Shown: positions 1 through 61,614, counted from the first letter of the stretch. The stretch: 61,614 nt of DNA from an uncultured Bacteroidales bacterium (GCA_964371595.1 CAYJNJ010000009.1:1-61614); one strand, 5' to 3'. Notes: generated by a model from the letters alone, not told the origin. Numbers and translations are program-made.

Positions 1-1
1 G

Positions 2-538
2 CGCTACCCGGAGATGCTGATAAAGATCATCGAGGAGAATGGGCTGGCGGAGCTGGATGCGGTCGGCGGTCAGCAGTTGGCGGTCAGCGGTCGGCGGTCG
101 GCGGTCAGCGGTCAGCAGTCGGATAACTCAAAAACTCCGATCTCAGAAATTCCGAACTCAACACTTAACCCTCAACCCTCAACACTCCACGCCATGGGTC
201 CCAACGACAGGCCCATCTTTCTCACGAATGGGGTGAAGTTCATCCTGGCAAGAAAAGGGGATGATTTTGTAAAAATTGCGGAGGAATTCGGGATATATTC
301 CTGGCAGCTTTACCAGTATAATGAGCTCGACAGGGACGAAGATATCGTGCCGGGTGAAAGGGTGTATATTGAAAAGAAGAAAGGAAGGGGGGAAGAGGCG
401 GAATACGTAGTGAAAGCGGGGGATGACATGAGGTCTGTTTCGCAGGCTTTCGGGATACGGCTGAAGGTACTTTGCAAGCTGAACCAGAAAGATAAATTTG
501 ATATGCTCCGTGAAGGTGAAGTGCTGAAACTGAGATAA
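2..538 (+). CDS. Glucosaminidase/LysM peptidoglycan hydrolase, 5'-truncated by the window edge
   Basis: Frame is open from position 2 (RYPEMLIKIIEENGLAELD, typical end of a glucosaminidase domain). A repeat-derived linker follows, then two LysM motifs (RKGDDFVKIAEEFGI; YVVKAGDDMRSVSQAFGI). Confidence 0.75.
   Translation, partial: RYPEMLIKIIEENGLAELDAVGGQQLAVSGRRSAVSGQQSDNSKTPISEIPNSTLNPQPSTLHAMGPNDRPIFLTNGVKFILARKGDDFVKIAEEFGIYSWQLYQYNELDRDEDIVPGERVYIEKKKGRGEEAEYVVKAGDDMRSVSQAFGIRLKVLCKLNQKDKFDMLREGEVLKLR
59..193 (+). repeat. Heptamer tandem repeats inside CDS: 9 x GCRGTYR (59-121) and about 5 x CAACMCT-like (152-193)
   Basis: Read directly: gcggtcg gcggtca gcagttg gcggtca gcggtcg gcggtcg gcggtca gcggtca gcagtcg; then caacact taaccct caaccct caacact. 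Confidence 0.9.
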
Positions 539-893
539 TTTGGCTGCGAAACTAAAAATAAGGGCTAAATTGGAACAATTCTATACGGAAAACCGTATTA
601 CAATATTGGCATGTTTTGATTAATCATATAATTATTACGATATGATGGGGAATTCCAAAATAAATGATATTTCTATTGCTTTTTTATCTTTATTGATTAC
701 TTTTGTTTTCAAATGCATCAAAGCCCGTCAAGTCTTTATTTTTATTAAATATTTGTTAAATTTGGACAAACAAGAACAATTTTGTTTTATTTTGCATAAT
801 CCTGGTTTCCGGAAAGGTTTCACTATTTCCCGGAGCCATTGCCGATTAAACCACTATGAATGAAAAATTTTGAATGATAAAAACCTTTCACTT

Positions 894-2522
894 ATGAAAC
901 GAATACTCTTTACGCTTTTATTACTGGCAGGCTGTTTAGCCGGGTACTCGCAGATGACCAACAACGGCGGTTCTATTACGGTAGAAAACGGCGCTACACT
1001 GGTTATCGAGGGAGATTACACCAGTACGGGCACAGGGACCATGGATATTGACGGGGAAGTTGTTCTTAAGGGCGACTTTGTGAATAACGGTGGAAGTATA
1101 GCCACCGGCTCATTCGGACAGTTGACGTTCAATGGTACGAGTGCCCAGGAAATTACAGGAAGTGCTTCAACCACCTTTTACTGTGCGGTTGAAGTGGACA
1201 ATGCCAGCGGAGTAGCGCTCACAGCTACGGCAGCACCGGGGGCCAGCCAGGTTCTCGACAGCTCGCTGATCCTGACCACGGGAAAGGTTACCCTGAACAC
1301 GTTCGACCTGACCTTAAGCAATGAAGGAGTGACCACCCCTTCAGCCACAAAATACATCGTGACCAATTCCACCGGGCAGCTTAAAGCCGCTGTCGGAGCA
1401 TCCAACTACCTTTTCCCTGTTGGAAGCGCATCGGCCTATAACCCAGTTATCCTGAACGAAGCAGGCAGCGCCGATACCTATGGTGTGACCTACGCCGCTT
1501 CAACCCCGGCAGGATGGGCACCGACTGACCACGCCGTGGTTGGCACATGGACAGTTACCGATGCCACCCCGGCCGGCAACCTCCTGACGGTTACCCCGGG
1601 CTGGAATGCCACCGATGAACAAACGAATTTTGACCCGACGGATTGCGCAGTCGGCGTTACAGCCGATAACGGCACGACCATCGCATGGAAAGCTTCAGGA
1701 GCCGCTACAGGCCCCGATGCAAACGGCATCTACGCTAAAAGCGGCGCCGGTTTTACCTCTTTAGGACAATATGTTGTCGGCGATTACTTCTTCGAAGGTA
1801 TCGACATCGACCTCGACCTGTTCCTTGCAGGGGCTTATAACGCAGGTTCAATGACAACCGGCCTGAATTCGATCATCCCGCTTACCGATCCTTACGGAAA
1901 CGGTATCAATGCAACTTCCATTCCTTCCGCCAATGTGGTCGACTGGGTGGAAATCGAACTGAGGGACCAGACCATACCGGCAACGGTTGTGAAATCGTAT
2001 TCAGGATTCCTTAACAACGACGGAAATGTACTGGGCATCAGCGGAACACCCGGACTGAAGCTCACCGGCGTTGCCAAAGCACAATATTATGTAGCGGTAA
2101 GGCACCGCAACCACCTTGGCGCAATGACCGCCAGCCCGATCAACTTCACCCTTGCAGGGCCCTTCGCTTTTGACTTCTCAGCTGGTACCGGAATCTATGG
2201 CACCGACGCTATGAGGGATATGGGATCCTCCGATTGGGCCTTATGGGCAGGAGATGCTAACGGCGACGGAGCCATAGTTTTCCAGGGTGCAGGAAATGAT
2301 CCTACACCGGTTGGTAATACCGTATCCAGTGATCCGGGCAATACCAATGACGAATTTACCTATGTTGTAAATGGGTATAATAATTCTGATGTGAACATGG
2401 ACGGACAGGTTATCTTCCAGGGAGCCGGTAATGACCCGACACCGATTGGTAACTCTGTCAGCAGCCACCCGGGTAATACCAACGACGAATTTACTTTTAC
2501 CGTCAATGACCAGCTTCCTTAA
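894..2522 (+). CDS. Secreted beta-rich protein with C-terminal HRNHL domain and duplicated dockerin-like Ca-binding module; no T9SS CTD
   Basis: Signal peptide MKRILFTLLLLAGCLAGYSQ from ATG 894. Motifs VVDWVEIELR and YYVAVRHRNHLG, then two 45-aa repeats starting GDANGDG and SDVNMDG. Confidence 0.75.
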   Translation: MKRILFTLLLLAGCLAGYSQMTNNGGSITVENGATLVIEGDYTSTGTGTMDIDGEVVLKGDFVNNGGSIATGSFGQLTFNGTSAQEITGSASTTFYCAVEVDNASGVALTATAAPGASQVLDSSLILTTGKVTLNTFDLTLSNEGVTTPSATKYIVTNSTGQLKAAVGASNYLFPVGSASAYNPVILNEAGSADTYGVTYAASTPAGWAPTDHAVVGTWTVTDATPAGNLLTVTPGWNATDEQTNFDPTDCAVGVTADNGTTIAWKASGAATGPDANGIYAKSGAGFTSLGQYVVGDYFFEGIDIDLDLFLAGAYNAGSMTTGLNSIIPLTDPYGNGINATSIPSANVVDWVEIELRDQTIPATVVKSYSGFLNNDGNVLGISGTPGLKLTGVAKAQYYVAVRHRNHLGAMTASPINFTLAGPFAFDFSAGTGIYGTDAMRDMGSSDWALWAGDANGDGAIVFQGAGNDPTPVGNTVSSDPGNTNDEFTYVVNGYNNSDVNMDGQVIFQGAGNDPTPIGNSVSSHPGNTNDEFTFTVNDQLP

Positions 2523-2554
2523 TTCATTCCATTTACTCTGAAAAAATTACAGAT

Positions 2555-4723
2555 ATGAAAAATATACTTATACTTTTTGTAAGCTTACTTCTGATCGGTG
2601 TTTCAAAACCAGCACTTCCGCAGGCCGGATCTATTACAATGGGTGTGATCGCTACGGATTGCGATCAGATAATTGTAACCTGGAACTCTACATACTCTTT
2701 TGTAGGAGGTGGAAGCAACCAATGGGTACAGGCCACATTGACAATTACCTGGCCGGAAACTGCATCTACTGATGGAAGCACCCTGGGACCAATTACTTCT
2801 TTACTTCCGGGATTTACAGGTTGGGGTTATGATGGTGCCGCTGTTCTTTCAGGAGGTACAGAATGGCAAAGGAAAATAATCCTTTTAAGCAGCGGTTATA
2901 CCCAGGACATTCCGATAGGGACCACTGAAATCATTTCTATTAAATTAGCCGGTGCAGGATCAAGTACTTTTACAATTGCCGACCCATTGCTAAATACTGA
3001 TATATCTTCATTTAATTTTTCCGGACAGATGTGGTCAGGTTCATTCAGCCCGGCAACTACTACACCTGTAACTTTTGCCGATGGAATTAAATGGAACGGC
3101 ACACGTTGGTGCGGCGGTACCTCAACTACTTATCCCGGAGAACCATCAAGTGCTGATGGTACCCTCACTTGCCAAATTACTGGTGCAAATGGGGTCCTTC
3201 ATCAATCCGGTGCAGTAGTTGGTGTCCTCACAGTTAGTGTTGACGCAAATCTTACTATTGCCCCAAATGCAACGCTGACTAGTGGAGCTGCCACAGTCAA
3301 TGGGGTAAATGGTATTAATATTGATGCTGATGCCACAGGTACAGGTTCGTTTATTCCTTCCAGTATTACATACGCTGGGGTTGGTAGTTCAAATTCCAAG
3401 CAGTATTTTTCTGATATTGAAACATCAGTTCCATTCCATATTCACTTTGTAGGTCCGCTACTTTATGATCCCGCCTACCAGACAGCTAACGGTCACAAAG
3501 GTGTGTATTTAAGTGCCTTCAATTTAATAGCTGGTCAAACCTATGCTTATTCATTTGATAACCCGACTCAAACGTGGCTTAACCAATCTGCACTCACTTA
3601 CCAGGTTCCGAGTACCAAGGGTATTGCTTTAAGCACTACTTCAAACACACCTAGTTTAATTAACATGTCCGGAAAATTCCAGGTTGGTGCAATTAATACT
3701 AGCAATGGTGGTGTTATTCCGCTAGCTAATACAGGGTATAATTTAGTGTCAAATCCATACTCGAGTGGATTAAGTGCAATGACATTCCTTTCAACAAATA
3801 TTGACATTGCAGGAAGTATACTTGATGACATCTTTGTTTGGGAAGGTGCTAATACTTCAGGTGGTGGAAATTATAGTTATTTCAATTATACGTTAGGTAC
3901 TGGTACTGGTGGCTTGACAAGTGGAATAATTCCCATGGGTCAGGGATTTTTTGTTGATTTTACGGGAGCAGCAAATGTGAGTTTTAGTAATTCAATGCGA
4001 ACTCATTCAACTGGTGTACTTTTGAAAGATGAACCTGCAAATTTACTCAGGTTATTTGCTAAAGGAAATGATTTCAGTGATGAATCAATTGTAGCTTTCA
4101 GAGAAAATGCATCATCTGGTTACGGCATCGGTGATACCGATAAATGGCCAAGTATGTATGAGATGTCTACTGAAGCCTGGACTGTATCATCTGATAATAT
4201 TGACCTGGCGATCAATACTCTTGAACCGCTCGGTACAGAACTGGTCAATGTGCCTTATAATTTTAAATGTGGAGCTGAAGGCACATATACTATCGAAGCT
4301 GTAAATATTACCAGCTTTGAGTCAGGTACAGAAATCTGGCTTGAGGATTTACAAATAGGTGGAGAATGGCATAATCTGGTGGTGAACCCGGTTTATGAAT
4401 TTGCCGGATCCCCAAGCGATCTCCAGGAAAGATTTATCCTCCACTTCTTCGGACCGACCGGCATCGATGATGATCCGCTTGCTGAAGTTTCGGCTGTGCA
4501 GATCTACGGCTATGGCCAGGATGCTTACATCGTGAACCGCGGTAGCGAAACCATCAAGGAATACATTGCTTACGACATGATGGGCCGTGAAATTCACCGT
4601 GGCAGCCTGCCGAACAGCACGGTAAGCAAAGTTCAGATCGGTGACGTTTCAGCGTACTACGTTGTGAAGGTCATAACCAAAGAAGGAAAGATCTATACCG
4701 ATAAAGTATACATCAACAAATAA
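2555..4723 (+). CDS. T9SS-secreted protein (putative cohesin-like N-domain, GYNLVSNPY/GQGFFV domain, CTD)
   Basis: Signal peptide; motifs GYNLVSNPYSS and IPMGQGFFV; CTD-like end (YDMMGREI...YYVVKV...KVYINK). Confidence 0.75.
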   Translation: MKNILILFVSLLLIGVSKPALPQAGSITMGVIATDCDQIIVTWNSTYSFVGGGSNQWVQATLTITWPETASTDGSTLGPITSLLPGFTGWGYDGAAVLSGGTEWQRKIILLSSGYTQDIPIGTTEIISIKLAGAGSSTFTIADPLLNTDISSFNFSGQMWSGSFSPATTTPVTFADGIKWNGTRWCGGTSTTYPGEPSSADGTLTCQITGANGVLHQSGAVVGVLTVSVDANLTIAPNATLTSGAATVNGVNGINIDADATGTGSFIPSSITYAGVGSSNSKQYFSDIETSVPFHIHFVGPLLYDPAYQTANGHKGVYLSAFNLIAGQTYAYSFDNPTQTWLNQSALTYQVPSTKGIALSTTSNTPSLINMSGKFQVGAINTSNGGVIPLANTGYNLVSNPYSSGLSAMTFLSTNIDIAGSILDDIFVWEGANTSGGGNYSYFNYTLGTGTGGLTSGIIPMGQGFFVDFTGAANVSFSNSMRTHSTGVLLKDEPANLLRLFAKGNDFSDESIVAFRENASSGYGIGDTDKWPSMYEMSTEAWTVSSDNIDLAINTLEPLGTELVNVPYNFKCGAEGTYTIEAVNITSFESGTEIWLEDLQIGGEWHNLVVNPVYEFAGSPSDLQERFILHFFGPTGIDDDPLAEVSAVQIYGYGQDAYIVNRGSETIKEYIAYDMMGREIHRGSLPNSTVSKVQIGDVSAYYVVKVITKEGKIYTDKVYINK

Positions 4724-4771
4724 TACCGGGTAATCTGGAATTTAAATTACAAAACGAAAAATTAAAACATT

Positions 4772-5005
4772 ATGAAAAAAGCGATATTCAACCTGATCAT
4801 TACCGGATTATTCCTCACGCTGCCTGTGATCATTGCTTCAGCTTCTGCACCACCACCACCGCCACCACCAGATGGAACAAGTACTGGTGACAGCCCGATT
4901 GGCGGCGCTGCCCCTATCGGAAGCGGGATTGTAATGCTGATCTCTATGGGAGCGGCCTACGGCGCTAAAAAAGTCTATGATGCCAGGAAACGCCTGGAAG
5001 AATAG
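4772..5005 (+). CDS. Small secreted poly-Pro protein with PID-CTERM-like sorting signal
   Basis: Signal peptide, PPPPPPP, then APIGSG + hydrophobic helix + GAAYGAKK basic tail. AT-rich leader before it and a terminator after it. Confidence 0.75.
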   Translation: MKKAIFNLIITGLFLTLPVIIASASAPPPPPPPDGTSTGDSPIGGAAPIGSGIVMLISMGAAYGAKKVYDARKRLEE

Positions 5006-5032
5006 AATCCCAAAACCAACCTGATATAATTC

Positions 5033-5069
5033 AAAACCATCTTTCCTGAACGGAGAGATGGTTTTTTTT
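5033..5069 (+). terminator. Intrinsic terminator closing the 894-5005 cluster
   Basis: AAAACCATCTTTCC-tgaac-GGAGAGATGG followed by T8. Confidence 0.8.
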
Positions 5070-5070
5070 A

Positions 5071-5109
5071 TTTAGCGATTTGACGATTTGGCGATTTGGC
5101 GATTTGGGG
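5071..5109 (+). repeat. Octamer tandem repeat TTTRRCGA x4
   Basis: tttagcga tttgacga tttggcga tttggcga tttgggg. Confidence 0.8.
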
Positions 5110-5144
5110 GTTGGAAAAGATCAAAGTTTAAATAACTTCGTGGT

Positions 5145-5292
5145 AGTCAGGTTAGCCATTAACGCCACTAAAACACTAAAACACAAAATATCACAAAACA
5201 TCACAAAAAATTGATTATTAAGCCAATAACTTTTGTGCAATTTAGTGTTTCCGTGCTTTTGTGGCAATAAAAAGGCTATTGAGGGTAAACTC
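5145..5292. mobile_element. MITE-like palindromic element, copy 1 (degenerate ends)
   Basis: Core GCCACTAAAACACTAAAACAC...GTGTTTCCGTGCTTTTGTGGCAATAAAAAGGCT is nearly identical to 15062-15188. Right end GGCTATTGAGGGTAAACTC resembles the TIR of copy 3. Confidence 0.7.
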
Positions 5293-5329
5293 AAAGTTCA
5301 ATGTTCAATCGTCCATGAAACTGGAACCT

Positions 5330-7321
5330 TTAATACAGCAAAATCCTTGCAAACAAATACCGGTCTTTTATCCTGATCCTTACCGTGTAGACACCCTGGC
5401 TGAAAGTGGAAAGGTTGATCGTAACGAGAGGATAGGTCTGGTCGGGGAGTTCTTCTTCAAAAATAATATGCCCCAGGACATCAAATACCTGGATAAATAA
5501 GGTGGCGGGAAGTTCTTCTTCCAGGAAAATATTTACTTTGCCCGTGGTGGGATTGGGGTAAACCTTACCTACCACATGGATAAAATCTTTCAACGAGAGC
5601 GTATCTTCATCGAAACCATTGGAAACGATAAGACTGACATCAAATGTGCCTGCGGAGGAATATAGCACCGTGCCAGGGTCACGGCCGGAAAAGGTTGCCG
5701 GGGTGCCGCCTTCAAAGGCCCATTCCCATGATACGGGCAGTCCTGAAGAGAGATTGGTGAATTCGATGCTGTTCCCGGCCAGGATGATCGTTTCGCTGGC
5801 CTGGAATGCCGCGGTCAGGTCGGCGTACTTGCCGGTAAGCGTCGTTACGCCGAGGTTCAGCGGGTCGAGCCAGTATTTGAGCTGCTGGCTGGGATCGTCG
5901 CCGTTCTGGTCCCAGGAATAATAGAACTTGCCATAGTAGTCGGGCTCGTTGGGGCCGGTTCCGTTACCGTTATCATCGCAGGCTGCATAGCCGCCGGTAA
6001 GCGTACCGACAAGTTTGCCGGTATTGTCGAACAACGGAGAACCTGACGATCCTTGTTCTGTAACGCCCCAGCCGCTTTCGGTTTCAGTCCAGAACACTTT
6101 CCAATGTGTTCCCGGCGGGCCACCCCATTGGTCTGATATCAAAGGAGTGGTGTAAGTAGATATTTTCTTGATATCCCCGGCCGGGTGATGGATCGTCACC
6201 CCCTGGGGGCTGGCGGCATTTTCCCTGTTCCAGCCGTTATAATACGGCTCATAATAAAGAGGTATGGTATCGGCAAGGCGGAGCAGCACGAAATCGGAAC
6301 CGGTTGTCGGGGCACTGGCCAGCTTCACCGCGCCGGTCATGCTGTTCGACGAAGGGGTAGCCGTAGGGTTTTCACATCCGGCCGCTTCGTAATTGAAATA
6401 GAAGATCCATTGCATGAAGTCTTCCGCAGAAGCCGATCCCGCGCAATGATCGGCGGTGAGGAAATAAGGCTCGTTGTTCTGCAGGGTGTTGTTTACCAGG
6501 GAGCCTGTGCACCAGTAGAAACCGCCGCCTTCCTTGATGTAGATCCTGGCCACGCCATGCTTCTGGAACTGCCAGTTATCGCCTTCGGGGCAATTGATGT
6601 TCACCTCGCAACCGTCGGACGTACCCCGGTTCCCGATGAAGCCTTCAAAATCCCTGTAAACATAGGAAACTTCGGAGATCCTGCAGGAGGAAATATCTTG
6701 TGCACCGGGCCGCGCATTGATTTCAACCGTCAAACGGTCGCCCGGGATTAATTCGGTGGAGAAAAGTCCGCTGGGATCGTTATTGTATAAGGTATATGAA
6801 CCCAGGACGTAATCGCCATCATCATTATAAACAAACATGCTGAAGCCGCTGCCAAGCCTGAATTCATCGAAATAAAGCCCTAATGCCAGCGCACCCTCAC
6901 ATTCAACCGACATTCTCCAAATCCTGGAACCATCGGTGAGGACCTCGGGACTGACCCCGTTAAGCAGGTCAATTCCGGCTTTCACAGCAATCCCGACCCT
7001 GGTGGGGTTACCCTGTTTTTCATTTTCGATATCGGATAATTTCAATAGTTCTTTATCCGGAGAAGGGAGCGTAAGCAGGTGAATTTCTTTTGGGCTGGAT
7101 TGGCTGAAGCTCAGGGGCTGGCCGCCGTGGGAAATCTGGGAGAAGAGGAGACCGGGGGAGAGGGAGAGGAGGAGGAGGAGGAGGAAGTGGTGAAGTGGTG
7201 AAGTGGTGAAGTGGTGAAGTGGTGAAGGGGTGAAGGGGTGAAGGTGACAAAGAGGGATAACGGGGTCTTTGTGACCTCTGTTATTCCCTCTGTGTCCTCT
7301 GTGGTTAAAAAAAAACTGCAT
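5330..7321 (-). CDS. Lysyl-endopeptidase-like (S1/trypsin-like) serine protease with PKD domain and T9SS CTD
   Basis: Triad motifs TADHC, DFVLL, GSSGSP; PKD motif WEWAFEGG; CTD VYPNP...GVYTVRI. The N-terminus is encoded by repeats. Confidence 0.85.
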   Translation of the reverse strand: MQFFFNHRGHRGNNRGHKDPVIPLCHLHPFTPSPLHHFTTSPLHHFLLLLLLSLSPGLLFSQISHGGQPLSFSQSSPKEIHLLTLPSPDKELLKLSDIENEKQGNPTRVGIAVKAGIDLLNGVSPEVLTDGSRIWRMSVECEGALALGLYFDEFRLGSGFSMFVYNDDGDYVLGSYTLYNNDPSGLFSTELIPGDRLTVEINARPGAQDISSCRISEVSYVYRDFEGFIGNRGTSDGCEVNINCPEGDNWQFQKHGVARIYIKEGGGFYWCTGSLVNNTLQNNEPYFLTADHCAGSASAEDFMQWIFYFNYEAAGCENPTATPSSNSMTGAVKLASAPTTGSDFVLLRLADTIPLYYEPYYNGWNRENAASPQGVTIHHPAGDIKKISTYTTPLISDQWGGPPGTHWKVFWTETESGWGVTEQGSSGSPLFDNTGKLVGTLTGGYAACDDNGNGTGPNEPDYYGKFYYSWDQNGDDPSQQLKYWLDPLNLGVTTLTGKYADLTAAFQASETIILAGNSIEFTNLSSGLPVSWEWAFEGGTPATFSGRDPGTVLYSSAGTFDVSLIVSNGFDEDTLSLKDFIHVVGKVYPNPTTGKVNIFLEEELPATLFIQVFDVLGHIIFEEELPDQTYPLVTINLSTFSQGVYTVRIRIKDRYLFARILLY
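7184..7315. repeat. Octamer repeat (GAAGTGGT x5, GAAGGGGT x2), CACAGAG-type hairpin and A9 tract in the 5' end of the protease gene
   Basis: Units at 7184-7239; imperfect inverted repeat 7246-7267 / 7273-7296; A9 at 7307-7315. Confidence 0.9.
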
Positions 7322-7330
7322 ATTTTGATG

Positions 7331-9811
7331 CTATTTAAGCAGGGATATTTTCTTCTGAACGGTACGGTCATCCGAAGAAACGCGGATAATGTAAATGCCA
7401 TTTGCTTCATTGGACAGGTCGATGGAGAATTCCCTGTCGGATAAGTCATGCTGGTAGGTGCTAATGACATTGCCGGTAGAATTAACTACTTCAATCGTCA
7501 CCTTTTCCCCTTTTCCACTTGTCCCCCATGCCTCAACGCCTTCCAGGACGCGGACTTTCAGTGCTCCCTGGCTCGGGTTGGGATAAACCATCACTCCATT
7601 GTGCAGGTAGATCTCTTTCACACTGATCTCACCGACAAGAATGTAGTTCTCTTTCTCGAGGGTGTTGCTTCCGAATGAATTCTTCGTACGTAACTTGACA
7701 TTGTACATGCCTTCGGCAGCGTATTTGATATTCTCGGGATTTTGCACTGAAGAGCCGGCTGGTTCACCTCCGGTAAAGGTCCAGGTCCACTGCGTCGGGT
7801 TGCCTGTGGAAATATCGAAGAAATTAACGGAATCACCGGGCATGATCTGCGTCACATCGGCATAAAAATCCGAAAGCGGCGCGGTACCGGCATTTACCGT
7901 AATATAATCATCCTTGAATTCGATATCGGTCCCGCCGTTATTAGAAGCGGTCAGGATCACATCATAAACGCCGGGTATAAGGTATTCGACACCGGTGGGA
8001 TTCTGCACGTTGGAAGTATCGGGTGACCCGCCTTCGAACGACCATTCCCAGTTGGTAGGCTCATTGGTTGAAAGGTCACTGAAATCGACAACATCGCCTT
8101 CAATGATTTCAACTGCACTGGCTGAGAAATCGGATTCAGGCGCCAACACCTGTTCAATAGTCATAAAGGCTGTCTTCACCTCGGTACTTTCGCCATCGGC
8201 ATTTTCTACGGTAAGGGTAACATCGAACACGCCGAATTCATTGTAAGTGACGGTAGGGTTCTGGATGTCGGAGGAATTCGGTGTCCCGCCCGGGAAGCTC
8301 CATGCCCAGGTAAGGGCCGGGTTTCCGGTGGTCAGGTCGGTGAACTGGACTGTTTCTCCCTGGAGGATATACGTTGTATCGACGGTGAAATCCACAACCG
8401 GAGGAAGGATCTGTGAAGAAAGCCCGGGCTGTTTCTGGATTTCGGTATTGGTCGGGTCGAGCCAGTCTTTAAGCCTTGTAGCGGGTGTTGATCCCATCTG
8501 GTCCCAGGAATACCATACTTTTCCGAACCATGCCGGGGATGGGTTATCGCAGGCATTGGAGGTATAACCGCCGGAGAGGTCGCCCATGATCAGGTGGTCC
8601 TGGTCGAAGATCGGTGAACCGGAAGAACCGCCTTCCATGATGGAAAGGCCGTTTTCAGTTTCCGACCATGCTACGCGCCAGTGCGAAGGGGTACCGTTCC
8701 ACCATGTCGATGAGATCATCGGTGTAAGGAAAGTCGATACTTTCTTGATGTCACCTGCCGGATGGTGGAGGCATTTACCGCTGTCGGCAGGTACGTTGGT
8801 CCTGTTCCAGCCATTGTAATAAACATTATAGGCAACCGGGGGCGTCGAGTTGAGCTTCACGAGTTCCCAGTCGGAACCGTCGAAGCCGGTGATAGGATCT
8901 TTGGATTTAAGCGTACAGCCATTCACGGTATTGCTTGAGGGGCCGTAATTACCGGAGCATGTTGCCGACTGGTAATTGAAGTAGAATATCCACTGGTTGA
9001 GGTCGGAAGCATTGGCGCCTTCTCCGCAATGTTCAGCGGTAAGGAGATAAGGCATCCTGTCGTTGCTGGTGTTGTTGATCAGCGAGCCGGAACACCAGTA
9101 GTAGCTCCAGCCGATCTTGATAGAAAGGCGTGCGATGCCCTGGATCTGGTCTTCCCAGCCGTTGCCTTCCGAGCATTTCACATTGATCATGCAGGGCAGG
9201 GAAAGGTTGGTTTCGCGGCCATTGGATTCAAAGGTGATAAAGCGGTAAGCGTAGGCAATCTCGGAGATGAAAATGGCTGATCTTTCGGTGGTGCCCGCCG
9301 GTTCAGTGTATTCAAGGGTGACATCGTCGCCTTCGATGAATTCCGTAGCAAACAGGCCGGATTCAGGATTGTTTTCACTGGTAAAAGCGCCGATCACCTG
9401 TGTTTTGCTTTCATTATAAAGGAAGAGGCTGCTGCCTTCCGGGAGGAAGAAATTGCTGTAATACACGCCTAAAGCGAGAGCGCCGGGGGAAGAAAGGGTC
9501 AGGCGCCAGATTTTGGAGCCATCGGGAAGGGTTTCCATGCTTCCGGCTGATTTCAGGTCGACATTGACCGGGATGGAATAGCCCATTCTTTCCGGGCCGG
9601 GATACGGAGACTCGGCATTGGCCTGGTCTTCCAGGGCAAGGGTCTGAAGATCCGGTTGCTGAAGGGCTATCCGGTTGAACTGTTCGTTTAAGCCTGACTG
9701 GCTAAAGCTGACAGGGCTGCCTCCCTGGCTGATCTGTGCAAAGGATGCAAAGCCTGTTAAAATCATGAATGAAAAGAGAACAAGCCTTTTGCGTAACTGG
9801 TACGGATTCAT
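7331..9811 (-). CDS. Paralogous lysyl-endopeptidase-like serine protease with 3 PKD domains and T9SS CTD
   Basis: TAEHC, DWELV, GGSSGSP; three W.W.F.GG PKD repeats; VYPNP CTD. Likely ATG 9811 (MNPYQLRKRLVLF signal peptide). Confidence 0.87.
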   Translation of the reverse strand: MNPYQLRKRLVLFSFMILTGFASFAQISQGGSPVSFSQSGLNEQFNRIALQQPDLQTLALEDQANAESPYPGPERMGYSIPVNVDLKSAGSMETLPDGSKIWRLTLSSPGALALGVYYSNFFLPEGSSLFLYNESKTQVIGAFTSENNPESGLFATEFIEGDDVTLEYTEPAGTTERSAIFISEIAYAYRFITFESNGRETNLSLPCMINVKCSEGNGWEDQIQGIARLSIKIGWSYYWCSGSLINNTSNDRMPYLLTAEHCGEGANASDLNQWIFYFNYQSATCSGNYGPSSNTVNGCTLKSKDPITGFDGSDWELVKLNSTPPVAYNVYYNGWNRTNVPADSGKCLHHPAGDIKKVSTFLTPMISSTWWNGTPSHWRVAWSETENGLSIMEGGSSGSPIFDQDHLIMGDLSGGYTSNACDNPSPAWFGKVWYSWDQMGSTPATRLKDWLDPTNTEIQKQPGLSSQILPPVVDFTVDTTYILQGETVQFTDLTTGNPALTWAWSFPGGTPNSSDIQNPTVTYNEFGVFDVTLTVENADGESTEVKTAFMTIEQVLAPESDFSASAVEIIEGDVVDFSDLSTNEPTNWEWSFEGGSPDTSNVQNPTGVEYLIPGVYDVILTASNNGGTDIEFKDDYITVNAGTAPLSDFYADVTQIMPGDSVNFFDISTGNPTQWTWTFTGGEPAGSSVQNPENIKYAAEGMYNVKLRTKNSFGSNTLEKENYILVGEISVKEIYLHNGVMVYPNPSQGALKVRVLEGVEAWGTSGKGEKVTIEVVNSTGNVISTYQHDLSDREFSIDLSNEANGIYIIRVSSDDRTVQKKISLLK

Positions 9812-9865
9812 TGTATGAGTAATTTTAAGTTTTATTTGTAAAGAATTTTCAGGGTACGAAGGGAG

Positions 9866-9946
9866 CAAATATAACTATTTTCTATGTGCAGGATTTAAAA
9901 AAGTAGTACAACAGTTCAGGAAATCGGCCGTTTAGTTGTATATTTG
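9866..9946. promoter_or_regulatory. Divergent Bacteroidota -7 promoter boxes (TAnnTTTG)
   Basis: TATATTTG on + at 9939-9946 and on - at 9866-9873, between divergent genes. Confidence 0.55.
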
Positions 9947-9972
9947 AATTACACGAATATTAAGAAACCAAA

Positions 9973-10944
9973 ATGAGTAAAATCGTTATCACGGGCGCTG
10001 CAGGATTTATCGGGAGTTGCCTTGCCGGCAAGCTGAATAACAAGGGTATCAAGGATATCGTCCTGGTGGATGATTTTAACCGTCCCGAAAAAGAGAAGAA
10101 TTATATTCATAAAGCCTGCGTTGAAAGGGTCGACCGTGATCAATTCGGAGCCTGGATGGAGAAAAATGCCGGGGATGTGGAATTTGTTTTTCACCTGGGG
10201 GCCCGCACGGATACTACCGAGCAGGACCGGTCAATTTTCGACCGGCTTAACCTGGAATATTCCAAAATGGTCTGGAATGCATGTACCCGTTCCGGCATCC
10301 GGCTGGTCTATGCTTCATCGGCGGCAACCTACGGGATGGGAGAATGGGGCTATGAGGACAATCACCAGGTCGTGGAAAAGCTACAGCCATTGAACCGCTA
10401 TGGCGAATCCAAGAATGATTTCGACAAATGGGTGCTTGATCAGAAGGCCGCCCCTCCGTTCTGGGCAGGGATGAAATTCTTCAATGTTTACGGTCCGAAT
10501 GAATACCATAAAGGAAGGATGGCTTCGGTCATTTTACACGCCTTCCGGCAGATTGAAAAAACCGGCATGGTCAGGCTTTTTCGCTCCCATCATCCCGACT
10601 TCAAAGACGGGGAGCAACTGCGTGATTTTATTTTTGTGAAAGATGTCGTCGATGTACTTTACTTCCTGATGAAAAGGTGCGACCAGAGCGGCATCTATAA
10701 TCTTGGCACCGGGAAGGCAAGGACCTTCCTTGACCTCGCAAAGGCTGCATTTAATGCCCTGGATATCCCTGAGAATATCGTCTTTATTGATACCCCGGAG
10801 GATATCCGCGATAAATACCAGTATTTCACGGAAGCCAATATGGATAAGCTGCGCGCGGTGGGTTATGATGAACAGTTTTATACGCTGGAAGAAGGGGTCG
10901 AGGAATATATCCTGGAATTCTTAAAAAATGACAGGTACTATTAA
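9973..10944 (+). CDS. rfaD: ADP-L-glycero-D-manno-heptose 6-epimerase
   Basis: ITGAAGFIGS, YASSAATYG, PLNRYGESK, FNVYGPNEYHKGRMAS, YQYFTEA. Confidence 0.93.
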   Translation: MSKIVITGAAGFIGSCLAGKLNNKGIKDIVLVDDFNRPEKEKNYIHKACVERVDRDQFGAWMEKNAGDVEFVFHLGARTDTTEQDRSIFDRLNLEYSKMVWNACTRSGIRLVYASSAATYGMGEWGYEDNHQVVEKLQPLNRYGESKNDFDKWVLDQKAAPPFWAGMKFFNVYGPNEYHKGRMASVILHAFRQIEKTGMVRLFRSHHPDFKDGEQLRDFIFVKDVVDVLYFLMKRCDQSGIYNLGTGKARTFLDLAKAAFNALDIPENIVFIDTPEDIRDKYQYFTEANMDKLRAVGYDEQFYTLEEGVEEYILEFLKNDRYY

Positions 10945-10963
10945 GCCGAGGTGTTTTTAATGG

Positions 10964-11284
10964 TCAGGGAAGCTCTTTTCCGATTTCGATCAAATAACTT
11001 TTTATCTCTTTCAGGGAATTGATGATCTCCACATTTCTCTCACCCTCGCTTTTATGTTTTGAAAGATATTCACGCGCCCCCTGGATGGTATAGCCTTTTT
11101 CTTTCACCAGGTTATAAATAAGCTGGAAATTTTCAATGTCTTTAGCGGTAAAAACACGGTTCCCTTTATTGTTCTTACGGGGATGGATGATCGGGAATTC
11201 CTTTTCCCAGAAACGGATCAGTGAAGCGTTCACATTGAACATCGCAGAAACCTCACCTATGGAATAATAAAGCTTGTCGGCCAT
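10964..11284 (-). CDS. MerR-family transcriptional regulator
   Basis: KLYYSIGEV...SLIRFWEKEF...KGNR.FT; usual neighbour of M23/alaS in Bacteroidota. Confidence 0.88.
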   Translation of the reverse strand: MADKLYYSIGEVSAMFNVNASLIRFWEKEFPIIHPRKNNKGNRVFTAKDIENFQLIYNLVKEKGYTIQGAREYLSKHKSEGERNVEIINSLKEIKSYLIEIGKELP

Positions 11285-11295
11285 TGTATCTGGGT

Positions 11296-12270
11296 TTAAT
11301 CCATGGTTTGGGAAGGACGCTGGGAGAGGATCAGGATCTCCTCGTATTGTTCAGGCGAAACGTCGTTGAAGAAATAATTGATCGGGTTGACCGGCTGGTT
11401 ATTTTTCCATACTTCGTAATGAAGATGGGGAGAAGTGGATTTTCCCGTGCTGCCTACCGCGCCTATGACCTGGCCCCTTTTCACATGTTCACCTGCACGA
11501 ACTTTAAAAGACTGGAGATGGGCATACATCGTTTTATAACCGAAACCATGATCGATAACGATCTGGTTACCGTAACCGGATTTCGAACGGTCGCTTTCAA
11601 GAATTACCCCATCACCTGTTGCATAGATCTCAGTCCCCGGAGGAGCTGAAAAATCAACGCCTTCATGGAATTTAGGGACTTTGTAATAAGGATCGGTGCG
11701 GTAGCCAAAATAGGAGGAAAGACGGCGCAGGTCGTGGTTGCTGACAGGCTGGATGGCTGGAATAGAGGCCAATAGCCTCGATTTATTGATAGCCATGTCA
11801 TAGACTTCATCGAAAGATTTGGTCTGAACATACATCTTGGCTGTGATCTGGTCCAGCTTTTTTGCCGTATGCACCAGGATCTCGGAGTTCCGGTAGCCTT
11901 CAAGGTCCTTATAGCGGTCAGACCCGCCATATCCGGCTTTCCTGGCCTCAGTTGGGATAGGCTCCGCTTCGAAGATCACCCGGTAAATATTGTCGTCGCG
12001 GTCGGCCATGTCGCCAAGCACAAGTTCCAGCTTCTCAAGCCGTTCATTGATCAGCTTATACTGCAGCTCGTACTGCCTGATCTCTCTCCGCAGCGCCCTT
12101 TCCTTAGGGGAATCGAAGAAATAGGTCCCTACAATGACAAAAACAACGGTGAATACGACACTGGTGGACAGGTAGGAGAGGACCTTGATAATATAATGCC
12201 TCGCCGTAAGCCTTGCGTGCTCGAACGATAAAGTTTTATGATTGAATACGTATTTAACTCTGTTGCCCAT
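11296..12270 (-). CDS. M23 family metallopeptidase
   Basis: HEGVDF, YAHL, PHLHYEV; N-terminal TM segment and coiled coil. Confidence 0.92.
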   Translation of the reverse strand: MGNRVKYVFNHKTLSFEHARLTARHYIIKVLSYLSTSVVFTVVFVIVGTYFFDSPKERALRREIRQYELQYKLINERLEKLELVLGDMADRDDNIYRVIFEAEPIPTEARKAGYGGSDRYKDLEGYRNSEILVHTAKKLDQITAKMYVQTKSFDEVYDMAINKSRLLASIPAIQPVSNHDLRRLSSYFGYRTDPYYKVPKFHEGVDFSAPPGTEIYATGDGVILESDRSKSGYGNQIVIDHGFGYKTMYAHLQSFKVRAGEHVKRGQVIGAVGSTGKSTSPHLHYEVWKNNQPVNPINYFFNDVSPEQYEEILILSQRPSQTMD

Positions 12271-12334
12271 CCTAAATCAACGTGATGACGCGGTATTAAG
12301 TATATTCCAGCCTTTTTGCGATGAAACCGGAGAG

Positions 12335-12358
12335 CAAAAATAAATAAAATTAATTTTG
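12335..12358. promoter_or_regulatory. Back-to-back -7 boxes for M23 and alaS
   Basis: TAATTTTG on + at 12351-12358; TATTTTTG on - at 12335-12342. Confidence 0.55.
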
Positions 12359-12406
12359 CAGTTCATTTTTGACAAGCATATTCACAGGCAAATAATCTGA
12401 AAATTA

Positions 12407-15037
12407 ATGAAATCAGCTGAAGTAAGGAAAATATTTCTCGAATTTTTTGAGTCGAAAGCGCATAAAATAGTTCCTTCGGCACCGATGGTGGTTAAGAACG
12501 ATCCGACCTTAATGTTCACCAATGCCGGTATGAACCAGTTCAAGGATGTTTTCCTCGGGCATATGCCGGCCAAATATTTACGTATCGCCGACACGCAAAA
12601 ATGCCTCAGGGTTTCAGGCAAGCATAACGACCTGGAAGAGGTCGGGCATGATACCTACCATCATACTATGTTTGAAATGCTTGGTAACTGGTCGTTTGGT
12701 GATTATTTCAAGAAAGAGGCGATCGAATGGGCATGGGAACTGCTGACGGAAAAATACGGCATTTCTAAGGAAAACCTTTATGTCACCGTGTTTGAAGGCG
12801 ATGAAAAGGATAATATACCAGTCGACAGCGAAGCCAGGGATATCTGGAGCCACATCATTTCACCCGACCATATTTTATTAGGCTCCAAGAAAGATAATTT
12901 CTGGGAGATGGGTGAGACCGGGCCTTGCGGACCCTGTTCGGAGATCCACGTGGATATCCGCACCGAAGAAGAAAAGAGCCTGGTGCCGGGAAAAGAGCTG
13001 GTCAACAAGAGCCATCCGCATGTTCTTGAGATCTGGAACCTGGTTTTCATCGAATTCAACAGGCAGATGGACGGAAAGCTGGTCCCGCTGCCGCAGAAGC
13101 ATGTCGACACGGGGATGGGCTTTGAGCGCCTGACCATGGTGATCCAGGGAAAGAGATCGAATTATGATTCGGATATTTTCCAGCCGACGATCGGTGAAAT
13201 AGGGAAGATCTCCGGTAAAAAATACGGCGAAAATGAAGATGTCGACATTGCCATGCGCGTTATCGCAGACCATGTGCGGGCCATTTCATTTGCCATTGCC
13301 GACGGGCAGTTGCCATCCAATACGGGGGCCGGTTACGTCATCCGCCGCATCCTGCGCCGGGCGATTCGTTACGGCTACACCTTCCTCGATCTGAAAGAGC
13401 CTTTTATCCAGCAGCTCGTACCGGTCCTGTCAGAAAATATGGGCGGATATTTCCCGGAACTGCGCTCCCAGGGCGAACTGATCCGGAAAGTCGTGGCCGA
13501 GGAGGAGCATTCCTTCCTCAGGACGCTTTCGCAGGGGATCAGGAAGTTCGAGACCTATATCCAGGCCAATGCCGGCAAAAAAGAGATCGACGGAAAGTTT
13601 GCCTTTGAACTGTTCGACACCTATGGCTTCCCGGTGGATTTGACCCAGGTGATGGCTTCTGAAAAGGGCTGGACAGTTGATATGAAAGGTTTCCAGGAAG
13701 GGCTTGAAGTGCAGAAAAGCCGTTCCAGGCAGGCCGCACAGGTCGATACTTTCGACTGGATAATTCTGATAAAAGGCAAGGATGATACCGAATTCATCGG
13801 CTATGATAACAGCGAGGCCGATGTGGAAATCGTGAAATACCGCAAGGTCAAGGCAAAAGGGCAGGAGTATTTTGAAATCGTTCTCGACCAGACCCCGTTT
13901 TATGCCGAATCGGGCGGCCAGGTAGGCGACCGCGGTTACCTGGAATGCGGCGGACAGATGATCGTCGTTGAAAATACTTACAAAGAGAATGAGCTGATCA
14001 TCCATAAAACCACTGAAATATTTTCTGAAACCGGTAAAAAGGTCCATGCCGTCGTCGATAGCTGGAAGAGGAATTCCACGGCAAATAACCACAGCGCCAC
14101 CCATCTCATGCATGCCGCACTGAGAAAAGTGTTAGGGATGCATGTCGAACAGAAAGGCTCGCTGGTGGATGAAGAGCACCTGCGCTTCGACTTCTCCCAT
14201 TTTGCCAAAATGACCGATGAAGAGATCCGCGAAGTGGAACAGATCGTGAACCGCAAGATCAGGGAGAATATCAGCAAGGGAGAGCAGCGCAGGGTGCCGG
14301 TGGATACAGCGAAAAAAATGGGTGCCATGGCTTTATTCGGCGAGAAGTACGGTGAGGAAGTGAGGGTGATCACCTTTGATCCTGCCTATTCCATAGAGCT
14401 TTGCGGCGGGACGCATGTGCCTTCCACCGGCCAGATCGGCTTTTTCAAGATCATCTCCGAAGGCGCCATCGCCGCCGGTATCCGCCGTATCGAGGCTGTG
14501 ACGGGGGAGAAGGCCGAAGCCTACATCTTTGGGCAGGTTGACATGGTCGCTGAGATCCGGGAATCGCTCAAAAATGCAAAAGATCTTGTAAAAGGGGTGA
14601 AAGCCCTTTCGGAAGAAAATAAAGCATTACAGCGCAAGATCGAAGAGCTGAACCGCTACCGGGTCGATGCGCTGAAATCGGAATTGCTGGCACAGGCCGA
14701 AACCATCAACGGAACCAGGTTCATTGCCACCCGGCTTGATCTCGACGCCAAATCGGCCAAAGACCTGGCTTTCTTACTGAACGAAAAGCAGGAAAGCATG
14801 TTCATCCTTTTTATTACCACTGCAGAGGAAAAAGTCAACCTCAGCCTGATGCTTTCCGATGACCTGGTAAAATCCAGGGGCATGCATGCCGGCAACCTGG
14901 TAAAGGAGCTTGCGAAAGAGATCAACGGCGGCGGCGGTGGCCAGCCTAATTTTGCGACAGCAGGCGGGACGAACGCGAAGGGGATAGATGCAGTGCTGTT
15001 GAAGGCGCGGAAGACAGTTGGACAGTTGGACAGTTGA
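12407..15037 (+). CDS. alaS: Alanine--tRNA ligase
   Basis: DPTLMFTNAGMNQFK, HHTMFEMLGNWSFGDYFK, DTGMGFER, ELCGGTHV, GGGGG C-terminus. Confidence 0.98.
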   Translation: MKSAEVRKIFLEFFESKAHKIVPSAPMVVKNDPTLMFTNAGMNQFKDVFLGHMPAKYLRIADTQKCLRVSGKHNDLEEVGHDTYHHTMFEMLGNWSFGDYFKKEAIEWAWELLTEKYGISKENLYVTVFEGDEKDNIPVDSEARDIWSHIISPDHILLGSKKDNFWEMGETGPCGPCSEIHVDIRTEEEKSLVPGKELVNKSHPHVLEIWNLVFIEFNRQMDGKLVPLPQKHVDTGMGFERLTMVIQGKRSNYDSDIFQPTIGEIGKISGKKYGENEDVDIAMRVIADHVRAISFAIADGQLPSNTGAGYVIRRILRRAIRYGYTFLDLKEPFIQQLVPVLSENMGGYFPELRSQGELIRKVVAEEEHSFLRTLSQGIRKFETYIQANAGKKEIDGKFAFELFDTYGFPVDLTQVMASEKGWTVDMKGFQEGLEVQKSRSRQAAQVDTFDWIILIKGKDDTEFIGYDNSEADVEIVKYRKVKAKGQEYFEIVLDQTPFYAESGGQVGDRGYLECGGQMIVVENTYKENELIIHKTTEIFSETGKKVHAVVDSWKRNSTANNHSATHLMHAALRKVLGMHVEQKGSLVDEEHLRFDFSHFAKMTDEEIREVEQIVNRKIRENISKGEQRRVPVDTAKKMGAMALFGEKYGEEVRVITFDPAYSIELCGGTHVPSTGQIGFFKIISEGAIAAGIRRIEAVTGEKAEAYIFGQVDMVAEIRESLKNAKDLVKGVKALSEENKALQRKIEELNRYRVDALKSELLAQAETINGTRFIATRLDLDAKSAKDLAFLLNEKQESMFILFITTAEEKVNLSLMLSDDLVKSRGMHAGNLVKELAKEINGGGGGQPNFATAGGTNAKGIDAVLLKARKTVGQLDS

Positions 15038-15062
15038 CAGTTGACAGTTGGACAGTTGGACA
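15013..15062 (+). repeat. GACAGTT(G) 7/8-mer tandem repeat overlapping the alaS stop
   Basis: gacagttg gacagttg gacagtt gacagtt gacagttg gacagttg gaca; the TGA stop is at 15035-15037. Confidence 0.9.
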
Positions 15063-15188
15063 AAAGTCAGGTTAGTCAATATTGCCACTAAAACACTAAA
15101 ACACAAAAGATCACAAAATATTGATTATTAAGTTAATAACTTTTGTGTAATTTAGTGTTTCCGTGCTTTTGTGGCAATAAAAAGGCTT
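15062..15188. mobile_element. MITE-like palindromic element, copy 2 (TIRs truncated to AAAAGTC / GGCTT)
   Basis: Near-identical to 5145-5277; lies between the convergent alaS and gpsA genes. Confidence 0.72.
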
Positions 15189-15223
15189 CTTCCGACTTCT
15201 GTCTTCTGCCTTCTGTCTTCTAC
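15189..15223 (+). repeat. CTTCTGY heptamer repeat overlapping the gpsA stop
   Basis: cttccga cttctgt cttctgc cttctgt cttctac. Confidence 0.85.
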
Positions 15224-16206
15224 TCCGTAACCGGGAAGTTAATGATGCGGTTGACGAACTGGGAGAGGTCGTAATGATCGGTAAAGACTTTATGGAGTTC
15301 GTGCAGGATGGGGAATTTGTGGCTGAGGTTCCTTGAGGAGAGGACAGTTACGAGGACGTTCACCGCTATTTTTCCTTCCAGGACTACGCTATCCGACATT
15401 TCGCGGGTGAAAAAGCCTTTCCCGATGAGCAGGCCCAGGGTCCGGTTACGGCTGAGGTCGTTGAGGGCAGTAAGGGTGAAATCACCGAAGCCACAGAATT
15501 TAAACATCGTCTTTTCGTCACATTCAAATTCCAGCAGGATATCCCTCATTTCCTTGAAAGATTTGGTCAGGACCAGCGAGCGCAGGTTCGGCGCATCGAA
15601 GCTGGCGTCAGTGATCCCTGCAACAATTGCATAGATATTTTTCAGGATGCTGAGGAATTCAACGCCCTGCACATCGGTGCTGTAATCGAGGAAAATGTTA
15701 GTGTCGCGGAACAATCCCCCGAAGACCGGAAAATGGGCCGGATCGGTGGAGCCAAGCGTGAAGGCTGTAGGCTGGTTGTTGATGATATCGCGGGCAAATG
15801 TCGGTCCCTTCATGGTACAAACCGGGTTCGGCAGGAAATCCTTGAGGCAGCGGATGATGGTGCAGTTATGCTCCCCGAATCCTTTGGCAAGGTTGACGAT
15901 CACCGCCCCGGGAGGAATGATTGCCTGGTGTTCCTTCAGGTAATTCACGGTTTCGACGGAAGGGATTGCAGTGAAAATAAAGCCGGCAGATTTGATCGGA
16001 TCCAGGCTGGTTGCGGCTTTCAGCCTTGAATTTAATATGATGCCAGGAAAATATTTGCGATTGATGTTTGAATCATTAATGGATCGGACAACTTCTTCTT
16101 CAATGGAAACCAGGGTGATATTGTTTTCGGGGTTTTTAGCCAGGGAATTACCCAGGGCGGTTCCGATTGCGCCTGCACCGATAAATACTATGTCATTTGA
16201 CGGCAT
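15220..16206 (-). CDS. gpsA: NAD(P)H-dependent glycerol-3-phosphate dehydrogenase
   Basis: IGAGAIGTALG, AKG, GPTFA, LKNIYAI, GFGDFTLT, SRNRTLG, LEG. Confidence 0.85.
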   Translation of the reverse strand: MPSNDIVFIGAGAIGTALGNSLAKNPENNITLVSIEEEVVRSINDSNINRKYFPGIILNSRLKAATSLDPIKSAGFIFTAIPSVETVNYLKEHQAIIPPGAVIVNLAKGFGEHNCTIIRCLKDFLPNPVCTMKGPTFARDIINNQPTAFTLGSTDPAHFPVFGGLFRDTNIFLDYSTDVQGVEFLSILKNIYAIVAGITDASFDAPNLRSLVLTKSFKEMRDILLEFECDEKTMFKFCGFGDFTLTALNDLSRNRTLGLLIGKGFFTREMSDSVVLEGKIAVNVLVTVLSSRNLSHKFPILHELHKVFTDHYDLSQFVNRIINFPVTE

Positions 16207-16271
16207 CAAAATACGGTTTACGTGTTATATCCTAAAGTTGTGGCAAAATTAGGGTAAAAATAAGTTGGAAA

Positions 16272-17249
16272 TCAAGGTGATTTATTCTCCTTATTTGCCA
16301 GGCTGTTTTTAGAAGCTTCATAAATGCTGGCATTCAGTTCAAAGCCGATGAGAAGCATCAGCGCAGTGAGGTTGATCCATACGATGATCATGATCATCGC
16401 GCCTAATGAGCCGTAAAATTTGTTGTAATTGGTGAAATTATTGATGAAAATGGTAAATAGCTTAAAACTGATCACAGAAAGGAAGGAAGCAATGATGGAG
16501 CCTGCGGAGAAAAAAGGGAAAACCCGCTTTTTTGCCGGGGCAAGGTAATAGATGCTTGAAAATGCCACCAGGGATGTAAGTAAAATGATGATCCACTGGC
16601 CGGTGTTAAGCAGAAAATACGTGAAATCATTACTGATGATCCCTTTGCTTTCGATATAATACAGGACGATGGAAGAAATGGCAAGGGCTGCCCCTGAAAC
16701 GATCATGTTGATAGCCAGGATAAAGACAAGGACCAGTGCGACCAATTGTTTTTTTACTGATGTCCTGGATTCTATCGAATGGGAAGAATGGTTGAAAGCA
16801 TTCATGATCGCAAGGACGCCGCTGCTGGCAAAATACAGGGTCACCAGGAAACTGATGGAAAGCAGCCCGGTCTGCTGGTTGGTGATGATATCTTCAATCG
16901 TTGACCGGAGCAGGACGAAGGCTTCTTCAGGGATGGTTTCCTTCAAGGTCATCATGATACTTTCTTCCAGCCCTTTGATGGGAAAATAGGGGATAAGGGT
17001 GAAAAGGAACAAAACTGCCGGGACAAATGCGATGATAAAGGAATAGGATATTGAATTAGCCCTGAGGGAGATGGAGCTTTTCTGCATCCCGCGGATGAAA
17101 AACAGTCCAACATCATAAAGCGAGGCACCTTTAAAGCCGGGAAGGAATACTTTACGGGATAAAATGATCAGCGGCAAGGTAATCAGCCTGGAGAACCTGC
17201 TGACCAGGCTTTTGATCCATTCCTTAATCCTGGCGATTAAATTTTTCAT
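16272..17249 (-). CDS. YihY/BrkB family inner-membrane protein
   Basis: About 6 TM segments; YNKFYGSLGAMI...LLIGFELNA. Confidence 0.9.
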   Translation of the reverse strand: MKNLIARIKEWIKSLVSRFSRLITLPLIILSRKVFLPGFKGASLYDVGLFFIRGMQKSSISLRANSISYSFIIAFVPAVLFLFTLIPYFPIKGLEESIMMTLKETIPEEAFVLLRSTIEDIITNQQTGLLSISFLVTLYFASSGVLAIMNAFNHSSHSIESRTSVKKQLVALVLVFILAINMIVSGAALAISSIVLYYIESKGIISNDFTYFLLNTGQWIIILLTSLVAFSSIYYLAPAKKRVFPFFSAGSIIASFLSVISFKLFTIFINNFTNYNKFYGSLGAMIMIIVWINLTALMLLIGFELNASIYEASKNSLANKENKSP

Positions 17250-17256
17250 GATCAGG

Positions 17257-18099
17257 TTATACTACCGCTTTAAGGCTCATATCAAGACTTTTAATATGAT
17301 GGGTCAATGCGCCGACAGAAATAAAATCCACGCCGGTTTCGGCATAGCTTCTTAAATTACCGGCTGTGATGCCGCCAGAAGCTTCCGTTTCATAGCGGCG
17401 GTTGATCAGTTTCAGGGCTTCCTTCAGATCAGGCACTGAGAAATTGTCGAGCATGATCCTGTCGATGTTTCCTGCATTGAGCACCTGCTGCAATTCGTCA
17501 AAATTCCTGACCTCAATTTCAATCTTCAATTTTAATCCTTCCCCCTTCGATCGTAGATATTCATGCACCGCTTCAATCGCTTTCCCAATTCCGCCGGCAA
17601 AATCCACATGGTTGTCTTTGATCATGATCATGTCGTAAAGCCCCATGCGGTGGTTTTGTCCGCCACCCGTCCTTACCGCCATTTTTTCTATTTCCCGGAG
17701 CAGTGGCGTGGTTTTGCGGGTATCAAGGATTTTGGCAGATGTACCTTCGGTCAGTTTTACAAGATTATAGGTTTGTGTAGCGATACCGCTCATCCGCTGC
17801 ATGAAGTTCAGGGCAAGCCTTTCGCCCGATAAAATACTTCGCGAGCTTCCTGAGATATAAAAGGCAATATCGCCGGGTTTTACGGGCGTTCCATCGCTGA
17901 TAACAGCTTCAAAAACCAATGATGGGTCGAGCTGGCGGTAAACTTCACGGGCAATCTCAACTCCGGCAATGATCCCCTCTTCTTTGACTAAGAGCTTTGA
18001 TTTTCCTGTTGCCTCTGCCGGGATGGTGGCCAGGGAAGTATGATCGCCGTTTCCGAGGTCCTCCTGTAATGCCTTCCTGATAATTTCTTCAATGTTCAT
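17257..18099 (-). CDS. nadC: Nicotinate-nucleotide diphosphorylase (carboxylating)
   Basis: ILDTRKTTP, HRMGLYD, IKDNH, IMLDNF, EASGGI, ISVGALTH. Confidence 0.97.
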   Translation of the reverse strand: MNIEEIIRKALQEDLGNGDHTSLATIPAEATGKSKLLVKEEGIIAGVEIAREVYRQLDPSLVFEAVISDGTPVKPGDIAFYISGSSRSILSGERLALNFMQRMSGIATQTYNLVKLTEGTSAKILDTRKTTPLLREIEKMAVRTGGGQNHRMGLYDMIMIKDNHVDFAGGIGKAIEAVHEYLRSKGEGLKLKIEIEVRNFDELQQVLNAGNIDRIMLDNFSVPDLKEALKLINRRYETEASGGITAGNLRSYAETGVDFISVGALTHHIKSLDMSLKAVV

Positions 18100-18114
18100 G
18101 CGTCTTTCCGGAAA

Positions 18115-18510
18115 TTATTTTTTTTCATCGACCCGCAACTTGTGAATAAGGAACCTGCCCTGCTCTTCCCGCAAATAGACATAAACCTGGAAGTTTTTTC
18201 CGGCAGATGAGTAATTGCCTATCGCAAACCTGCTTGTAGTATCTGTGGCCCCTTTTTCAAGGATATTGAATGACTCAGAAGGATATTTCTTAAAGAATTC
18301 TTTCAGGATCATTTCGGTTTGCGAGGCGCTGTATGTATCTTCGTTATCCGGAAGGCGCAATTCTACGGTGACATTGAAAGAAGCGGAGAGCGCCCTGGCA
18401 TCAGATTCCCTGAAAGCTTTGACCACCGGGTCGAAAAGCTCATCCTGGGCTACAGCGCTGAACTGGCAGGCAATAAGGATGAAGGCGACCAGGAATAATA
18501 TTTTTTTCAT
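18115..18510 (-). CDS. DUF4783-like exported protein
   Basis: Signal peptide from ATG 18510; YSASQTEMILKEFF motif; usual nadC neighbour. Confidence 0.75.
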   Translation of the reverse strand: MKKILFLVAFILIACQFSAVAQDELFDPVVKAFRESDARALSASFNVTVELRLPDNEDTYSASQTEMILKEFFKKYPSESFNILEKGATDTTSRFAIGNYSSAGKNFQVYVYLREEQGRFLIHKLRVDEKK

Positions 18511-18615
18511 CAGGTTAGTTTCCTGCAAATTTACCAATAAAATCATGCCATTATTCCCGGCAAGGGTAGCTTTCTCATTCCGAATTGCTAAATTTGTGAT
18601 AATTACGACCAGGAC

Positions 18616-19323
18616 ATGAAGAATATCATCATCACGGGGGCCAGCCGGGGCATCGGCTTTGAGACAGCGCTGGAATTATCCAGGGACAGGCAGAACAAGG
18701 TTTTTGCCATCGCCCGAAACCGGGAAGGGCTGAAAAAACTGGAATCCCACTGCAGGCAGGAGACAGGGTTTAACAATGTGAAGATTTTCCCCTTTGACCT
18801 TGCTGAAGGAGATTTCGATAACGCATTGCTGCCTGGGATCCAGGAATATATGGATAAAATTGACGTCCTTGTGGTGAATGCAGGGGCGCTGGTCCATAAG
18901 CCATTTGAAATGATGGAAGAAGAGGATTTCGACCTGATCTTCAATACCAATGTGAAGAGTGTTTTCAACCTGGTGAAATGCCTGTATTTTAATTTTGCAG
19001 ATCATTCACATATTGTGACCATCGGGAGCATGGGAGGTTTCCAGGGAAGCGTGAAATTCCCCGGGTTATCCTTATACAGCGCCAGTAAAGGGGCCCTCGC
19101 GGTACTTACCGAATGCCTTGCCGAAGAGTTTAAAGGAAGGGGTATTAATGTGAATTGCCTTGCTTTGGGATCCGCACAGACAGAAATGCTGTCTGAGGCT
19201 TTCCCGGGATTCCAGTCGCCACTTTCGGCCGGTGAAATGGCGGCATTTATCGCAGATTTTGCATTGCGCGGCCACAAGTGGTTCAACGGTAAAATACTCC
19301 CGGTTTCGGTGACAACTCCGTAA
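18616..19323 (+). CDS. SDR family oxidoreductase
   Basis: TGASRGIG, NAG, YSASK. Confidence 0.92.
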   Translation: MKNIIITGASRGIGFETALELSRDRQNKVFAIARNREGLKKLESHCRQETGFNNVKIFPFDLAEGDFDNALLPGIQEYMDKIDVLVVNAGALVHKPFEMMEEEDFDLIFNTNVKSVFNLVKCLYFNFADHSHIVTIGSMGGFQGSVKFPGLSLYSASKGALAVLTECLAEEFKGRGINVNCLALGSAQTEMLSEAFPGFQSPLSAGEMAAFIADFALRGHKWFNGKILPVSVTTP

Positions 19324-19409
19324 AGCCGTCATCCTTCCTGAAAATTCCGGCCAATTATGTATTACTTTTACAGTTCGAAACGATAGAAAGTATTGGAAAC
19401 TGGGAAATT

Positions 19410-21692
19410 ATGAAAATAAAATTCATCGCCGGCCTTATTTTACTGCTTTCAGCCGGTTTTTGCGGGTTTGCAGCCAGGGTTGAAAAGGTTTATCATATCA
19501 GTGACCCTGGGATCAGCCAACAGGATAATTATACAGTGATCAGTTTCGATGGCACGAAATTGCTCGGTGAAACGGGCAAAGCCACGCTGCCTTTCTTCCC
19601 CGTAAAACTGCTTTTACCTCCCGGTGAAGTCGCCGTATCCATCGATATTACATTCGAACAGCCTGTAAAACTCGGGGGGCAGTATGATTTGCTGCCCAGG
19701 CAGGAAGCCAGGCCTATATCGCTGGGGGAGAGCGGCGAATGGCTTAAGGATGAGGATTTCTATAACAGCACAAGACAATATCCTGCCCGTTTAAAATACC
19801 AGGTTGAAACGCAGTTCTACAATGGCTCAGGCATAGCTTTGTCGGCATTTACACCGGTCAGGTATGTCCCGGCAAGAAAGGAAGTGATGTATTACCAGCT
19901 TGTCAGGGTGACCATTGAAACCGCCCCGGATCCCAACCTGGATGCGCATTCCCGGAATTTTTTCCCTTCCGGGAATAAAGCGGGAAACCTGGAAATGCTT
20001 GTCCAGAACCCTGAAAATATTGCAGATTATTATCCGGGCAGGGAATTCCGGACCAATGATTACGATTATCTCATCATCACACCAAACCAGTATGTTACCG
20101 AATTTGATACACTGGCATCGTTTTATAAGCCACGGGGTATCATTACTAAAGTCACTTCGACCGAATATATCAGTTCGAACTTTGTTGGGGCCGATCTCCA
20201 GGTGAAGATCAGGAATTATATCATCGAAGAGTACCAGGATAACGGAATTGACTACGTGCTCATTGGTGGCGATGCGAACCTGGTACCCTACAGGGGCTTT
20301 TACTGCTATGTAATTTCAGGCAGCGGTGAGTGGGATTATGGGATACCTTCCGATCTTTATTATTCGGCACTTGACGGGAACTGGAATACCGATGGCGATG
20401 GAATGTGGGCAGAGCCTGATGAGGATGACCTTTATCCTGAAGTCGCTATTGGCAGGATGACCTTCAGCGATACGGCGGAATTGCACAATATGCTGCATAA
20501 AACTATGCTTTACCAGGCTAACCCGGTCGAAGGGGAGTTTACCAGTCCCCTGCTTGCCGGCGAATATCTATATACACCCCCGATTACGTGGGGCTCGGAT
20601 TACCTGAAATTGCTCGTTGGTTACCGGACTGATAACGGCTATTCGACACATGGCATCCCACCCGGCCAGCCAAGGGATACGCTGTATGATGAGGTTGCAA
20701 ACTGGACGGAAGTTACACTGAGGGCCCATATCAATGCCGGCCGCCCCTGGCTGCACCATGTCGGCCATGCGAATTACACCTATTCCATGAAAATGGACAA
20801 CAACGATATCACCAATGCGAATTTCGCCGGGGCCAACGGTATCAATCATAACTACACTATTGTTTACACCCATGGTTGCAACTGTGGTGGCTTTGATCAA
20901 AGCGATTGTATTGCCGAAAAAATGGTAGGCATCGATAATTTTGCGGTGGCTTTTGTGGGAAATTCGCGTTACGGATGGTTCAACCAGGGCACAACCGACG
21001 GCCCTTCGCAGCATCTCCACCGGGAATTCATGGATGCGCTGTATTACGACAGCCTCTACCATATCGGCATGGCCCACCTGAGGTCCAAATCGGAAACGGC
21101 GCCTTTTGTAGAGGTTTCCGGGGAGTTCGAGCCCGGTGCGACACGCTGGTGCTTCTACGATAATTATGTCCTGGGCGACCCCATGATGGCCATGTGGACC
21201 GAGGAGCCGTACACACCGCAGGTGACCTATCCTTCCCTGGTCCCGATCGGCGCCGACTCGATGGTGGTGCATGTAAACAATCTGCAGGGTGCCTGCCGGA
21301 ATTTCACCTGCAGCATTTATTATAATGATTCCCTTTACAGCACGGCTGCAACCAATAATGCCGGGAAAGCGGTGATCATGCTGCAGGCCGGCCTTGCCGA
21401 AGGGCCATTGTCGCTTATTGTGGCGGGTTTTAATATCCTTCCGCAAACCTACCCGGTCCATGTCTGCGATTACTGGCTGGGATATTCCTCAGACTGGAAC
21501 AAAGGAGCGAACTGGTATACAGGGTCTGTGCCCGATAACTCAACTTATGTTATTATCCCGGCTGATCCTGCGGGGCCTTATTTCCCGGTAACGAACACCG
21601 GTGCGGGAAGGCAGTGTGCAGGCATTAATATTGAGCCCGGCGCCGATTTTATACTTAAAAGCGGTGAAACCTTTTCTATCGGCGATAACTAA
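19410..21692 (+). CDS. C25 (gingipain-family) cysteine peptidase with propeptide, lacking a canonical T9SS CTD
   Basis: DYLIIT, YVLIGGD, SDLYY, PEVAIGR; catalytic HVGHA and HGCN; LGDP. The C-terminus is a W.G..SDW...NW..G.VP module. Confidence 0.85.
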   Translation: MKIKFIAGLILLLSAGFCGFAARVEKVYHISDPGISQQDNYTVISFDGTKLLGETGKATLPFFPVKLLLPPGEVAVSIDITFEQPVKLGGQYDLLPRQEARPISLGESGEWLKDEDFYNSTRQYPARLKYQVETQFYNGSGIALSAFTPVRYVPARKEVMYYQLVRVTIETAPDPNLDAHSRNFFPSGNKAGNLEMLVQNPENIADYYPGREFRTNDYDYLIITPNQYVTEFDTLASFYKPRGIITKVTSTEYISSNFVGADLQVKIRNYIIEEYQDNGIDYVLIGGDANLVPYRGFYCYVISGSGEWDYGIPSDLYYSALDGNWNTDGDGMWAEPDEDDLYPEVAIGRMTFSDTAELHNMLHKTMLYQANPVEGEFTSPLLAGEYLYTPPITWGSDYLKLLVGYRTDNGYSTHGIPPGQPRDTLYDEVANWTEVTLRAHINAGRPWLHHVGHANYTYSMKMDNNDITNANFAGANGINHNYTIVYTHGCNCGGFDQSDCIAEKMVGIDNFAVAFVGNSRYGWFNQGTTDGPSQHLHREFMDALYYDSLYHIGMAHLRSKSETAPFVEVSGEFEPGATRWCFYDNYVLGDPMMAMWTEEPYTPQVTYPSLVPIGADSMVVHVNNLQGACRNFTCSIYYNDSLYSTAATNNAGKAVIMLQAGLAEGPLSLIVAGFNILPQTYPVHVCDYWLGYSSDWNKGANWYTGSVPDNSTYVIIPADPAGPYFPVTNTGAGRQCAGINIEPGADFILKSGETFSIGDN

Positions 21693-21730
21693 AATCAGCT
21701 ATCTTTGAGGCCTGAATTTTAGACATCTGC

Positions 21731-22144
21731 ATGGCTTCCGGCAGTATTATCCATCCAGGGATCATTGAAAATATCAACGGCAACAAGGTATCCGTCAGGA
21801 TACTTTCCCAGTCCGCATGCAGTGCCTGCCACGCTAAAGGGGCCTGCACGGTTGCCGATATGAAGGATAAGATCATTGATACCGAAATGGACCAGCCTGG
21901 AAACTGGAAGACAGGGGATGAAGTCATGGTAAGGATGGATGAATCGCTTGGCAGGAAGGCTGTTATCCTCGGGTATGGCTTGCCACTCATAGTGCTGGTG
22001 GGCTCTATCATTATCTTTCTGTCGCTGCTCGCGAATGAAGGACTTGCAGCGTTGCTGGCCATCCTGATGCTGGTGCCTTATTATTTGGCCTTGTACCTGT
22101 TCAGGAACCGCTTGCATAAGGAATTCAGGTTTACTATTGAATGA
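21731..22144 (+). CDS. rseC: RseC/MucC family (SoxR reducing system) protein
   Basis: SACSACHAKGAC plus two TM helices, upstream of the rnf genes. Confidence 0.85.
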   Translation: MASGSIIHPGIIENINGNKVSVRILSQSACSACHAKGACTVADMKDKIIDTEMDQPGNWKTGDEVMVRMDESLGRKAVILGYGLPLIVLVGSIIIFLSLLANEGLAALLAILMLVPYYLALYLFRNRLHKEFRFTIE

Positions 22145-22202
22145 ACATCTTAACTTAAATCATGTTTATAAAAGAACTTACTCATCTACCCTCAATAAAA
22201 TT

Positions 22203-24578
22203 ATGACTATTATGAAGCTTAACCGTTTTCTCACTTTACTCATTGCCGTACTGATGGCAGGATTCATCCAGGGACAGGATGGAGATGCAATAAATGTCCC
22301 TATCATTATCAAAGCCACCTATTTTGATGTGACCCCGCCATTAAGGGATATGACTATCATCCTTCCCGGCGAGCGCGACCGTTCATGGAAAGATAATATC
22401 ATCCAGAATAAGTCGATGGAAGAAGAATTTAAGAACCAGGTGTATGACATCCCGGAGGATTTTATTGACCCGGTTCTGCAGACATCCTATCCCGCTACCC
22501 GTGAAATTACCGGGCCCGTGCTGAATTTCGACGGGGTGGGCAACGTGAACGGCGTTTATCCGCCTGATACCGATGGAGATGTCGGTCCCAACCATTATTT
22601 CCAGATGATCAACCTTTCATTTGCTATCTGGGACAAGCAGGGTGCCTTATTGTACGGACCTGTTGATAACAGCACTCTCTGGAACGGTTTTATCGGGCCA
22701 TGGACCGGCACCAACGACGGTGACCCGATCGTGCTTTACGATGAGGGCGCCGACCGCTGGATGGCTTCCCAATTCGCGATCAATACCTCCAACGGCTCCT
22801 ACTGGCAGCTTGTTGCGGTTTCTGCAACTTCCGATCCACTGGGTGCATACAACAGGTATGCTTTCCCTATGCCCGCATTCAATGATTACCCCAAGCTTTC
22901 GGTGTGGAACGATGCCTATTATGCAACGTTTAACATGTTTGGCAGTTATACCCGCGTCGGGGTTGCTGCTTTCGAGCGCGATGCCATGATCGCCGGTGAC
23001 GAAGATGCCCAGATGGTTTATTTTAACCAGCCTTCCGGTACCTTTAGCATGCAACCGGCAGATTTCGATGGACCAGAACCACCGGCAGGTGCCCCCTGCT
23101 ATTTTGGCTATATCCGGTCGTCGACCCAGAATTTTGAAGTCTATGAATTTGATGTAGACTGGACTACACCTGCCAATTCAGCATTTACGCTGGTCAGTAC
23201 GCTGGATATTGCTTCCTACAATCCGAATCTCAACGGCGTTCCCCAGCCCGGAACCAACACCCGCCTGGATGACCTGGGCATGATGATCATGTTCCGCCTG
23301 CAGTACAGGAATTTCGGCGATTATGAAGTGCTGATGGCCAACCATACGGTGAATGCCGGCTCCGGCAGGACTGGCGTGCGCTGGTATGAATTCAGGAAAG
23401 AAACTGGTAGCTGGTACATTTACCAGCAGGGTACGTATGCCCCGTCAGACGGGCAATACCGCTGGATGGGCAGTATCGCCATGAACGGGAACGGGGATAT
23501 AGCGCTGGGTTACAGCCTTGGAAGCACTACCACTTATCCTTCCATTTATTATGTTGGAAGAAGGGCGGATGCGCCTCTGGGCGAAATGAACCTTTCGGAA
23601 ATTGAAATTATCGGCGGAACAGGTTCCCAGTCGGGTATAGAAAGGTGGGGCGATTATTCCTGCTTATCTGTCGACCCTACTGACGACAGCACCTTCTGGT
23701 TTACTACCGAATACATGAGAAGCAGCTGGAAAACCCGGATTGCCTCCTTCGATTTCGGCCCGATACTGCCTCCCGAAGTTTTTGCCGGGAATGATACATC
23801 GATCTGCGAAACCTCATCATTCCTGACCGATGGCGAGGCTTACCACCAGCAATCCGTTACCTGGTATACTTCCGGGACCGGCTTTTTTATTGATCCTTAC
23901 GATGTCCAGGCAATCTACCTGAGATCACAGGCCGATGTCGACACCGGTTATGTAAACCTTTGGCTGATAGGCACAGGCTATATCGAAGGCCAGGATGATT
24001 CCGACACAGTAATGGTAACCTATGAAAAAGCTGCAAAAGCTTTCGCCGGACCTGATTCGACAATTTGTGACGATGAGAGCATTATGCTTTCAGGCTCGGC
24101 GATCAACCAGGATTCCGTTTCCTGGAAATCCGACGGTGACGGGATTTTTGACAATCCGGCCATTACAACCCCGGTATATACACCAGGTCCGGCGGATATT
24201 AGCACTGGATTTGTATGGCTGAGGTTAACGGCCTATGATACCCTGCCCTGCACCAACTCACATACCGACAAGCTTAAGTTAACCATCGATGAGTGCACCG
24301 GCATCGGTGAACTTAAAGAAAATGGACTTATCCTTAAAGTCATTCCAAACCCTGCAAATTCACTGCTTAATTTCCAGGTTTCGGGAGTGAAAGATACCGG
24401 GCCCATGACACTTTCCATGACTAATTCGCAGGGAGTTGTCGTATTTACTATGAAGCTGTCGCTGACTGCCGGGCAATATTCAAATAGCATGGACGTAACA
24501 AGGTTCCCGAGAGGCATTTATTACCTGAAAGCCGGTAATACACAGGAACAGGTCATCCAAAAAGTTATCCTGCAATAG
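22203..24578 (+). CDS. T9SS-secreted protein (PPD/GDP/RWGDY putative propeller domain, PKD-like repeats, CTD)
   Basis: Signal peptide (ATG 22203 or 22212); PPDTDGDVGPNH, GDPIVLYD, RWGDYS; AG.D..IC repeats; VIPNP...GIYYLK...KVILQ. Confidence 0.8.
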   Translation: MTIMKLNRFLTLLIAVLMAGFIQGQDGDAINVPIIIKATYFDVTPPLRDMTIILPGERDRSWKDNIIQNKSMEEEFKNQVYDIPEDFIDPVLQTSYPATREITGPVLNFDGVGNVNGVYPPDTDGDVGPNHYFQMINLSFAIWDKQGALLYGPVDNSTLWNGFIGPWTGTNDGDPIVLYDEGADRWMASQFAINTSNGSYWQLVAVSATSDPLGAYNRYAFPMPAFNDYPKLSVWNDAYYATFNMFGSYTRVGVAAFERDAMIAGDEDAQMVYFNQPSGTFSMQPADFDGPEPPAGAPCYFGYIRSSTQNFEVYEFDVDWTTPANSAFTLVSTLDIASYNPNLNGVPQPGTNTRLDDLGMMIMFRLQYRNFGDYEVLMANHTVNAGSGRTGVRWYEFRKETGSWYIYQQGTYAPSDGQYRWMGSIAMNGNGDIALGYSLGSTTTYPSIYYVGRRADAPLGEMNLSEIEIIGGTGSQSGIERWGDYSCLSVDPTDDSTFWFTTEYMRSSWKTRIASFDFGPILPPEVFAGNDTSICETSSFLTDGEAYHQQSVTWYTSGTGFFIDPYDVQAIYLRSQADVDTGYVNLWLIGTGYIEGQDDSDTVMVTYEKAAKAFAGPDSTICDDESIMLSGSAINQDSVSWKSDGDGIFDNPAITTPVYTPGPADISTGFVWLRLTAYDTLPCTNSHTDKLKLTIDECTGIGELKENGLILKVIPNPANSLLNFQVSGVKDTGPMTLSMTNSQGVVVFTMKLSLTAGQYSNSMDVTRFPRGIYYLKAGNTQEQVIQKVILQ

Positions 24579-24627
24579 CGATTATAATTTAGAGCGCTTC
24601 TAAACATTTCAGAACTTTATGATTTTC

Positions 24628-24668
24628 AGAACCTTCAAATTTCAATAATTTGAAGGTTCTTCTTTTTT
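24628..24668 (+). terminator. Intrinsic terminator
   Basis: AGAACCTTCAAATT / AATTTGAAGGTTCT stem followed by a T-rich tract. Confidence 0.75.
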
Positions 24669-24748
24669 ATCCATAATATTCTGAATATTAATGTGATATC
24701 GCTTATATTTATTTAAGCCCTATTTGTTATAAGTTTCACAATAGTTGT

Positions 24749-24756
24749 TAAATTTG
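24749..24756 (+). promoter_or_regulatory. -7 box upstream of rnfB
   Basis: TAAATTTG in an AT-rich intergenic region. Confidence 0.5.
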
Positions 24757-24823
24757 CTCCTCCTTAAAGAAACCAAACACAGGTACAGGCTTTAAAGAGG
24801 AGCAATTTTAAAAGTGGACTAAG

Positions 24824-25681
24824 GTGAACAGTATCATTATTTTAGCCGTTGTTTCGCTCAGTGCAATAGGCTTGATTTCCGCGGTAGTACTCTATTTCGT
24901 CGCCCAAAAATTTAAAGTTATCGAAGATCCCCGGATTGGGCTTGTTGAAGAAGTCCTACCCTCGGCCAATTGCGGTGGTTGCGGATTTGCAGGATGCCGG
25001 AATTTTGCGGAGGCGCTGGTAAGCAATGCCGAAAAGGAAAAATCGATAGAGGGCTTGAACTGCCCTGTCGGTGGTGCCGATGTGATGAAGCAGGTTGCTG
25101 CGATACTGGAGCTTGAAGCGCCGGAAACCGAACCGATGATCGCAGTGATCCGTTGCAACGGTTCATTTGCGAATGCGCCTTCCAAGGTGAAATACGATGG
25201 CCCTGCGACGTGTGCTTTTGCACATAACCTGTATGCCGGCACCAGCGGTTGCGCCTTTGGCTGCCTTGGCCTGGGCGATTGCGTAACGGCCTGTATCTTT
25301 GATGCTATTGAAATTGATGCTGTTACCGGGCTTCCGGTTGTGAACGATAAATGTGTTGCCTGCGGCGCCTGTGTGAAAGCCTGCCCAAGGGCAATCATTG
25401 AATTGCGGTTCAAAGGAAAGAAAGACCGCAGGATCTTTATCGGTTGCGTCAATAAAGAAAAAGGCGGCCCGGCCAGGAAAAACTGTACCGTAGCCTGTAT
25501 CGGCTGTGGAAAATGCGTGGAGGCTTGTGCTTTCGATGCCATCACCCTTGAGAATAACCTTGCTTATATAGATTTCGAAAAGTGCAAACTCTGCCGTAAA
25601 TGTGCACCGGTTTGCCCTACAGAAGCGATCCATGAGATCAATTTCCCTGCACGCAAGGAAAAAGAACCGGTAGCAGTATAA
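24824..25681 (+). CDS. rnfB: Rnf electron transport complex subunit B
   Basis: LPSANCGGCGFAGC and several CxxCxxCxxxC ferredoxin motifs. Confidence 0.93.
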   Translation: MNSIIILAVVSLSAIGLISAVVLYFVAQKFKVIEDPRIGLVEEVLPSANCGGCGFAGCRNFAEALVSNAEKEKSIEGLNCPVGGADVMKQVAAILELEAPETEPMIAVIRCNGSFANAPSKVKYDGPATCAFAHNLYAGTSGCAFGCLGLGDCVTACIFDAIEIDAVTGLPVVNDKCVACGACVKACPRAIIELRFKGKKDRRIFIGCVNKEKGGPARKNCTVACIGCGKCVEACAFDAITLENNLAYIDFEKCKLCRKCAPVCPTEAIHEINFPARKEKEPVAV

Positions 25682-25708
25682 ATAATTATCAAAGTAATAC
25701 AAAAAAGG

Positions 25709-27049
25709 ATGTGTGCATTGAAAACTTTCCGTTCCGGAGGGATCCATCCGCCAGAAAACAAACTCTCAACAGGCTCTGCGGTTGAAGTATTTCCTTTGCC
25801 CAGGCAGGTGAGTATCCCTGTCAACCAGAACCTGGGGGCGCCGGCGGTACCGCTGGTCAATAAGGGGGATACGGTCAGGGTTGGTCAATTGATTGCCAAA
25901 GGCGAAGCCTTTATTTCTTCCAACGTTCATTCCCCGGTATCAGGAAAAGTGCTGAAAATTGACGAGATGGCCGATCAGACCGGCTTCAGGAGAAAAGCTA
26001 TCGTGATCATTGTTGAAGGGGATGAATGGGAGCCCGACATTGACAGGAGCCCTGACATCCGTCGTGAGATCACGCTCTCCCGCGAAGAGATAGTGAAAAG
26101 GATCCATGATAAGGGCATAGTCGGGATGGGTGGCGCTACTTTTCCATCTCACGTGAAACTCATGCTGCCCGAAGGGAAGAAAGCGGAATATCTTATCATT
26201 AACGGCGTAGAATGTGAACCTTACCTTACCGCCGATCATCGCCTAATGCTGGAAAAAGGGGAAGAAGTGCTGATCGGTACGAAAATCCTGATGAAAGGCC
26301 TTGGCGTAGAAAAAGCTATTATAGGTATTGAGAATAATAAGCCCGATGCCATCCGCAACATGACGGAACTGTCAGCAAAATACCCGGGGATCAGTGTCCA
26401 GCCGCTGAAAGTCAGGTATCCGCAGGGTGGAGAAAAGCAGCTCATCAATGCTTTGCTGGGACGCGAAGTGCCATCCGGCAAGCTCCCTATCGAAGTAGGC
26501 TGCGTGGTAAACAATGTAGGAACTGCATTCGCTGTGTACGAAGCGGTGCAGAAAAATAAGCCGCTGATTGAAAGGATAGTGACTGTAAGCGGTAAAACCG
26601 TTGCGAGGCCTTCCAACTTCATGGTCAGGATAGGCACGCCGGTTCAGGAAATCCTTGAAAAAGCCGGCGCTGACCTTGAAAAGACCGGCAAGGTGGTCAG
26701 CGGGGGCCCGATGATGGGGAAAGCACTGAATTCCATCGAAGTGCCCGTAGTTAAAGGGACCTCAGGACTGCTGCTCTTTGCCGAAGATCATTCTTCGCGG
26801 GTCATAGCAAGGGCCTGCATCCGGTGCGGACGTTGTGTCGGCGTCTGCCCCCTGGGGCTTGAACCGATACTCCTGGCACAGTATTCAGAAAAAGCCATGT
26901 GGGATAATGCCGAAGCCAATATGATCATGGACTGCATGGAATGCGGCTCCTGCCATTATACCTGCCCTTCCGGGCGCCCGCTCCTGGATTATATCCGGCT
27001 GGGCAAAAGTAAAGTAGGTCAAATTATCAGAAACAGAGGAAAAAAATAA
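25709..27049 (+). CDS. rnfC: Rnf subunit C
   Basis: GGIHPPENK, GMGGATFP, NGVECEPY, GGPMMG, two 4Fe-4S motifs. Confidence 0.95.
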   Translation: MCALKTFRSGGIHPPENKLSTGSAVEVFPLPRQVSIPVNQNLGAPAVPLVNKGDTVRVGQLIAKGEAFISSNVHSPVSGKVLKIDEMADQTGFRRKAIVIIVEGDEWEPDIDRSPDIRREITLSREEIVKRIHDKGIVGMGGATFPSHVKLMLPEGKKAEYLIINGVECEPYLTADHRLMLEKGEEVLIGTKILMKGLGVEKAIIGIENNKPDAIRNMTELSAKYPGISVQPLKVRYPQGGEKQLINALLGREVPSGKLPIEVGCVVNNVGTAFAVYEAVQKNKPLIERIVTVSGKTVARPSNFMVRIGTPVQEILEKAGADLEKTGKVVSGGPMMGKALNSIEVPVVKGTSGLLLFAEDHSSRVIARACIRCGRCVGVCPLGLEPILLAQYSEKAMWDNAEANMIMDCMECGSCHYTCPSGRPLLDYIRLGKSKVGQIIRNRGKK

Positions 27050-27052
27050 GCT

Positions 27053-28054
27053 ATGGGCGTATTAACAGTTTCAGGATCTCCCCACATCCACAGCGATCAG
27101 CCTGTCAACAAGATCATGTTCGGGGTGGTCATTGCGATGATCCCGGCCATGCTGGTTTCATTTTATTTTTTCGGCCTGGATGCAGCCAGGGTCACACTGA
27201 TCTCGGTGCTGGCCTGCCTGTTCTTCGAATGGGTGATACAGAAATACCTGCTGAAAGGGCCCCTTACAATTAACGACGGATCGGCCATCGTTACCGGCAT
27301 CCTGCTGGCATTTAACGTACCCAGCAACCTGCCATCCTGGATGCTGATCATCGGGGCCTTCGCGGCTGTCGTTATCGCTAAGATGAGCTTTGGCGGCCTT
27401 GGAAAGAATCCTTTCAACCCGGCGCTCGTTGGCCGTGTATTTCTCCTGATCTCCTTCCCTGTCGCTATGACCACCTGGCCTGTCCCGAACCCTGTTTTCG
27501 GCGGAACGGCCGTTACCGATGCCATCACGGGCCCTACCACCCTTGGATTCATAAAGGAAGGACTGAAAGCCGGAAAAACAGTCTCGGAATTACTCCCCCA
27601 GGTGCCGACCTATGCAAGTGAATTCCTGGGAAACCAGGGTGGTTCGCTCGGGGAGGTTTCGGCCATTGCCTTGTTGTTAGGCGCCCTATTTATGTTCTAT
27701 AAAAAAATCATCACCTGGCATATCCCCGTATCTTATATCCTGTCGGTTGTGATCTTTTCAGGGATATTCTGGCTCATCAATCCCGAACAATACCTCGACC
27801 CCGTATTTCATCTTTTAACAGGCGGTATGGTCCTGGGTATCTTTTTTATGGCAACCGACATGGTTTCCTCCCCGATCTCTGCCAGGGGGATGCTTGTGTT
27901 TGGTGCAGGGTGCGGGATACTTACCATCCTGATCAGGACCTGGGGAGGCTACCCCGAGGGGGTGTCTTTTGCCATCCTGATCATGAACGCATTTACGCCG
28001 CTGATCAATAAAGGCTTTAAGCCAAGAAGGTTTGGAGTGGTCAAGAAAAGTTAA
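27053..28054 (+). CDS. rnfD: Rnf subunit D
   Basis: SPHIH, FGGLGKNPFNPAL, DAITGPT, MATD, YPEGVSFAIL. Confidence 0.95.
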   Translation: MGVLTVSGSPHIHSDQPVNKIMFGVVIAMIPAMLVSFYFFGLDAARVTLISVLACLFFEWVIQKYLLKGPLTINDGSAIVTGILLAFNVPSNLPSWMLIIGAFAAVVIAKMSFGGLGKNPFNPALVGRVFLLISFPVAMTTWPVPNPVFGGTAVTDAITGPTTLGFIKEGLKAGKTVSELLPQVPTYASEFLGNQGGSLGEVSAIALLLGALFMFYKKIITWHIPVSYILSVVIFSGIFWLINPEQYLDPVFHLLTGGMVLGIFFMATDMVSSPISARGMLVFGAGCGILTILIRTWGGYPEGVSFAILIMNAFTPLINKGFKPRRFGVVKKS

Positions 28055-28065
28055 TCTTAAAGATT

Positions 28066-28638
28066 ATGGCAAAGAAAGAATCTTCCCTGAAAAATATGAT
28101 CATCTCACTGGTGATAATCTCCTTTGTTGCTTCCCTTGCCCTGGGCGGAATTTACACTATCACCAAAGAGCCCATTGAATTAGCCGCCAGAGCCAAGCAG
28201 GTGAATGCAATCAAAGAAGTGCTGCCGCAGTTTGACAGCCTGTATTCTTACAAAGTTATGCCGGAAAACGGTAAAGACTCTGTTACCATCCATTTGGGAT
28301 TATCAGGTGACAGTCTTGTCGGGACTGCCATTGCCACGTATTCAAATAACGGGTACAATGCAACGCAGATACAGCTTATGGTAGGGTTTCTTCCCAATTC
28401 AACCATAAACAACATCTCCGTAGTTCAGCAAAATGAAACCCCCGGGCTTGGAACAAAAATGAAAGAGCCTAAATTCAAGGATCAGTTTAATAAGATAAAT
28501 CCTGCCGATTTTAAGCTTAAGGTGAAAAAAGACGGGGGTGAAGTAGATGCAATTACGGCTGCGACGATCTCTTCAAGGGCATTTTGTGATGCTGTTGACA
28601 GGGCATGGCAGGTTTATCAAAAGAATGGAGGGAATTAA
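28066..28638 (+). CDS. rnfG: Rnf subunit G
   Basis: ETPGLG and DAITAATISS FMN-binding motif. Confidence 0.93.
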   Translation: MAKKESSLKNMIISLVIISFVASLALGGIYTITKEPIELAARAKQVNAIKEVLPQFDSLYSYKVMPENGKDSVTIHLGLSGDSLVGTAIATYSNNGYNATQIQLMVGFLPNSTINNISVVQQNETPGLGTKMKEPKFKDQFNKINPADFKLKVKKDGGEVDAITAATISSRAFCDAVDRAWQVYQKNGGN

Positions 28639-28640
28639 TC

Positions 28641-29225
28641 ATGAACCAGTTAAAGAATTTCACCAAAGGCTTCGTCAGGGAAAACCCGATTCTGGTTTTG
28701 CTCCTGGGTACCTGTCCGACCCTGGCCGTTACTACCTCTGCGATCAACGGACTGGGGATGGGGCTGGCCACGACATTTGTTCTTGTAGGCTCAAATATGG
28801 TGGTCTCCCTTGTCAAGAATTCCGTTCCCGATAAGGTAAGGATCCCCGCTTTTGTAGTAATCATTGCTTCTTTCGTAACCATTGTCCAGTTGCTGATGCA
28901 GGCCTACACACCTTCGCTTTATGATGCGCTGGGCATTTTCATCCCGCTCATTGTAGTGAACTGTATCGTACTTGGCCGTGCGGAGGCTTTTGCATCAAAA
29001 CAGGGTGTCCTTTCCTCGGGGATCGACGGCCTTGGGATGGGTTTAGGGTTTACGATGGCCTTGTTCCTGCTGGGATCGGTGAGGGAAGCCCTTGGAAATG
29101 CTTCTGTTATGGGTTATAAATTTGCCGAAGGCGACGGGATCCTCATATTTGTCCTCTCCCCGGGAGCATTTATCGCCCTCGGTTACTTTATCGCCCTGAT
29201 GAACCGGATTAAAAAAACTTCCTAA
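28641..29225 (+). CDS. rnfE: Rnf subunit E
   Basis: ENPILVLLLGTCPTLAVT, IPLIVVNC, GRAEAFA; ATG at 28641. Confidence 0.95.
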   Translation: MNQLKNFTKGFVRENPILVLLLGTCPTLAVTTSAINGLGMGLATTFVLVGSNMVVSLVKNSVPDKVRIPAFVVIIASFVTIVQLLMQAYTPSLYDALGIFIPLIVVNCIVLGRAEAFASKQGVLSSGIDGLGMGLGFTMALFLLGSVREALGNASVMGYKFAEGDGILIFVLSPGAFIALGYFIALMNRIKKTS

Positions 29226-29237
29226 AACACTGGCAAT

Positions 29238-29813
29238 ATGGAATATTTCGTAATTGTAATTTCAGCCATTTTCGTTTCCAATATCGTGCTTTCCCAGTTC
29301 CTGGGCATCTGCCCATTCCTGGGGGTCAGCAACAAAGTAGGCACCGCTGTGGGCATGAGCGCAGCCGTCGTATTTGTTATCGCCCTCGCCACGATCGTTA
29401 CCTGGGTTGTCCAGATCTACGTGCTTGAACCATTCAACATATCCTTCCTTCAGACCATCAGCTTTATCCTGATCATCGCCTTTTTAGTCCAGATGGTCGA
29501 AATCATCCTCAAGAAAATTTCACCTCCTCTATACCAGGCACTCGGTATATACTTACCTTTGATCACAACAAATTGTGCCGTGCTCGGCGTGGCGCTCCTG
29601 GTACATACCAAAAGCTATAACCTGCTCCAGAGTGTGGTCTATGGCACATCCATCGCAGTGGGATTTGGTTTTGCCATTGTGCTCTTTGCCGGCATTCGCG
29701 AACATACAGAATTGATGGGCACCCCGAAAGGTATGAAAGGCGTCCCCATTGCCCTCATCACGGCGGGCATTCTGTCACTGGCCTTTATGGGCTTTAGCGG
29801 ACTGGTAAAATAA
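29238..29813 (+). CDS. rnfA: Rnf subunit A
   Basis: FLGICPFLGVS, LPLITTNCAVLG, LAFMGFSG. Confidence 0.95.
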   Translation: MEYFVIVISAIFVSNIVLSQFLGICPFLGVSNKVGTAVGMSAAVVFVIALATIVTWVVQIYVLEPFNISFLQTISFILIIAFLVQMVEIILKKISPPLYQALGIYLPLITTNCAVLGVALLVHTKSYNLLQSVVYGTSIAVGFGFAIVLFAGIREHTELMGTPKGMKGVPIALITAGILSLAFMGFSGLVK

Positions 29814-30484
29814 TGGATGAAGAAAAAGTAATTTATTTCAAAGACGTCCCCGTTTATCAGCGGGAATCCATGGTTTTCTCCGGGGCTTCACTCGAGGTGA
29901 AGCAAGGGGAATTTGTGTACCTTATCGGGAAAACAGGGACAGGGAAAAGCTCGCTTCTGAAGGCAATGTATGCTGAATTGCCTGTTAAACAAGGAGAAGC
30001 GGTTGTGGCTGGTTGTAATCTTATCGGTATCCGGTCCAGGGAAATTCCCCTGCTGCGGCGGAAATTGGGAATTATTTTCCAGGATTTCCAGCTCCTTTCC
30101 GACAGGAACGTGGAGGAGAACCTGATGTTCGTCCTTAAAGCCACGGGCTGGAAGAATAAAAAGGAGATGAAAGATCAGATCAAGACAGTTTTGCAAAAGG
30201 TCGGGCTCTCAACGAAAGGATTTAAGCTTCCGCACCAGCTATCCGGCGGGGAACAGCAGAGAGTGGCCATCGCCCGTTCACTGCTTAACGATCCTGAGAT
30301 CATCCTTGCCGATGAACCGACAGGGAACCTCGATCCTGAAACATCCAGGGAGATCATGAGGTTGCTGATTGAGATCAGCCAGGCCGGTCGCGCCGTACTG
30401 ATGGCAACACATAATTATCTTTTGTTGAATGAATTTTCTTCGCGGATCATACGGTGCGAAGGAGGTAAGCTTCACAGCTTGTAG
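29813..30484 (+). CDS. ftsE: FtsE-like ABC ATP-binding protein
   Basis: [42 protein letters not shown]. Confidence 0.75.
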
Positions 30485-31605
30485 ATCAGTTCCAGCATCT
30501 TCCGTCCGTTGACCATATTATCATATCTTTCTTTCAGTTTTTCAGACCGCAGCAAAGATTCTTCCGCCGTAAATTCTTTATCGAACAGTTCTTTCAGTTT
30601 TAATTGAAGTTCTTCGGTAGTATTCCCCATTTCACATAAACCATCCAGCGAGGTGCCTTTGACCATGGCTTCGTTCACCAGGCAAAACCTGCCATTGTAC
30701 AGCGTGTTCAGCAGCTTGAGCTTCAGCCCCGTAGCCTGGAATGTAACCAGGATATTCACCTGGGCATTGCGGATCAGGTCGAACATTTTATCGTCTTCCG
30801 GGTTGGCAACCAGCATAACGTTGGAATAAGGGGCAGCCAGTTTTTTGAACCTCTCCCTGGGCTTCATCCCGGCAATGATCAGCGGGAAATCCAGAGTATT
30901 GAATACTTTGGTGATCAGGTATGTTGCGGCGAACTCATTTTCCGGGACTTCAATATTTCCATGGTAAAGTGCATAATCACCTTTGCCGGGAAGGATAGAA
31001 ACATTGTCGTTGGCATGGAAGCTGGGAAGGTGGTATATCGCTTTTCCGCTGAAATGGGCCCTGAGATAATCCGTGTCATGCTGTGAGACGGCCAGCATCA
31101 GGTCGGCGTGGCGGAGCACTTTCTGGTAAAGCCTTAATTTGGCACTCGCAAGCAGGAAATAGATCCGGTTGCGGAGGTTTGCATCGACCTTGAAAAGGTT
31201 AAAATAATAGCGGTGTTCTATATTGCTTTCGCGATAAATCTTAAACCTGGATTTCAGGCGCGGGTCGTTGAGATAGTAGCAGCTATGCAGGCCTTCAAAC
31301 AGGATAGGGTGATCGTCCGTTAAAAGGTTTTTCACTAGTTCTTCCGATTTCCTCGAAGTAACAATGTAAGGAGCAAAGCTCAGGGCGGAGCGTAATCCAG
31401 TTATCCTGGGGTAATAGAAGACTTCTTCACAACATTCATTCAGTTCCTGTGACCGGTCCCTGCCAGGATATTCAAAGCAATGAAGATGGATTTTAACACC
31501 CAGCCTGTGAAGGGTCTTGAGCTTGAAAAAGACATCGATGACCCCGCCGTAATTCGGGGGATATGGAATATCGAAGGAAATAATATGCAGGTGTTTATCC
31601 GGCAT
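30472..31605 (-). CDS. Glycosyltransferase (GT-B fold, GT4-like)
   Basis: [25 protein letters not shown]. Confidence 0.75.
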
Positions 31606-32713
31606 AAGGTTTATAGACAGTGATTAAGACCATTTTCTCATTTTCCCAGCAAAGTTCACTTGCCGCAAATTTAAGGTTTTCTTTCCATTGTGCAATGCGG
31701 ACAGGGTCAGCCAGCATCTCCTTCATTTTCGCAGCGATATGTTCAGGATCGTGGTTATCGATAAGCATGCCGACTTTATACCCCAGGACTATTTTACTGA
31801 TCTCAGGCAGGGGAGAGGCTAGGACCGGGACACGTGCCTGTATATAATCAAAGAGCTTGTTGGGCAGGCTGAAATGGTAGTTGATATTGGTGTCTTTATC
31901 GATGGTAAGCCCGATATCGGCATGCACTGAATAATTGTACAGTTCTTCAGAAGGCAGTCTTGGGATGAATTTCACCTTATCTTTCAGCAAGGGGTCGCCG
32001 GCAAGCTGCTTAAGCTTCCCGATCACATCTCCACTGCCAATGATAAGCAACAGGGCATTGTCGGTATATTTCATGGCCATGACGGCTTCTTCCGCGCCCC
32101 GGTCGATATTGATGCCTGCCCCCTGCAGAAGGATGATCTTCCTGTCTACGGGCAAGTCAAGATCATTTCGCGTTTTCAATATACGGTATTCCCTGGAATA
32201 GGGCACATTGCGGGCAACCTTCACATCTACATGGTAAAGGTCCCGGAAAATCCCGGCCAGCGATTCATTGACAGTGAAAACATGCTTCAGCTTCGGAAAA
32301 ATCCGGCGTTCAATGGCTTTCCAGGTATTTTGCACCCATCTGCGGTCAACGAGCTCGGGGACCTCTGTGAAGTTCTCATGGCTGTCGTACACAATCGGGA
32401 TTCTTTTTAATTTGGAAATGATATAATTAGGTAATAAGGTGTCGAGGTCATTGGAAACAAGAAGATGGGCTTTGCGAACGATTAGGTATAAAAAAAGGCG
32501 GATATTGAATTCCATATAGAAAAACGGCCCTTTTTCAAAGATAAGGCACATGCGGTGTTGTGAAAATGGCTTTTGGATTAACAGGGCCGAGTCCCTTTTT
32601 TTGCGGCCGACCAATTGCACCTCAAACCCCAGTTCATGCAGTGTCCTGCAGGTGCGGTCAACGCGCTGGTCGGTGTTCAGGTCGTTTATTACTGATACAA
32701 TGACTTTTTTCAA
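31595..32713 (-). CDS. GT4 glycosyltransferase
   Basis: [23 protein letters not shown]; TTG start. Confidence 0.85.
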
Positions 32714-32811
32714 TTCCTTGAATAATGAAAAGGTCTGTTAATCCTGTATTGCGAAATTATGAATTATCGCCGACAAATCGTTAAATTTGGTGTTTCAACA
32801 ACGGGCAAACC

Positions 32812-33852
32812 ATGGAGATATTTCCCAATCATTCGCTATTCAAATTTAATACCTTCGGTATTGATGTTAAGGCCAGGGAGTTTGCAGAGGTTGAAAGGGA
32901 AGCCGATCTCGTTGAAATTATTTCCGATTGTCGTGATAAATCCAGGAAATTGCTGATCCTTGGCGGGGGCAGCAATGTGCTGTTTACCGGTGATTTTGAC
33001 GGGATGGTTGCAAGGATTTGCACCAGGGGCATGGAGATTATCGCGGAAGATGAAGAAGAAGTCAGGCTCAGGGTGGCCGCCGGAGAGGACTGGGACGGGC
33101 TGGTACAATATTGTGTAGAGCAGGGCTGGGGCGGGCTGGAAAACCTCTCGGGGATACCGGGATATGCCGGCAGCAGCCCGATCCAGAATATCGGGGCTTA
33201 CGGGACCGAGTTGAAAGACCACTTTTTATCACTGGAAGGCATCAACCATTGCACCGGCGAAAAGGTGCAGTTTGATGCGGAGCGTTGCCAGTTTGGCTAC
33301 CGCGACAGCATATTCAAGCGTGCACTCAAAGGCAGGATAGTTATAACGAATGTCATTTTCCGCCTAAGTAAAAAACCGGTTATAAACCTCACGTACCAGG
33401 CCCTGAAACAAAAATTATCCACGATACCAGAAAAAGAGATCACGATACAGAATGTCCGCGAAACAGTCCTTGGGATCAGGTCATCCAAGCTGCCTGATCC
33501 GAAAGTTATCGGCAATGCAGGGAGTTTCTTTAAGAACCCGGTAATTGGTGCTTCGAAACTGGAAGAATTGAAGGATAGGTTTCCAGGATTAGTTTTCTTT
33601 GAATTGCCGACCGCCGACCGCCGACCGCCGACTGCCGACTATAAATTAGCTGCCGGCTGGCTCATCGAGCAATGCGGATGGAAAGGGTACCGGACCGGGG
33701 ATGCCGGCGTGCACAAAGACCAGGCCCTTGTGCTTGTTAATTACGGCCATGCTTCCGGCCACGAGATCCTCGACCTGGCATTGAAAATTCAGCAGTCGGT
33801 GAAGGAAAAATTTGGCGTAGAGCTGGAAAGGGAGGTGAATGTGATTCAGTAG
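32812..33852 (+). CDS. murB: UDP-N-acetylmuramate dehydrogenase
   Basis: LGGGSNVLF, GLENLSGIPG, FGYRDS, GNAGSFFKNP, AGWLIE, QALVLVN, LEREV. Confidence 0.96.
   Translation: MEIFPNHSLFKFNTFGIDVKAREFAEVEREADLVEIISDCRDKSRKLLILGGGSNVLFTGDFDGMVARICTRGMEIIAEDEEEVRLRVAAGEDWDGLVQYCVEQGWGGLENLSGIPGYAGSSPIQNIGAYGTELKDHFLSLEGINHCTGEKVQFDAERCQFGYRDSIFKRALKGRIVITNVIFRLSKKPVINLTYQALKQKLSTIPEKEITIQNVRETVLGIRSSKLPDPKVIGNAGSFFKNPVIGASKLEELKDRFPGLVFFELPTADRRPPTADYKLAAGWLIEQCGWKGYRTGDAGVHKDQALVLVNYGHASGHEILDLALKIQQSVKEKFGVELEREVNVIQ
33606..33640 (+). repeat. GCCGACY x5 heptamer repeat inside murB
   Basis: gccgacc gccgacc gccgacc gccgact gccgact, encoding PTADRRPPTAD. Confidence 0.92.
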
Positions 33853-33943
33853 GGGCGACCGGTCCTATGATGAATTTTACTCTTAAATACTTTTTTGTAT
33901 GGATTTTATCTAAATTTGATCTTACTTGAGTTTAGTAAAAAGG

Positions 33944-34267
33944 ATGTTTAATAATATCTCATTGCTTAATGTTGTTCAGTGGATCTGGCGAAAGAAAGAA
34001 GCGTTAATCTGGCTTTCAGCATTGATCTTCCTCGCCATTTCTAACCCGGCCGGGCACCATTACACGCTTTGCCCCCTGGATAACCTGGGTATTACCTATT
34101 GCCCGGGTTGCGGACTGGGAAGATCGGTGGGCTATTTTTTCAGGGCCGATCTTGCATCTTCCGTCCTTTCGCACCCTTTAGGTGTCCCGACAATTATCCT
34201 GCTGATTTACAGGTCAGTTAAAATATTGACCGGTCAAAATGATTTTAATTTCTCAACCATTAAATAA
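33944..34267 (+). CDS. DUF2752 family membrane protein
   Basis: CPL...CPGCGLGRS...HPLG motif; start codon uncertain. Confidence 0.8.
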   Translation: MFNNISLLNVVQWIWRKKEALIWLSALIFLAISNPAGHHYTLCPLDNLGITYCPGCGLGRSVGYFFRADLASSVLSHPLGVPTIILLIYRSVKILTGQNDFNFSTIK

Positions 34268-34275
34268 TAGAACGT

Positions 34276-34629
34276 ATGGCTAACTTATTCCAGTTTTTAC
34301 CTGAATTACAAGGACGTGAGCTCATGTTCGTCCAGGGGCTCACTAAAGATTTCACCGAATCACAGCTGATGAACTTTTCAAACCTTTACCGTGTACGCAG
34401 ACGTGACCCTCAAATTATCCTTCTGACAACGCTGGTCGGATTTGTTGGATTCGCCGGTATTCAGCGCTTTCTTATCAACCAGATCGGGATGGGGATCCTG
34501 TATTTGCTAACCGCGGGACTTTGCTTTATCGGAACAATTATAGACCTGATCAATTACCAGGACCTTGCTATTGAATATAATATGAGAATGGCTAATGAGT
34601 CGGCCATGCTGGTGAAAGGGATGTCCTGA
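34276..34629 (+). CDS. TM2 domain membrane protein
   Basis: G.AGIQRF...GMGILYLLTAGLCFIGTIIDL. Confidence 0.85.
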   Translation: MANLFQFLPELQGRELMFVQGLTKDFTESQLMNFSNLYRVRRRDPQIILLTTLVGFVGFAGIQRFLINQIGMGILYLLTAGLCFIGTIIDLINYQDLAIEYNMRMANESAMLVKGMS

Positions 34630-34640
34630 GCCTGTTTTTC

Positions 34641-35552
34641 TTATGCCAATAGTGCCCCGGTCAGCTCTGAAACTGATTTGACCCCGTGACGCACCATATA
34701 TTCCTCGATCCCTTCCAGGATTTTAATGGAAACTGCCGGATCGATATAATTGGCTGTGCCTACCTGGATTGCGCTTGACCCTGCCAGGAGGAATTCGATG
34801 GCATCCGTGGCGTTCATGATCCCGCCCATCCCGATTACCGGGATAGATACGGCTTTGTAAACATCCCTGACCATCCGCAGGGCGATTGGCTTTATTGCCG
34901 GCCCTGACAGGCCACCGGTGACAGTTCCGAGGATAGGTTTCCTTGTTTCGGCATTGATCGCAATCCCAAGGAAAGTGTTGACAAGGGAAACGGCATCTGC
35001 ACCGGCATCTGCCACGATTTTTGCCATCATAGCTATATCTGTCACATTAGGTGACAGCTTGACGATCAGGGTGCCTTTGAAAACCTCACGAACCGCCCTG
35101 GTAGCTTCCGCCGCCGTTTTAGGATTGATGCCGAAAGCCATGCCGCCGGCTTTGACATTAGGGCAGGAGATGTTCAGCTCGATGGCCTCTATCCCTTTAA
35201 CATCATTGATTTTTGAAGAAATGGTAATATAATCCTCAATTGTTGAACCATTGACATTAGGTATGATATAAGTGTCGAAATGTTTGATCCGGGGATAAAT
35301 CGAACTAATGTAGTTATCTATTCCTTTATTCTGTAAGCCTACGGAATTAAGCATTCCTGAAGGCGTTTCGGCCATCCGCGGGTAGGGGTTGCCTTCCCGG
35401 TTCTCCAGTGTTATGCCTTTGGTGAAGATGGCGCCCAAACGGTTAACGTCCATGAAATCGGCATATTCCTCACCGTAGCCGTAAGTGCCGGAAGCCGTCG
35501 ATACAGGGTTCTTCCAGGTCAGCTTATGAATTTTGACTTCCAGGTTTACCAT
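34641..35552 (-). CDS. pyrD: Dihydroorotate dehydrogenase B, catalytic subunit
   Basis: [40 protein letters not shown]. Confidence 0.95.
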
Positions 35553-36325
35553 TTCAATTCGTTGACGTTAAAAACAGGTCCATCGGTACATACACATAAA
35601 TTGCCCTTCCGGGTCGGGACGATGCAGCACAGGCAGGCCCCAAATCCGCAGGCCATGGTATTTTCTAGCGAAACTTCACAGGGAATGTTTTTCTCCCTTG
35701 CAATATTTGCAATGGCCTTCATCATCTTATCCGGGCCGCAACTGACGATGAAATCAAAAGGCAGATCCGGAGTTTTGAAGATGCTGTGCTGCGTGACAAG
35801 CCCTTTTTCCCCTAATGTCCCGTCTTCAGTAGTCACCAGGACTTTCCCTAGTTTCTGAAACTGGTCGGTCAGGACGATCTCATCCGCCGACCTGGCCCCG
35901 AACAGGAAAGTGACTTCTGTGTTTGCCCTTTCAAATGCTTTGCCGTAAAGGATAAAAGGTGCAACACCAGATCCGCCGGCTACAACAAGGATCCGTCCTG
36001 TCGAAGGTATAGAAAAACCATTTCCGAGAGGGTAAATCAGGTTCAGTTTTTCACCATTTCTCTTTTCGCCCATCAGCCTTGTCCCTTCACCAATCACTTT
36101 GACGAAAAAACTGATCGTGTTTCTTTCATAATCCACATCATAGACCGAAAATGGCCTTCTCAGGAAAACCTTGGGTGAATTGGCGATTTCAATTTCGGCA
36201 AAATTGCCGGGCAGGATAACGGGAAGTTTTTCCCCGGCTTCAAGTTCGATAATAAAAGTCTTATTGTTAAGCCAGTGCAGGTTGGTTACGGTCAGGTCCT
36301 CGATTCTTTTCATGCGGTCATGCAT
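35546..36325 (-). CDS. pyrK: Dihydroorotate dehydrogenase electron transfer subunit
   Basis: [23 protein letters not shown]...CTDGPVF; start at 36325 or 36313. Confidence 0.93.
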
Positions 36326-36337
36326 TGACAAAATCCG

Positions 36338-36790
36338 CTATGCCTTTTCCTGTTCCTCTGCTTCAGCCGGTTTGGCCTCAGTAGTGTCCACCTCCGGTTC
36401 TTCTTCAAAATCCAGCAGCTCTTTTTCAGTCAGCAAGTTATACCAGGCGATGGCTTTTTTCATATCGGAAACATAAACCCTTTCCGGGTCATATTCAGGA
36501 ATGGCATCCAGGAAAAAAGCTTTGATGACCTGGCTATCGCTGGCGGCATCAGGGCCGGGCTGACCGGCAAGTTTATCCTGCATCTTTTTAAAAACGTCTT
36601 TAAGGGGAAGGTCATCCTCGACGGTGGTGAAAATACTGATTTCCTCAAGTGAGCTAACCCTTTCGTGGGCAAAGACGGGGAACCGCTTCTGGTCGGCCAG
36701 GGATTCGACGATAAAGCCTGATTTAGTCTGCGAAAGCATTTTATAAAGTCCGGGCTTGCCGCTTATAGCTAATATTTTGCTGAGTTCCAT
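36338..36790 (-). CDS. DUF5606-family conserved Bacteroidota protein
   Basis: ILAISGKPGLYK...SLEEISIFT...YDPERVYVSDMKK. Confidence 0.8.
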   Translation of the reverse strand: MELSKILAISGKPGLYKMLSQTKSGFIVESLADQKRFPVFAHERVSSLEEISIFTTVEDDLPLKDVFKKMQDKLAGQPGPDAASDSQVIKAFFLDAIPEYDPERVYVSDMKKAIAWYNLLTEKELLDFEEEPEVDTTEAKPAEAEEQEKA

Positions 36791-36858
36791 CGTTTAAATT
36801 TTCAGCAAAATTACAAAATTCCTGCGGTTGAACGTAATAGATTTCGTTTTTCGAAACC

Positions 36859-37045
36859 TTTCTGTCGTCCCTGATGGGACTTTATTTGGTGTATTGGGAT
36901 TCCATTTCTACCAAACTGACGTCCTTAAGGACTTATTAGTTATGAAAATGCCTAAATGAACCGGTTTAACAAGTCCCGCAAGGGACGATAGTTTGGTTTC
37001 ACTGATAATGGCCAGATAAACAAAGTGCCGTAGGCACGGCAGAAA
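36859..37045. repeat. REPIN-like nested palindrome with four GTCCC/GGGAC-type hairpins
   Basis: GTCCC-tgat-GGGAC (36867), GTCC-ttaa-GGAC (36921), GTCCC-gcaa-GGGAC (36973), GTGCC-gta-GGCAC (37025). Outer and inner pairs are mutually inverted. Confidence 0.75.
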
Positions 37046-37065
37046 AGATAAAAGGCATATTTGGA

Positions 37066-38886
37066 CTACGCAAATGTTTGCAAATCGTGCAGCCTTTTGT
37101 ACAAACCGCCGGTCTTCATCAATTCTTCATGGTTGCCTTTTTCGGCAATTTTACCTTTTTCAAGGACGATGATCTCATCGGCGAATTTTATCGTGGATAA
37201 GCGATGCGCGATCACAATGGAGGTACGGTCTTTCATTACCTTCAGCAAAGCGTCCTGTACCAGCCGTTCTGACTCAGAATCAAGGGAAGAGGTGGCTTCA
37301 TCGAGGATGAGGATGGGAGGGTTGCGAAGGATGGCCCTGGCGATGCTGATGCGCTGCCGTTGTCCACCCGAAAGCTTTGCCCCGCGGTCGCCGATATTGG
37401 TATCGTAACCTTCTTCCATCGCCATAATAAACTCGTGCGCATTAGCTACTTTCGCCGCTTCCATCACGGCTTCCCTGCTAATGCCTTCCTTACCGAAAAC
37501 GATATTGTTAAAAACCGTATCGTTGAAAAGGATCGATTCCTGGGTCACGATGCCCATCTGTGACCTCAGGTCGTCGATGCGGTAATCTTTGATGTTGATG
37601 CCATCTACCAGGATCTCGCCGCTTACAGTGTCATAAAATCGCGGCAGCAGGTCGACAAAGGTCGATTTACCTCCCCCTGACGGCCCGACGAGGGCAATGA
37701 TCCTGCCTTTCTTTATCTCAACGCTGACCTTGCTTAACACTTCATCGTTCTCATAACTGAACGACACATCACGGTATTCGATCTTATCTTTGAATTCATC
37801 GATCCGCACGGGATTTTCCTTTTCGATGATCACTTCTTCTGCATCTAAAATTTCAAAGATCCGCTCTGCCGAAGCAATACCTTTTTGAATGCTGTAATAG
37901 CCGGTGGAAAAAGATTTTGCCGGTGGAATGATCTGTGAGAAAATCAGGATATAAGTGATGAAAACCGCTGCCGTTATAGTTCCGGAGTCTCCCAGTACCA
38001 GCCGTCCGCCGTACCAGAGGACTATGATGATGACTACTGACGAAAGGAATTCGCTCATCGGTGAAGAAAGGTCGCGCGTCCGGAGTACTTTCACCATCAT
38101 TTTTGAGTAATTACGGTTGAGATCACGGAAACGGAGGTCAGAAAACCCGATTGCAGTGAAAGCCTTGATGATGCGAAGGCCGCTGATCGTTTCCTCGACA
38201 ACCGATAAAAGCCCCGAAAACCGTTGCTGCGCGACTTTCGATTCCTTTCTCAGGTTCCTTCCGATAACCCCGATCACATACCCGGTCATCGGTAAAAGAA
38301 TGGTTACGAAAAAGGTGAGCTCAGGGCTCATGATCATGAGCGTGACGTAATAGGCGATGATGGTGATAGGGTCACGGAAGATGATCTCGAGGTAATGCAT
38401 GATGGAAACGTCTATTTCCTGGACATCCGTGGTGATCCTCGACATGATGTCGCCCTTTCGCCGTTGGTTGTAATAGGAAAGAGGCAGTATGAGGATTTTG
38501 TGATAAAGGTCGTTCCGGATGTCCCTTACCGAATGGACCCTGACCTTGGCCAGGAAGAACATGGCAAGAAAACGGAAAAGGTTCCGGAAAAAGAAGGTGG
38601 CAAGCAGGAATATGCAAATGAAAATCAATGCATCTACTTTTCCCTGCTGAATGATGATCTTACTGATGTAATAATTCAGGAAATCAATGACGGCCTCTGC
38701 GTTCAGCTTAAAATCAGGCCTTACCGTGACCAGATCCTCGATCCCGAACAGCAGGTTAAGAAAAGGGATCAGCATGACAAAGGTTACCAGCGAAAAAACG
38801 ATCACCATGATGTTGGCGACGACATTAAGCAGGGCATGGACCCAATAGGGCTTGATGTAGGCAAGGATCCTTAAAAATTTCTTCAT
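37066..38886 (-). CDS. MsbA-like ABC exporter (TMD + NBD)
   Basis: TM domain; GPSGGGKST, LSGGQRQR, LDEATS, IAHRLST. Confidence 0.9.
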   Translation of the reverse strand: MKKFLRILAYIKPYWVHALLNVVANIMVIVFSLVTFVMLIPFLNLLFGIEDLVTVRPDFKLNAEAVIDFLNYYISKIIIQQGKVDALIFICIFLLATFFFRNLFRFLAMFFLAKVRVHSVRDIRNDLYHKILILPLSYYNQRRKGDIMSRITTDVQEIDVSIMHYLEIIFRDPITIIAYYVTLMIMSPELTFFVTILLPMTGYVIGVIGRNLRKESKVAQQRFSGLLSVVEETISGLRIIKAFTAIGFSDLRFRDLNRNYSKMMVKVLRTRDLSSPMSEFLSSVVIIIVLWYGGRLVLGDSGTITAAVFITYILIFSQIIPPAKSFSTGYYSIQKGIASAERIFEILDAEEVIIEKENPVRIDEFKDKIEYRDVSFSYENDEVLSKVSVEIKKGRIIALVGPSGGGKSTFVDLLPRFYDTVSGEILVDGINIKDYRIDDLRSQMGIVTQESILFNDTVFNNIVFGKEGISREAVMEAAKVANAHEFIMAMEEGYDTNIGDRGAKLSGGQRQRISIARAILRNPPILILDEATSSLDSESERLVQDALLKVMKDRTSIVIAHRLSTIKFADEIIVLEKGKIAEKGNHEELMKTGGLYKRLHDLQTFA

Positions 38887-38903
38887 ACAGTATTATTGCT
38901 CCG

Positions 38904-40256
38904 TCAGATGATGTCGATGCCGGTATAATTTTCCGGTGTTATGCTTTTTAACTCTGCTTTGATATTTTTAGGGACCTTCAGTTCATCAATAAAAGCATGA
39001 AGGATTTTTTTATCGATCTTTTTATTTGTCCTGGTGAGCGTTTTTAACGCTTCGTAAGGATTCGGATAATTTTCCCTGCGAAGGATCGTCTGGATTGCTT
39101 CTGAAACGACAGCCCAGTTATCCTGGAGGTCCTGGTGAAGCTTTTCTTCATTGAGGATAAGCTTATCCATGCCTTTCATCAGGGATTTGATAGCGATCAT
39201 CGTATGGGCTATAGGGACACCTATATTGCGGATCACGGTCGAATCGGTCAGGTCGCGTTGTAAGCGCGAAATGGGAAGCTTTTCAGACATGTGACCGAAG
39301 ATGGCGTTGGCCATGCCCAGGTTGCCTTCCGCGTTCTCAAAATCGATGGGATTGACTTTGTGCGGCATTGCTGAAGAACCCGTCTCCGTAGCCTTTATCT
39401 TCTGCTTGAAATAATCCATCGCAATGTACATCCACATATCCCTGCAAAGATCAATGAGGATGGTGTTAATGCGGCTGAGATTGTCAAAAAGCGCAGCAAG
39501 GTTATCGTAATGCTCGATCTGCGTTGTGGCCTTCTGCCGCGTGAGGCCTAAAGAATGGTTGACAAACTGGTCGCCGAAGGCCGCCCAGTCGATATCGGGA
39601 TACGCTGCCTTATGCGCGTTGAAATTACCTGTTGCACCGCCGAACTTGGCCCCGAAGGGGATGGTTTTCAGCAGGGCAAGCTGGTTCTTCAGCCGGTCTG
39701 AGAAGACATAGATCTCTTTGCCAAGCTTTGTCGGCGAGGCCGGCTGGCCGTGCGTCCGGGCAAGCATGGGAATATCTTTCCATGCTTTCGCTTTTCGCGT
39801 CAGCATATCTTCAAGCTCGTTTATCAACGGCAGGACCACATCGTGAAGGGCCAGTTTGGTCATATAAGGAATTGCCGTGTTGTTGATATCCTGGGAAGTC
39901 AGCCCGAAATGGACAAATTCCTTGTAGTTCTTTATCTTCAGTTTTTCAAACTGTTTTTTCACATAATATTCTACCGCTTTCACATCGTGATTGGTAGTCT
40001 TTTCAATCTGTTTCACTTCTTCGGCATCCTGGAAAGTGAAGTTGCGGCTGATGCCCCTCAGCTCTTCGAAATACTTATTATCGAAACCCTGAAGCTGGGG
40101 CAAAGGAATATTGCATAGTGCAATGAAATATTCGATCTCAATAAAAACACGGTAATTGATATAGGCAGCTTCAGAAAAGTAATATGAAAGCGTTTCGGTT
40201 TGCTTCCGGTACCTGCCATCAACAGGCGAAATAGCGTTGGATGTGGTAAGTTCCAT
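38904..40256 (-). CDS. purB: Adenylosuccinate lyase
   Basis: SPVDGRY, TNHDVKAVEY, ARTHGQPA, GSSAMPHKVNPIDFEN. Confidence 0.97.
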   Translation of the reverse strand: MELTTSNAISPVDGRYRKQTETLSYYFSEAAYINYRVFIEIEYFIALCNIPLPQLQGFDNKYFEELRGISRNFTFQDAEEVKQIEKTTNHDVKAVEYYVKKQFEKLKIKNYKEFVHFGLTSQDINNTAIPYMTKLALHDVVLPLINELEDMLTRKAKAWKDIPMLARTHGQPASPTKLGKEIYVFSDRLKNQLALLKTIPFGAKFGGATGNFNAHKAAYPDIDWAAFGDQFVNHSLGLTRQKATTQIEHYDNLAALFDNLSRINTILIDLCRDMWMYIAMDYFKQKIKATETGSSAMPHKVNPIDFENAEGNLGMANAIFGHMSEKLPISRLQRDLTDSTVIRNIGVPIAHTMIAIKSLMKGMDKLILNEEKLHQDLQDNWAVVSEAIQTILRRENYPNPYEALKTLTRTNKKIDKKILHAFIDELKVPKNIKAELKSITPENYTGIDII

Positions 40257-40370
40257 GGGTTCGGTTATTAATTATTTCACCGGGTAAATTTAACTACAAA
40301 CCATTCGAAATGTCAACTATTTCTTCTTTTTTTTAACCAATTTAGCCTAAATTCGTGAAAATATCATGAA

Positions 40371-42296
40371 TTGAGCGATATCCGGAACATATTGATACGT
40401 TACTGGGGCCATTCTTCTTTCCGGCCATTGCAGGAGGAGATCATCCAATCTGTCATGGAAGGAAAAGATACGCTGGCTCTGCTTCCGACAGGAGGCGGCA
40501 AATCCGTTTGTTTCCAGGTCCCTGCGCTTGCTATGGAAGGGGTCTGCCTGGTCATCACGCCCCTTATCGCCCTGATGAAAGACCAGGTGGAAAACCTGAA
40601 GAAGAAAGGGATCAAGGCTGTAGCGGTTTATTCAGGCATGCACCGGAACGAAATCCAGATTGCTTTTGACAATTGCGCATATGGGGATGTCAAATTCCTT
40701 TACCTGTCGCCGGAAAGGTTGCAGACCGAGCAGTTTCAGCAGGTCATCCGGAAACTGAAGGTCTGCCTGCTGGCTGTCGATGAGGCCCATTGCATTTCCC
40801 AGTGGGGCTATGATTTCCGCCCGCCATACATGAAAATCGCGGAAACCAGGCGGTTTATCCCGAAGGTACCGGTGCTTGCCCTTACGGCCACTGCTACCCC
40901 GGGCGTAGTGAAAGACATCCAGAAAAGTCTGGAATTCAAAGCTGAAAATGTATTCAGCAAGAGTTTTGAGAGGAAAAACCTTACCTATATTGTTATAAAG
41001 GAAGAAGACAGGAATGGCCGGCTGCTGAGGATATTGAAAAAAGTTCCCGGACCGGGCATAATTTATGTGCGGAACCGCCGGAAAACCGCTGAAACAGCCA
41101 CATTTCTGAATAAAAACGGGTTTAAGGCCGATTTTTACCACGCAGGCCTCGACATGGCGACCCGCAGCAAAAAGCAGGATGCCTGGATCAGGGAAGAGAA
41201 AAGGATCATGGTGGCTACCAATGCTTTCGGGATGGGGATCGACAAACCGAATGTTCGCCTGGTGGTCCATATCGATCTCCCCGACAGTATCGAGGCCTAT
41301 TTCCAGGAGGCAGGCCGGGGCGGCAGGGATGAAAAGAGATCATATGCCGTAACCCTTTACCAGCAGGCAGACCTGGCAAAACTGAAAGAAAATTTCGAAA
41401 AGGAATACCCACCGATAGATAAGATAAGGGAAGTGTACCAGTCGCTCGGAAATTATTTCCAGTTGCCCGTCGGAAGCGGCAAAGATGAAAGCTTTGATTT
41501 TGAGCTCTATTCCTTTTGCCGGAATTACAGCTTCAACCCGGTGATTGCCTTTAATTCCCTGCGTTTCCTGGAAAGGGAAGGGTATATTATGTTGAATGAA
41601 TCACTGGAAACTCCGTCGCGGATTCATTTTGAAAGCAACAGGGAGGATATTTACCGCTTCCAGGTTGAAAACCCTAAACTGGATCCTTTCATCAAATTGT
41701 TGTTAAGGTCATATTCCGGTGTCTTTACCGAATTTGTGCCTGTGAATGAAGCCGAGCTGTCGAAAAGGGCCGGGATCAGGGAAGATGAAGTAGTTGCCAA
41801 TATGATGAAACTGGCGAAAACAGGCCTTTTGAGCTATGCGCGGAAGCCCGGCAAACCGCAGATCATCTACCCGGTAGAAAGGCTGGATGTGAAAAACCTT
41901 CACATTTCGGCGGAAAACTACCATGAAAGAAAGAAGTTTGCCATGGTCCGCATGGAAGCTGTGATGGAGTATATTGTATCGGAAGATCAATGCCGCAGCC
42001 AGATGTTGCTTAAATATTTCGGCGAGAAAAATCCTCCCCGCTGCGGTCGCTGTGATATTTGCCTTGAGCGTAATAAGATGAACCTGAACGAGATGGAGTT
42101 CGAGCAGATAAGGAGTAAAGTACAGGAACTCCTCCAGGCAAGGCCTATGACGCTTGCCGAGCTGGTCTATGAAGCGGGTTCATACGGCGAAGCGCACTTG
42201 CTGATGGTCATCCGCTGGCTGGAAGATAAAGGGGCGGTAACGCGCGATGAGGAAATGAGGTATGCGTGGAGGAAGCAGTTTAAACTAAGAATATGA
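40371..42296 (+). CDS. RecQ family ATP-dependent DNA helicase
   Basis: PTGGGKS, DEAHCISQWGYDFRP, ATNAFGMGIDK, QEAGRGGRD, Zn-binding CR...CGRCDIC. Confidence 0.93.
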   Translation: MSDIRNILIRYWGHSSFRPLQEEIIQSVMEGKDTLALLPTGGGKSVCFQVPALAMEGVCLVITPLIALMKDQVENLKKKGIKAVAVYSGMHRNEIQIAFDNCAYGDVKFLYLSPERLQTEQFQQVIRKLKVCLLAVDEAHCISQWGYDFRPPYMKIAETRRFIPKVPVLALTATATPGVVKDIQKSLEFKAENVFSKSFERKNLTYIVIKEEDRNGRLLRILKKVPGPGIIYVRNRRKTAETATFLNKNGFKADFYHAGLDMATRSKKQDAWIREEKRIMVATNAFGMGIDKPNVRLVVHIDLPDSIEAYFQEAGRGGRDEKRSYAVTLYQQADLAKLKENFEKEYPPIDKIREVYQSLGNYFQLPVGSGKDESFDFELYSFCRNYSFNPVIAFNSLRFLEREGYIMLNESLETPSRIHFESNREDIYRFQVENPKLDPFIKLLLRSYSGVFTEFVPVNEAELSKRAGIREDEVVANMMKLAKTGLLSYARKPGKPQIIYPVERLDVKNLHISAENYHERKKFAMVRMEAVMEYIVSEDQCRSQMLLKYFGEKNPPRCGRCDICLERNKMNLNEMEFEQIRSKVQELLQARPMTLAELVYEAGSYGEAHLLMVIRWLEDKGAVTRDEEMRYAWRKQFKLRI

Positions 42297-42312
42297 ATAA
42301 TGCTTAATGTTT

Positions 42313-42465
42313 GAGCCCGCTCCGAAAAGTCAAATTTCTGAAAGATGCCACTAAAACACAAAAACACAAAATCACACCAAAAATTGGTTATCAATGTTAT
42401 AATATTTTGTGAATTTTCGTGTTTTAGTGATTTTGTGACTAAAAAAGGCTTTTCGGAGTGGACTC
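42313..42465. mobile_element. MITE-like element, copy 3 (153 bp, intact TIRs, 6-bp TSD)
   Basis: TIRs GAGCCCGCTCCGAAAAGTC / GGCTTTTCGGAGTGGACTC (16/19 match). ATGTTT is duplicated at 42307-42312 and 42466-42471. Same GCCACTAAAACAC core as copies 1 and 2. Confidence 0.82.
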
Positions 42466-42500
42466 ATGTTTAATGCTTAATGATTAATTTTTAATGAATA

Positions 42501-43091
42501 ATGGGTAAAATTGATAAGCAGTTTTATATACGGGAGGATGTTGTCGGGATTGCACGGAACTTAATCGGAAAATATCTTTATACACAATTCGACGGGGGGA
42601 TCACGGCGGGGATAATCACTGAAACTGAGGCTTATGAAGGTGTCACCGACAGGGCTTCGCATGCTTTTGGCAACAGAAGGACGAACAGGACTGAGGTGAT
42701 GTTTGCCGAAGGCGGTCTTGCCTACGTATACTTGTGTTATGGCGTTCATTCCCTTTTCAATATTGTAACGAATAAGAAAGATACGCCACATGCCGTGCTG
42801 ATCAGGGGTATTTTGCCGGTTGAAGGGCTGGAAATAATGAGGGTAAGATCCGGTAAAAGCATCATAAATATGAGCGCAGGCACGGGACCGGGAAATGTTT
42901 CGAAGCTGCTGGGCATACATTTTTCACAGAGCGGCACCGACCTTTCGGGAAATAAGATCTGGCTTGAAGATAAAGGGTTGAACCTGGAAGGGGACATAAT
43001 TCAAGGTACCCGTATCGGGGTTCAATATGCCGGTGATGACGCGCTATTGCCATACCGGTTCAGGGTAAAGGAGGTGAAAATTAACAGATAA
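42501..43091 (+). CDS. DNA-3-methyladenine glycosylase (MPG family)
   Basis: GIITETEAY, DRASHA, YVYLCYG, AVLIR, GPG, RIGV. Confidence 0.93.
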   Translation: MGKIDKQFYIREDVVGIARNLIGKYLYTQFDGGITAGIITETEAYEGVTDRASHAFGNRRTNRTEVMFAEGGLAYVYLCYGVHSLFNIVTNKKDTPHAVLIRGILPVEGLEIMRVRSGKSIINMSAGTGPGNVSKLLGIHFSQSGTDLSGNKIWLEDKGLNLEGDIIQGTRIGVQYAGDDALLPYRFRVKEVKINR

Positions 43092-43127
43092 AAAAAACCG
43101 GCTTCGTTTTCACGATGCCGGTTTTTT
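43090..43127. terminator. Bidirectional intrinsic terminator
   Basis: A8-CCGGC...GCCGG-T6 between the convergent MPG and HU genes. Confidence 0.8.
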
Positions 43128-43147
43128 AGCTTTTTTGAAAAGGAAGC

Positions 43148-43420
43148 TTATTTCACCGTGTTGGAGAGATCAGCGCCAGCTTTGAATCTGACAACTTTCT
43201 TGGCTGCGATCTTGATTTCTTTTCCAGTCTGCGGGTTTCTGCCTTTTCTTGCGGCTCTCTTGGCAACAGAGAATGAACCAAATCAAACCAGGGCAAACCT
43301 GTCACTCTTCTTCAGAGCTTTCATGGTGCTGCTGACGAATGCCTCAAGGGCTTTCTTGGAATCGGCCTTAGTCATTCCGGTTTCTTTTGCCATTGCATCG
43401 ATTAATTCTGCTTTGTTCAT
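43148..43420 (-). pseudogene. hup: HU family DNA-binding protein with in-frame TGA at codon 46 (pseudogene or sequence error)
   Basis: Hand translation: [92 protein letters not shown] is at 43283-43285. Confidence 0.85.
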
Positions 43421-43597
43421 GCTTGTAAGTTTTAAAAGTTAACATTACATAAAACACTACAAAAATAAGCCATACAGAAAAAAAGTCAAGCAAAAAGCCC
43501 GTAAATAAAGGGAAATGTTAATAAGTCGATATTTTTGTTAATAACTCAAGCTCTAAAAGCGTTGTTACAGTAAGGAAAGCGGGCTTTTTTTGTACGA

Positions 43598-44566
43598 TCA
43601 CCCCATCTTCCAGTCAGAACCAACCTTGAATCCGCGTAAAAATTCTTCTGTTTTCATCGATTTTTTACCTGCCAGCTGTAACTCAAAGATATTAATGGTT
43701 CCGTCATTGGTTACGACTGAAAGCACCTTCTTGCCATCGGTTACAAGAGTTGATGGTGCTAAACCGCCCGTACCTGAAGATTTTCCTGCGCGGTATATTT
43801 TCACATGGTGCTGCTCTCCAGCCGGAGAAACAAGAAAAGTAAAGGCTGCAGGATATGGGCTCAATCCCCTGATCAGGTTATAGATCTCGTCGGTATTGCG
43901 GTTCCAGTCGATCCTGCAGTTCTCCCTGAAAATTTTCGGGGCTGGTTTTAAAGGCCCGGTAACCGCAATAAGCTTTCCCTGCTCGATCGTTTTTATTTCA
44001 CCTTCCAGGATGGCCTTAGTGGTTTTCAGCACCAGCTCTGCTCCGGCAAGCATCATCCTGTCGTGCAGTTCGCCGGCGGTTTCATCGGGAGAAACCGGGA
44101 TCTTCTCCTGGAAAATGATTTCCCCGGTATCTATTTCGTGCTTCAGGAAAAAGGTCGTAAGCCCGGTTTCGGTTTCACCATTTATAATGACATGGTTAAT
44201 TGGGGCAGCTCCGCGGTATTGAGGCAGCAAGGAAGCGTGTAGGTTAAAAGTTCCCAGGGGCGGCATTTGCCAGACCACTTCAGGCAGCATACGGAATGCC
44301 ACCACGATGAACAGGTCTGCCTTAAGGTTCTCTAAGGATTGAAGGAATTCCTGATTTTTCAGCTTTTCGGGCTGCAACACCCGGATGCCATGGCTTTCGG
44401 CATATTTTTTAACCGGTGGGCGCTGGAGCAACTGGCCGCGGCCGGCAGGTTGATCGGGCGCTGTAACCACAGCAGCAATATCAAATCCATGCTTAACAAG
44501 AATGTCAAGTGAGGCAACAGCAAAATCAGGGGTGCCGAGAAAAATAATACAGGGCGCTTCTTTCAT
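43598..44566 (-). CDS. fmt: Methionyl-tRNA formyltransferase
   Basis: FLGTPDFA, NLHASLLPQYRGAAPIN, IRGLSPYPAA. Confidence 0.97.
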   Translation of the reverse strand: MKEAPCIIFLGTPDFAVASLDILVKHGFDIAAVVTAPDQPAGRGQLLQRPPVKKYAESHGIRVLQPEKLKNQEFLQSLENLKADLFIVVAFRMLPEVVWQMPPLGTFNLHASLLPQYRGAAPINHVIINGETETGLTTFFLKHEIDTGEIIFQEKIPVSPDETAGELHDRMMLAGAELVLKTTKAILEGEIKTIEQGKLIAVTGPLKPAPKIFRENCRIDWNRNTDEIYNLIRGLSPYPAAFTFLVSPAGEQHHVKIYRAGKSSGTGGLAPSTLVTDGKKVLSVVTNDGTINIFELQLAGKKSMKTEEFLRGFKVGSDWKMG

Positions 44567-44596
44567 AGAAGCGAAATTACGTAAAATGCAGGGATA

Positions 44597-45280
44597 TTAC
44601 ATCAGGCCCTTGACGCGGGTGATGTATTTGTCGATTTCCCGTCCTTCGTTGGTATTCGGGAAATTGAACTTGATCTTTTCATAAGCTTCCAGGGCCTTCT
44701 TATAGTCCTTCTGGGTTTCGAAGGTCCAACCGGCCTTCATCAGGAAAAGAGGGGTGGTGAATTCATTATCTTCAATGCTGGCAGCTTCTGTATAATAATC
44801 AGCGGCTTTGCCGGGCTGGCCGAGCTCCATGTATGCATCACCGATAGCGCCTTTGGCCATGGGTCCGAGGACATGGTCTTTTGCTTTGAAGGATTTAAGG
44901 TGATCAATGGCGTCATTGTAATTTCCCATTTTCAGGTAGCAGATGCCGGCATAATATTCAGCAAGGTTAGCCCCCTGGGTCATGCCGTAATCGTCAATAA
45001 CCTCCAGGAAACCGGGATACATTCCATCGCCGTTAAGGGCAAGATTCAGTGAATCGATCTCGAAATATCTTTCCGCCATGAACATTTGTTCTTTCACTTC
45101 CTGTTCTTTAGGGGCCATGTAAAACCTTTTGAATGCGAAGAATATCAGCACTACAATTACGATTGCGCCGATAATGATCGTCAACAGCTTCTGGTTTTGT
45201 TCAATAAATCTTTCTGATTTACTCAGAGCTTCCTCAACCGCTACAATTCCGCCTTCGGTTTTATCCTGCTTCTTAACCAT
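44597..45280 (-). CDS. Membrane-anchored TPR protein (YfgM-like)
   Basis: Single N-terminal TM helix followed by TPR helices. Confidence 0.8.
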   Translation of the reverse strand: MVKKQDKTEGGIVAVEEALSKSERFIEQNQKLLTIIIGAIVIVVLIFFAFKRFYMAPKEQEVKEQMFMAERYFEIDSLNLALNGDGMYPGFLEVIDDYGMTQGANLAEYYAGICYLKMGNYNDAIDHLKSFKAKDHVLGPMAKGAIGDAYMELGQPGKAADYYTEAASIEDNEFTTPLFLMKAGWTFETQKDYKKALEAYEKIKFNFPNTNEGREIDKYITRVKGLM

Positions 45281-45309
45281 AGTTGATTACCTTTTTTAGT
45301 TTCAGGGTG

Positions 45310-45363
45310 CAAAAGTAAATCTTTTTATTGATTTGGCAAGACTCTATGATTTTATTAACTTTG
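45310..45363. promoter_or_regulatory. Divergent Bacteroidota sigma-A promoters
   Basis: On +, TTTG (45332-45335), a 20-nt spacer, then TAACTTTG (45356-45363). On -, TACTTTTG at 45310-45317. Confidence 0.65.
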
Positions 45364-45397
45364 TTCCGTGACATATCTTTAAATAAATCAATATACT

Positions 45398-45667
45398 ATG
45401 GGAAAAGGTGATAAAAAATCAAAGCGCGGAAAGATCATTATGGGATCTTACGGCGTAAGAAGGCCACAAAGGACGAATTCCGGGCCTGTTGCACAGCCGT
45501 TGAAAGAAGAAAAACCTGCGGCAAAGGAGAAAGCCACCGCACCGCCGAAAGCATCGAAAGCCGAAGCCCTGGTTGAATCTCCGGTAGTTGAAGCTAAAGT
45601 GGAAGAAGCAGCAAAGCCTGCAAAGAAAAAAACAGCGCCGAAAGCGTCTTCCAAAAAAGAAGAATAA
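45398..45667 (+). CDS. thx: 30S ribosomal protein bTHX with Lys/Ala/Glu-rich tail
   Basis: MGKGDKKSKRGKIIMGSYGVRRP is the THX signature. Confidence 0.85.
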   Translation: MGKGDKKSKRGKIIMGSYGVRRPQRTNSGPVAQPLKEEKPAAKEKATAPPKASKAEALVESPVVEAKVEEAAKPAKKKTAPKASSKKEE

Positions 45668-45707
45668 TTCACTTCGGTGAACCTGGCTTTTAAATCATAG
45701 CAGGAAG

Positions 45708-47090
45708 TCACAGGCTTCCTGCTATTTTTTTGAAAAGGCTTCCTCTTTCCTCGAAATTGCGGAAACTATCGTATGAGGCTGCCGCTGGTGACAAAAGGCA
45801 GATTTTCCCCTTTCCGGTCACCTCCGGTATGATTTCAAATGCTTCCTGCAGAGAGGCTGCCATGACCAGGTTCTTATCCTTCATTTCAAATGCGCGGAAC
45901 CCTTCATACATCCGCATCCCGGCTTTGCCAAGGAAGATGAAATTCCTCACGGCGGAGTGCGCCAGGAAATCAATCATAGCCGTATAGTCAAGCATCCTGT
46001 CGAAACCGCCCAGGATCAGCGTATCTGTCCCGGGTAAGGTCCTGACGGCAGCAATGGTAGCTTCGGGAATCGTGGCTATAGAATCATTGTAAAAATGGAT
46101 GCCCCTGAAGCAACCCGCGTATTCCAGCCTGTGCTCAAGGCCGGCAAAAGTCATGAGGCCGGCTTTGATGCCTTCACTGGAAGCGCCTGCCTGCCTGGCT
46201 GCCAGGATTGCCGCCATCATATTCATCCGGTTATGCTGCCCTTTCAAAGGGAAATCATCGGTAACCTCAATAAACTCTTTTTCCCTGCCATTCCGGACCA
46301 GCATAATGCGGTTGCCTGAAAGGTAACAGCCTTCCTGCACCTTGTACCCCGACGAGAACGAAAGAAAATGCCGCCAGGTTTTTATTTTCCTGATCCTTTC
46401 ACTGATCCCGGGAATATCTTCATTATAAATAAATGTACCATTTTCGAGCTGTCCTGAAAGGATCCTCATTTTAGCACTGTAATAATCCTCAAGTGAAGCA
46501 TAGCGGTCGAGGTGCTCGGGGAACAGGTTCAGCAGCACGGAAATATGAGGGGCCAGGATGGAGTCTTCGAGCTGGTGCGACGACATTTCGAAAACGATCT
46601 GTGTTTCACTGCCGGCCTGGTCGAGGTAATCGAATGGCGGCAGGCCGATGTTGCCAACAAGTATGCTGTCGATACCCGAGGTCTTCAGCAGGTGATGGAT
46701 CAGGCTCGAGGTAGTGCTCTTTCCCTTGGTCCCGGTAATGCCTGTGATCTGCCTGTGATAAGCCTCAAGCATAAGACGGGTCTGCGAAGTAAGCACGGTC
46801 GCCGGTCCTGGCATGGCCCCGGCAGGGATACTGACCCCCGGGCTTTTAATTATAAAATCATATTCGGTCAGTGAGGCGAGATAATCGGGTCCCAGATGAA
46901 GTTTGAGATTTCCGTCGTTCAGCATTCCGCCAGCTTTTTCCGCCAGTTCCGGGTCCTGGTCAGCAATGCCAAGCGGAAGCCCGGGAAAATGGTCCCTTAA
47001 AAAACGAAAAGTCGACCTGCCTTCTTTTCCAAAGCCAAGGATCAGTACTTTGTGGTTCAACAGCAGCGGTGCCAGCAGTTTAATCATCAT
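45708..47090 (-). CDS. murD: UDP-MurNAc-L-Ala--glutamate ligase, probably MurD2 (L-Glu-adding) type
   Basis: KSPGV, ITGTKGKSTT, GNIGLP, EMSSHQL, EHRLE, YNDSIAT, LSPAAASYD; ATGA overlap with murL. Confidence 0.88.
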   Translation of the reverse strand: MMIKLLAPLLLNHKVLILGFGKEGRSTFRFLRDHFPGLPLGIADQDPELAEKAGGMLNDGNLKLHLGPDYLASLTEYDFIIKSPGVSIPAGAMPGPATVLTSQTRLMLEAYHRQITGITGTKGKSTTSSLIHHLLKTSGIDSILVGNIGLPPFDYLDQAGSETQIVFEMSSHQLEDSILAPHISVLLNLFPEHLDRYASLEDYYSAKMRILSGQLENGTFIYNEDIPGISERIRKIKTWRHFLSFSSGYKVQEGCYLSGNRIMLVRNGREKEFIEVTDDFPLKGQHNRMNMMAAILAARQAGASSEGIKAGLMTFAGLEHRLEYAGCFRGIHFYNDSIATIPEATIAAVRTLPGTDTLILGGFDRMLDYTAMIDFLAHSAVRNFIFLGKAGMRMYEGFRAFEMKDKNLVMAASLQEAFEIIPEVTGKGKICLLSPAAASYDSFRNFEERGSLFKKIAGSL

Positions 47091-48469
47091 AGCATCTTCT
47101 TCAATAAAGTCAGGTAATTTTCCGGGACAAAATGGCCTTCTGTAAGTTGATTCATCTGTGCATCCGGTGCTTCAGCATATTTTATTGCAGGTCTTTGTTC
47201 ATGATGCTTCTTTAACAGGAAAGGGAGCCTGTTGCCAGGATACTTTGTCAATGCATTGTCCATGGCGAGGTTAACTTCGTCAACAGTACCGATGCATTCA
47301 AAGGGCTTGATCTCCGCCTTGCCGCTGAGTTGCCGGTACGTTTCTTCAAGAGTGGGATCATCAAGCAGATTTCTGCCAAAAATATGGATCATTGAATCAG
47401 GAGGCAGGAAAGGGGAAAGAATGATGAAAGTAAACAGGCATTTCGGGCATTTACCGCACCAGGTCCCGGTTTTACTGCCGGCATTACAGCTCCGGAAGTA
47501 CTGATGGAATCCAGTCATTCCGGAGAAGACCTTCGCAATCTGTATTTCCGACAAAGGGCGGAGCAGGCTGAAATAATTAAAGCCGGTAGAGATGTATTCC
47601 CTGCAATAGTCCCGGAAATCTTTTTCGAATTCAAGGGTCTTGGAGTACTGGTGATTAATGCTGGTGCCCGGGACGGTTGCTTCATTGGCGCTCGACTCAT
47701 TGGAAAGGATGATATCTGTCCTTCCCGTCAGGTAAGAGGCAAGTAAAGAATAGAAAGCCAGAGCGGCAGAGAAGGGGGTATGCCCGTTCAGGAAGCCTTC
47801 CCCGTTCAGCTTAAGCAGATGAGGATCGATTTGCCGGGTAATATCCACGGTTTCCTCCACGCGCTTGCCTGCAGCCTCAATAACGTCCCTGGTCGTTTTT
47901 CCCGGGTTGACGATCATGGGGATCCAATCAAAATTTCCCTCATTCAATATTCCCATCGAAACCGCTGAATCTTTTCCGCCACCAACAGGTAAAAGGCAAT
48001 TTCCGGAGGAGGGCAGTTGAAAAGGCATCACTCCATTGTCACCCGTGCAAGTTATTTCCATGAAATCTTCCTCAGTCGCATGAATTGAATTCAGGTAGAA
48101 AAACTCTCCAAGTCCCTGGTAATAGATCTTTTTCCAGAAGTTAAGCTGGGAACCTGAAAGTTTATTTGGTTTGATAATGACCTGTGGCGGACAGGCAGCT
48201 TTCCAGTAACTAACCAGCTCGATCATGCCTGCATGGAAAACCAGGTTGTCAAGTGCTTGTGCCGAAAGGGTTTCATAAGACCGGAAAATGTCTTTTTTGA
48301 ATGGTATTATGATTTGTGGAGAAAAAGATATTTGACCAGATATCGAAAAGGTGAAAATTGCCGTTAATGTGTTTTCATTGAAATAATACCGGTACGATTC
48401 ATACGAAAACCAGGGGAATTTCACCCTCAGGCTGTTGTATTTTGAAAAGTTATCAAGCCGCATCGTCAT
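47087..48469 (-). CDS. murL: UDP-MurNAc-L-Ala-L-Glu epimerase
   Basis: SYWKAA, VGGGKDSAVS, LNGHTPF, SNESSA, NHQYSK, SCN, WCGKCPKC, KPFECIG; adjacent to murD. Confidence 0.82.
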   Translation of the reverse strand: MTMRLDNFSKYNSLRVKFPWFSYESYRYYFNENTLTAIFTFSISGQISFSPQIIIPFKKDIFRSYETLSAQALDNLVFHAGMIELVSYWKAACPPQVIIKPNKLSGSQLNFWKKIYYQGLGEFFYLNSIHATEEDFMEITCTGDNGVMPFQLPSSGNCLLPVGGGKDSAVSMGILNEGNFDWIPMIVNPGKTTRDVIEAAGKRVEETVDITRQIDPHLLKLNGEGFLNGHTPFSAALAFYSLLASYLTGRTDIILSNESSANEATVPGTSINHQYSKTLEFEKDFRDYCREYISTGFNYFSLLRPLSEIQIAKVFSGMTGFHQYFRSCNAGSKTGTWCGKCPKCLFTFIILSPFLPPDSMIHIFGRNLLDDPTLEETYRQLSGKAEIKPFECIGTVDEVNLAMDNALTKYPGNRLPFLLKKHHEQRPAIKYAEAPDAQMNQLTEGHFVPENYLTLLKKML

Positions 48470-48544
48470 TTTCTGGTATTATATTTGTAATTTTAGAAAT
48501 CAAAAGTAATCAATTCGGGTGCATCCCGGGAAGTGACGAAGAAA

Positions 48545-49135
48545 ATGAAAGATATTCACAACTTACTCAAAATAAAGACCAATAATATTAAACCTGCCCG
48601 GGGTAAGATCCTTATTTCGGAACCTTTTCTTGCTGACTATATATTTAAGCGGTCGGTGATCCTTCTCGCTGAGCACAATGAGGAAGGGAGTTTCGGGGTA
48701 ATTCTGAACAAGCCGGTCAAAGCAAGGTTTAATGATGTGGTGAAGGACTTCCCGGAGTTCAATTCCAAGATTTTCCTGGGCGGTCCGGTGCAGGACGACA
48801 GCCTGTTTTTTATTCACACCCTGGGTGGACTAATTGAGAACAGCCTTGAGATAATGCCCGGAATATATTGGGGAGGCGATATTGAAATAGTTAAGGAAAT
48901 GATCGGTTTAAACCTGGTCAAACCTTCCCAGATCAGGTTTTTTATAGGTTATTCCGGATGGTCGCCAAAGCAGCTTGATGACGAGCTTGAGAGAAATTCG
49001 TGGGTAGTTTCCAACGTAACGGTTGAAGATGTGCTCCGCACTACTCCGTCGATGCTCTGGAGCCGTTCCCTGCGCCGTCTTGGCGAAGACTATGCCTACT
49101 GGGTCAATTTCCCCGATGAGCCTACTGACAATTAA
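48545..49135 (+). CDS. YqgE/AlgH family protein
   Basis: FKRSVILLAEH, GVILNKP, GGPV, GYSGW...QL..E. Confidence 0.9.
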   Translation: MKDIHNLLKIKTNNIKPARGKILISEPFLADYIFKRSVILLAEHNEEGSFGVILNKPVKARFNDVVKDFPEFNSKIFLGGPVQDDSLFFIHTLGGLIENSLEIMPGIYWGGDIEIVKEMIGLNLVKPSQIRFFIGYSGWSPKQLDDELERNSWVVSNVTVEDVLRTTPSMLWSRSLRRLGEDYAYWVNFPDEPTDN

Positions 49136-49140
49136 TCAGG

Positions 49141-50439
49141 ATGGCAAAACTGAAAATACTGATTATCTTAATCGTTTCAGGGATAGGCTGTTTAACATCT
49201 GTTTCGGCCCAGACCCCCAAATTGCAGCAGGGTATTGACCATTTCATGGATGGCTCTTATTACAAAGCCATGGAATATTTCAACCAGATCGTCGCCGCCG
49301 GACGCACCTTAAGCCCGGAAGAACTCACGCAGGCATACTATTACAGGGGACTTACCTACATCAGACTATACAATGAAGCATATTCGGGCGACAGCAAAGA
49401 GGACCAGAAAACCTTCAGGGATGCGCTGCTGAATGCTTACAGGGATTTTAAATCGAGCCTGGGTTACGATGACGGGAAAAACTGGAAACAGATCGACCTT
49501 GAAATTAAAAACCTGCACCATCCGTTGTTGCAGGAAGGGCTTATCTCCCTAAATACATACAATGACCTGGTTTTTAATAAAAAACCTGATCAGAAAGTGC
49601 TTGCAAGGGCAGAAGATTACCTGCTCGCAGCGCATGAAATCAGGGAAAGCTATCTTGTGTGCGATCTGCTGGGACAGGTTTACCTGGATAAAGGACAGCA
49701 AGAGGAAGCGGCTGCGTATTTCGGAAAATCGGAAAAGCTTTATACTGAAAATCTTCCCGAGCAGCCGGATTTCCTTATGGCTTATGTATTCTACCGCCTG
49801 GCCGCTATCCATAAACAGGACAGTATCAGGCTTGCCATGCAGGATAACCAACGGGGAATGAATTTTCTGGAGAGTGAATATACCCGTTTCATTTTCATGA
49901 AAGACAAACTTGAGCCGGCCAGGGCCAAAGAAATGGAAAGCCAGTACCGGCAGGCTTTACAGGACCTGAATAACCTGAAGCTCGACCTTTATCTTGCAAA
50001 TACTGATGAATATGTTGAAGCACTGCACGTATTTGAAGGGCAAATTGTCGCAGAACCGGAAAATGTGGATGTCCTTGTCGGATATGCCTCCCTGCTGGAA
50101 CAATCGGATAAAGAAAAAGCCATCCTGACCTATAAAAAAGCTCTGGGAATGGACCCGGAAAATCCCATTGCCCTGTACAATCTCGGTGCCTTATATTATT
50201 CAAAAGGAAAAGAAATGCTTAAAACGGCAGGGAAAACAACCGACGATGCCCAATATAACCTGCTTACTGAAGAGGCAATGAGTAATTTCAGGACGGGACG
50301 GGGCTACTTTGAGCAGGCCTTTGCCGGTGACCCGGAATCTGTTGATATCATCCAGGCACTGAAAACCATTGCCTTTATCCTGGATGACCAGGTATCCTAC
50401 AATAAATACAAGGATCTTGAAAGTAAGTATAATAAGTGA
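49141..50439 (+). CDS. Exported TPR protein
   Basis: Signal peptide; TPR motifs (AYYYRG, ALYNLGALYY). Confidence 0.75.
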   Translation: MAKLKILIILIVSGIGCLTSVSAQTPKLQQGIDHFMDGSYYKAMEYFNQIVAAGRTLSPEELTQAYYYRGLTYIRLYNEAYSGDSKEDQKTFRDALLNAYRDFKSSLGYDDGKNWKQIDLEIKNLHHPLLQEGLISLNTYNDLVFNKKPDQKVLARAEDYLLAAHEIRESYLVCDLLGQVYLDKGQQEEAAAYFGKSEKLYTENLPEQPDFLMAYVFYRLAAIHKQDSIRLAMQDNQRGMNFLESEYTRFIFMKDKLEPARAKEMESQYRQALQDLNNLKLDLYLANTDEYVEALHVFEGQIVAEPENVDVLVGYASLLEQSDKEKAILTYKKALGMDPENPIALYNLGALYYSKGKEMLKTAGKTTDDAQYNLLTEEAMSNFRTGRGYFEQAFAGDPESVDIIQALKTIAFILDDQVSYNKYKDLESKYNK

Positions 50440-50482
50440 CAAATATTTAATTTCTTACATTTGTATCCTGAGACAGACACAG

Positions 50483-52108
50483 ATGAAATATATTCTCATA
50501 TCCATATTACTCCTTCAAATCAGTTCAGCTTTATATTCACAGGAACCGGATTTTCTCTGGGCCAATCAATGCGGCAACCCGCCGAATACCAGCGATACCA
50601 AGTCTGCCATTGCTCCCGGTGCCGACGGCTCCTTTTACATGGCTGCCGAATTCCTTGATACTGTTGCTTTCGGTGAAAAAGTGCTGGTTTCTGCCGGCGG
50701 TACCGATATTTACCTTGTGAAGCATACTGCGGAAGGCATCCCCGCCTGGTCTGTGAAACTTGGTGGAAATGATTATGATTATGTCCAGAAACTGGAAACC
50801 GACGAAGAGGGGAATATTATCATGACCGGTTATTTTTATGGCACGACCCAGATCGGCCCAGATCAGTACACCAGTTTTGGCAGCCAGGATATATTTGTGG
50901 CAAAGTATAATTCTGCCGGGACTTTCCTATGGTCTTACCGTGCAGGGGGCCCGATGGCGGATTACATTTCAGGGCTGGCAACCGGCAACGACCTTGATAT
51001 TGTGATCACCGGGTATTATTATGATTCGATAACATTTGGCGACACTACCATTTATGAGAGCGGCAGTTCCGATATCTACCTCGCCGGGTTCAATAACGAC
51101 GGGCAATTGCAGTGGCTGACACAGGCAGGCGGTTCTTCCAGCGACCAGTCCCGTTCTGTCAGCTGCGATCCTGAAGGAAATATCCTTCTCAACTGCTCTT
51201 ATTATTACGATTTTTCGATCGGCGATACAACGCTTACCACTCAAAACCCGGTAGGTGTAGCCATTGCGAAGTTTTCACCAAGCGGTGACCTGATCAAGGT
51301 TTTCCAGCTTGACGGTACTTATCTCACCCCTGAAGTTTACAATATTGCCTGCCAGGACGGCAGTTTTTACCTTAGCGGAAATTTCAGCGAGCAGCTTGTT
51401 TTCGGCAGCAAAACCTTTGATGCAGGTGAGTTCAACCAGGATATCTTCATTGCAAAATATGATTCAGGATGCGACCTGGTCTGGGCAAAACACGCACACA
51501 GCTTTGCAAGCGACCAGGTGGTCGGCCTGGTCACCGATCAGTTTGATAACCTTTACCTGACAGGCCATTATCTTGACAGCCTATACATCGATAACCTCAA
51601 ACTCCGTTACACGCTTTGCTGTGGCTCAAGGGAGGTTTTCATCCTCAGTATCAATCCGGGCGGTGATGTTCAGTGGGGAGAGCAGATCACAGGCACAAGG
51701 GCAAATGTCCAGGCCTTATCAATCAGCAGCCAGGGAGAGCTCTTACTCTCCGGCCTCTTTTCTGAAGAAATTATTATGGGGCACCTGAGCCTCAGTAATT
51801 TCGATACTTTCCGGAATTATCTCACCAGTCTTGACACGGAAACACTCACATTCATCGGCGACCCGATTACAAATACCGGTTTAACTATCTTTCCTAACCC
51901 TGCCCACGACCAACTTAGGTTTACAGGTGATTTTAACGGAAAGGTGAAAGAGTACAGGATTTATAATGTCGGTGGAACAATGGTTTCTTCCGGGAAAACC
52001 GGAGAAGAAAACAGTGTCGTTACCAATACACTTCCGGGCGGTGCTTATATCCTGCAGGTTCACGATCCGCTAACCGGCACCATGCATTACGGTAAATTTG
52101 TGAAATAA
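50483..52108 (+). CDS. T9SS protein with SBBP-like beta-propeller repeats
   Basis: ATG 50483 signal peptide; repeated DIFVAKY...G...W....GG; IFPNP CTD ending KFVK. Confidence 0.8.
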   Translation: MKYILISILLLQISSALYSQEPDFLWANQCGNPPNTSDTKSAIAPGADGSFYMAAEFLDTVAFGEKVLVSAGGTDIYLVKHTAEGIPAWSVKLGGNDYDYVQKLETDEEGNIIMTGYFYGTTQIGPDQYTSFGSQDIFVAKYNSAGTFLWSYRAGGPMADYISGLATGNDLDIVITGYYYDSITFGDTTIYESGSSDIYLAGFNNDGQLQWLTQAGGSSSDQSRSVSCDPEGNILLNCSYYYDFSIGDTTLTTQNPVGVAIAKFSPSGDLIKVFQLDGTYLTPEVYNIACQDGSFYLSGNFSEQLVFGSKTFDAGEFNQDIFIAKYDSGCDLVWAKHAHSFASDQVVGLVTDQFDNLYLTGHYLDSLYIDNLKLRYTLCCGSREVFILSINPGGDVQWGEQITGTRANVQALSISSQGELLLSGLFSEEIIMGHLSLSNFDTFRNYLTSLDTETLTFIGDPITNTGLTIFPNPAHDQLRFTGDFNGKVKEYRIYNVGGTMVSSGKTGEENSVVTNTLPGGAYILQVHDPLTGTMHYGKFVK

Positions 52109-52222
52109 GTTTCCCTTCCATTCGTTCATCTTATAAACCGGGATTTACCATTGGTAAACTCATCAATTATTCATTTCCCTCATACTTTACATTTGTGAAA
52201 AATTTAAATAATCCTGACATAT

Positions 52223-54139
52223 ATGAAAAAGAGTCACTTTATGGCGATGCCTGCTGTTGCTTTCGTCACAATTATAATGCTGGCCGCCTGCCAGCCAAAA
52301 CAGCCTGAAATTATGAAAGCTAAACAGATCCCGTTAGAGGATTTTTTCAAGAACCCTGAAAAAACCGGATACCAGATCTCCCCGGGAGGGACTTATTATT
52401 CTTTCAAAGCCCCTTACCAGGACCGGATGAATATTTTTATCCAGAAGATCGGTGCTGATTCTGTTACCCAGCTCACTTCAGAAACCGACCGCGATATTAT
52501 GGGATATTTCTGGCCAAATGATTACCAGATCCTTTACCTGAAGGACCAGGGCGGTGATGAAAATTTCAGGCTTTACGGTGTTAATGCCGATGGCAGCAAC
52601 CCGGTCTGTTACACGCCTTATGACGGTGTCAGGACCGAGATCCTTGATGACCTTCCAGAATTTCCGGACCTGGTGATCATCGGCATGAACAAGCGCAATC
52701 CGCAGGTTTTCGACCCATACCGCCTTAACCTCAAGACCGGTGAAATGGAAATGCTGGCAGAGAACCCGGGAAATATCCAGCAATGGGTATTTGACCATGA
52801 AGGTAAATTGCGCGCAGCAACAGCTATTGTCGACGGGATCAATTCCCAGGTGCTCTATCGTGAAACTGAAAAGGACGATTTTGTCCCTGTTCTTACCACA
52901 AATTTCAAAGAAACGATGTCGCCGGCATTCTTCACTTTTGATAATAAAAATATTTACGCGATCTCAAACCTTAACAGGGATAAAACCGCTGCTGTCGTTT
53001 TCGATATCAAAAATGGCAAAGAACTCGAGGTTTTATATGAGAATAAGGATTATGATGTTGATAATATTTATTATTCCAGGAAGAGAAAGGTCATTACGAC
53101 TGCGAATTATTACTCCGACAAGAGGAACAGGCATTTCTTCGATGAAGAGACAGCAAAGCTTTTTGAAAGGTTGCAGAAGGACCTTGGGCAGTATGAAGTA
53201 GGGATTTCAGCGGTTACCGACGATGAGAACCGGATGATGGTCCGTACTTACAGCGATAAGTCGCTTGGCGCATATTACCTGTATGATAAAACCACCGACC
53301 AGCTTACGAAGATAACAGAAGTGAGCCCCTGGCTTGATGAGAAAGAAATGGCCGACATGCTGCCGGTTTCCTATCAATCGCGCGACGGTCTTACGATCCA
53401 TGGCTACCTGACCCTGCCAAAGGGTTATTCGATGGAAACAGCCAAAAAGCTGCCGGTGATCGTGAACCCTCACGGGGGGCCATGGGCACGCGATAACTGG
53501 GGATTCAATCCGGAGGTACAGTTCCTTGCCAACCGCGGCTATGCTGTGTTCCAGATGAATTTCAGGGGCTCGACAGGCTACGGGAAGAGTTTCTGGGAAG
53601 CTTCTTTCAAGCAGTGGGGACTGACTATGCAGAATGATATTACCGACGGCACCAACTGGCTTATTCAGAAAGGCATTGCCGATAAGGACCGACTGGTTAT
53701 TTACGGCGCCAGTTACGGCGGCTATGCAACCCTGCAGGGCATTGTCAAAGAACCTGAATTGTATGCCGCTGCCGTTGACTATGTTGGCGTATCCAACCTT
53801 TTCACCTTCATGAGGACCATTCCTCCTTACTGGGAACCTTATCTCCAGATGATGTACGAAATGGTGGGCAACCCTGTCAGCGACAGCTTGCAGATGGCGG
53901 CAACCTCACCGGCTTTGAATGCCGAAAAGATCAAGACCCCCTTATTCATTGCCCAGGGCGCCAACGACCCCAGGGTGAATAAGGCGGAGTCGGACCAGGT
54001 GGTGGAAGCCCTGAAATCACGTGGCATTGTCGTGGAATATATGGTGAAAGACAATGAAGGCCACGGATTCTATAACCAGGAAAACCGTTTTGATTTTTAC
54101 AGGTCAATGGAGAAATTCCTTAGCGAGAATTTAAAGTAG
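52223..54139 (+). CDS. S9 family (prolyl oligopeptidase/acylaminoacyl) peptidase, lipoprotein
   Basis: Lipobox LAAC; HGGPW, GASYGG, NDPRV, EGHGF. Confidence 0.93.
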   Translation: MKKSHFMAMPAVAFVTIIMLAACQPKQPEIMKAKQIPLEDFFKNPEKTGYQISPGGTYYSFKAPYQDRMNIFIQKIGADSVTQLTSETDRDIMGYFWPNDYQILYLKDQGGDENFRLYGVNADGSNPVCYTPYDGVRTEILDDLPEFPDLVIIGMNKRNPQVFDPYRLNLKTGEMEMLAENPGNIQQWVFDHEGKLRAATAIVDGINSQVLYRETEKDDFVPVLTTNFKETMSPAFFTFDNKNIYAISNLNRDKTAAVVFDIKNGKELEVLYENKDYDVDNIYYSRKRKVITTANYYSDKRNRHFFDEETAKLFERLQKDLGQYEVGISAVTDDENRMMVRTYSDKSLGAYYLYDKTTDQLTKITEVSPWLDEKEMADMLPVSYQSRDGLTIHGYLTLPKGYSMETAKKLPVIVNPHGGPWARDNWGFNPEVQFLANRGYAVFQMNFRGSTGYGKSFWEASFKQWGLTMQNDITDGTNWLIQKGIADKDRLVIYGASYGGYATLQGIVKEPELYAAAVDYVGVSNLFTFMRTIPPYWEPYLQMMYEMVGNPVSDSLQMAATSPALNAEKIKTPLFIAQGANDPRVNKAESDQVVEALKSRGIVVEYMVKDNEGHGFYNQENRFDFYRSMEKFLSENLK

Positions 54140-54145
54140 CTATAA

Positions 54146-54233
54146 TTCCCGCAAAGTCCGCAAATAATAGTAAGAGCGCAAAGTTTCACACTTTTTGCGC
54201 TCTTATTTTTTTGATTTGCTTGCTTTGCGTGAA
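54146..54233. repeat. CGCAAAG-type nested palindrome / terminator
   Basis: Stems TTCCCGCAAAG/CTTTGCGTGAA, GCAAAT/ATTTGC and TAAGAGCGCAAA/TTTGCGCTCTTA, followed by a T tract. Confidence 0.7.
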
Positions 54234-54291
54234 AACAATTCTAATCGTAATGTGTTGAGATTTTGTGTTATTTTTACATAAAACTCATTCT

Positions 54292-55056
54292 ATGAATAAG
54301 CTAATATTTACATTTATCCTTCTTATTTCGTTTATTCTTACTTCGTCTATCTCATACTCCCAGTGCGAGCCGCTGACCCCCGAGCAATGTCCTGACCCGG
54401 AAAACAACGGGCAGATTTGCCCCGACTCGCTGGAACCGGCATTTATTCATGTGGAATACAGCCAGGTGGCAACCATCAAGCCTCCGGCGGTGTATTTTCT
54501 GCCCCCGGATAGCACTGAAATTAACCTTCACCATGTGAAACTTATGGAAGTTGGCAATTTGCCTGATGGGATTACCTGGCAAAGCAATACGGAAGACAGC
54601 GTTTTCGTCGCCGGAGAATATTATTGTGTCCTGTTGGAAGGCACTAACCATTCAGGTGGAAGTTTTCCTTTATCGATTGTAGTGGATGTTTATGTCCTCG
54701 TTTTTAATATACCGGTAAAGGTTGCTACAGTTGTCGATTCCACATCCCTGACGATTGAGGTTATCGATAATTCCTGGATAAAAGATAACGAAAGCCCCTC
54801 TTTCCATGCAGAGCAAAATGTGCCAAACCCTTTCAGTTCAGAAACCCGGATCAGGTTCTATTCTGAAAAACCTGGAAATGTAACTTTCGAAGTGTATTCG
54901 CTTTTGGGGGAAATGGTTTACAGCGAGCAGCTTATTGCTTCAAAAGGCGAAAATGCAGTAGTTTATCACGGTGAAAAGCTGCCTTTCGGAACTTATTTCT
55001 ACAGGCTGCGTTCCGACCGGTACCAGTCGGGAGGGATGATGGTACGCGCCAAATAA
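54292..55056 (+). CDS. Small T9SS-type secreted protein
   Basis: Signal peptide from ATG 54292; QNVPNPF...GTYFYRL CTD. Confidence 0.75.
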   Translation: MNKLIFTFILLISFILTSSISYSQCEPLTPEQCPDPENNGQICPDSLEPAFIHVEYSQVATIKPPAVYFLPPDSTEINLHHVKLMEVGNLPDGITWQSNTEDSVFVAGEYYCVLLEGTNHSGGSFPLSIVVDVYVLVFNIPVKVATVVDSTSLTIEVIDNSWIKDNESPSFHAEQNVPNPFSSETRIRFYSEKPGNVTFEVYSLLGEMVYSEQLIASKGENAVVYHGEKLPFGTYFYRLRSDRYQSGGMMVRAK

Positions 55057-55073
55057 GATATCATTCCCTGAGA

Positions 55074-57326
55074 ATGGTCAAATATCTCACATTATTTTTG
55101 CTGCTGATCACGTTCACAGCCTTTTCCCAGCAGGCAGTAGTGAGTGGTCTTGTCACAGATGCATCAGATAAAGGGCCGCTTGCCGGTGTCAATATTATCG
55201 TCAACAGTGCCGGTACCGGTGCAACGGATGAAAATGGCCGGTACAGCATCTCCATAAATCCCGGAAAACATGTTATCGCCTTCAGGTTCATCGGTTACGA
55301 CCAGGAAGAAATCGACATTGATGCCGTTGCGGGAGTAAAATATACCTATAACCTCCACCTTCATCCGCAAATGATACAGCTTTCTACGGCTGTGATCTCC
55401 GCTTCAAAATACGAGCAGCATATTTCTGACGTGACCGTTTCCATGGAAGTCATTAAGCCTGATTTTATTGAAAGCCAGGGGACCAGGCAGCTCGATGAGG
55501 TGCTGCGCCTGCTTCCCGGGGTGGATGTGATGGATGACCAGGCCAGTATCAGGGGAGGCAGTGGCTATTCATACGGTGCAGGCAGCCGTGTGATGCTGCT
55601 GGTTGATGGGCTCCCCATGCTGACGGGCGACGTCAATGATGTGAAATGGAATTACATCCCGATAGAAATGATAGGCCAGGTTGAGGTGATAAAAGGCGCT
55701 TCTTCCGCCCTGTACGGCTCTTCCGCGCTCAACGGGGTGATCAGTGTGAGAACTTCAACACCTTCTGAATTTCCGGAGACCGTCGTAAACCTTTCCGGGG
55801 GATTTTATAATTATCCCGAAAGGAAAGAATTGAGCCACTGGTGGGATGGGGTCCCGTTCTTTGGGGGGATTAAGATGTCGCATCAGCGAAAGGAAGGGCC
55901 TTTTGATATTTCCCTCGGGATGAATGTTTATGGTGATGAAGGGTACCGGACAGATAATTACCAGCGTTACGGAAGGCTGACCGGCGGATTGCGTTACAGC
56001 CCGGCAAAGGTTAAAGGACTTTCTGCAGGTTTCCATACCAGTTTCCATTTGCAAAAAACTTCAGATTTCCTGCTCTGGACCGATGCCGATTCCGGCGCCT
56101 GGGTGCAGGACCCTGTCTCTGTTTCGCCAACCAACGGGACCCGCTTCAACATTGATCCTTATATCACATATTTTGATAAAAGGGAAGGGGAACACCAGCT
56201 AAAAACCCGGTATTTCATGAACCGGAACGATTTTCCTGACGATCCCGATAAGCAGAACGGATCGGATTATTATTTCGGTGAATACCAATACCTGAAGAAA
56301 TTCAGGAATGACATGCATCTTGCAGCGGGCACGGCAGCTTCTTTCACCGATGGGCAATCGGAGCTTTATGGCGACCATACCGGCACCACACTAGCTTTGT
56401 TCACACAGCTTGACCGCCGTTTTTTCAAGCGTCTCTCGGCCAGTTTAGGCCTGAGGTGGGAGCGATATACACTTGATGACACAGATGATGAATCCAAGCC
56501 TGTATTGCGGGCCGGCGTCAATTACCACGCCTGGAAAGCAAGCTATTTCAGGGCTTCCTTCGGCCAGGGCTACCGTTATCCTTCCATGGCTGAGAAATAT
56601 ACTGCTACCAGCCTGGGCAGCCTGAATATCTTCCCAAATCCTGACCTTACTCCTGAGACAGGCTGGAGCGCCGAGGCAGGCATCCGCCAGGGCTACCGTT
56701 TTGGCAATTGGAGCGGTTTTATCGACCTGGCCGGGTTCTGGACTGAATACCAGGATATGATGGAGTTTACCTTCGGCCTTTACCTGCCCGACAGCAATAC
56801 AGTACCCACACTCGACCATCTTGGCTTTAAATCCCTGAATATCGGCGCCGCAAAGATCACCGGCATCGACTTCTCGGTTAACGGCCAGGGGCAGGCAGGG
56901 AAAGCCATCTTTAATTATTTTGCCGGCTATACCTATATGAATCCCATTGACCTTTCCGCCGATACCCTTGACGATCCCATCCTGAAATATCGCTACCGCC
57001 ATTCTGCCAAAGGTGATATAGAAATCCTGATTAAAAATTACAGCGCCGGACTGACAATTACTTACCAGAGCTTTATTGAGCGGATTGATGAGGCTTTTGA
57101 AATGGAGATTTTAGGGCAGGAATTTTTTCCGGGACTGGAAGAATACCGAAATGAAAATGATAAAGGCGCTATAGTGGTTGATCTGCGGGCCGGCTGGCAG
57201 TTTACGCCGTCATCCGGTATCAGCCTTATCGTAAAGAATGTGTTTAACCGTGAATACATGGGGCGGCCAGGTGATATCCAGCCGCCCCGTAATATTACTG
57301 TGCAGTATATTTTAAAATTGAAGTAA
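55074..57326 (+). CDS. TonB-dependent receptor
   Basis: CarboxypepD_reg-like N-domain; plug SIRGGSG...VEVIKGASSALYGSSA.NGVI; NPDLTPE; NVFNREY. Confidence 0.92.
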   Translation: MVKYLTLFLLLITFTAFSQQAVVSGLVTDASDKGPLAGVNIIVNSAGTGATDENGRYSISINPGKHVIAFRFIGYDQEEIDIDAVAGVKYTYNLHLHPQMIQLSTAVISASKYEQHISDVTVSMEVIKPDFIESQGTRQLDEVLRLLPGVDVMDDQASIRGGSGYSYGAGSRVMLLVDGLPMLTGDVNDVKWNYIPIEMIGQVEVIKGASSALYGSSALNGVISVRTSTPSEFPETVVNLSGGFYNYPERKELSHWWDGVPFFGGIKMSHQRKEGPFDISLGMNVYGDEGYRTDNYQRYGRLTGGLRYSPAKVKGLSAGFHTSFHLQKTSDFLLWTDADSGAWVQDPVSVSPTNGTRFNIDPYITYFDKREGEHQLKTRYFMNRNDFPDDPDKQNGSDYYFGEYQYLKKFRNDMHLAAGTAASFTDGQSELYGDHTGTTLALFTQLDRRFFKRLSASLGLRWERYTLDDTDDESKPVLRAGVNYHAWKASYFRASFGQGYRYPSMAEKYTATSLGSLNIFPNPDLTPETGWSAEAGIRQGYRFGNWSGFIDLAGFWTEYQDMMEFTFGLYLPDSNTVPTLDHLGFKSLNIGAAKITGIDFSVNGQGQAGKAIFNYFAGYTYMNPIDLSADTLDDPILKYRYRHSAKGDIEILIKNYSAGLTITYQSFIERIDEAFEMEILGQEFFPGLEEYRNENDKGAIVVDLRAGWQFTPSSGISLIVKNVFNREYMGRPGDIQPPRNITVQYILKLK

Positions 57327-57329
57327 GCC

Positions 57330-60323
57330 TTAGCGAACGATCATCCTTTCCGTCTTACAGATCTTTCCATCCTGGCTACGGTAACTGAGAATATAGACGC
57401 CATCGGCAGTCCCTTCCAAAGACAATTGGTTATCACCCGGCACCAGTATCACTTCACTGACCAGCTGGCCATAAACTGAATAAATGGAAACCACCACTTC
57501 TTCGCTATAATTGCTTAGCAGGTTAAAATTGCCGTTATTCGGGTTAGGGTAGATCCTCACAACAGGTCCACCCGGCTCGTCGATTCCAACAGGCAGAACA
57601 TCAATGTATTCTTCTTTTGTGATCACATCCGTTCCGAACAAACTGGTAACGGTCAGCGTGACGGAATACAGACCGGGGACATCATAGAGTATGTCGGAAG
57701 GGTTCTGGACATCGGAAGTGGCAGGAACGCCGCCTTCGAATTCCCACGACCATGTGTCAGGTGAACCGGTGGAAAGGTCAGTGAAATCAACGGTTTCGCC
57801 TTCATAAAGGCTGACAGGATTTGCAGAAAAGTCGGCTGCCGGCGGATCACCGACATGGATATAATCGGCTTTTTCTTCTGTGGAAGTGCCGGCTTCGTTT
57901 GATATCCAGAGGACTACGTTATAAGTTCCGGGAGTATTGTAAACGATCGGGGGAGGTGTCTGGCCTGAGAAGGAGCCTGGTGTGCCACCGATAAATGTCC
58001 ATACCCATTCGTCAGGTTCGCCTTCGGATTCATCGGTAAAAGTCACGCTGCCGCCGGTCAGGACGATAGTCGGATCACCGGAAAACTGTGCTACCGGCCA
58101 TGAGGAGCATCCTGCACCCGGATTTGCCATGACACTGTCGCCGGCCTGGTTATAACCAACAAACTCAATGGCTGCCGACCAGTTTTCTCCAAGGCCGTTA
58201 TCCAGGCCCGGATCACAGAAAACCAGCGAAGGTCCTTCGCCATCAGGACTTGTGGGCCAGGGTGCAGTATCATCATAATTTACGCTATCGACGAGCATTC
58301 CGAAGCTGTTGTTCAATGAGATCCTTTCGCCATTGTTTCCAAGACCACCATTAAACTGCCATGCCGGCATCCCGAAGAAATCCTGGAAAATAACCGAATC
58401 CACAGCGATCAGGAAATAATTACCGGGATTAAGCGTATAAGTGGGGAAGGTGAATTCAGCGCCTTCGGAGAAATAATATCCTTCCAGTTCAACACTGATA
58501 TCATCGGCATTATAAATTTCGATGAACTCCAGGCTGTCGGTGCCGGATTCAGGAGGATTGTACATGATCTCGCTAATGACAAGCTGGGGAATGATGATTG
58601 GCTCAATTACAGAGAAAATGCCGCTTAGCCCGAATACCTGGTCATCACCGGTATCCGTAACGCGAATGCGGCAATCATCGCTGGTGGCCTGTTCGGCTGG
58701 AATAGACCATGTCCAGGTTCCATTGGCAGCAGGAACTGATGCAATCAGGGTGGTCCAGGTCGGACTTCCCGAGGAGGCATCATTTGTCAGTTCGATGATC
58801 ACATTCGCCCCGGTATTCAGCGCCACCCAGGTTATGTCATGTGAACTGCCCTGTTCCCAGTAGTCTCCCTCAACAGGAGAAGAAACGCTGATACTTGCCA
58901 CCGATTCGCCTTCGGTGATCAGTATCTCATCAACTCCCCAACGCGTTGGGTCGCTGCTTCCGAGATATTGAAAAGCGAGGTGAACTGAGGAGCCCGAAAT
59001 GCCACCCAGGGAAACATCACCTGAGGAATACCACTGCTCGGCAACCGGGGGTTTGACAAAGGTGAGCTCTGTCCAGGTGGCAAGAGTAGGATCACCGCTT
59101 GTGTAATCAAGGGAATAAAGTAGCGTGAGCTCATCATCTGAAACGCCATATTTCCACTGGGAGAAAAATTCGAGTTGTTCATTCTCCATAGTATTCAGGT
59201 TCAAGGCAGGGGAGATCAGCCAGTCGTTGCTGGGCACGTCCTGGTTAAAACCGTTCATCTGGGCAAAGAATATAGTTGAATAAGCCCCGCCAAAATTTGC
59301 GACTGCCCAGTCTTTGTCACTGGCAACGTTATACATAGTCCAGGTGCCAAAGGAATTTGATTCAAAATCTTCGAGATGGAGCCTGGGTACTGTGCCTCCA
59401 TTATCCGAAGGAGCGGTGCCATCGGTTTTGTAATTGATATTTGCCCCTGCATTGGTATAAGGATAGATTTTGAAGTAGTACTCAGTTTCACCTTCCAAGG
59501 GGTAAAATACCGCTGTTTCAACGCCATAGGAAATATTTAGTGCGCCGGTGCCGTCTGAGAAATCCTCATCATCGGGAACGGGGGTGCCGTCGACAGGAGC
59601 GGTAATATCATCAGCATCAGAAAGCTTAATGAGGTAATTGGATGGAAGCTGGGTGCCGACAGCATCTGTCCATGTCAGGGTGATCATGATTTTGTACACC
59701 TCCAGAGCCAGTTCGGTCGGGTAGTTTGAAGGTTCGGGCTGGGGTGCGCCGCCGAGGCTCTGGCCGTTGTTCAGCTGGCCGGGGGTATCATCTGCTGGGG
59801 CCTGCCAGAGAAAATCGCTGTAAGCTGCACCGGAGCCGGCGAGCTGCAGGGATAATCCTACGGCTTCAGTACCGGTTTCCATAACACCGATATCTGCTGA
59901 CAACATGCCGTTGGCAGGGCCATCGTTCGCTGTCATTGCACCTTCATAGCTTAACCATTGTCCTGAAACAACTGAGCCCTGGTATGCAAGAGCCATCCCA
60001 TCAGGAGCGCCGTTCTGGATTCCATTTGCCGGATAGGTGTAATAAAATAATGAATAACCATTGCTTACAGCTCCTGCAGTGAACAAATCGATCGTTTTAG
60101 TATCATATGACAGACCGTTATTTCCATTGTATAGAACCACTGAAAAATCAGCCAGAGTATAACTGCCAGCATTCTGAATGACGACTTCTATGAATTCACC
60201 AGCATCGGTACCTGTATTGTCATAATGGATCTCATTGATCCAGGCATTTTGTGCTAAACCGCTGAAGGAGAAAAATGCCGTTAAAACTACCAGCAGACTA
60301 AGGGATTTGTAAATTCTTTTCAT
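57330..60323 (-). CDS. Multidomain T9SS protein (two lamin-tail domains, adhesin-like domain, 2 PKD, CTD)
   Basis: ATG 60323 signal peptide; INEIHYD...EFIEV; NDWLISP; ISEIMYNP...EFIEIYN; PKD repeats; IYPNP CTD. Confidence 0.82.
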   Translation of the reverse strand: MKRIYKSLSLLVVLTAFFSFSGLAQNAWINEIHYDNTGTDAGEFIEVVIQNAGSYTLADFSVVLYNGNNGLSYDTKTIDLFTAGAVSNGYSLFYYTYPANGIQNGAPDGMALAYQGSVVSGQWLSYEGAMTANDGPANGMLSADIGVMETGTEAVGLSLQLAGSGAAYSDFLWQAPADDTPGQLNNGQSLGGAPQPEPSNYPTELALEVYKIMITLTWTDAVGTQLPSNYLIKLSDADDITAPVDGTPVPDDEDFSDGTGALNISYGVETAVFYPLEGETEYYFKIYPYTNAGANINYKTDGTAPSDNGGTVPRLHLEDFESNSFGTWTMYNVASDKDWAVANFGGAYSTIFFAQMNGFNQDVPSNDWLISPALNLNTMENEQLEFFSQWKYGVSDDELTLLYSLDYTSGDPTLATWTELTFVKPPVAEQWYSSGDVSLGGISGSSVHLAFQYLGSSDPTRWGVDEILITEGESVASISVSSPVEGDYWEQGSSHDITWVALNTGANVIIELTNDASSGSPTWTTLIASVPAANGTWTWSIPAEQATSDDCRIRVTDTGDDQVFGLSGIFSVIEPIIIPQLVISEIMYNPPESGTDSLEFIEIYNADDISVELEGYYFSEGAEFTFPTYTLNPGNYFLIAVDSVIFQDFFGMPAWQFNGGLGNNGERISLNNSFGMLVDSVNYDDTAPWPTSPDGEGPSLVFCDPGLDNGLGENWSAAIEFVGYNQAGDSVMANPGAGCSSWPVAQFSGDPTIVLTGGSVTFTDESEGEPDEWVWTFIGGTPGSFSGQTPPPIVYNTPGTYNVVLWISNEAGTSTEEKADYIHVGDPPAADFSANPVSLYEGETVDFTDLSTGSPDTWSWEFEGGVPATSDVQNPSDILYDVPGLYSVTLTVTSLFGTDVITKEEYIDVLPVGIDEPGGPVVRIYPNPNNGNFNLLSNYSEEVVVSIYSVYGQLVSEVILVPGDNQLSLEGTADGVYILSYRSQDGKICKTERMIVR

Positions 60324-60343
60324 AGCTTGGATTTTTAAATTGG

Positions 60344-60434
60344 TTCTTGCTGATTTACGCAGATCAAAACGCAGATCATCGCAGATCTGTTTATCAGCGG
60401 TATCTGCGGTTAAATCTGCGAACATCTGCGAGAA
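60344..60434. repeat. CGCAGAT-type palindrome of tandem repeats
   Basis: Left arm TGCTGAT, CGCAGAT x3; right arm ATCAGCG, ATCTGCG x3; ends TTCTTGC / GCGAGAA. Confidence 0.85.
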
Positions 60435-60548
60435 ATCTTGTACAAAGAAGGTCAAAATTTGCCAAATAACTTACAATCCGTCGTTATTTATTTGTTAACA
60501 AAAGTTGAAATTATTAGGTAATCCGATGACTACAGCCGTCGGTTGATA

Positions 60549-61614
60549 TCAAAACGTAGCCTTCAGATAAATGTTCCCGCCAGGAGGGACCGAAACCGTC
60601 CCGTCAAATACAGAAGCCTTCAGCCCGTCGGGATCTGAAACAGCAACAGACTTAAAAGCGTTGACAAATTCGGGTTTTTCAGCCGTGGTCCCCGCATTGA
60701 AAATAGAAAGCAGAAATTCCTTCCCCTGGTTTATGGGCTTGATGGAAGTAATGACCAGTCCTGTGCCGGCAAATTTAACCAGCGATCCCTTTTCCTTCAT
60801 GCTCCCCCCGCCTTTACGCGTGATCAGAGGCTGGCGAAGGCCTATGGCTGCCTTTTCTGCCACCGCCGGGTCAAATCCGTCATGGGGCATGATAATATAG
60901 CGTGAAGAGCAGCTCCCTTCCTGGGAAGCGGCATAATTGGTCTCCCAGTAATTATTCATAAGATAAGAATAAAAGGTCTGGGTAGAAGGGATTGAATCCA
61001 CCCATCCGTAAACAATTTCATCCATTGTGATCTCCCCGGCCTCGAACAATGGGGCATCAGGACAAATGATCATAACGCCGCTGTTATCATTCGAGATATC
61101 CAGCCAGTGCTCCATCGCAAGGTAATTCTTGTTGGAGCCTGGAAGCTGGTCCAGTTCCGGGCGGCAATAGCCATAGGCGAGATCGTAGCGCATAACGCCG
61201 TCGGGGATGCTAAAGGGGAAAGCCAGGTGCACTGCTTCCGGAGTAAGTACTTTTTCCCGGTCAAGGGTATTGGTAATTTCGATAAGATTTAGATCATCGA
61301 TGATGCGGATGGTACTGGTCAGGCTTTTGCATCCCGGGGCAGTGATTTCGATTTTAATGAGGGTCACCACCGGGCCGCTTTCGATGATGGAGATGTCTTT
61401 GAGCTTTGCCTGCAGCGGCGCCGAGGGCAGGCGGCCATCTACATAAAGGTATTCGTTCAGGCCATAGGGTGATGTGGAATTTACAAGCTCGCGGCCGGAG
61501 GCTTTAGCTATTAATGAAGAAATGGCACCGGTGGGGGAGAGGGTGAGGGAGAAGTGAGTCGTTTGGATTTGAGGTGGTGAGGTGGTGGTGTGGTGAAGTG
61601 GTGGGGTGGTGGGG
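60549..61614 (-). CDS. GH38 (alpha-mannosidase-like) C-terminal part, 5'-truncated by the window edge
   Basis: Frame is open to the window end (GAISSL...GRELVN...LNEYLY...ESGPVV); EAVHLAFPF, SYLMNNYWETNY. Confidence 0.7.
   Translation of the reverse strand, partial: PTTPPLHHTTTSPPQIQTTHFSLTLSPTGAISSLIAKASGRELVNSTSPYGLNEYLYVDGRLPSAPLQAKLKDISIIESGPVVTLIKIEITAPGCKSLTSTIRIIDDLNLIEITNTLDREKVLTPEAVHLAFPFSIPDGVMRYDLAYGYCRPELDQLPGSNKNYLAMEHWLDISNDNSGVMIICPDAPLFEAGEITMDEIVYGWVDSIPSTQTFYSYLMNNYWETNYAASQEGSCSSRYIIMPHDGFDPAVAEKAAIGLRQPLITRKGGGSMKEKGSLVKFAGTGLVITSIKPINQGKEFLLSIFNAGTTAEKPEFVNAFKSVAVSDPDGLKASVFDGTVSVPPGGNIYLKATF
61571..61614. repeat. Degenerate GRRGTGGT-type 7-8 nt repeat inside the last CDS
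   Basis: gaggtggt gaggtggt ggtgtggt gaagtggt ggggtggt gggg; same family as 7184-7239. Confidence 0.8.

Follow-up and report, generated by a model that had tools for sequence, protein, structure and literature searches.

The window analysed here, a single 61,614-nucleotide stretch of DNA from an uncultured Bacteroidales bacterium, is interspersed with tandem arrays of 7- and 8-nt units and with three copies of a MITE. A first-pass annotation had claimed at least ten degenerate arrays with this period, and Tandem Repeats Finder (TRF) called all 11 of the loci that it listed; arrays likewise lie near all three MITE copies, as had been proposed. The features are as follows.

59..122: heptamer array of GCGGTCG (GCGGTCR), 9.1 copies with a 21-nt higher order, within the open frame of the LysM-domain ORF 2..538, + strand (TRF, sequence, translation)
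125..187: two adjoining arrays, AACTCAAAAACTCCG in 2.5 copies and ACTCAAC in 4.6 copies (the latter at 156-187), in the linker of the LysM ORF (TRF)
5070..5107: octamer array of ATTTGGCG, 4.8 copies, intergenic, about 40 nt to the left of MITE copy 1 (TRF, sequence)
5145..5277, + strand: MITE copy 1, a foldback whose outer terminal repeats are missing (sequence, BLAST family)
5291..5309: heptamer array of TCAATGT, 2.7 copies, weak (TRF score 31), to the right of MITE copy 1
7184..7243: octamer array of GAAGTGGT, 7.5 copies, in the 5' part of ORF 5330..7321, - strand (TRF, translation)
7501..7526: octamer array of CCTTTTCC, 3.2 copies, in frame in the T9SS C-terminal sorting domain of ORF 7331..9868, - strand (TRF, Pfam, translation)
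15013..15062: octamer array of GACAGTTG, 6.5 copies, at the end of alaS and supplying its TGA stop (TRF, translation)
15063..15188, + strand: MITE copy 2, between the GACAGTTG array and the TCTTCTG array (sequence, BLAST family)
15188..15221: heptamer array of TCTTCTG, 4.9 copies, abutting the stop of gpsA (15220..16209, - strand) (TRF, translation)
33606..33639: heptamer array of GCCGACC, 4.9 copies, in frame in a MurB surface loop (TADRRPPTAD) (TRF, translation)
42298..42313: two heptamer units, AATGCTT AATGTTT, to the left of MITE copy 3 (sequence)
42314..42467, + strand: full-length MITE copy 3, bounded by terminal inverted repeats GAGYCCRCTCCGAAAAG and flanked by the 6-nt direct repeat ATGTTT
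42466..42503 (TRF span 42466-42496): heptamer array of ATGYTTA (ATGTTTA), 4.4 copies, to the right of MITE copy 3
61573..61614: octamer array of GGTGGTGA/AGTGGTGG, 5.2 copies, at the contig end and open in the frame of ORF 60549..61613, - strand (TRF, translation)

The arrays in housekeeping genes (murB, alaS end) keep the reading frame. The murB loop TADRRPPTAD is encoded by GCCGACC units, the frame of the LysM-gene linker is open through all three of its arrays, and the T9SS sorting domain of ORF 7331..9868 carries about 8 extra residues at its array (81 residues matched to 73 profile positions in Pfam). These are three of the five genes that had been said to hold arrays in frame; for the other two, the array at 7184-7243 lies within the sole open frame of ORF 5330..7321, a trypsin/PKD/T9SS-tail protein according to Pfam, with its translation uncertain, and for that at 61573-61614 the frame is open to the point where the contig breaks off. 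As to the claim that arrays supply the stop codons of two genes, the TGA of alaS (15035-15037) falls inside the GACAGTTG array, and the gpsA stop shares 2 nt with the last TCTTCTG unit. As for the MITEs, the arms of copy 1 are themselves periodic at 8-10 nt (CACTAAAA... / ...TTTTGTG), the two units at 42298..42313 are part of an array that copy 3 has split, and in one Logan contig (run X1) 15036 is followed directly by 15189 and copy 2 is missing, although the evidence is weak, with a side of 24 nt. The unit class at 61573..61614 is also that of the arrays starting contigs C34 and C16, and such arrays occupy 94 of 366 contig ends.

Across the genome (G000) TRF reported 631 period-7 and 409 period-8 arrays, 1040 in total among 1663 arrays of all periods; they have a median of 4.8 and a maximum of 20 copies and amount to 44 kb, or ~1% of the genome. 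A composition-matched control, a 5th-order Markov simulation of G000 run through TRF, gave 93 rows and none with period 7 or 8. Relative to crude longest-ORF gene calls, 566 of the 1040 arrays are intergenic, 192 sit at 3' ends and 146 are internal, against 390, 222 and 3876, respectively, for 5 x 1040 random positions. Arrays are present at 17-24% of gene junctions and hard up against stop and start codons, without strong strand bias, and most units occur in both orientations with respect to transcription (AACATTC 16:13, for example). The unit repertoire comprises about 190 different units, with the 631 heptamer arrays falling into 112 of 1172 possible classes, one of which accounts for 86 arrays. 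The recurrence of the same units at distant loci, already noticed in the window, is genome-wide (30 arrays belong to the ACCGCCG class and 27 to the AAGTGGTG class). After masking of the arrays only 264 of 1915 flanks resemble the flank of another array, so most arrays are not parts of larger repeated elements. Within 700 nt, 926 of the 1040 arrays have no inverted partner and 887 neither an inverted nor a direct one; all nine window arrays in the partner-tested set, which excludes 7184-7243, 7501-7526 and 5291-5309, are without a partner at this distance. Head-to-tail units of 7-8 nt, an excess over composition and unit families at many unlinked loci place these arrays among the long simple-sequence repeats of STRR type.

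All 12 genomes sampled from three related genera have arrays of this period, which are mostly lacking in the rest of the order. Their density per 10 kb is 1.0-2.9 in the genus, 5.6 in G010, 2.25 in G011, 0.25 in G012 and 0 in G013, and 12 of 17 genomes that each represent another family have none; the array-rich trait is clade-specific. A strictly cyanobacterial STRR host was rejected, given the T9SS sorting domains, C25 peptidase and DUF4783 and the best alaS relatives, which are Bacteroidota. Copy number and unit sequence change fast between species. The LysM linker bears related units in four species, with relatives of the 59..122 array at the corresponding position in G003, G004 and G007, and AACTCAG arrays at that of 125..187 in G003 and G004; the alaS end (15013..15062) and the murB loop differ in their units between species, and arrays have been gained or lost between sister species at housekeeping genes. 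At the murB site the GCCGACC array is shared with G007, TTCCAAA units are found in G003 and an inverted GTTCGCG/GCGAACT pair in G004, the loop is also occupied by a dispersed hairpin element in some of the species compared, and the murB of one sister has a frameshift at its array, possibly through misassembly, an observation that bears on whether such arrays could be phase-variable contingency loci. Arrays persist where they do little harm, that is, between genes, at gene ends and in in-frame surface loops and linkers.

The first-pass annotation had further proposed small repeat-flanked cassettes as sources of the arrays, and for the four-helix-bundle genes an association is borne out. Of the 13 genes of PF05635, a family that comprises the S23p proteins known from 23S-rRNA intervening sequences and also the Avd proteins, 8 lie between two arrays, as do 136 of 3392 ORFs from the crude longest-ORF calls (binomial p = 7e-9); all of these cassettes lie elsewhere in the genome and none in the window. 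In six of the eight, the two arrays are reverse complements predicted to fold into long stems. Genome-wide, array pairs at gaps of 20-650 nt are inverted in 47-48 cases and direct in 16, and in silico folding of 48 inverted elements pairs a median of 79% of left-arm bases with the right arm (median z = -8.6). The cassettes examined run from the stop codon of one protein gene to a point short of the next; their arms run to 13 units, and the 13-15 PF05635 copies per genome each couple their own gene with their own arm unit. The same build, a gene between inverted array arms, recurs at 19 of 30 PF05635 loci from 27 genomes, array-poor genomes included, and the arms are 7-8-nt arrays even where the genome is otherwise devoid of them.

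The arrays at large are the same sequence material as these arms, the units of which are the commonest of the genome. In G000, 259 of 1040 arrays have a unit that recurs among 58 sister-arm units, where chance would give ~3% of heptamers and ~0.5% of octamers, and 261 match the genome's own arms versus 64 for a sister's, a 4-fold difference; in G007 the contrast is weak (16 versus 9 of 64), with 7 of 15 cassettes sampled. In the window, the GAAGTGGT class at 7184..7243 is that of cassette arms on contig C34, the GACAGTTG unit at the alaS end is the arm unit of a cassette at C75:18541-19087, and the TCTTCTG unit at the gpsA end also builds the arms of a cassette in G004 (L169). Outside the arms, arrays are only ~1.5x as dense around PF05635 genes as in the genome on average (48 arrays in 139 kb, versus 2.37 per 10 kb). 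PF05635 copy number correlates with array density (Spearman 0.72 for 31 genomes and 0.60 for the 17 other families). Within the latter set, 4 of the 5 genomes that have six or more copies contain arrays, as does 1 of the 12 with fewer; p-values are optimistic because related genomes are not independent. Yet G012 and G013, with 9 and 11 copies, have only 0.25 and 0 arrays per 10 kb, and of five distant genomes without an array in the 8.6-kb alaS locus three carry 6, 2 and 11 copies. The other proposed sources fared poorly: of 11 GxxExxY/PDDEXK_3 genes one is flanked by an array, and on a single side, none of four DUF559 genes has one, and the 96.7%-complete genome yields no RVT_1 match that could represent a reverse transcriptase. 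REP/RAYT elements were also considered and rejected, with three Y1_Tnp genes having their own REP-like hairpins, distinct in sequence from the 7-8-nt arrays.

Sister genomes, in which a comparison of filled and empty sites had been suggested, provide both at the C18 cassette site. It is filled in G000, in G009 and G004 (gene inverted), in G006 (pseudogene) and in G005, and empty and free of TRF arrays in G007, G008 and G001. At 17 G000 sites where a sister has a cassette, 3 are filled, 1 is decayed, 8 are gene-less with arrays, 4 lack TRF arrays and 1 is of another kind; arrays thus mark 8 of 13 gene-less sites versus a junction background of 18% (p = 6e-4). Two empty orthologous cassette sites are clean (6 and 23 nt) and, together with the array-free empty C18 sites, indicate that cassette loss need not leave arrays.

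The idea of a dedicated seeding or mobilising mechanism therefore survives in part, with non-random unit recurrence and the PF05635 source in its favour and the GxxExxY, DUF559 and reverse transcriptase sources against it. We lean towards the view that the window arrays are solo members of a clade-wide STRR-type population in which new arrays come largely from the decay of foldback cassettes plus slippage. New arrays with repertoire units would arise mostly via gain, inversion and decay of foldbacks, passing from cassette to gene-less hairpin to single arm, whereupon slippage would amplify and remodel the single arms; a smaller share would arise locally, and replication slippage with homogenisation within the array would account for later change. 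By analogy with the Coxiella intervening sequence discussed below, the stems of the cassette arms may be RNase III substrates; no RNA run was found to contain the sequence. The ~85% of arrays without an inverted partner, including all of those tested in the window, may likewise descend from cassettes. Unit sharing is equally expected if the arms are arrays that grew on hairpin stems, and the causal direction may run either way.

Slippage on its own is possible, though we think it doubtful as a full account. Local chance duplications would expand, with 7-8-nt loops escaping mismatch repair, recurrence would reflect slip-prone or tolerated sequences, the arms would be stems turned into arrays and nothing would be mobilised. 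This agrees with the predominance of solo arrays with unique flanks, the lack of strong strand bias, the two clean empty sites, and the units at one site across species, which are often few changes apart; a single array even grades through AGTCGTC, AGTCGGC, GGTCGGC and GGTCAGT. Heptamers have moreover been reported to outnumber all other long SSRs in many prokaryotes and ascribed to polymerase slippage (Mrazek 2007, as reported in PMC4679880). It sits less easily with a repertoire so narrow and common to species (27 of 39 G007 units are also found in G000), with array arms in otherwise array-free genomes, with the 4-fold preference for own-arm units in G000, and with the unrelated repertoire units (GCCGACC, TTCCAAA, GTTCGCG/GCGAACT) and hairpin element that occupy one murB loop in different species.

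Alternatively, each unit might be bound by one subunit of a candidate protein, be it the pentameric PF05635 or a cold-shock-type OB-fold, with a role in mRNA processing, termination or translation. The placement at gene junctions, the pairing of own gene and own unit in each cassette, and the proposal of S1, Csp and CsrA as binders of TAACTGA heptamers (MacGregor, in PMC4679880) would suit such a role, which is nonetheless quite improbable in view of the more than 190 different units, their use in both orientations, the many arrays inside coding loops and array turnover between sister species at housekeeping genes. The MITE family, finally, numbers 82 loci genome-wide by BLAST, and the direct repeats flanking nine full-length copies, read manually, comprise six exact A+T-rich 6-nt repeats, one of 6 nt with a mismatch, one of 7 nt and one unclear case. 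That array units are target-site duplications from successive rounds in which the MITE, or an element related to it, inserted and excised is hardly credible: all three window copies touch arrays and copy 3 lies inside a heptamer array, but the flanking repeats of ~6 nt do not match the array period of 7-8 nt, an array lies within 40 nt of only 23 of the 61 copies that reach 90 nt or more, and G+C-rich units such as GCCGACC are unfit as MITE targets.

Extending the favoured reading, PF05635 cassettes might be self-propagating foldbacks, the arms of which, perhaps with the pentameric nucleic-acid-binding protein in trans, generate the genome-wide 7-8-nt families; on this view the puzzling STRR-type repeats found in Bacteroidota, cyanobacteria, Beggiatoaceae and Xanthomonas would be debris and offspring of one widespread, hitherto undescribed mobile hairpin class related to 23S rRNA intervening sequences. 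We regard this as speculative and unlikely.

Several known systems resemble parts of this picture. The foldback (FB) transposons of Drosophila have inverted arms of short tandem repeats, and small dispersed repeats are said to be nested in Nostoc heptamer arrays; these systems are eukaryotic or cyanobacterial, and their likeness to the cassettes is architectural only, with no transposase identified here. The STRR heptamers of cyanobacteria are reportedly over-represented, mostly intergenic tandem 7-nt units of a few recurrent families with a sporadic distribution; in the strict sense they are defined by a cyanobacterial host and the STRR1-3 units. Tandem units, strong over-representation, a mostly intergenic location, recurrent unit families and sporadic phylogeny are equally shared with prokaryotic long simple-sequence repeats (Mrazek 2007, via the account in PMC4679880). 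Unlike both, the present arrays belong to a Bacteroidota host, include octamers nearly as often as heptamers (409 versus 631), lie in many cases in frame in housekeeping proteins, and have unit families that coincide with PF05635 cassette arms, a link absent from the portions of the literature compared. The TAACTGA heptamer direct repeats of Beggiatoaceae, cyanobacteria and five Bacteroidetes, of unexplained origin (MacGregor 2015, PMC4679880), similarly lie by start and stop codons, sometimes in ORFs and beside other heptamer arrays, and are missing at the same site in related strains. That study concerns one unit as opposed to about 190, and four-helix-bundle genes do not figure in the sections of its account considered here; the TAACTGA class is absent from the 40 commonest heptamer classes of G000. 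Closest to the cassettes is the intervening sequence of Coxiella burnetii, which combines an S23p ORF with a terminal stem of 28 bp and with tandem GACAGAT heptamers that vary between strains, and which RNase III excises (Warrier 2016, PMC4990558). Both combine a PF05635/S23p gene in a stem of terminal inverted repeats, tandem heptamers in an arm and an ORF that is decaying in some copies. The cassettes examined here differ in residing between protein-coding genes rather than in 23S rRNA, in their long array arms (up to 13 units) and in their 13-15 copies per genome with a unit for each; their stems are an in silico prediction. The units common to arrays and cassette arms offer a testable lead on the origin of such repeats.

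Heptamer-type tandem arrays and the S23p four-helix-bundle family (PF05635) are quantitatively tied together in the genome of this uncultured Bacteroidales bacterium (G000), a draft assembly of 4.39 Mb in 183 contigs, of which the window is one entire contig (C9). Tandem Repeats Finder (TRF) recovered every array that the first-pass annotation had listed in the window, and the family extends across the genome: among 1663 tandem arrays, 631 have a period of 7 nt and 409 a period of 8 nt, compared to none at these periods among the 93 TRF rows of a fifth-order Markov simulated genome. The 1040 period-7/8 arrays have a combined length of 44,075 nt, with a median of 35 nt and 4.8 copies and a maximum of 20 copies; periods 9–12 are likewise over-represented (296 arrays), although the peak stays at 7–8. 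Heptamer arrays are a classic feature of cyanobacteria; however, the cyanobacterial host that the repeat type suggests is ruled out by the Pfam content, which includes type-IX-secretion sorting domains, a C25 (gingipain-type) peptidase, DUF4783, an Rnf operon, murB and alaS. The closest named alaS relatives belong to uncultured Bacteroidales, Lentimicrobiaceae and other Bacteroidota (identity 66% or less), and the window sequence is matched in sediment and groundwater metagenome contigs. The window also carries a type-IX-secretion cargo gene cluster (5330-9868, 19410-24578, 50369-60455) encoding PKD, trypsin-like, C25 peptidase, lamin-tail and beta-propeller proteins with Por_Secre_tail domains, neighboured by housekeeping genes and the Rnf operon. 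Nine further species of the same genus (G001–G009) were used for comparison.

The positions of the arrays relative to genes were compared with random placement, using crude longest-ORF calls as genes.

Placement of period-7/8 arrays: observed (of 1040) and random (5 x 1040)
Intergenic: 566 observed, 390 random
Touching a 3' end: 192 observed, 222 random
In a 5' end: 125 observed, 674 random
Internal: 146 observed, 3876 random
Mixed classes: 11 observed, 38 random

The proportion of gene junctions with an array is approximately 17% for co-directional, 24% for convergent and 20% for divergent pairs. With respect to transcription, strand bias is weak and unit-specific (14:35 for AAATTCC, 16:13 for AACATTC), and a role at the RNA level is therefore not supported.

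Where arrays do enter genes they lengthen ORF calls and add peptide repeats of 7–8 residues to essential proteins such as MurB. The variable loop between conserved blocks of MurB reads TADRRPPTAD in G000, encoded by GCCGACC units, an array shared with G007; the same loop is built from TTCCAAA units in G003 and from the inverted pair GTTCGCG/GCGAACT in G004, and is short and unrelated in the remaining species. In G009 (locus L154) it accommodates in frame a dispersed hairpin element, CTCACCCC..CTCTCC-loop-GGAGAG..GGGGAGAGG, translated as TPHPPLHLERGAGGEVAG, and this element is frequent beside arrays in G000. The murB gene of G003 (L159, G003:C14:177725-178787) is broken into two frames precisely at the TTCCAAA array, reflecting either a wrong array length in the assembly or true heterogeneity in an essential gene. 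The linker of a LysM gene harbours related arrays (GCGGTCA/GCAGTCA and AACTCAG/ACTCAAC) in four species, indicating that arrays can be inherited and drift in concert. Stop codons are indeed supplied by arrays, as had been noticed from the sequence: that of alaS lies within an array of GACAGTTG, and the junction at the end of alaS carries five different units in five species.

The arrays also leave their mark on assemblies. An array lies within 150 nt of 94 of the 366 contig ends of G000, and Logan contigs of four sequencing runs break at arrays or fuse unrelated ones (window position 114 with 5103, for example, or 15036 with 87). As signs of variation at the array loci, a joint lacking the MITE in run X1, one side of which spans 24 nt, and a joint showing a GTTCACC array in run X4, one side of which spans 22 nt, are both weak. 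Array-bearing contig ends and cross-joins in public contigs imply that short-read assemblies are fragmented and confused by arrays, so that the 7–8-nt repeats give rise to both breaks and chimeric joins when metagenomes are assembled.

As to where the arrays come from, the first-pass annotation had proposed seeding by repeat-flanked cassettes and had named several gene families as candidates. The four-helix-bundle family stood up: arrays lie on both sides of 8 of the 13 PF05635 copies above the Pfam cut-off versus 136 of 3392 ORFs, and in six of these eight the two flanking arrays are reverse complements of each other. The other families did not, with an array at 1 of 11 GxxExxY/PDDEXK_3 genes (on a single side), at none of four DUF559 genes, and no match to the reverse transcriptase profile RVT_1 in G000.

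The PF05635 genes with such inverted flanks reside in foldback cassettes, small hairpin-shaped elements whose arms are inverted arrays. G000 contains 66 inverted same-unit array pairs no more than 3 kb apart; at gaps of 20–650 nt, 47–48 inverted pairs stand against 16 direct ones. The PF05635 ORF occupies gaps of 360–650 nt, and 33 inverted pairs with a gap of only 20–121 nt constitute gene-less hairpins. When 48 elements were folded in silico, a median of 79% of the left arm paired with the right arm (median z of -8.6 against shuffles). Cassettes start where the preceding gene ends, at its stop codon, and many have in common a conserved leader 5' of the ATG. An Rfam scan of six cassette loci returned no family, the one sub-threshold match being that of a miRNA model to a hairpin. 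Across the order, a foldback build surrounds 19 of 30 PF05635 loci drawn from 27 genomes, some of which are otherwise array-less.

The leader is itself hairpin-like (CGGGTAT, approximately 20 W-rich nt, then CCGGAT(A/T)AAC) and occurs 31 times in G000 and not in the window (examples are C99:11695-11724, C22:41363-41392, C6:72481-72510 and C23:3628-3658). Comparison of positions with family matches places 16 of the 31 upstream of small genes from four unrelated families, PF05635, DUF559, PDDEXK_3/GxxExxY and Y1_Tnp. Three Y1-transposase (RAYT-like) genes (C90:3147-3491, C22:41442-41786, C30:38011-38349) are flanked by REP-type hairpin repeats of their own, and the REP beside the C22 gene recurs mirror-wise in both arms of the PF05635 cassette on C99. 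At C16:1-633 octamer arrays in inverted orientation (TGGTGGAG / CACCACTC), with more arrays stacked alongside, surround a 158-residue ORF lacking a PF05635 match.

Cassette arms and dispersed arrays are built from the same units. The arm units of G000 fall into its top octamer classes, AAATTGTT (35 arrays), AACTGTCC (33) and AAGTGGTG (27), and its top heptamer class, AAATTCC (86 arrays). The 58 arm units of sister cassettes account for 259 of the 1040 G000 arrays, where chance would give heptamers a share of about 3% and octamers one of 0.5%. Arrays are matched better by the arms of their own genome than by those of a sister: 261 of 1040 G000 arrays match its own arms versus 64 matching a sister's, and in a 400-kb sample of G007, for which only 7 of 15 cassettes are known, the figures are 16 and 9 of 64 arrays, a weak contrast. 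Window arrays at 7184, 15013, 15188, 59, 33606 and 61573 consist of units that form cassette arms in G000 or its sisters.

Filled and empty orthologous sites, the comparison suggested by the first-pass annotation, do exist. At a site on C18 the cassette is present in G000, G005 and G006 (as a pseudogene in the latter) and, with the gene inverted, in G009 and G004; in G007, G008 and G001 the site comprises 21–85 nt with a short hairpin at most. Fifty sister cassettes could be traced to 17 resolvable sites in G000.

State of the 17 G000 sites orthologous to sister cassettes
Filled: 3
Decayed cassette with intact arms: 1 (C75:16221-16662)
Gene-less with arrays: 8, the sister's arm unit being matched at two (C85, C124)
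No TRF arrays: 4, two of them clean and two with degenerate hairpins having 8-nt periodic arms
Other DNA: 1

Arrays are thus present at 8 of 13 gene-less sites, against a junction background of 18% (p = 6e-4).

The association extends to relatives, in which array density was estimated from a sample of 12–54 kb per genome. Densities per 10 kb are 1.0–2.9 in the genus of G000, 2.25 and 5.6 in two further genera of its family, and 0.25 and 0 in a fourth genus (G012, G013); the order's other families, represented by 17 genomes, gave no arrays in 12 and 0.5–1.6 in five. PF05635 copy number correlates with density across the 31 genomes of the order (Spearman 0.72) and across the 17 of other families (0.60), in small samples from related and hence non-independent genomes. 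In the latter set of 17, genomes having six or more PF05635 copies contain arrays in 4 cases out of 5 and those having fewer in 1 case out of 12, and all four relatives with zero copies are without arrays. Further afield, 14 of 80 alaS loci from distant Bacteroidota contained one or more arrays. The numbers of PF05635 genes in ten distant Bacteroidota genomes, picked by the presence (3, 8, 6, 12, 13) or absence (0, 0, 6, 2, 11) of arrays in an 8.6-kb locus that is too little sequence to call a genome array-free, are no more than suggestive of the same relation.

Common units, a common stem architecture and filled, decayed and empty orthologous sites render the question of origin testable. In our reading slippage would expand and remodel the arrays, and turnover of foldbacks would supply a good part of their seeds. 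Against an origin from cassettes stand the clean empty sites and the fourth genus, rich in cassettes and poor in arrays. An inverted partner within 700 nt is absent for 926 of 1040 arrays, a partner of either kind for 887, and all nine window arrays tested have neither. The data fit a common unit pool equally well, whichever direction the material flows. Foldbacks might be tolerated more readily where the SbcCD hairpin nuclease is missing: only 2 of the 31 genomes matched PF12320, the C-terminal domain of SbcD, in a search for a single Pfam domain that does not prove absence of SbcCD, with a positive Bacteroides thetaiotaomicron control. As a cause of the arrays such a loss does not discriminate, the domain being rarely found in array-poor genomes too. 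Local seeding around cassettes is rejected because array density outside the arms, at about 1.5 times the genome mean, is near background, which likewise counts against a cassette origin. Nor do target duplications of the MITE explain the arrays: its flanking direct repeats measure about 6 nt versus a period of 7–8, and an array adjoins only 23 of 61 copies; its targets are A+T-rich. The MITE family (82 loci in G000, nine full length with outer terminal repeats), represented in the window at 5145-5277, 15063-15188 and 42314-42467, is itself a foldback with 8–10-nt periodic arms (CACTAAAA/CACAAAAN against TTTTGTG). That arrays are pieces of larger repeats can be dismissed, since after masking only 264 of 1915 flanks match (REP-like hairpins, the MITE, tRNA genes and paralogous genes) and the giant cluster of 749 of 2080 unmasked flanks is an artefact of adjacent arrays.

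Families of short tandem heptamers have been known in prokaryotes for decades and, to our knowledge, have no accepted origin. The Avd accessory proteins are members of the S23p/PF05635 family. Titles and abstract openings on TIGR02436, PF05635 and S23 mention no array-armed cassettes outside rRNA, and listings of the literature on short tandem repeats (STRR) and on IVS mention no link between arrays and cassettes. Heptamer-rich genomes and the slippage idea are treated in the introduction of PMC4679880, a paper that also reports arrays of TAACTGA from Beggiatoaceae, from cyanobacteria and from five Bacteroidetes without giving a mechanism. According to PMC4990558, the S23p four-helix-bundle family is of unknown function, and the Coxiella IVS places an S23p ORF within a 28-bp terminal stem, contains strain-variable tandem GACAGAT heptamers and is excised by RNase III. 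The Coxiella IVS is the nearest published precedent for the array-armed PF05635 cassettes.
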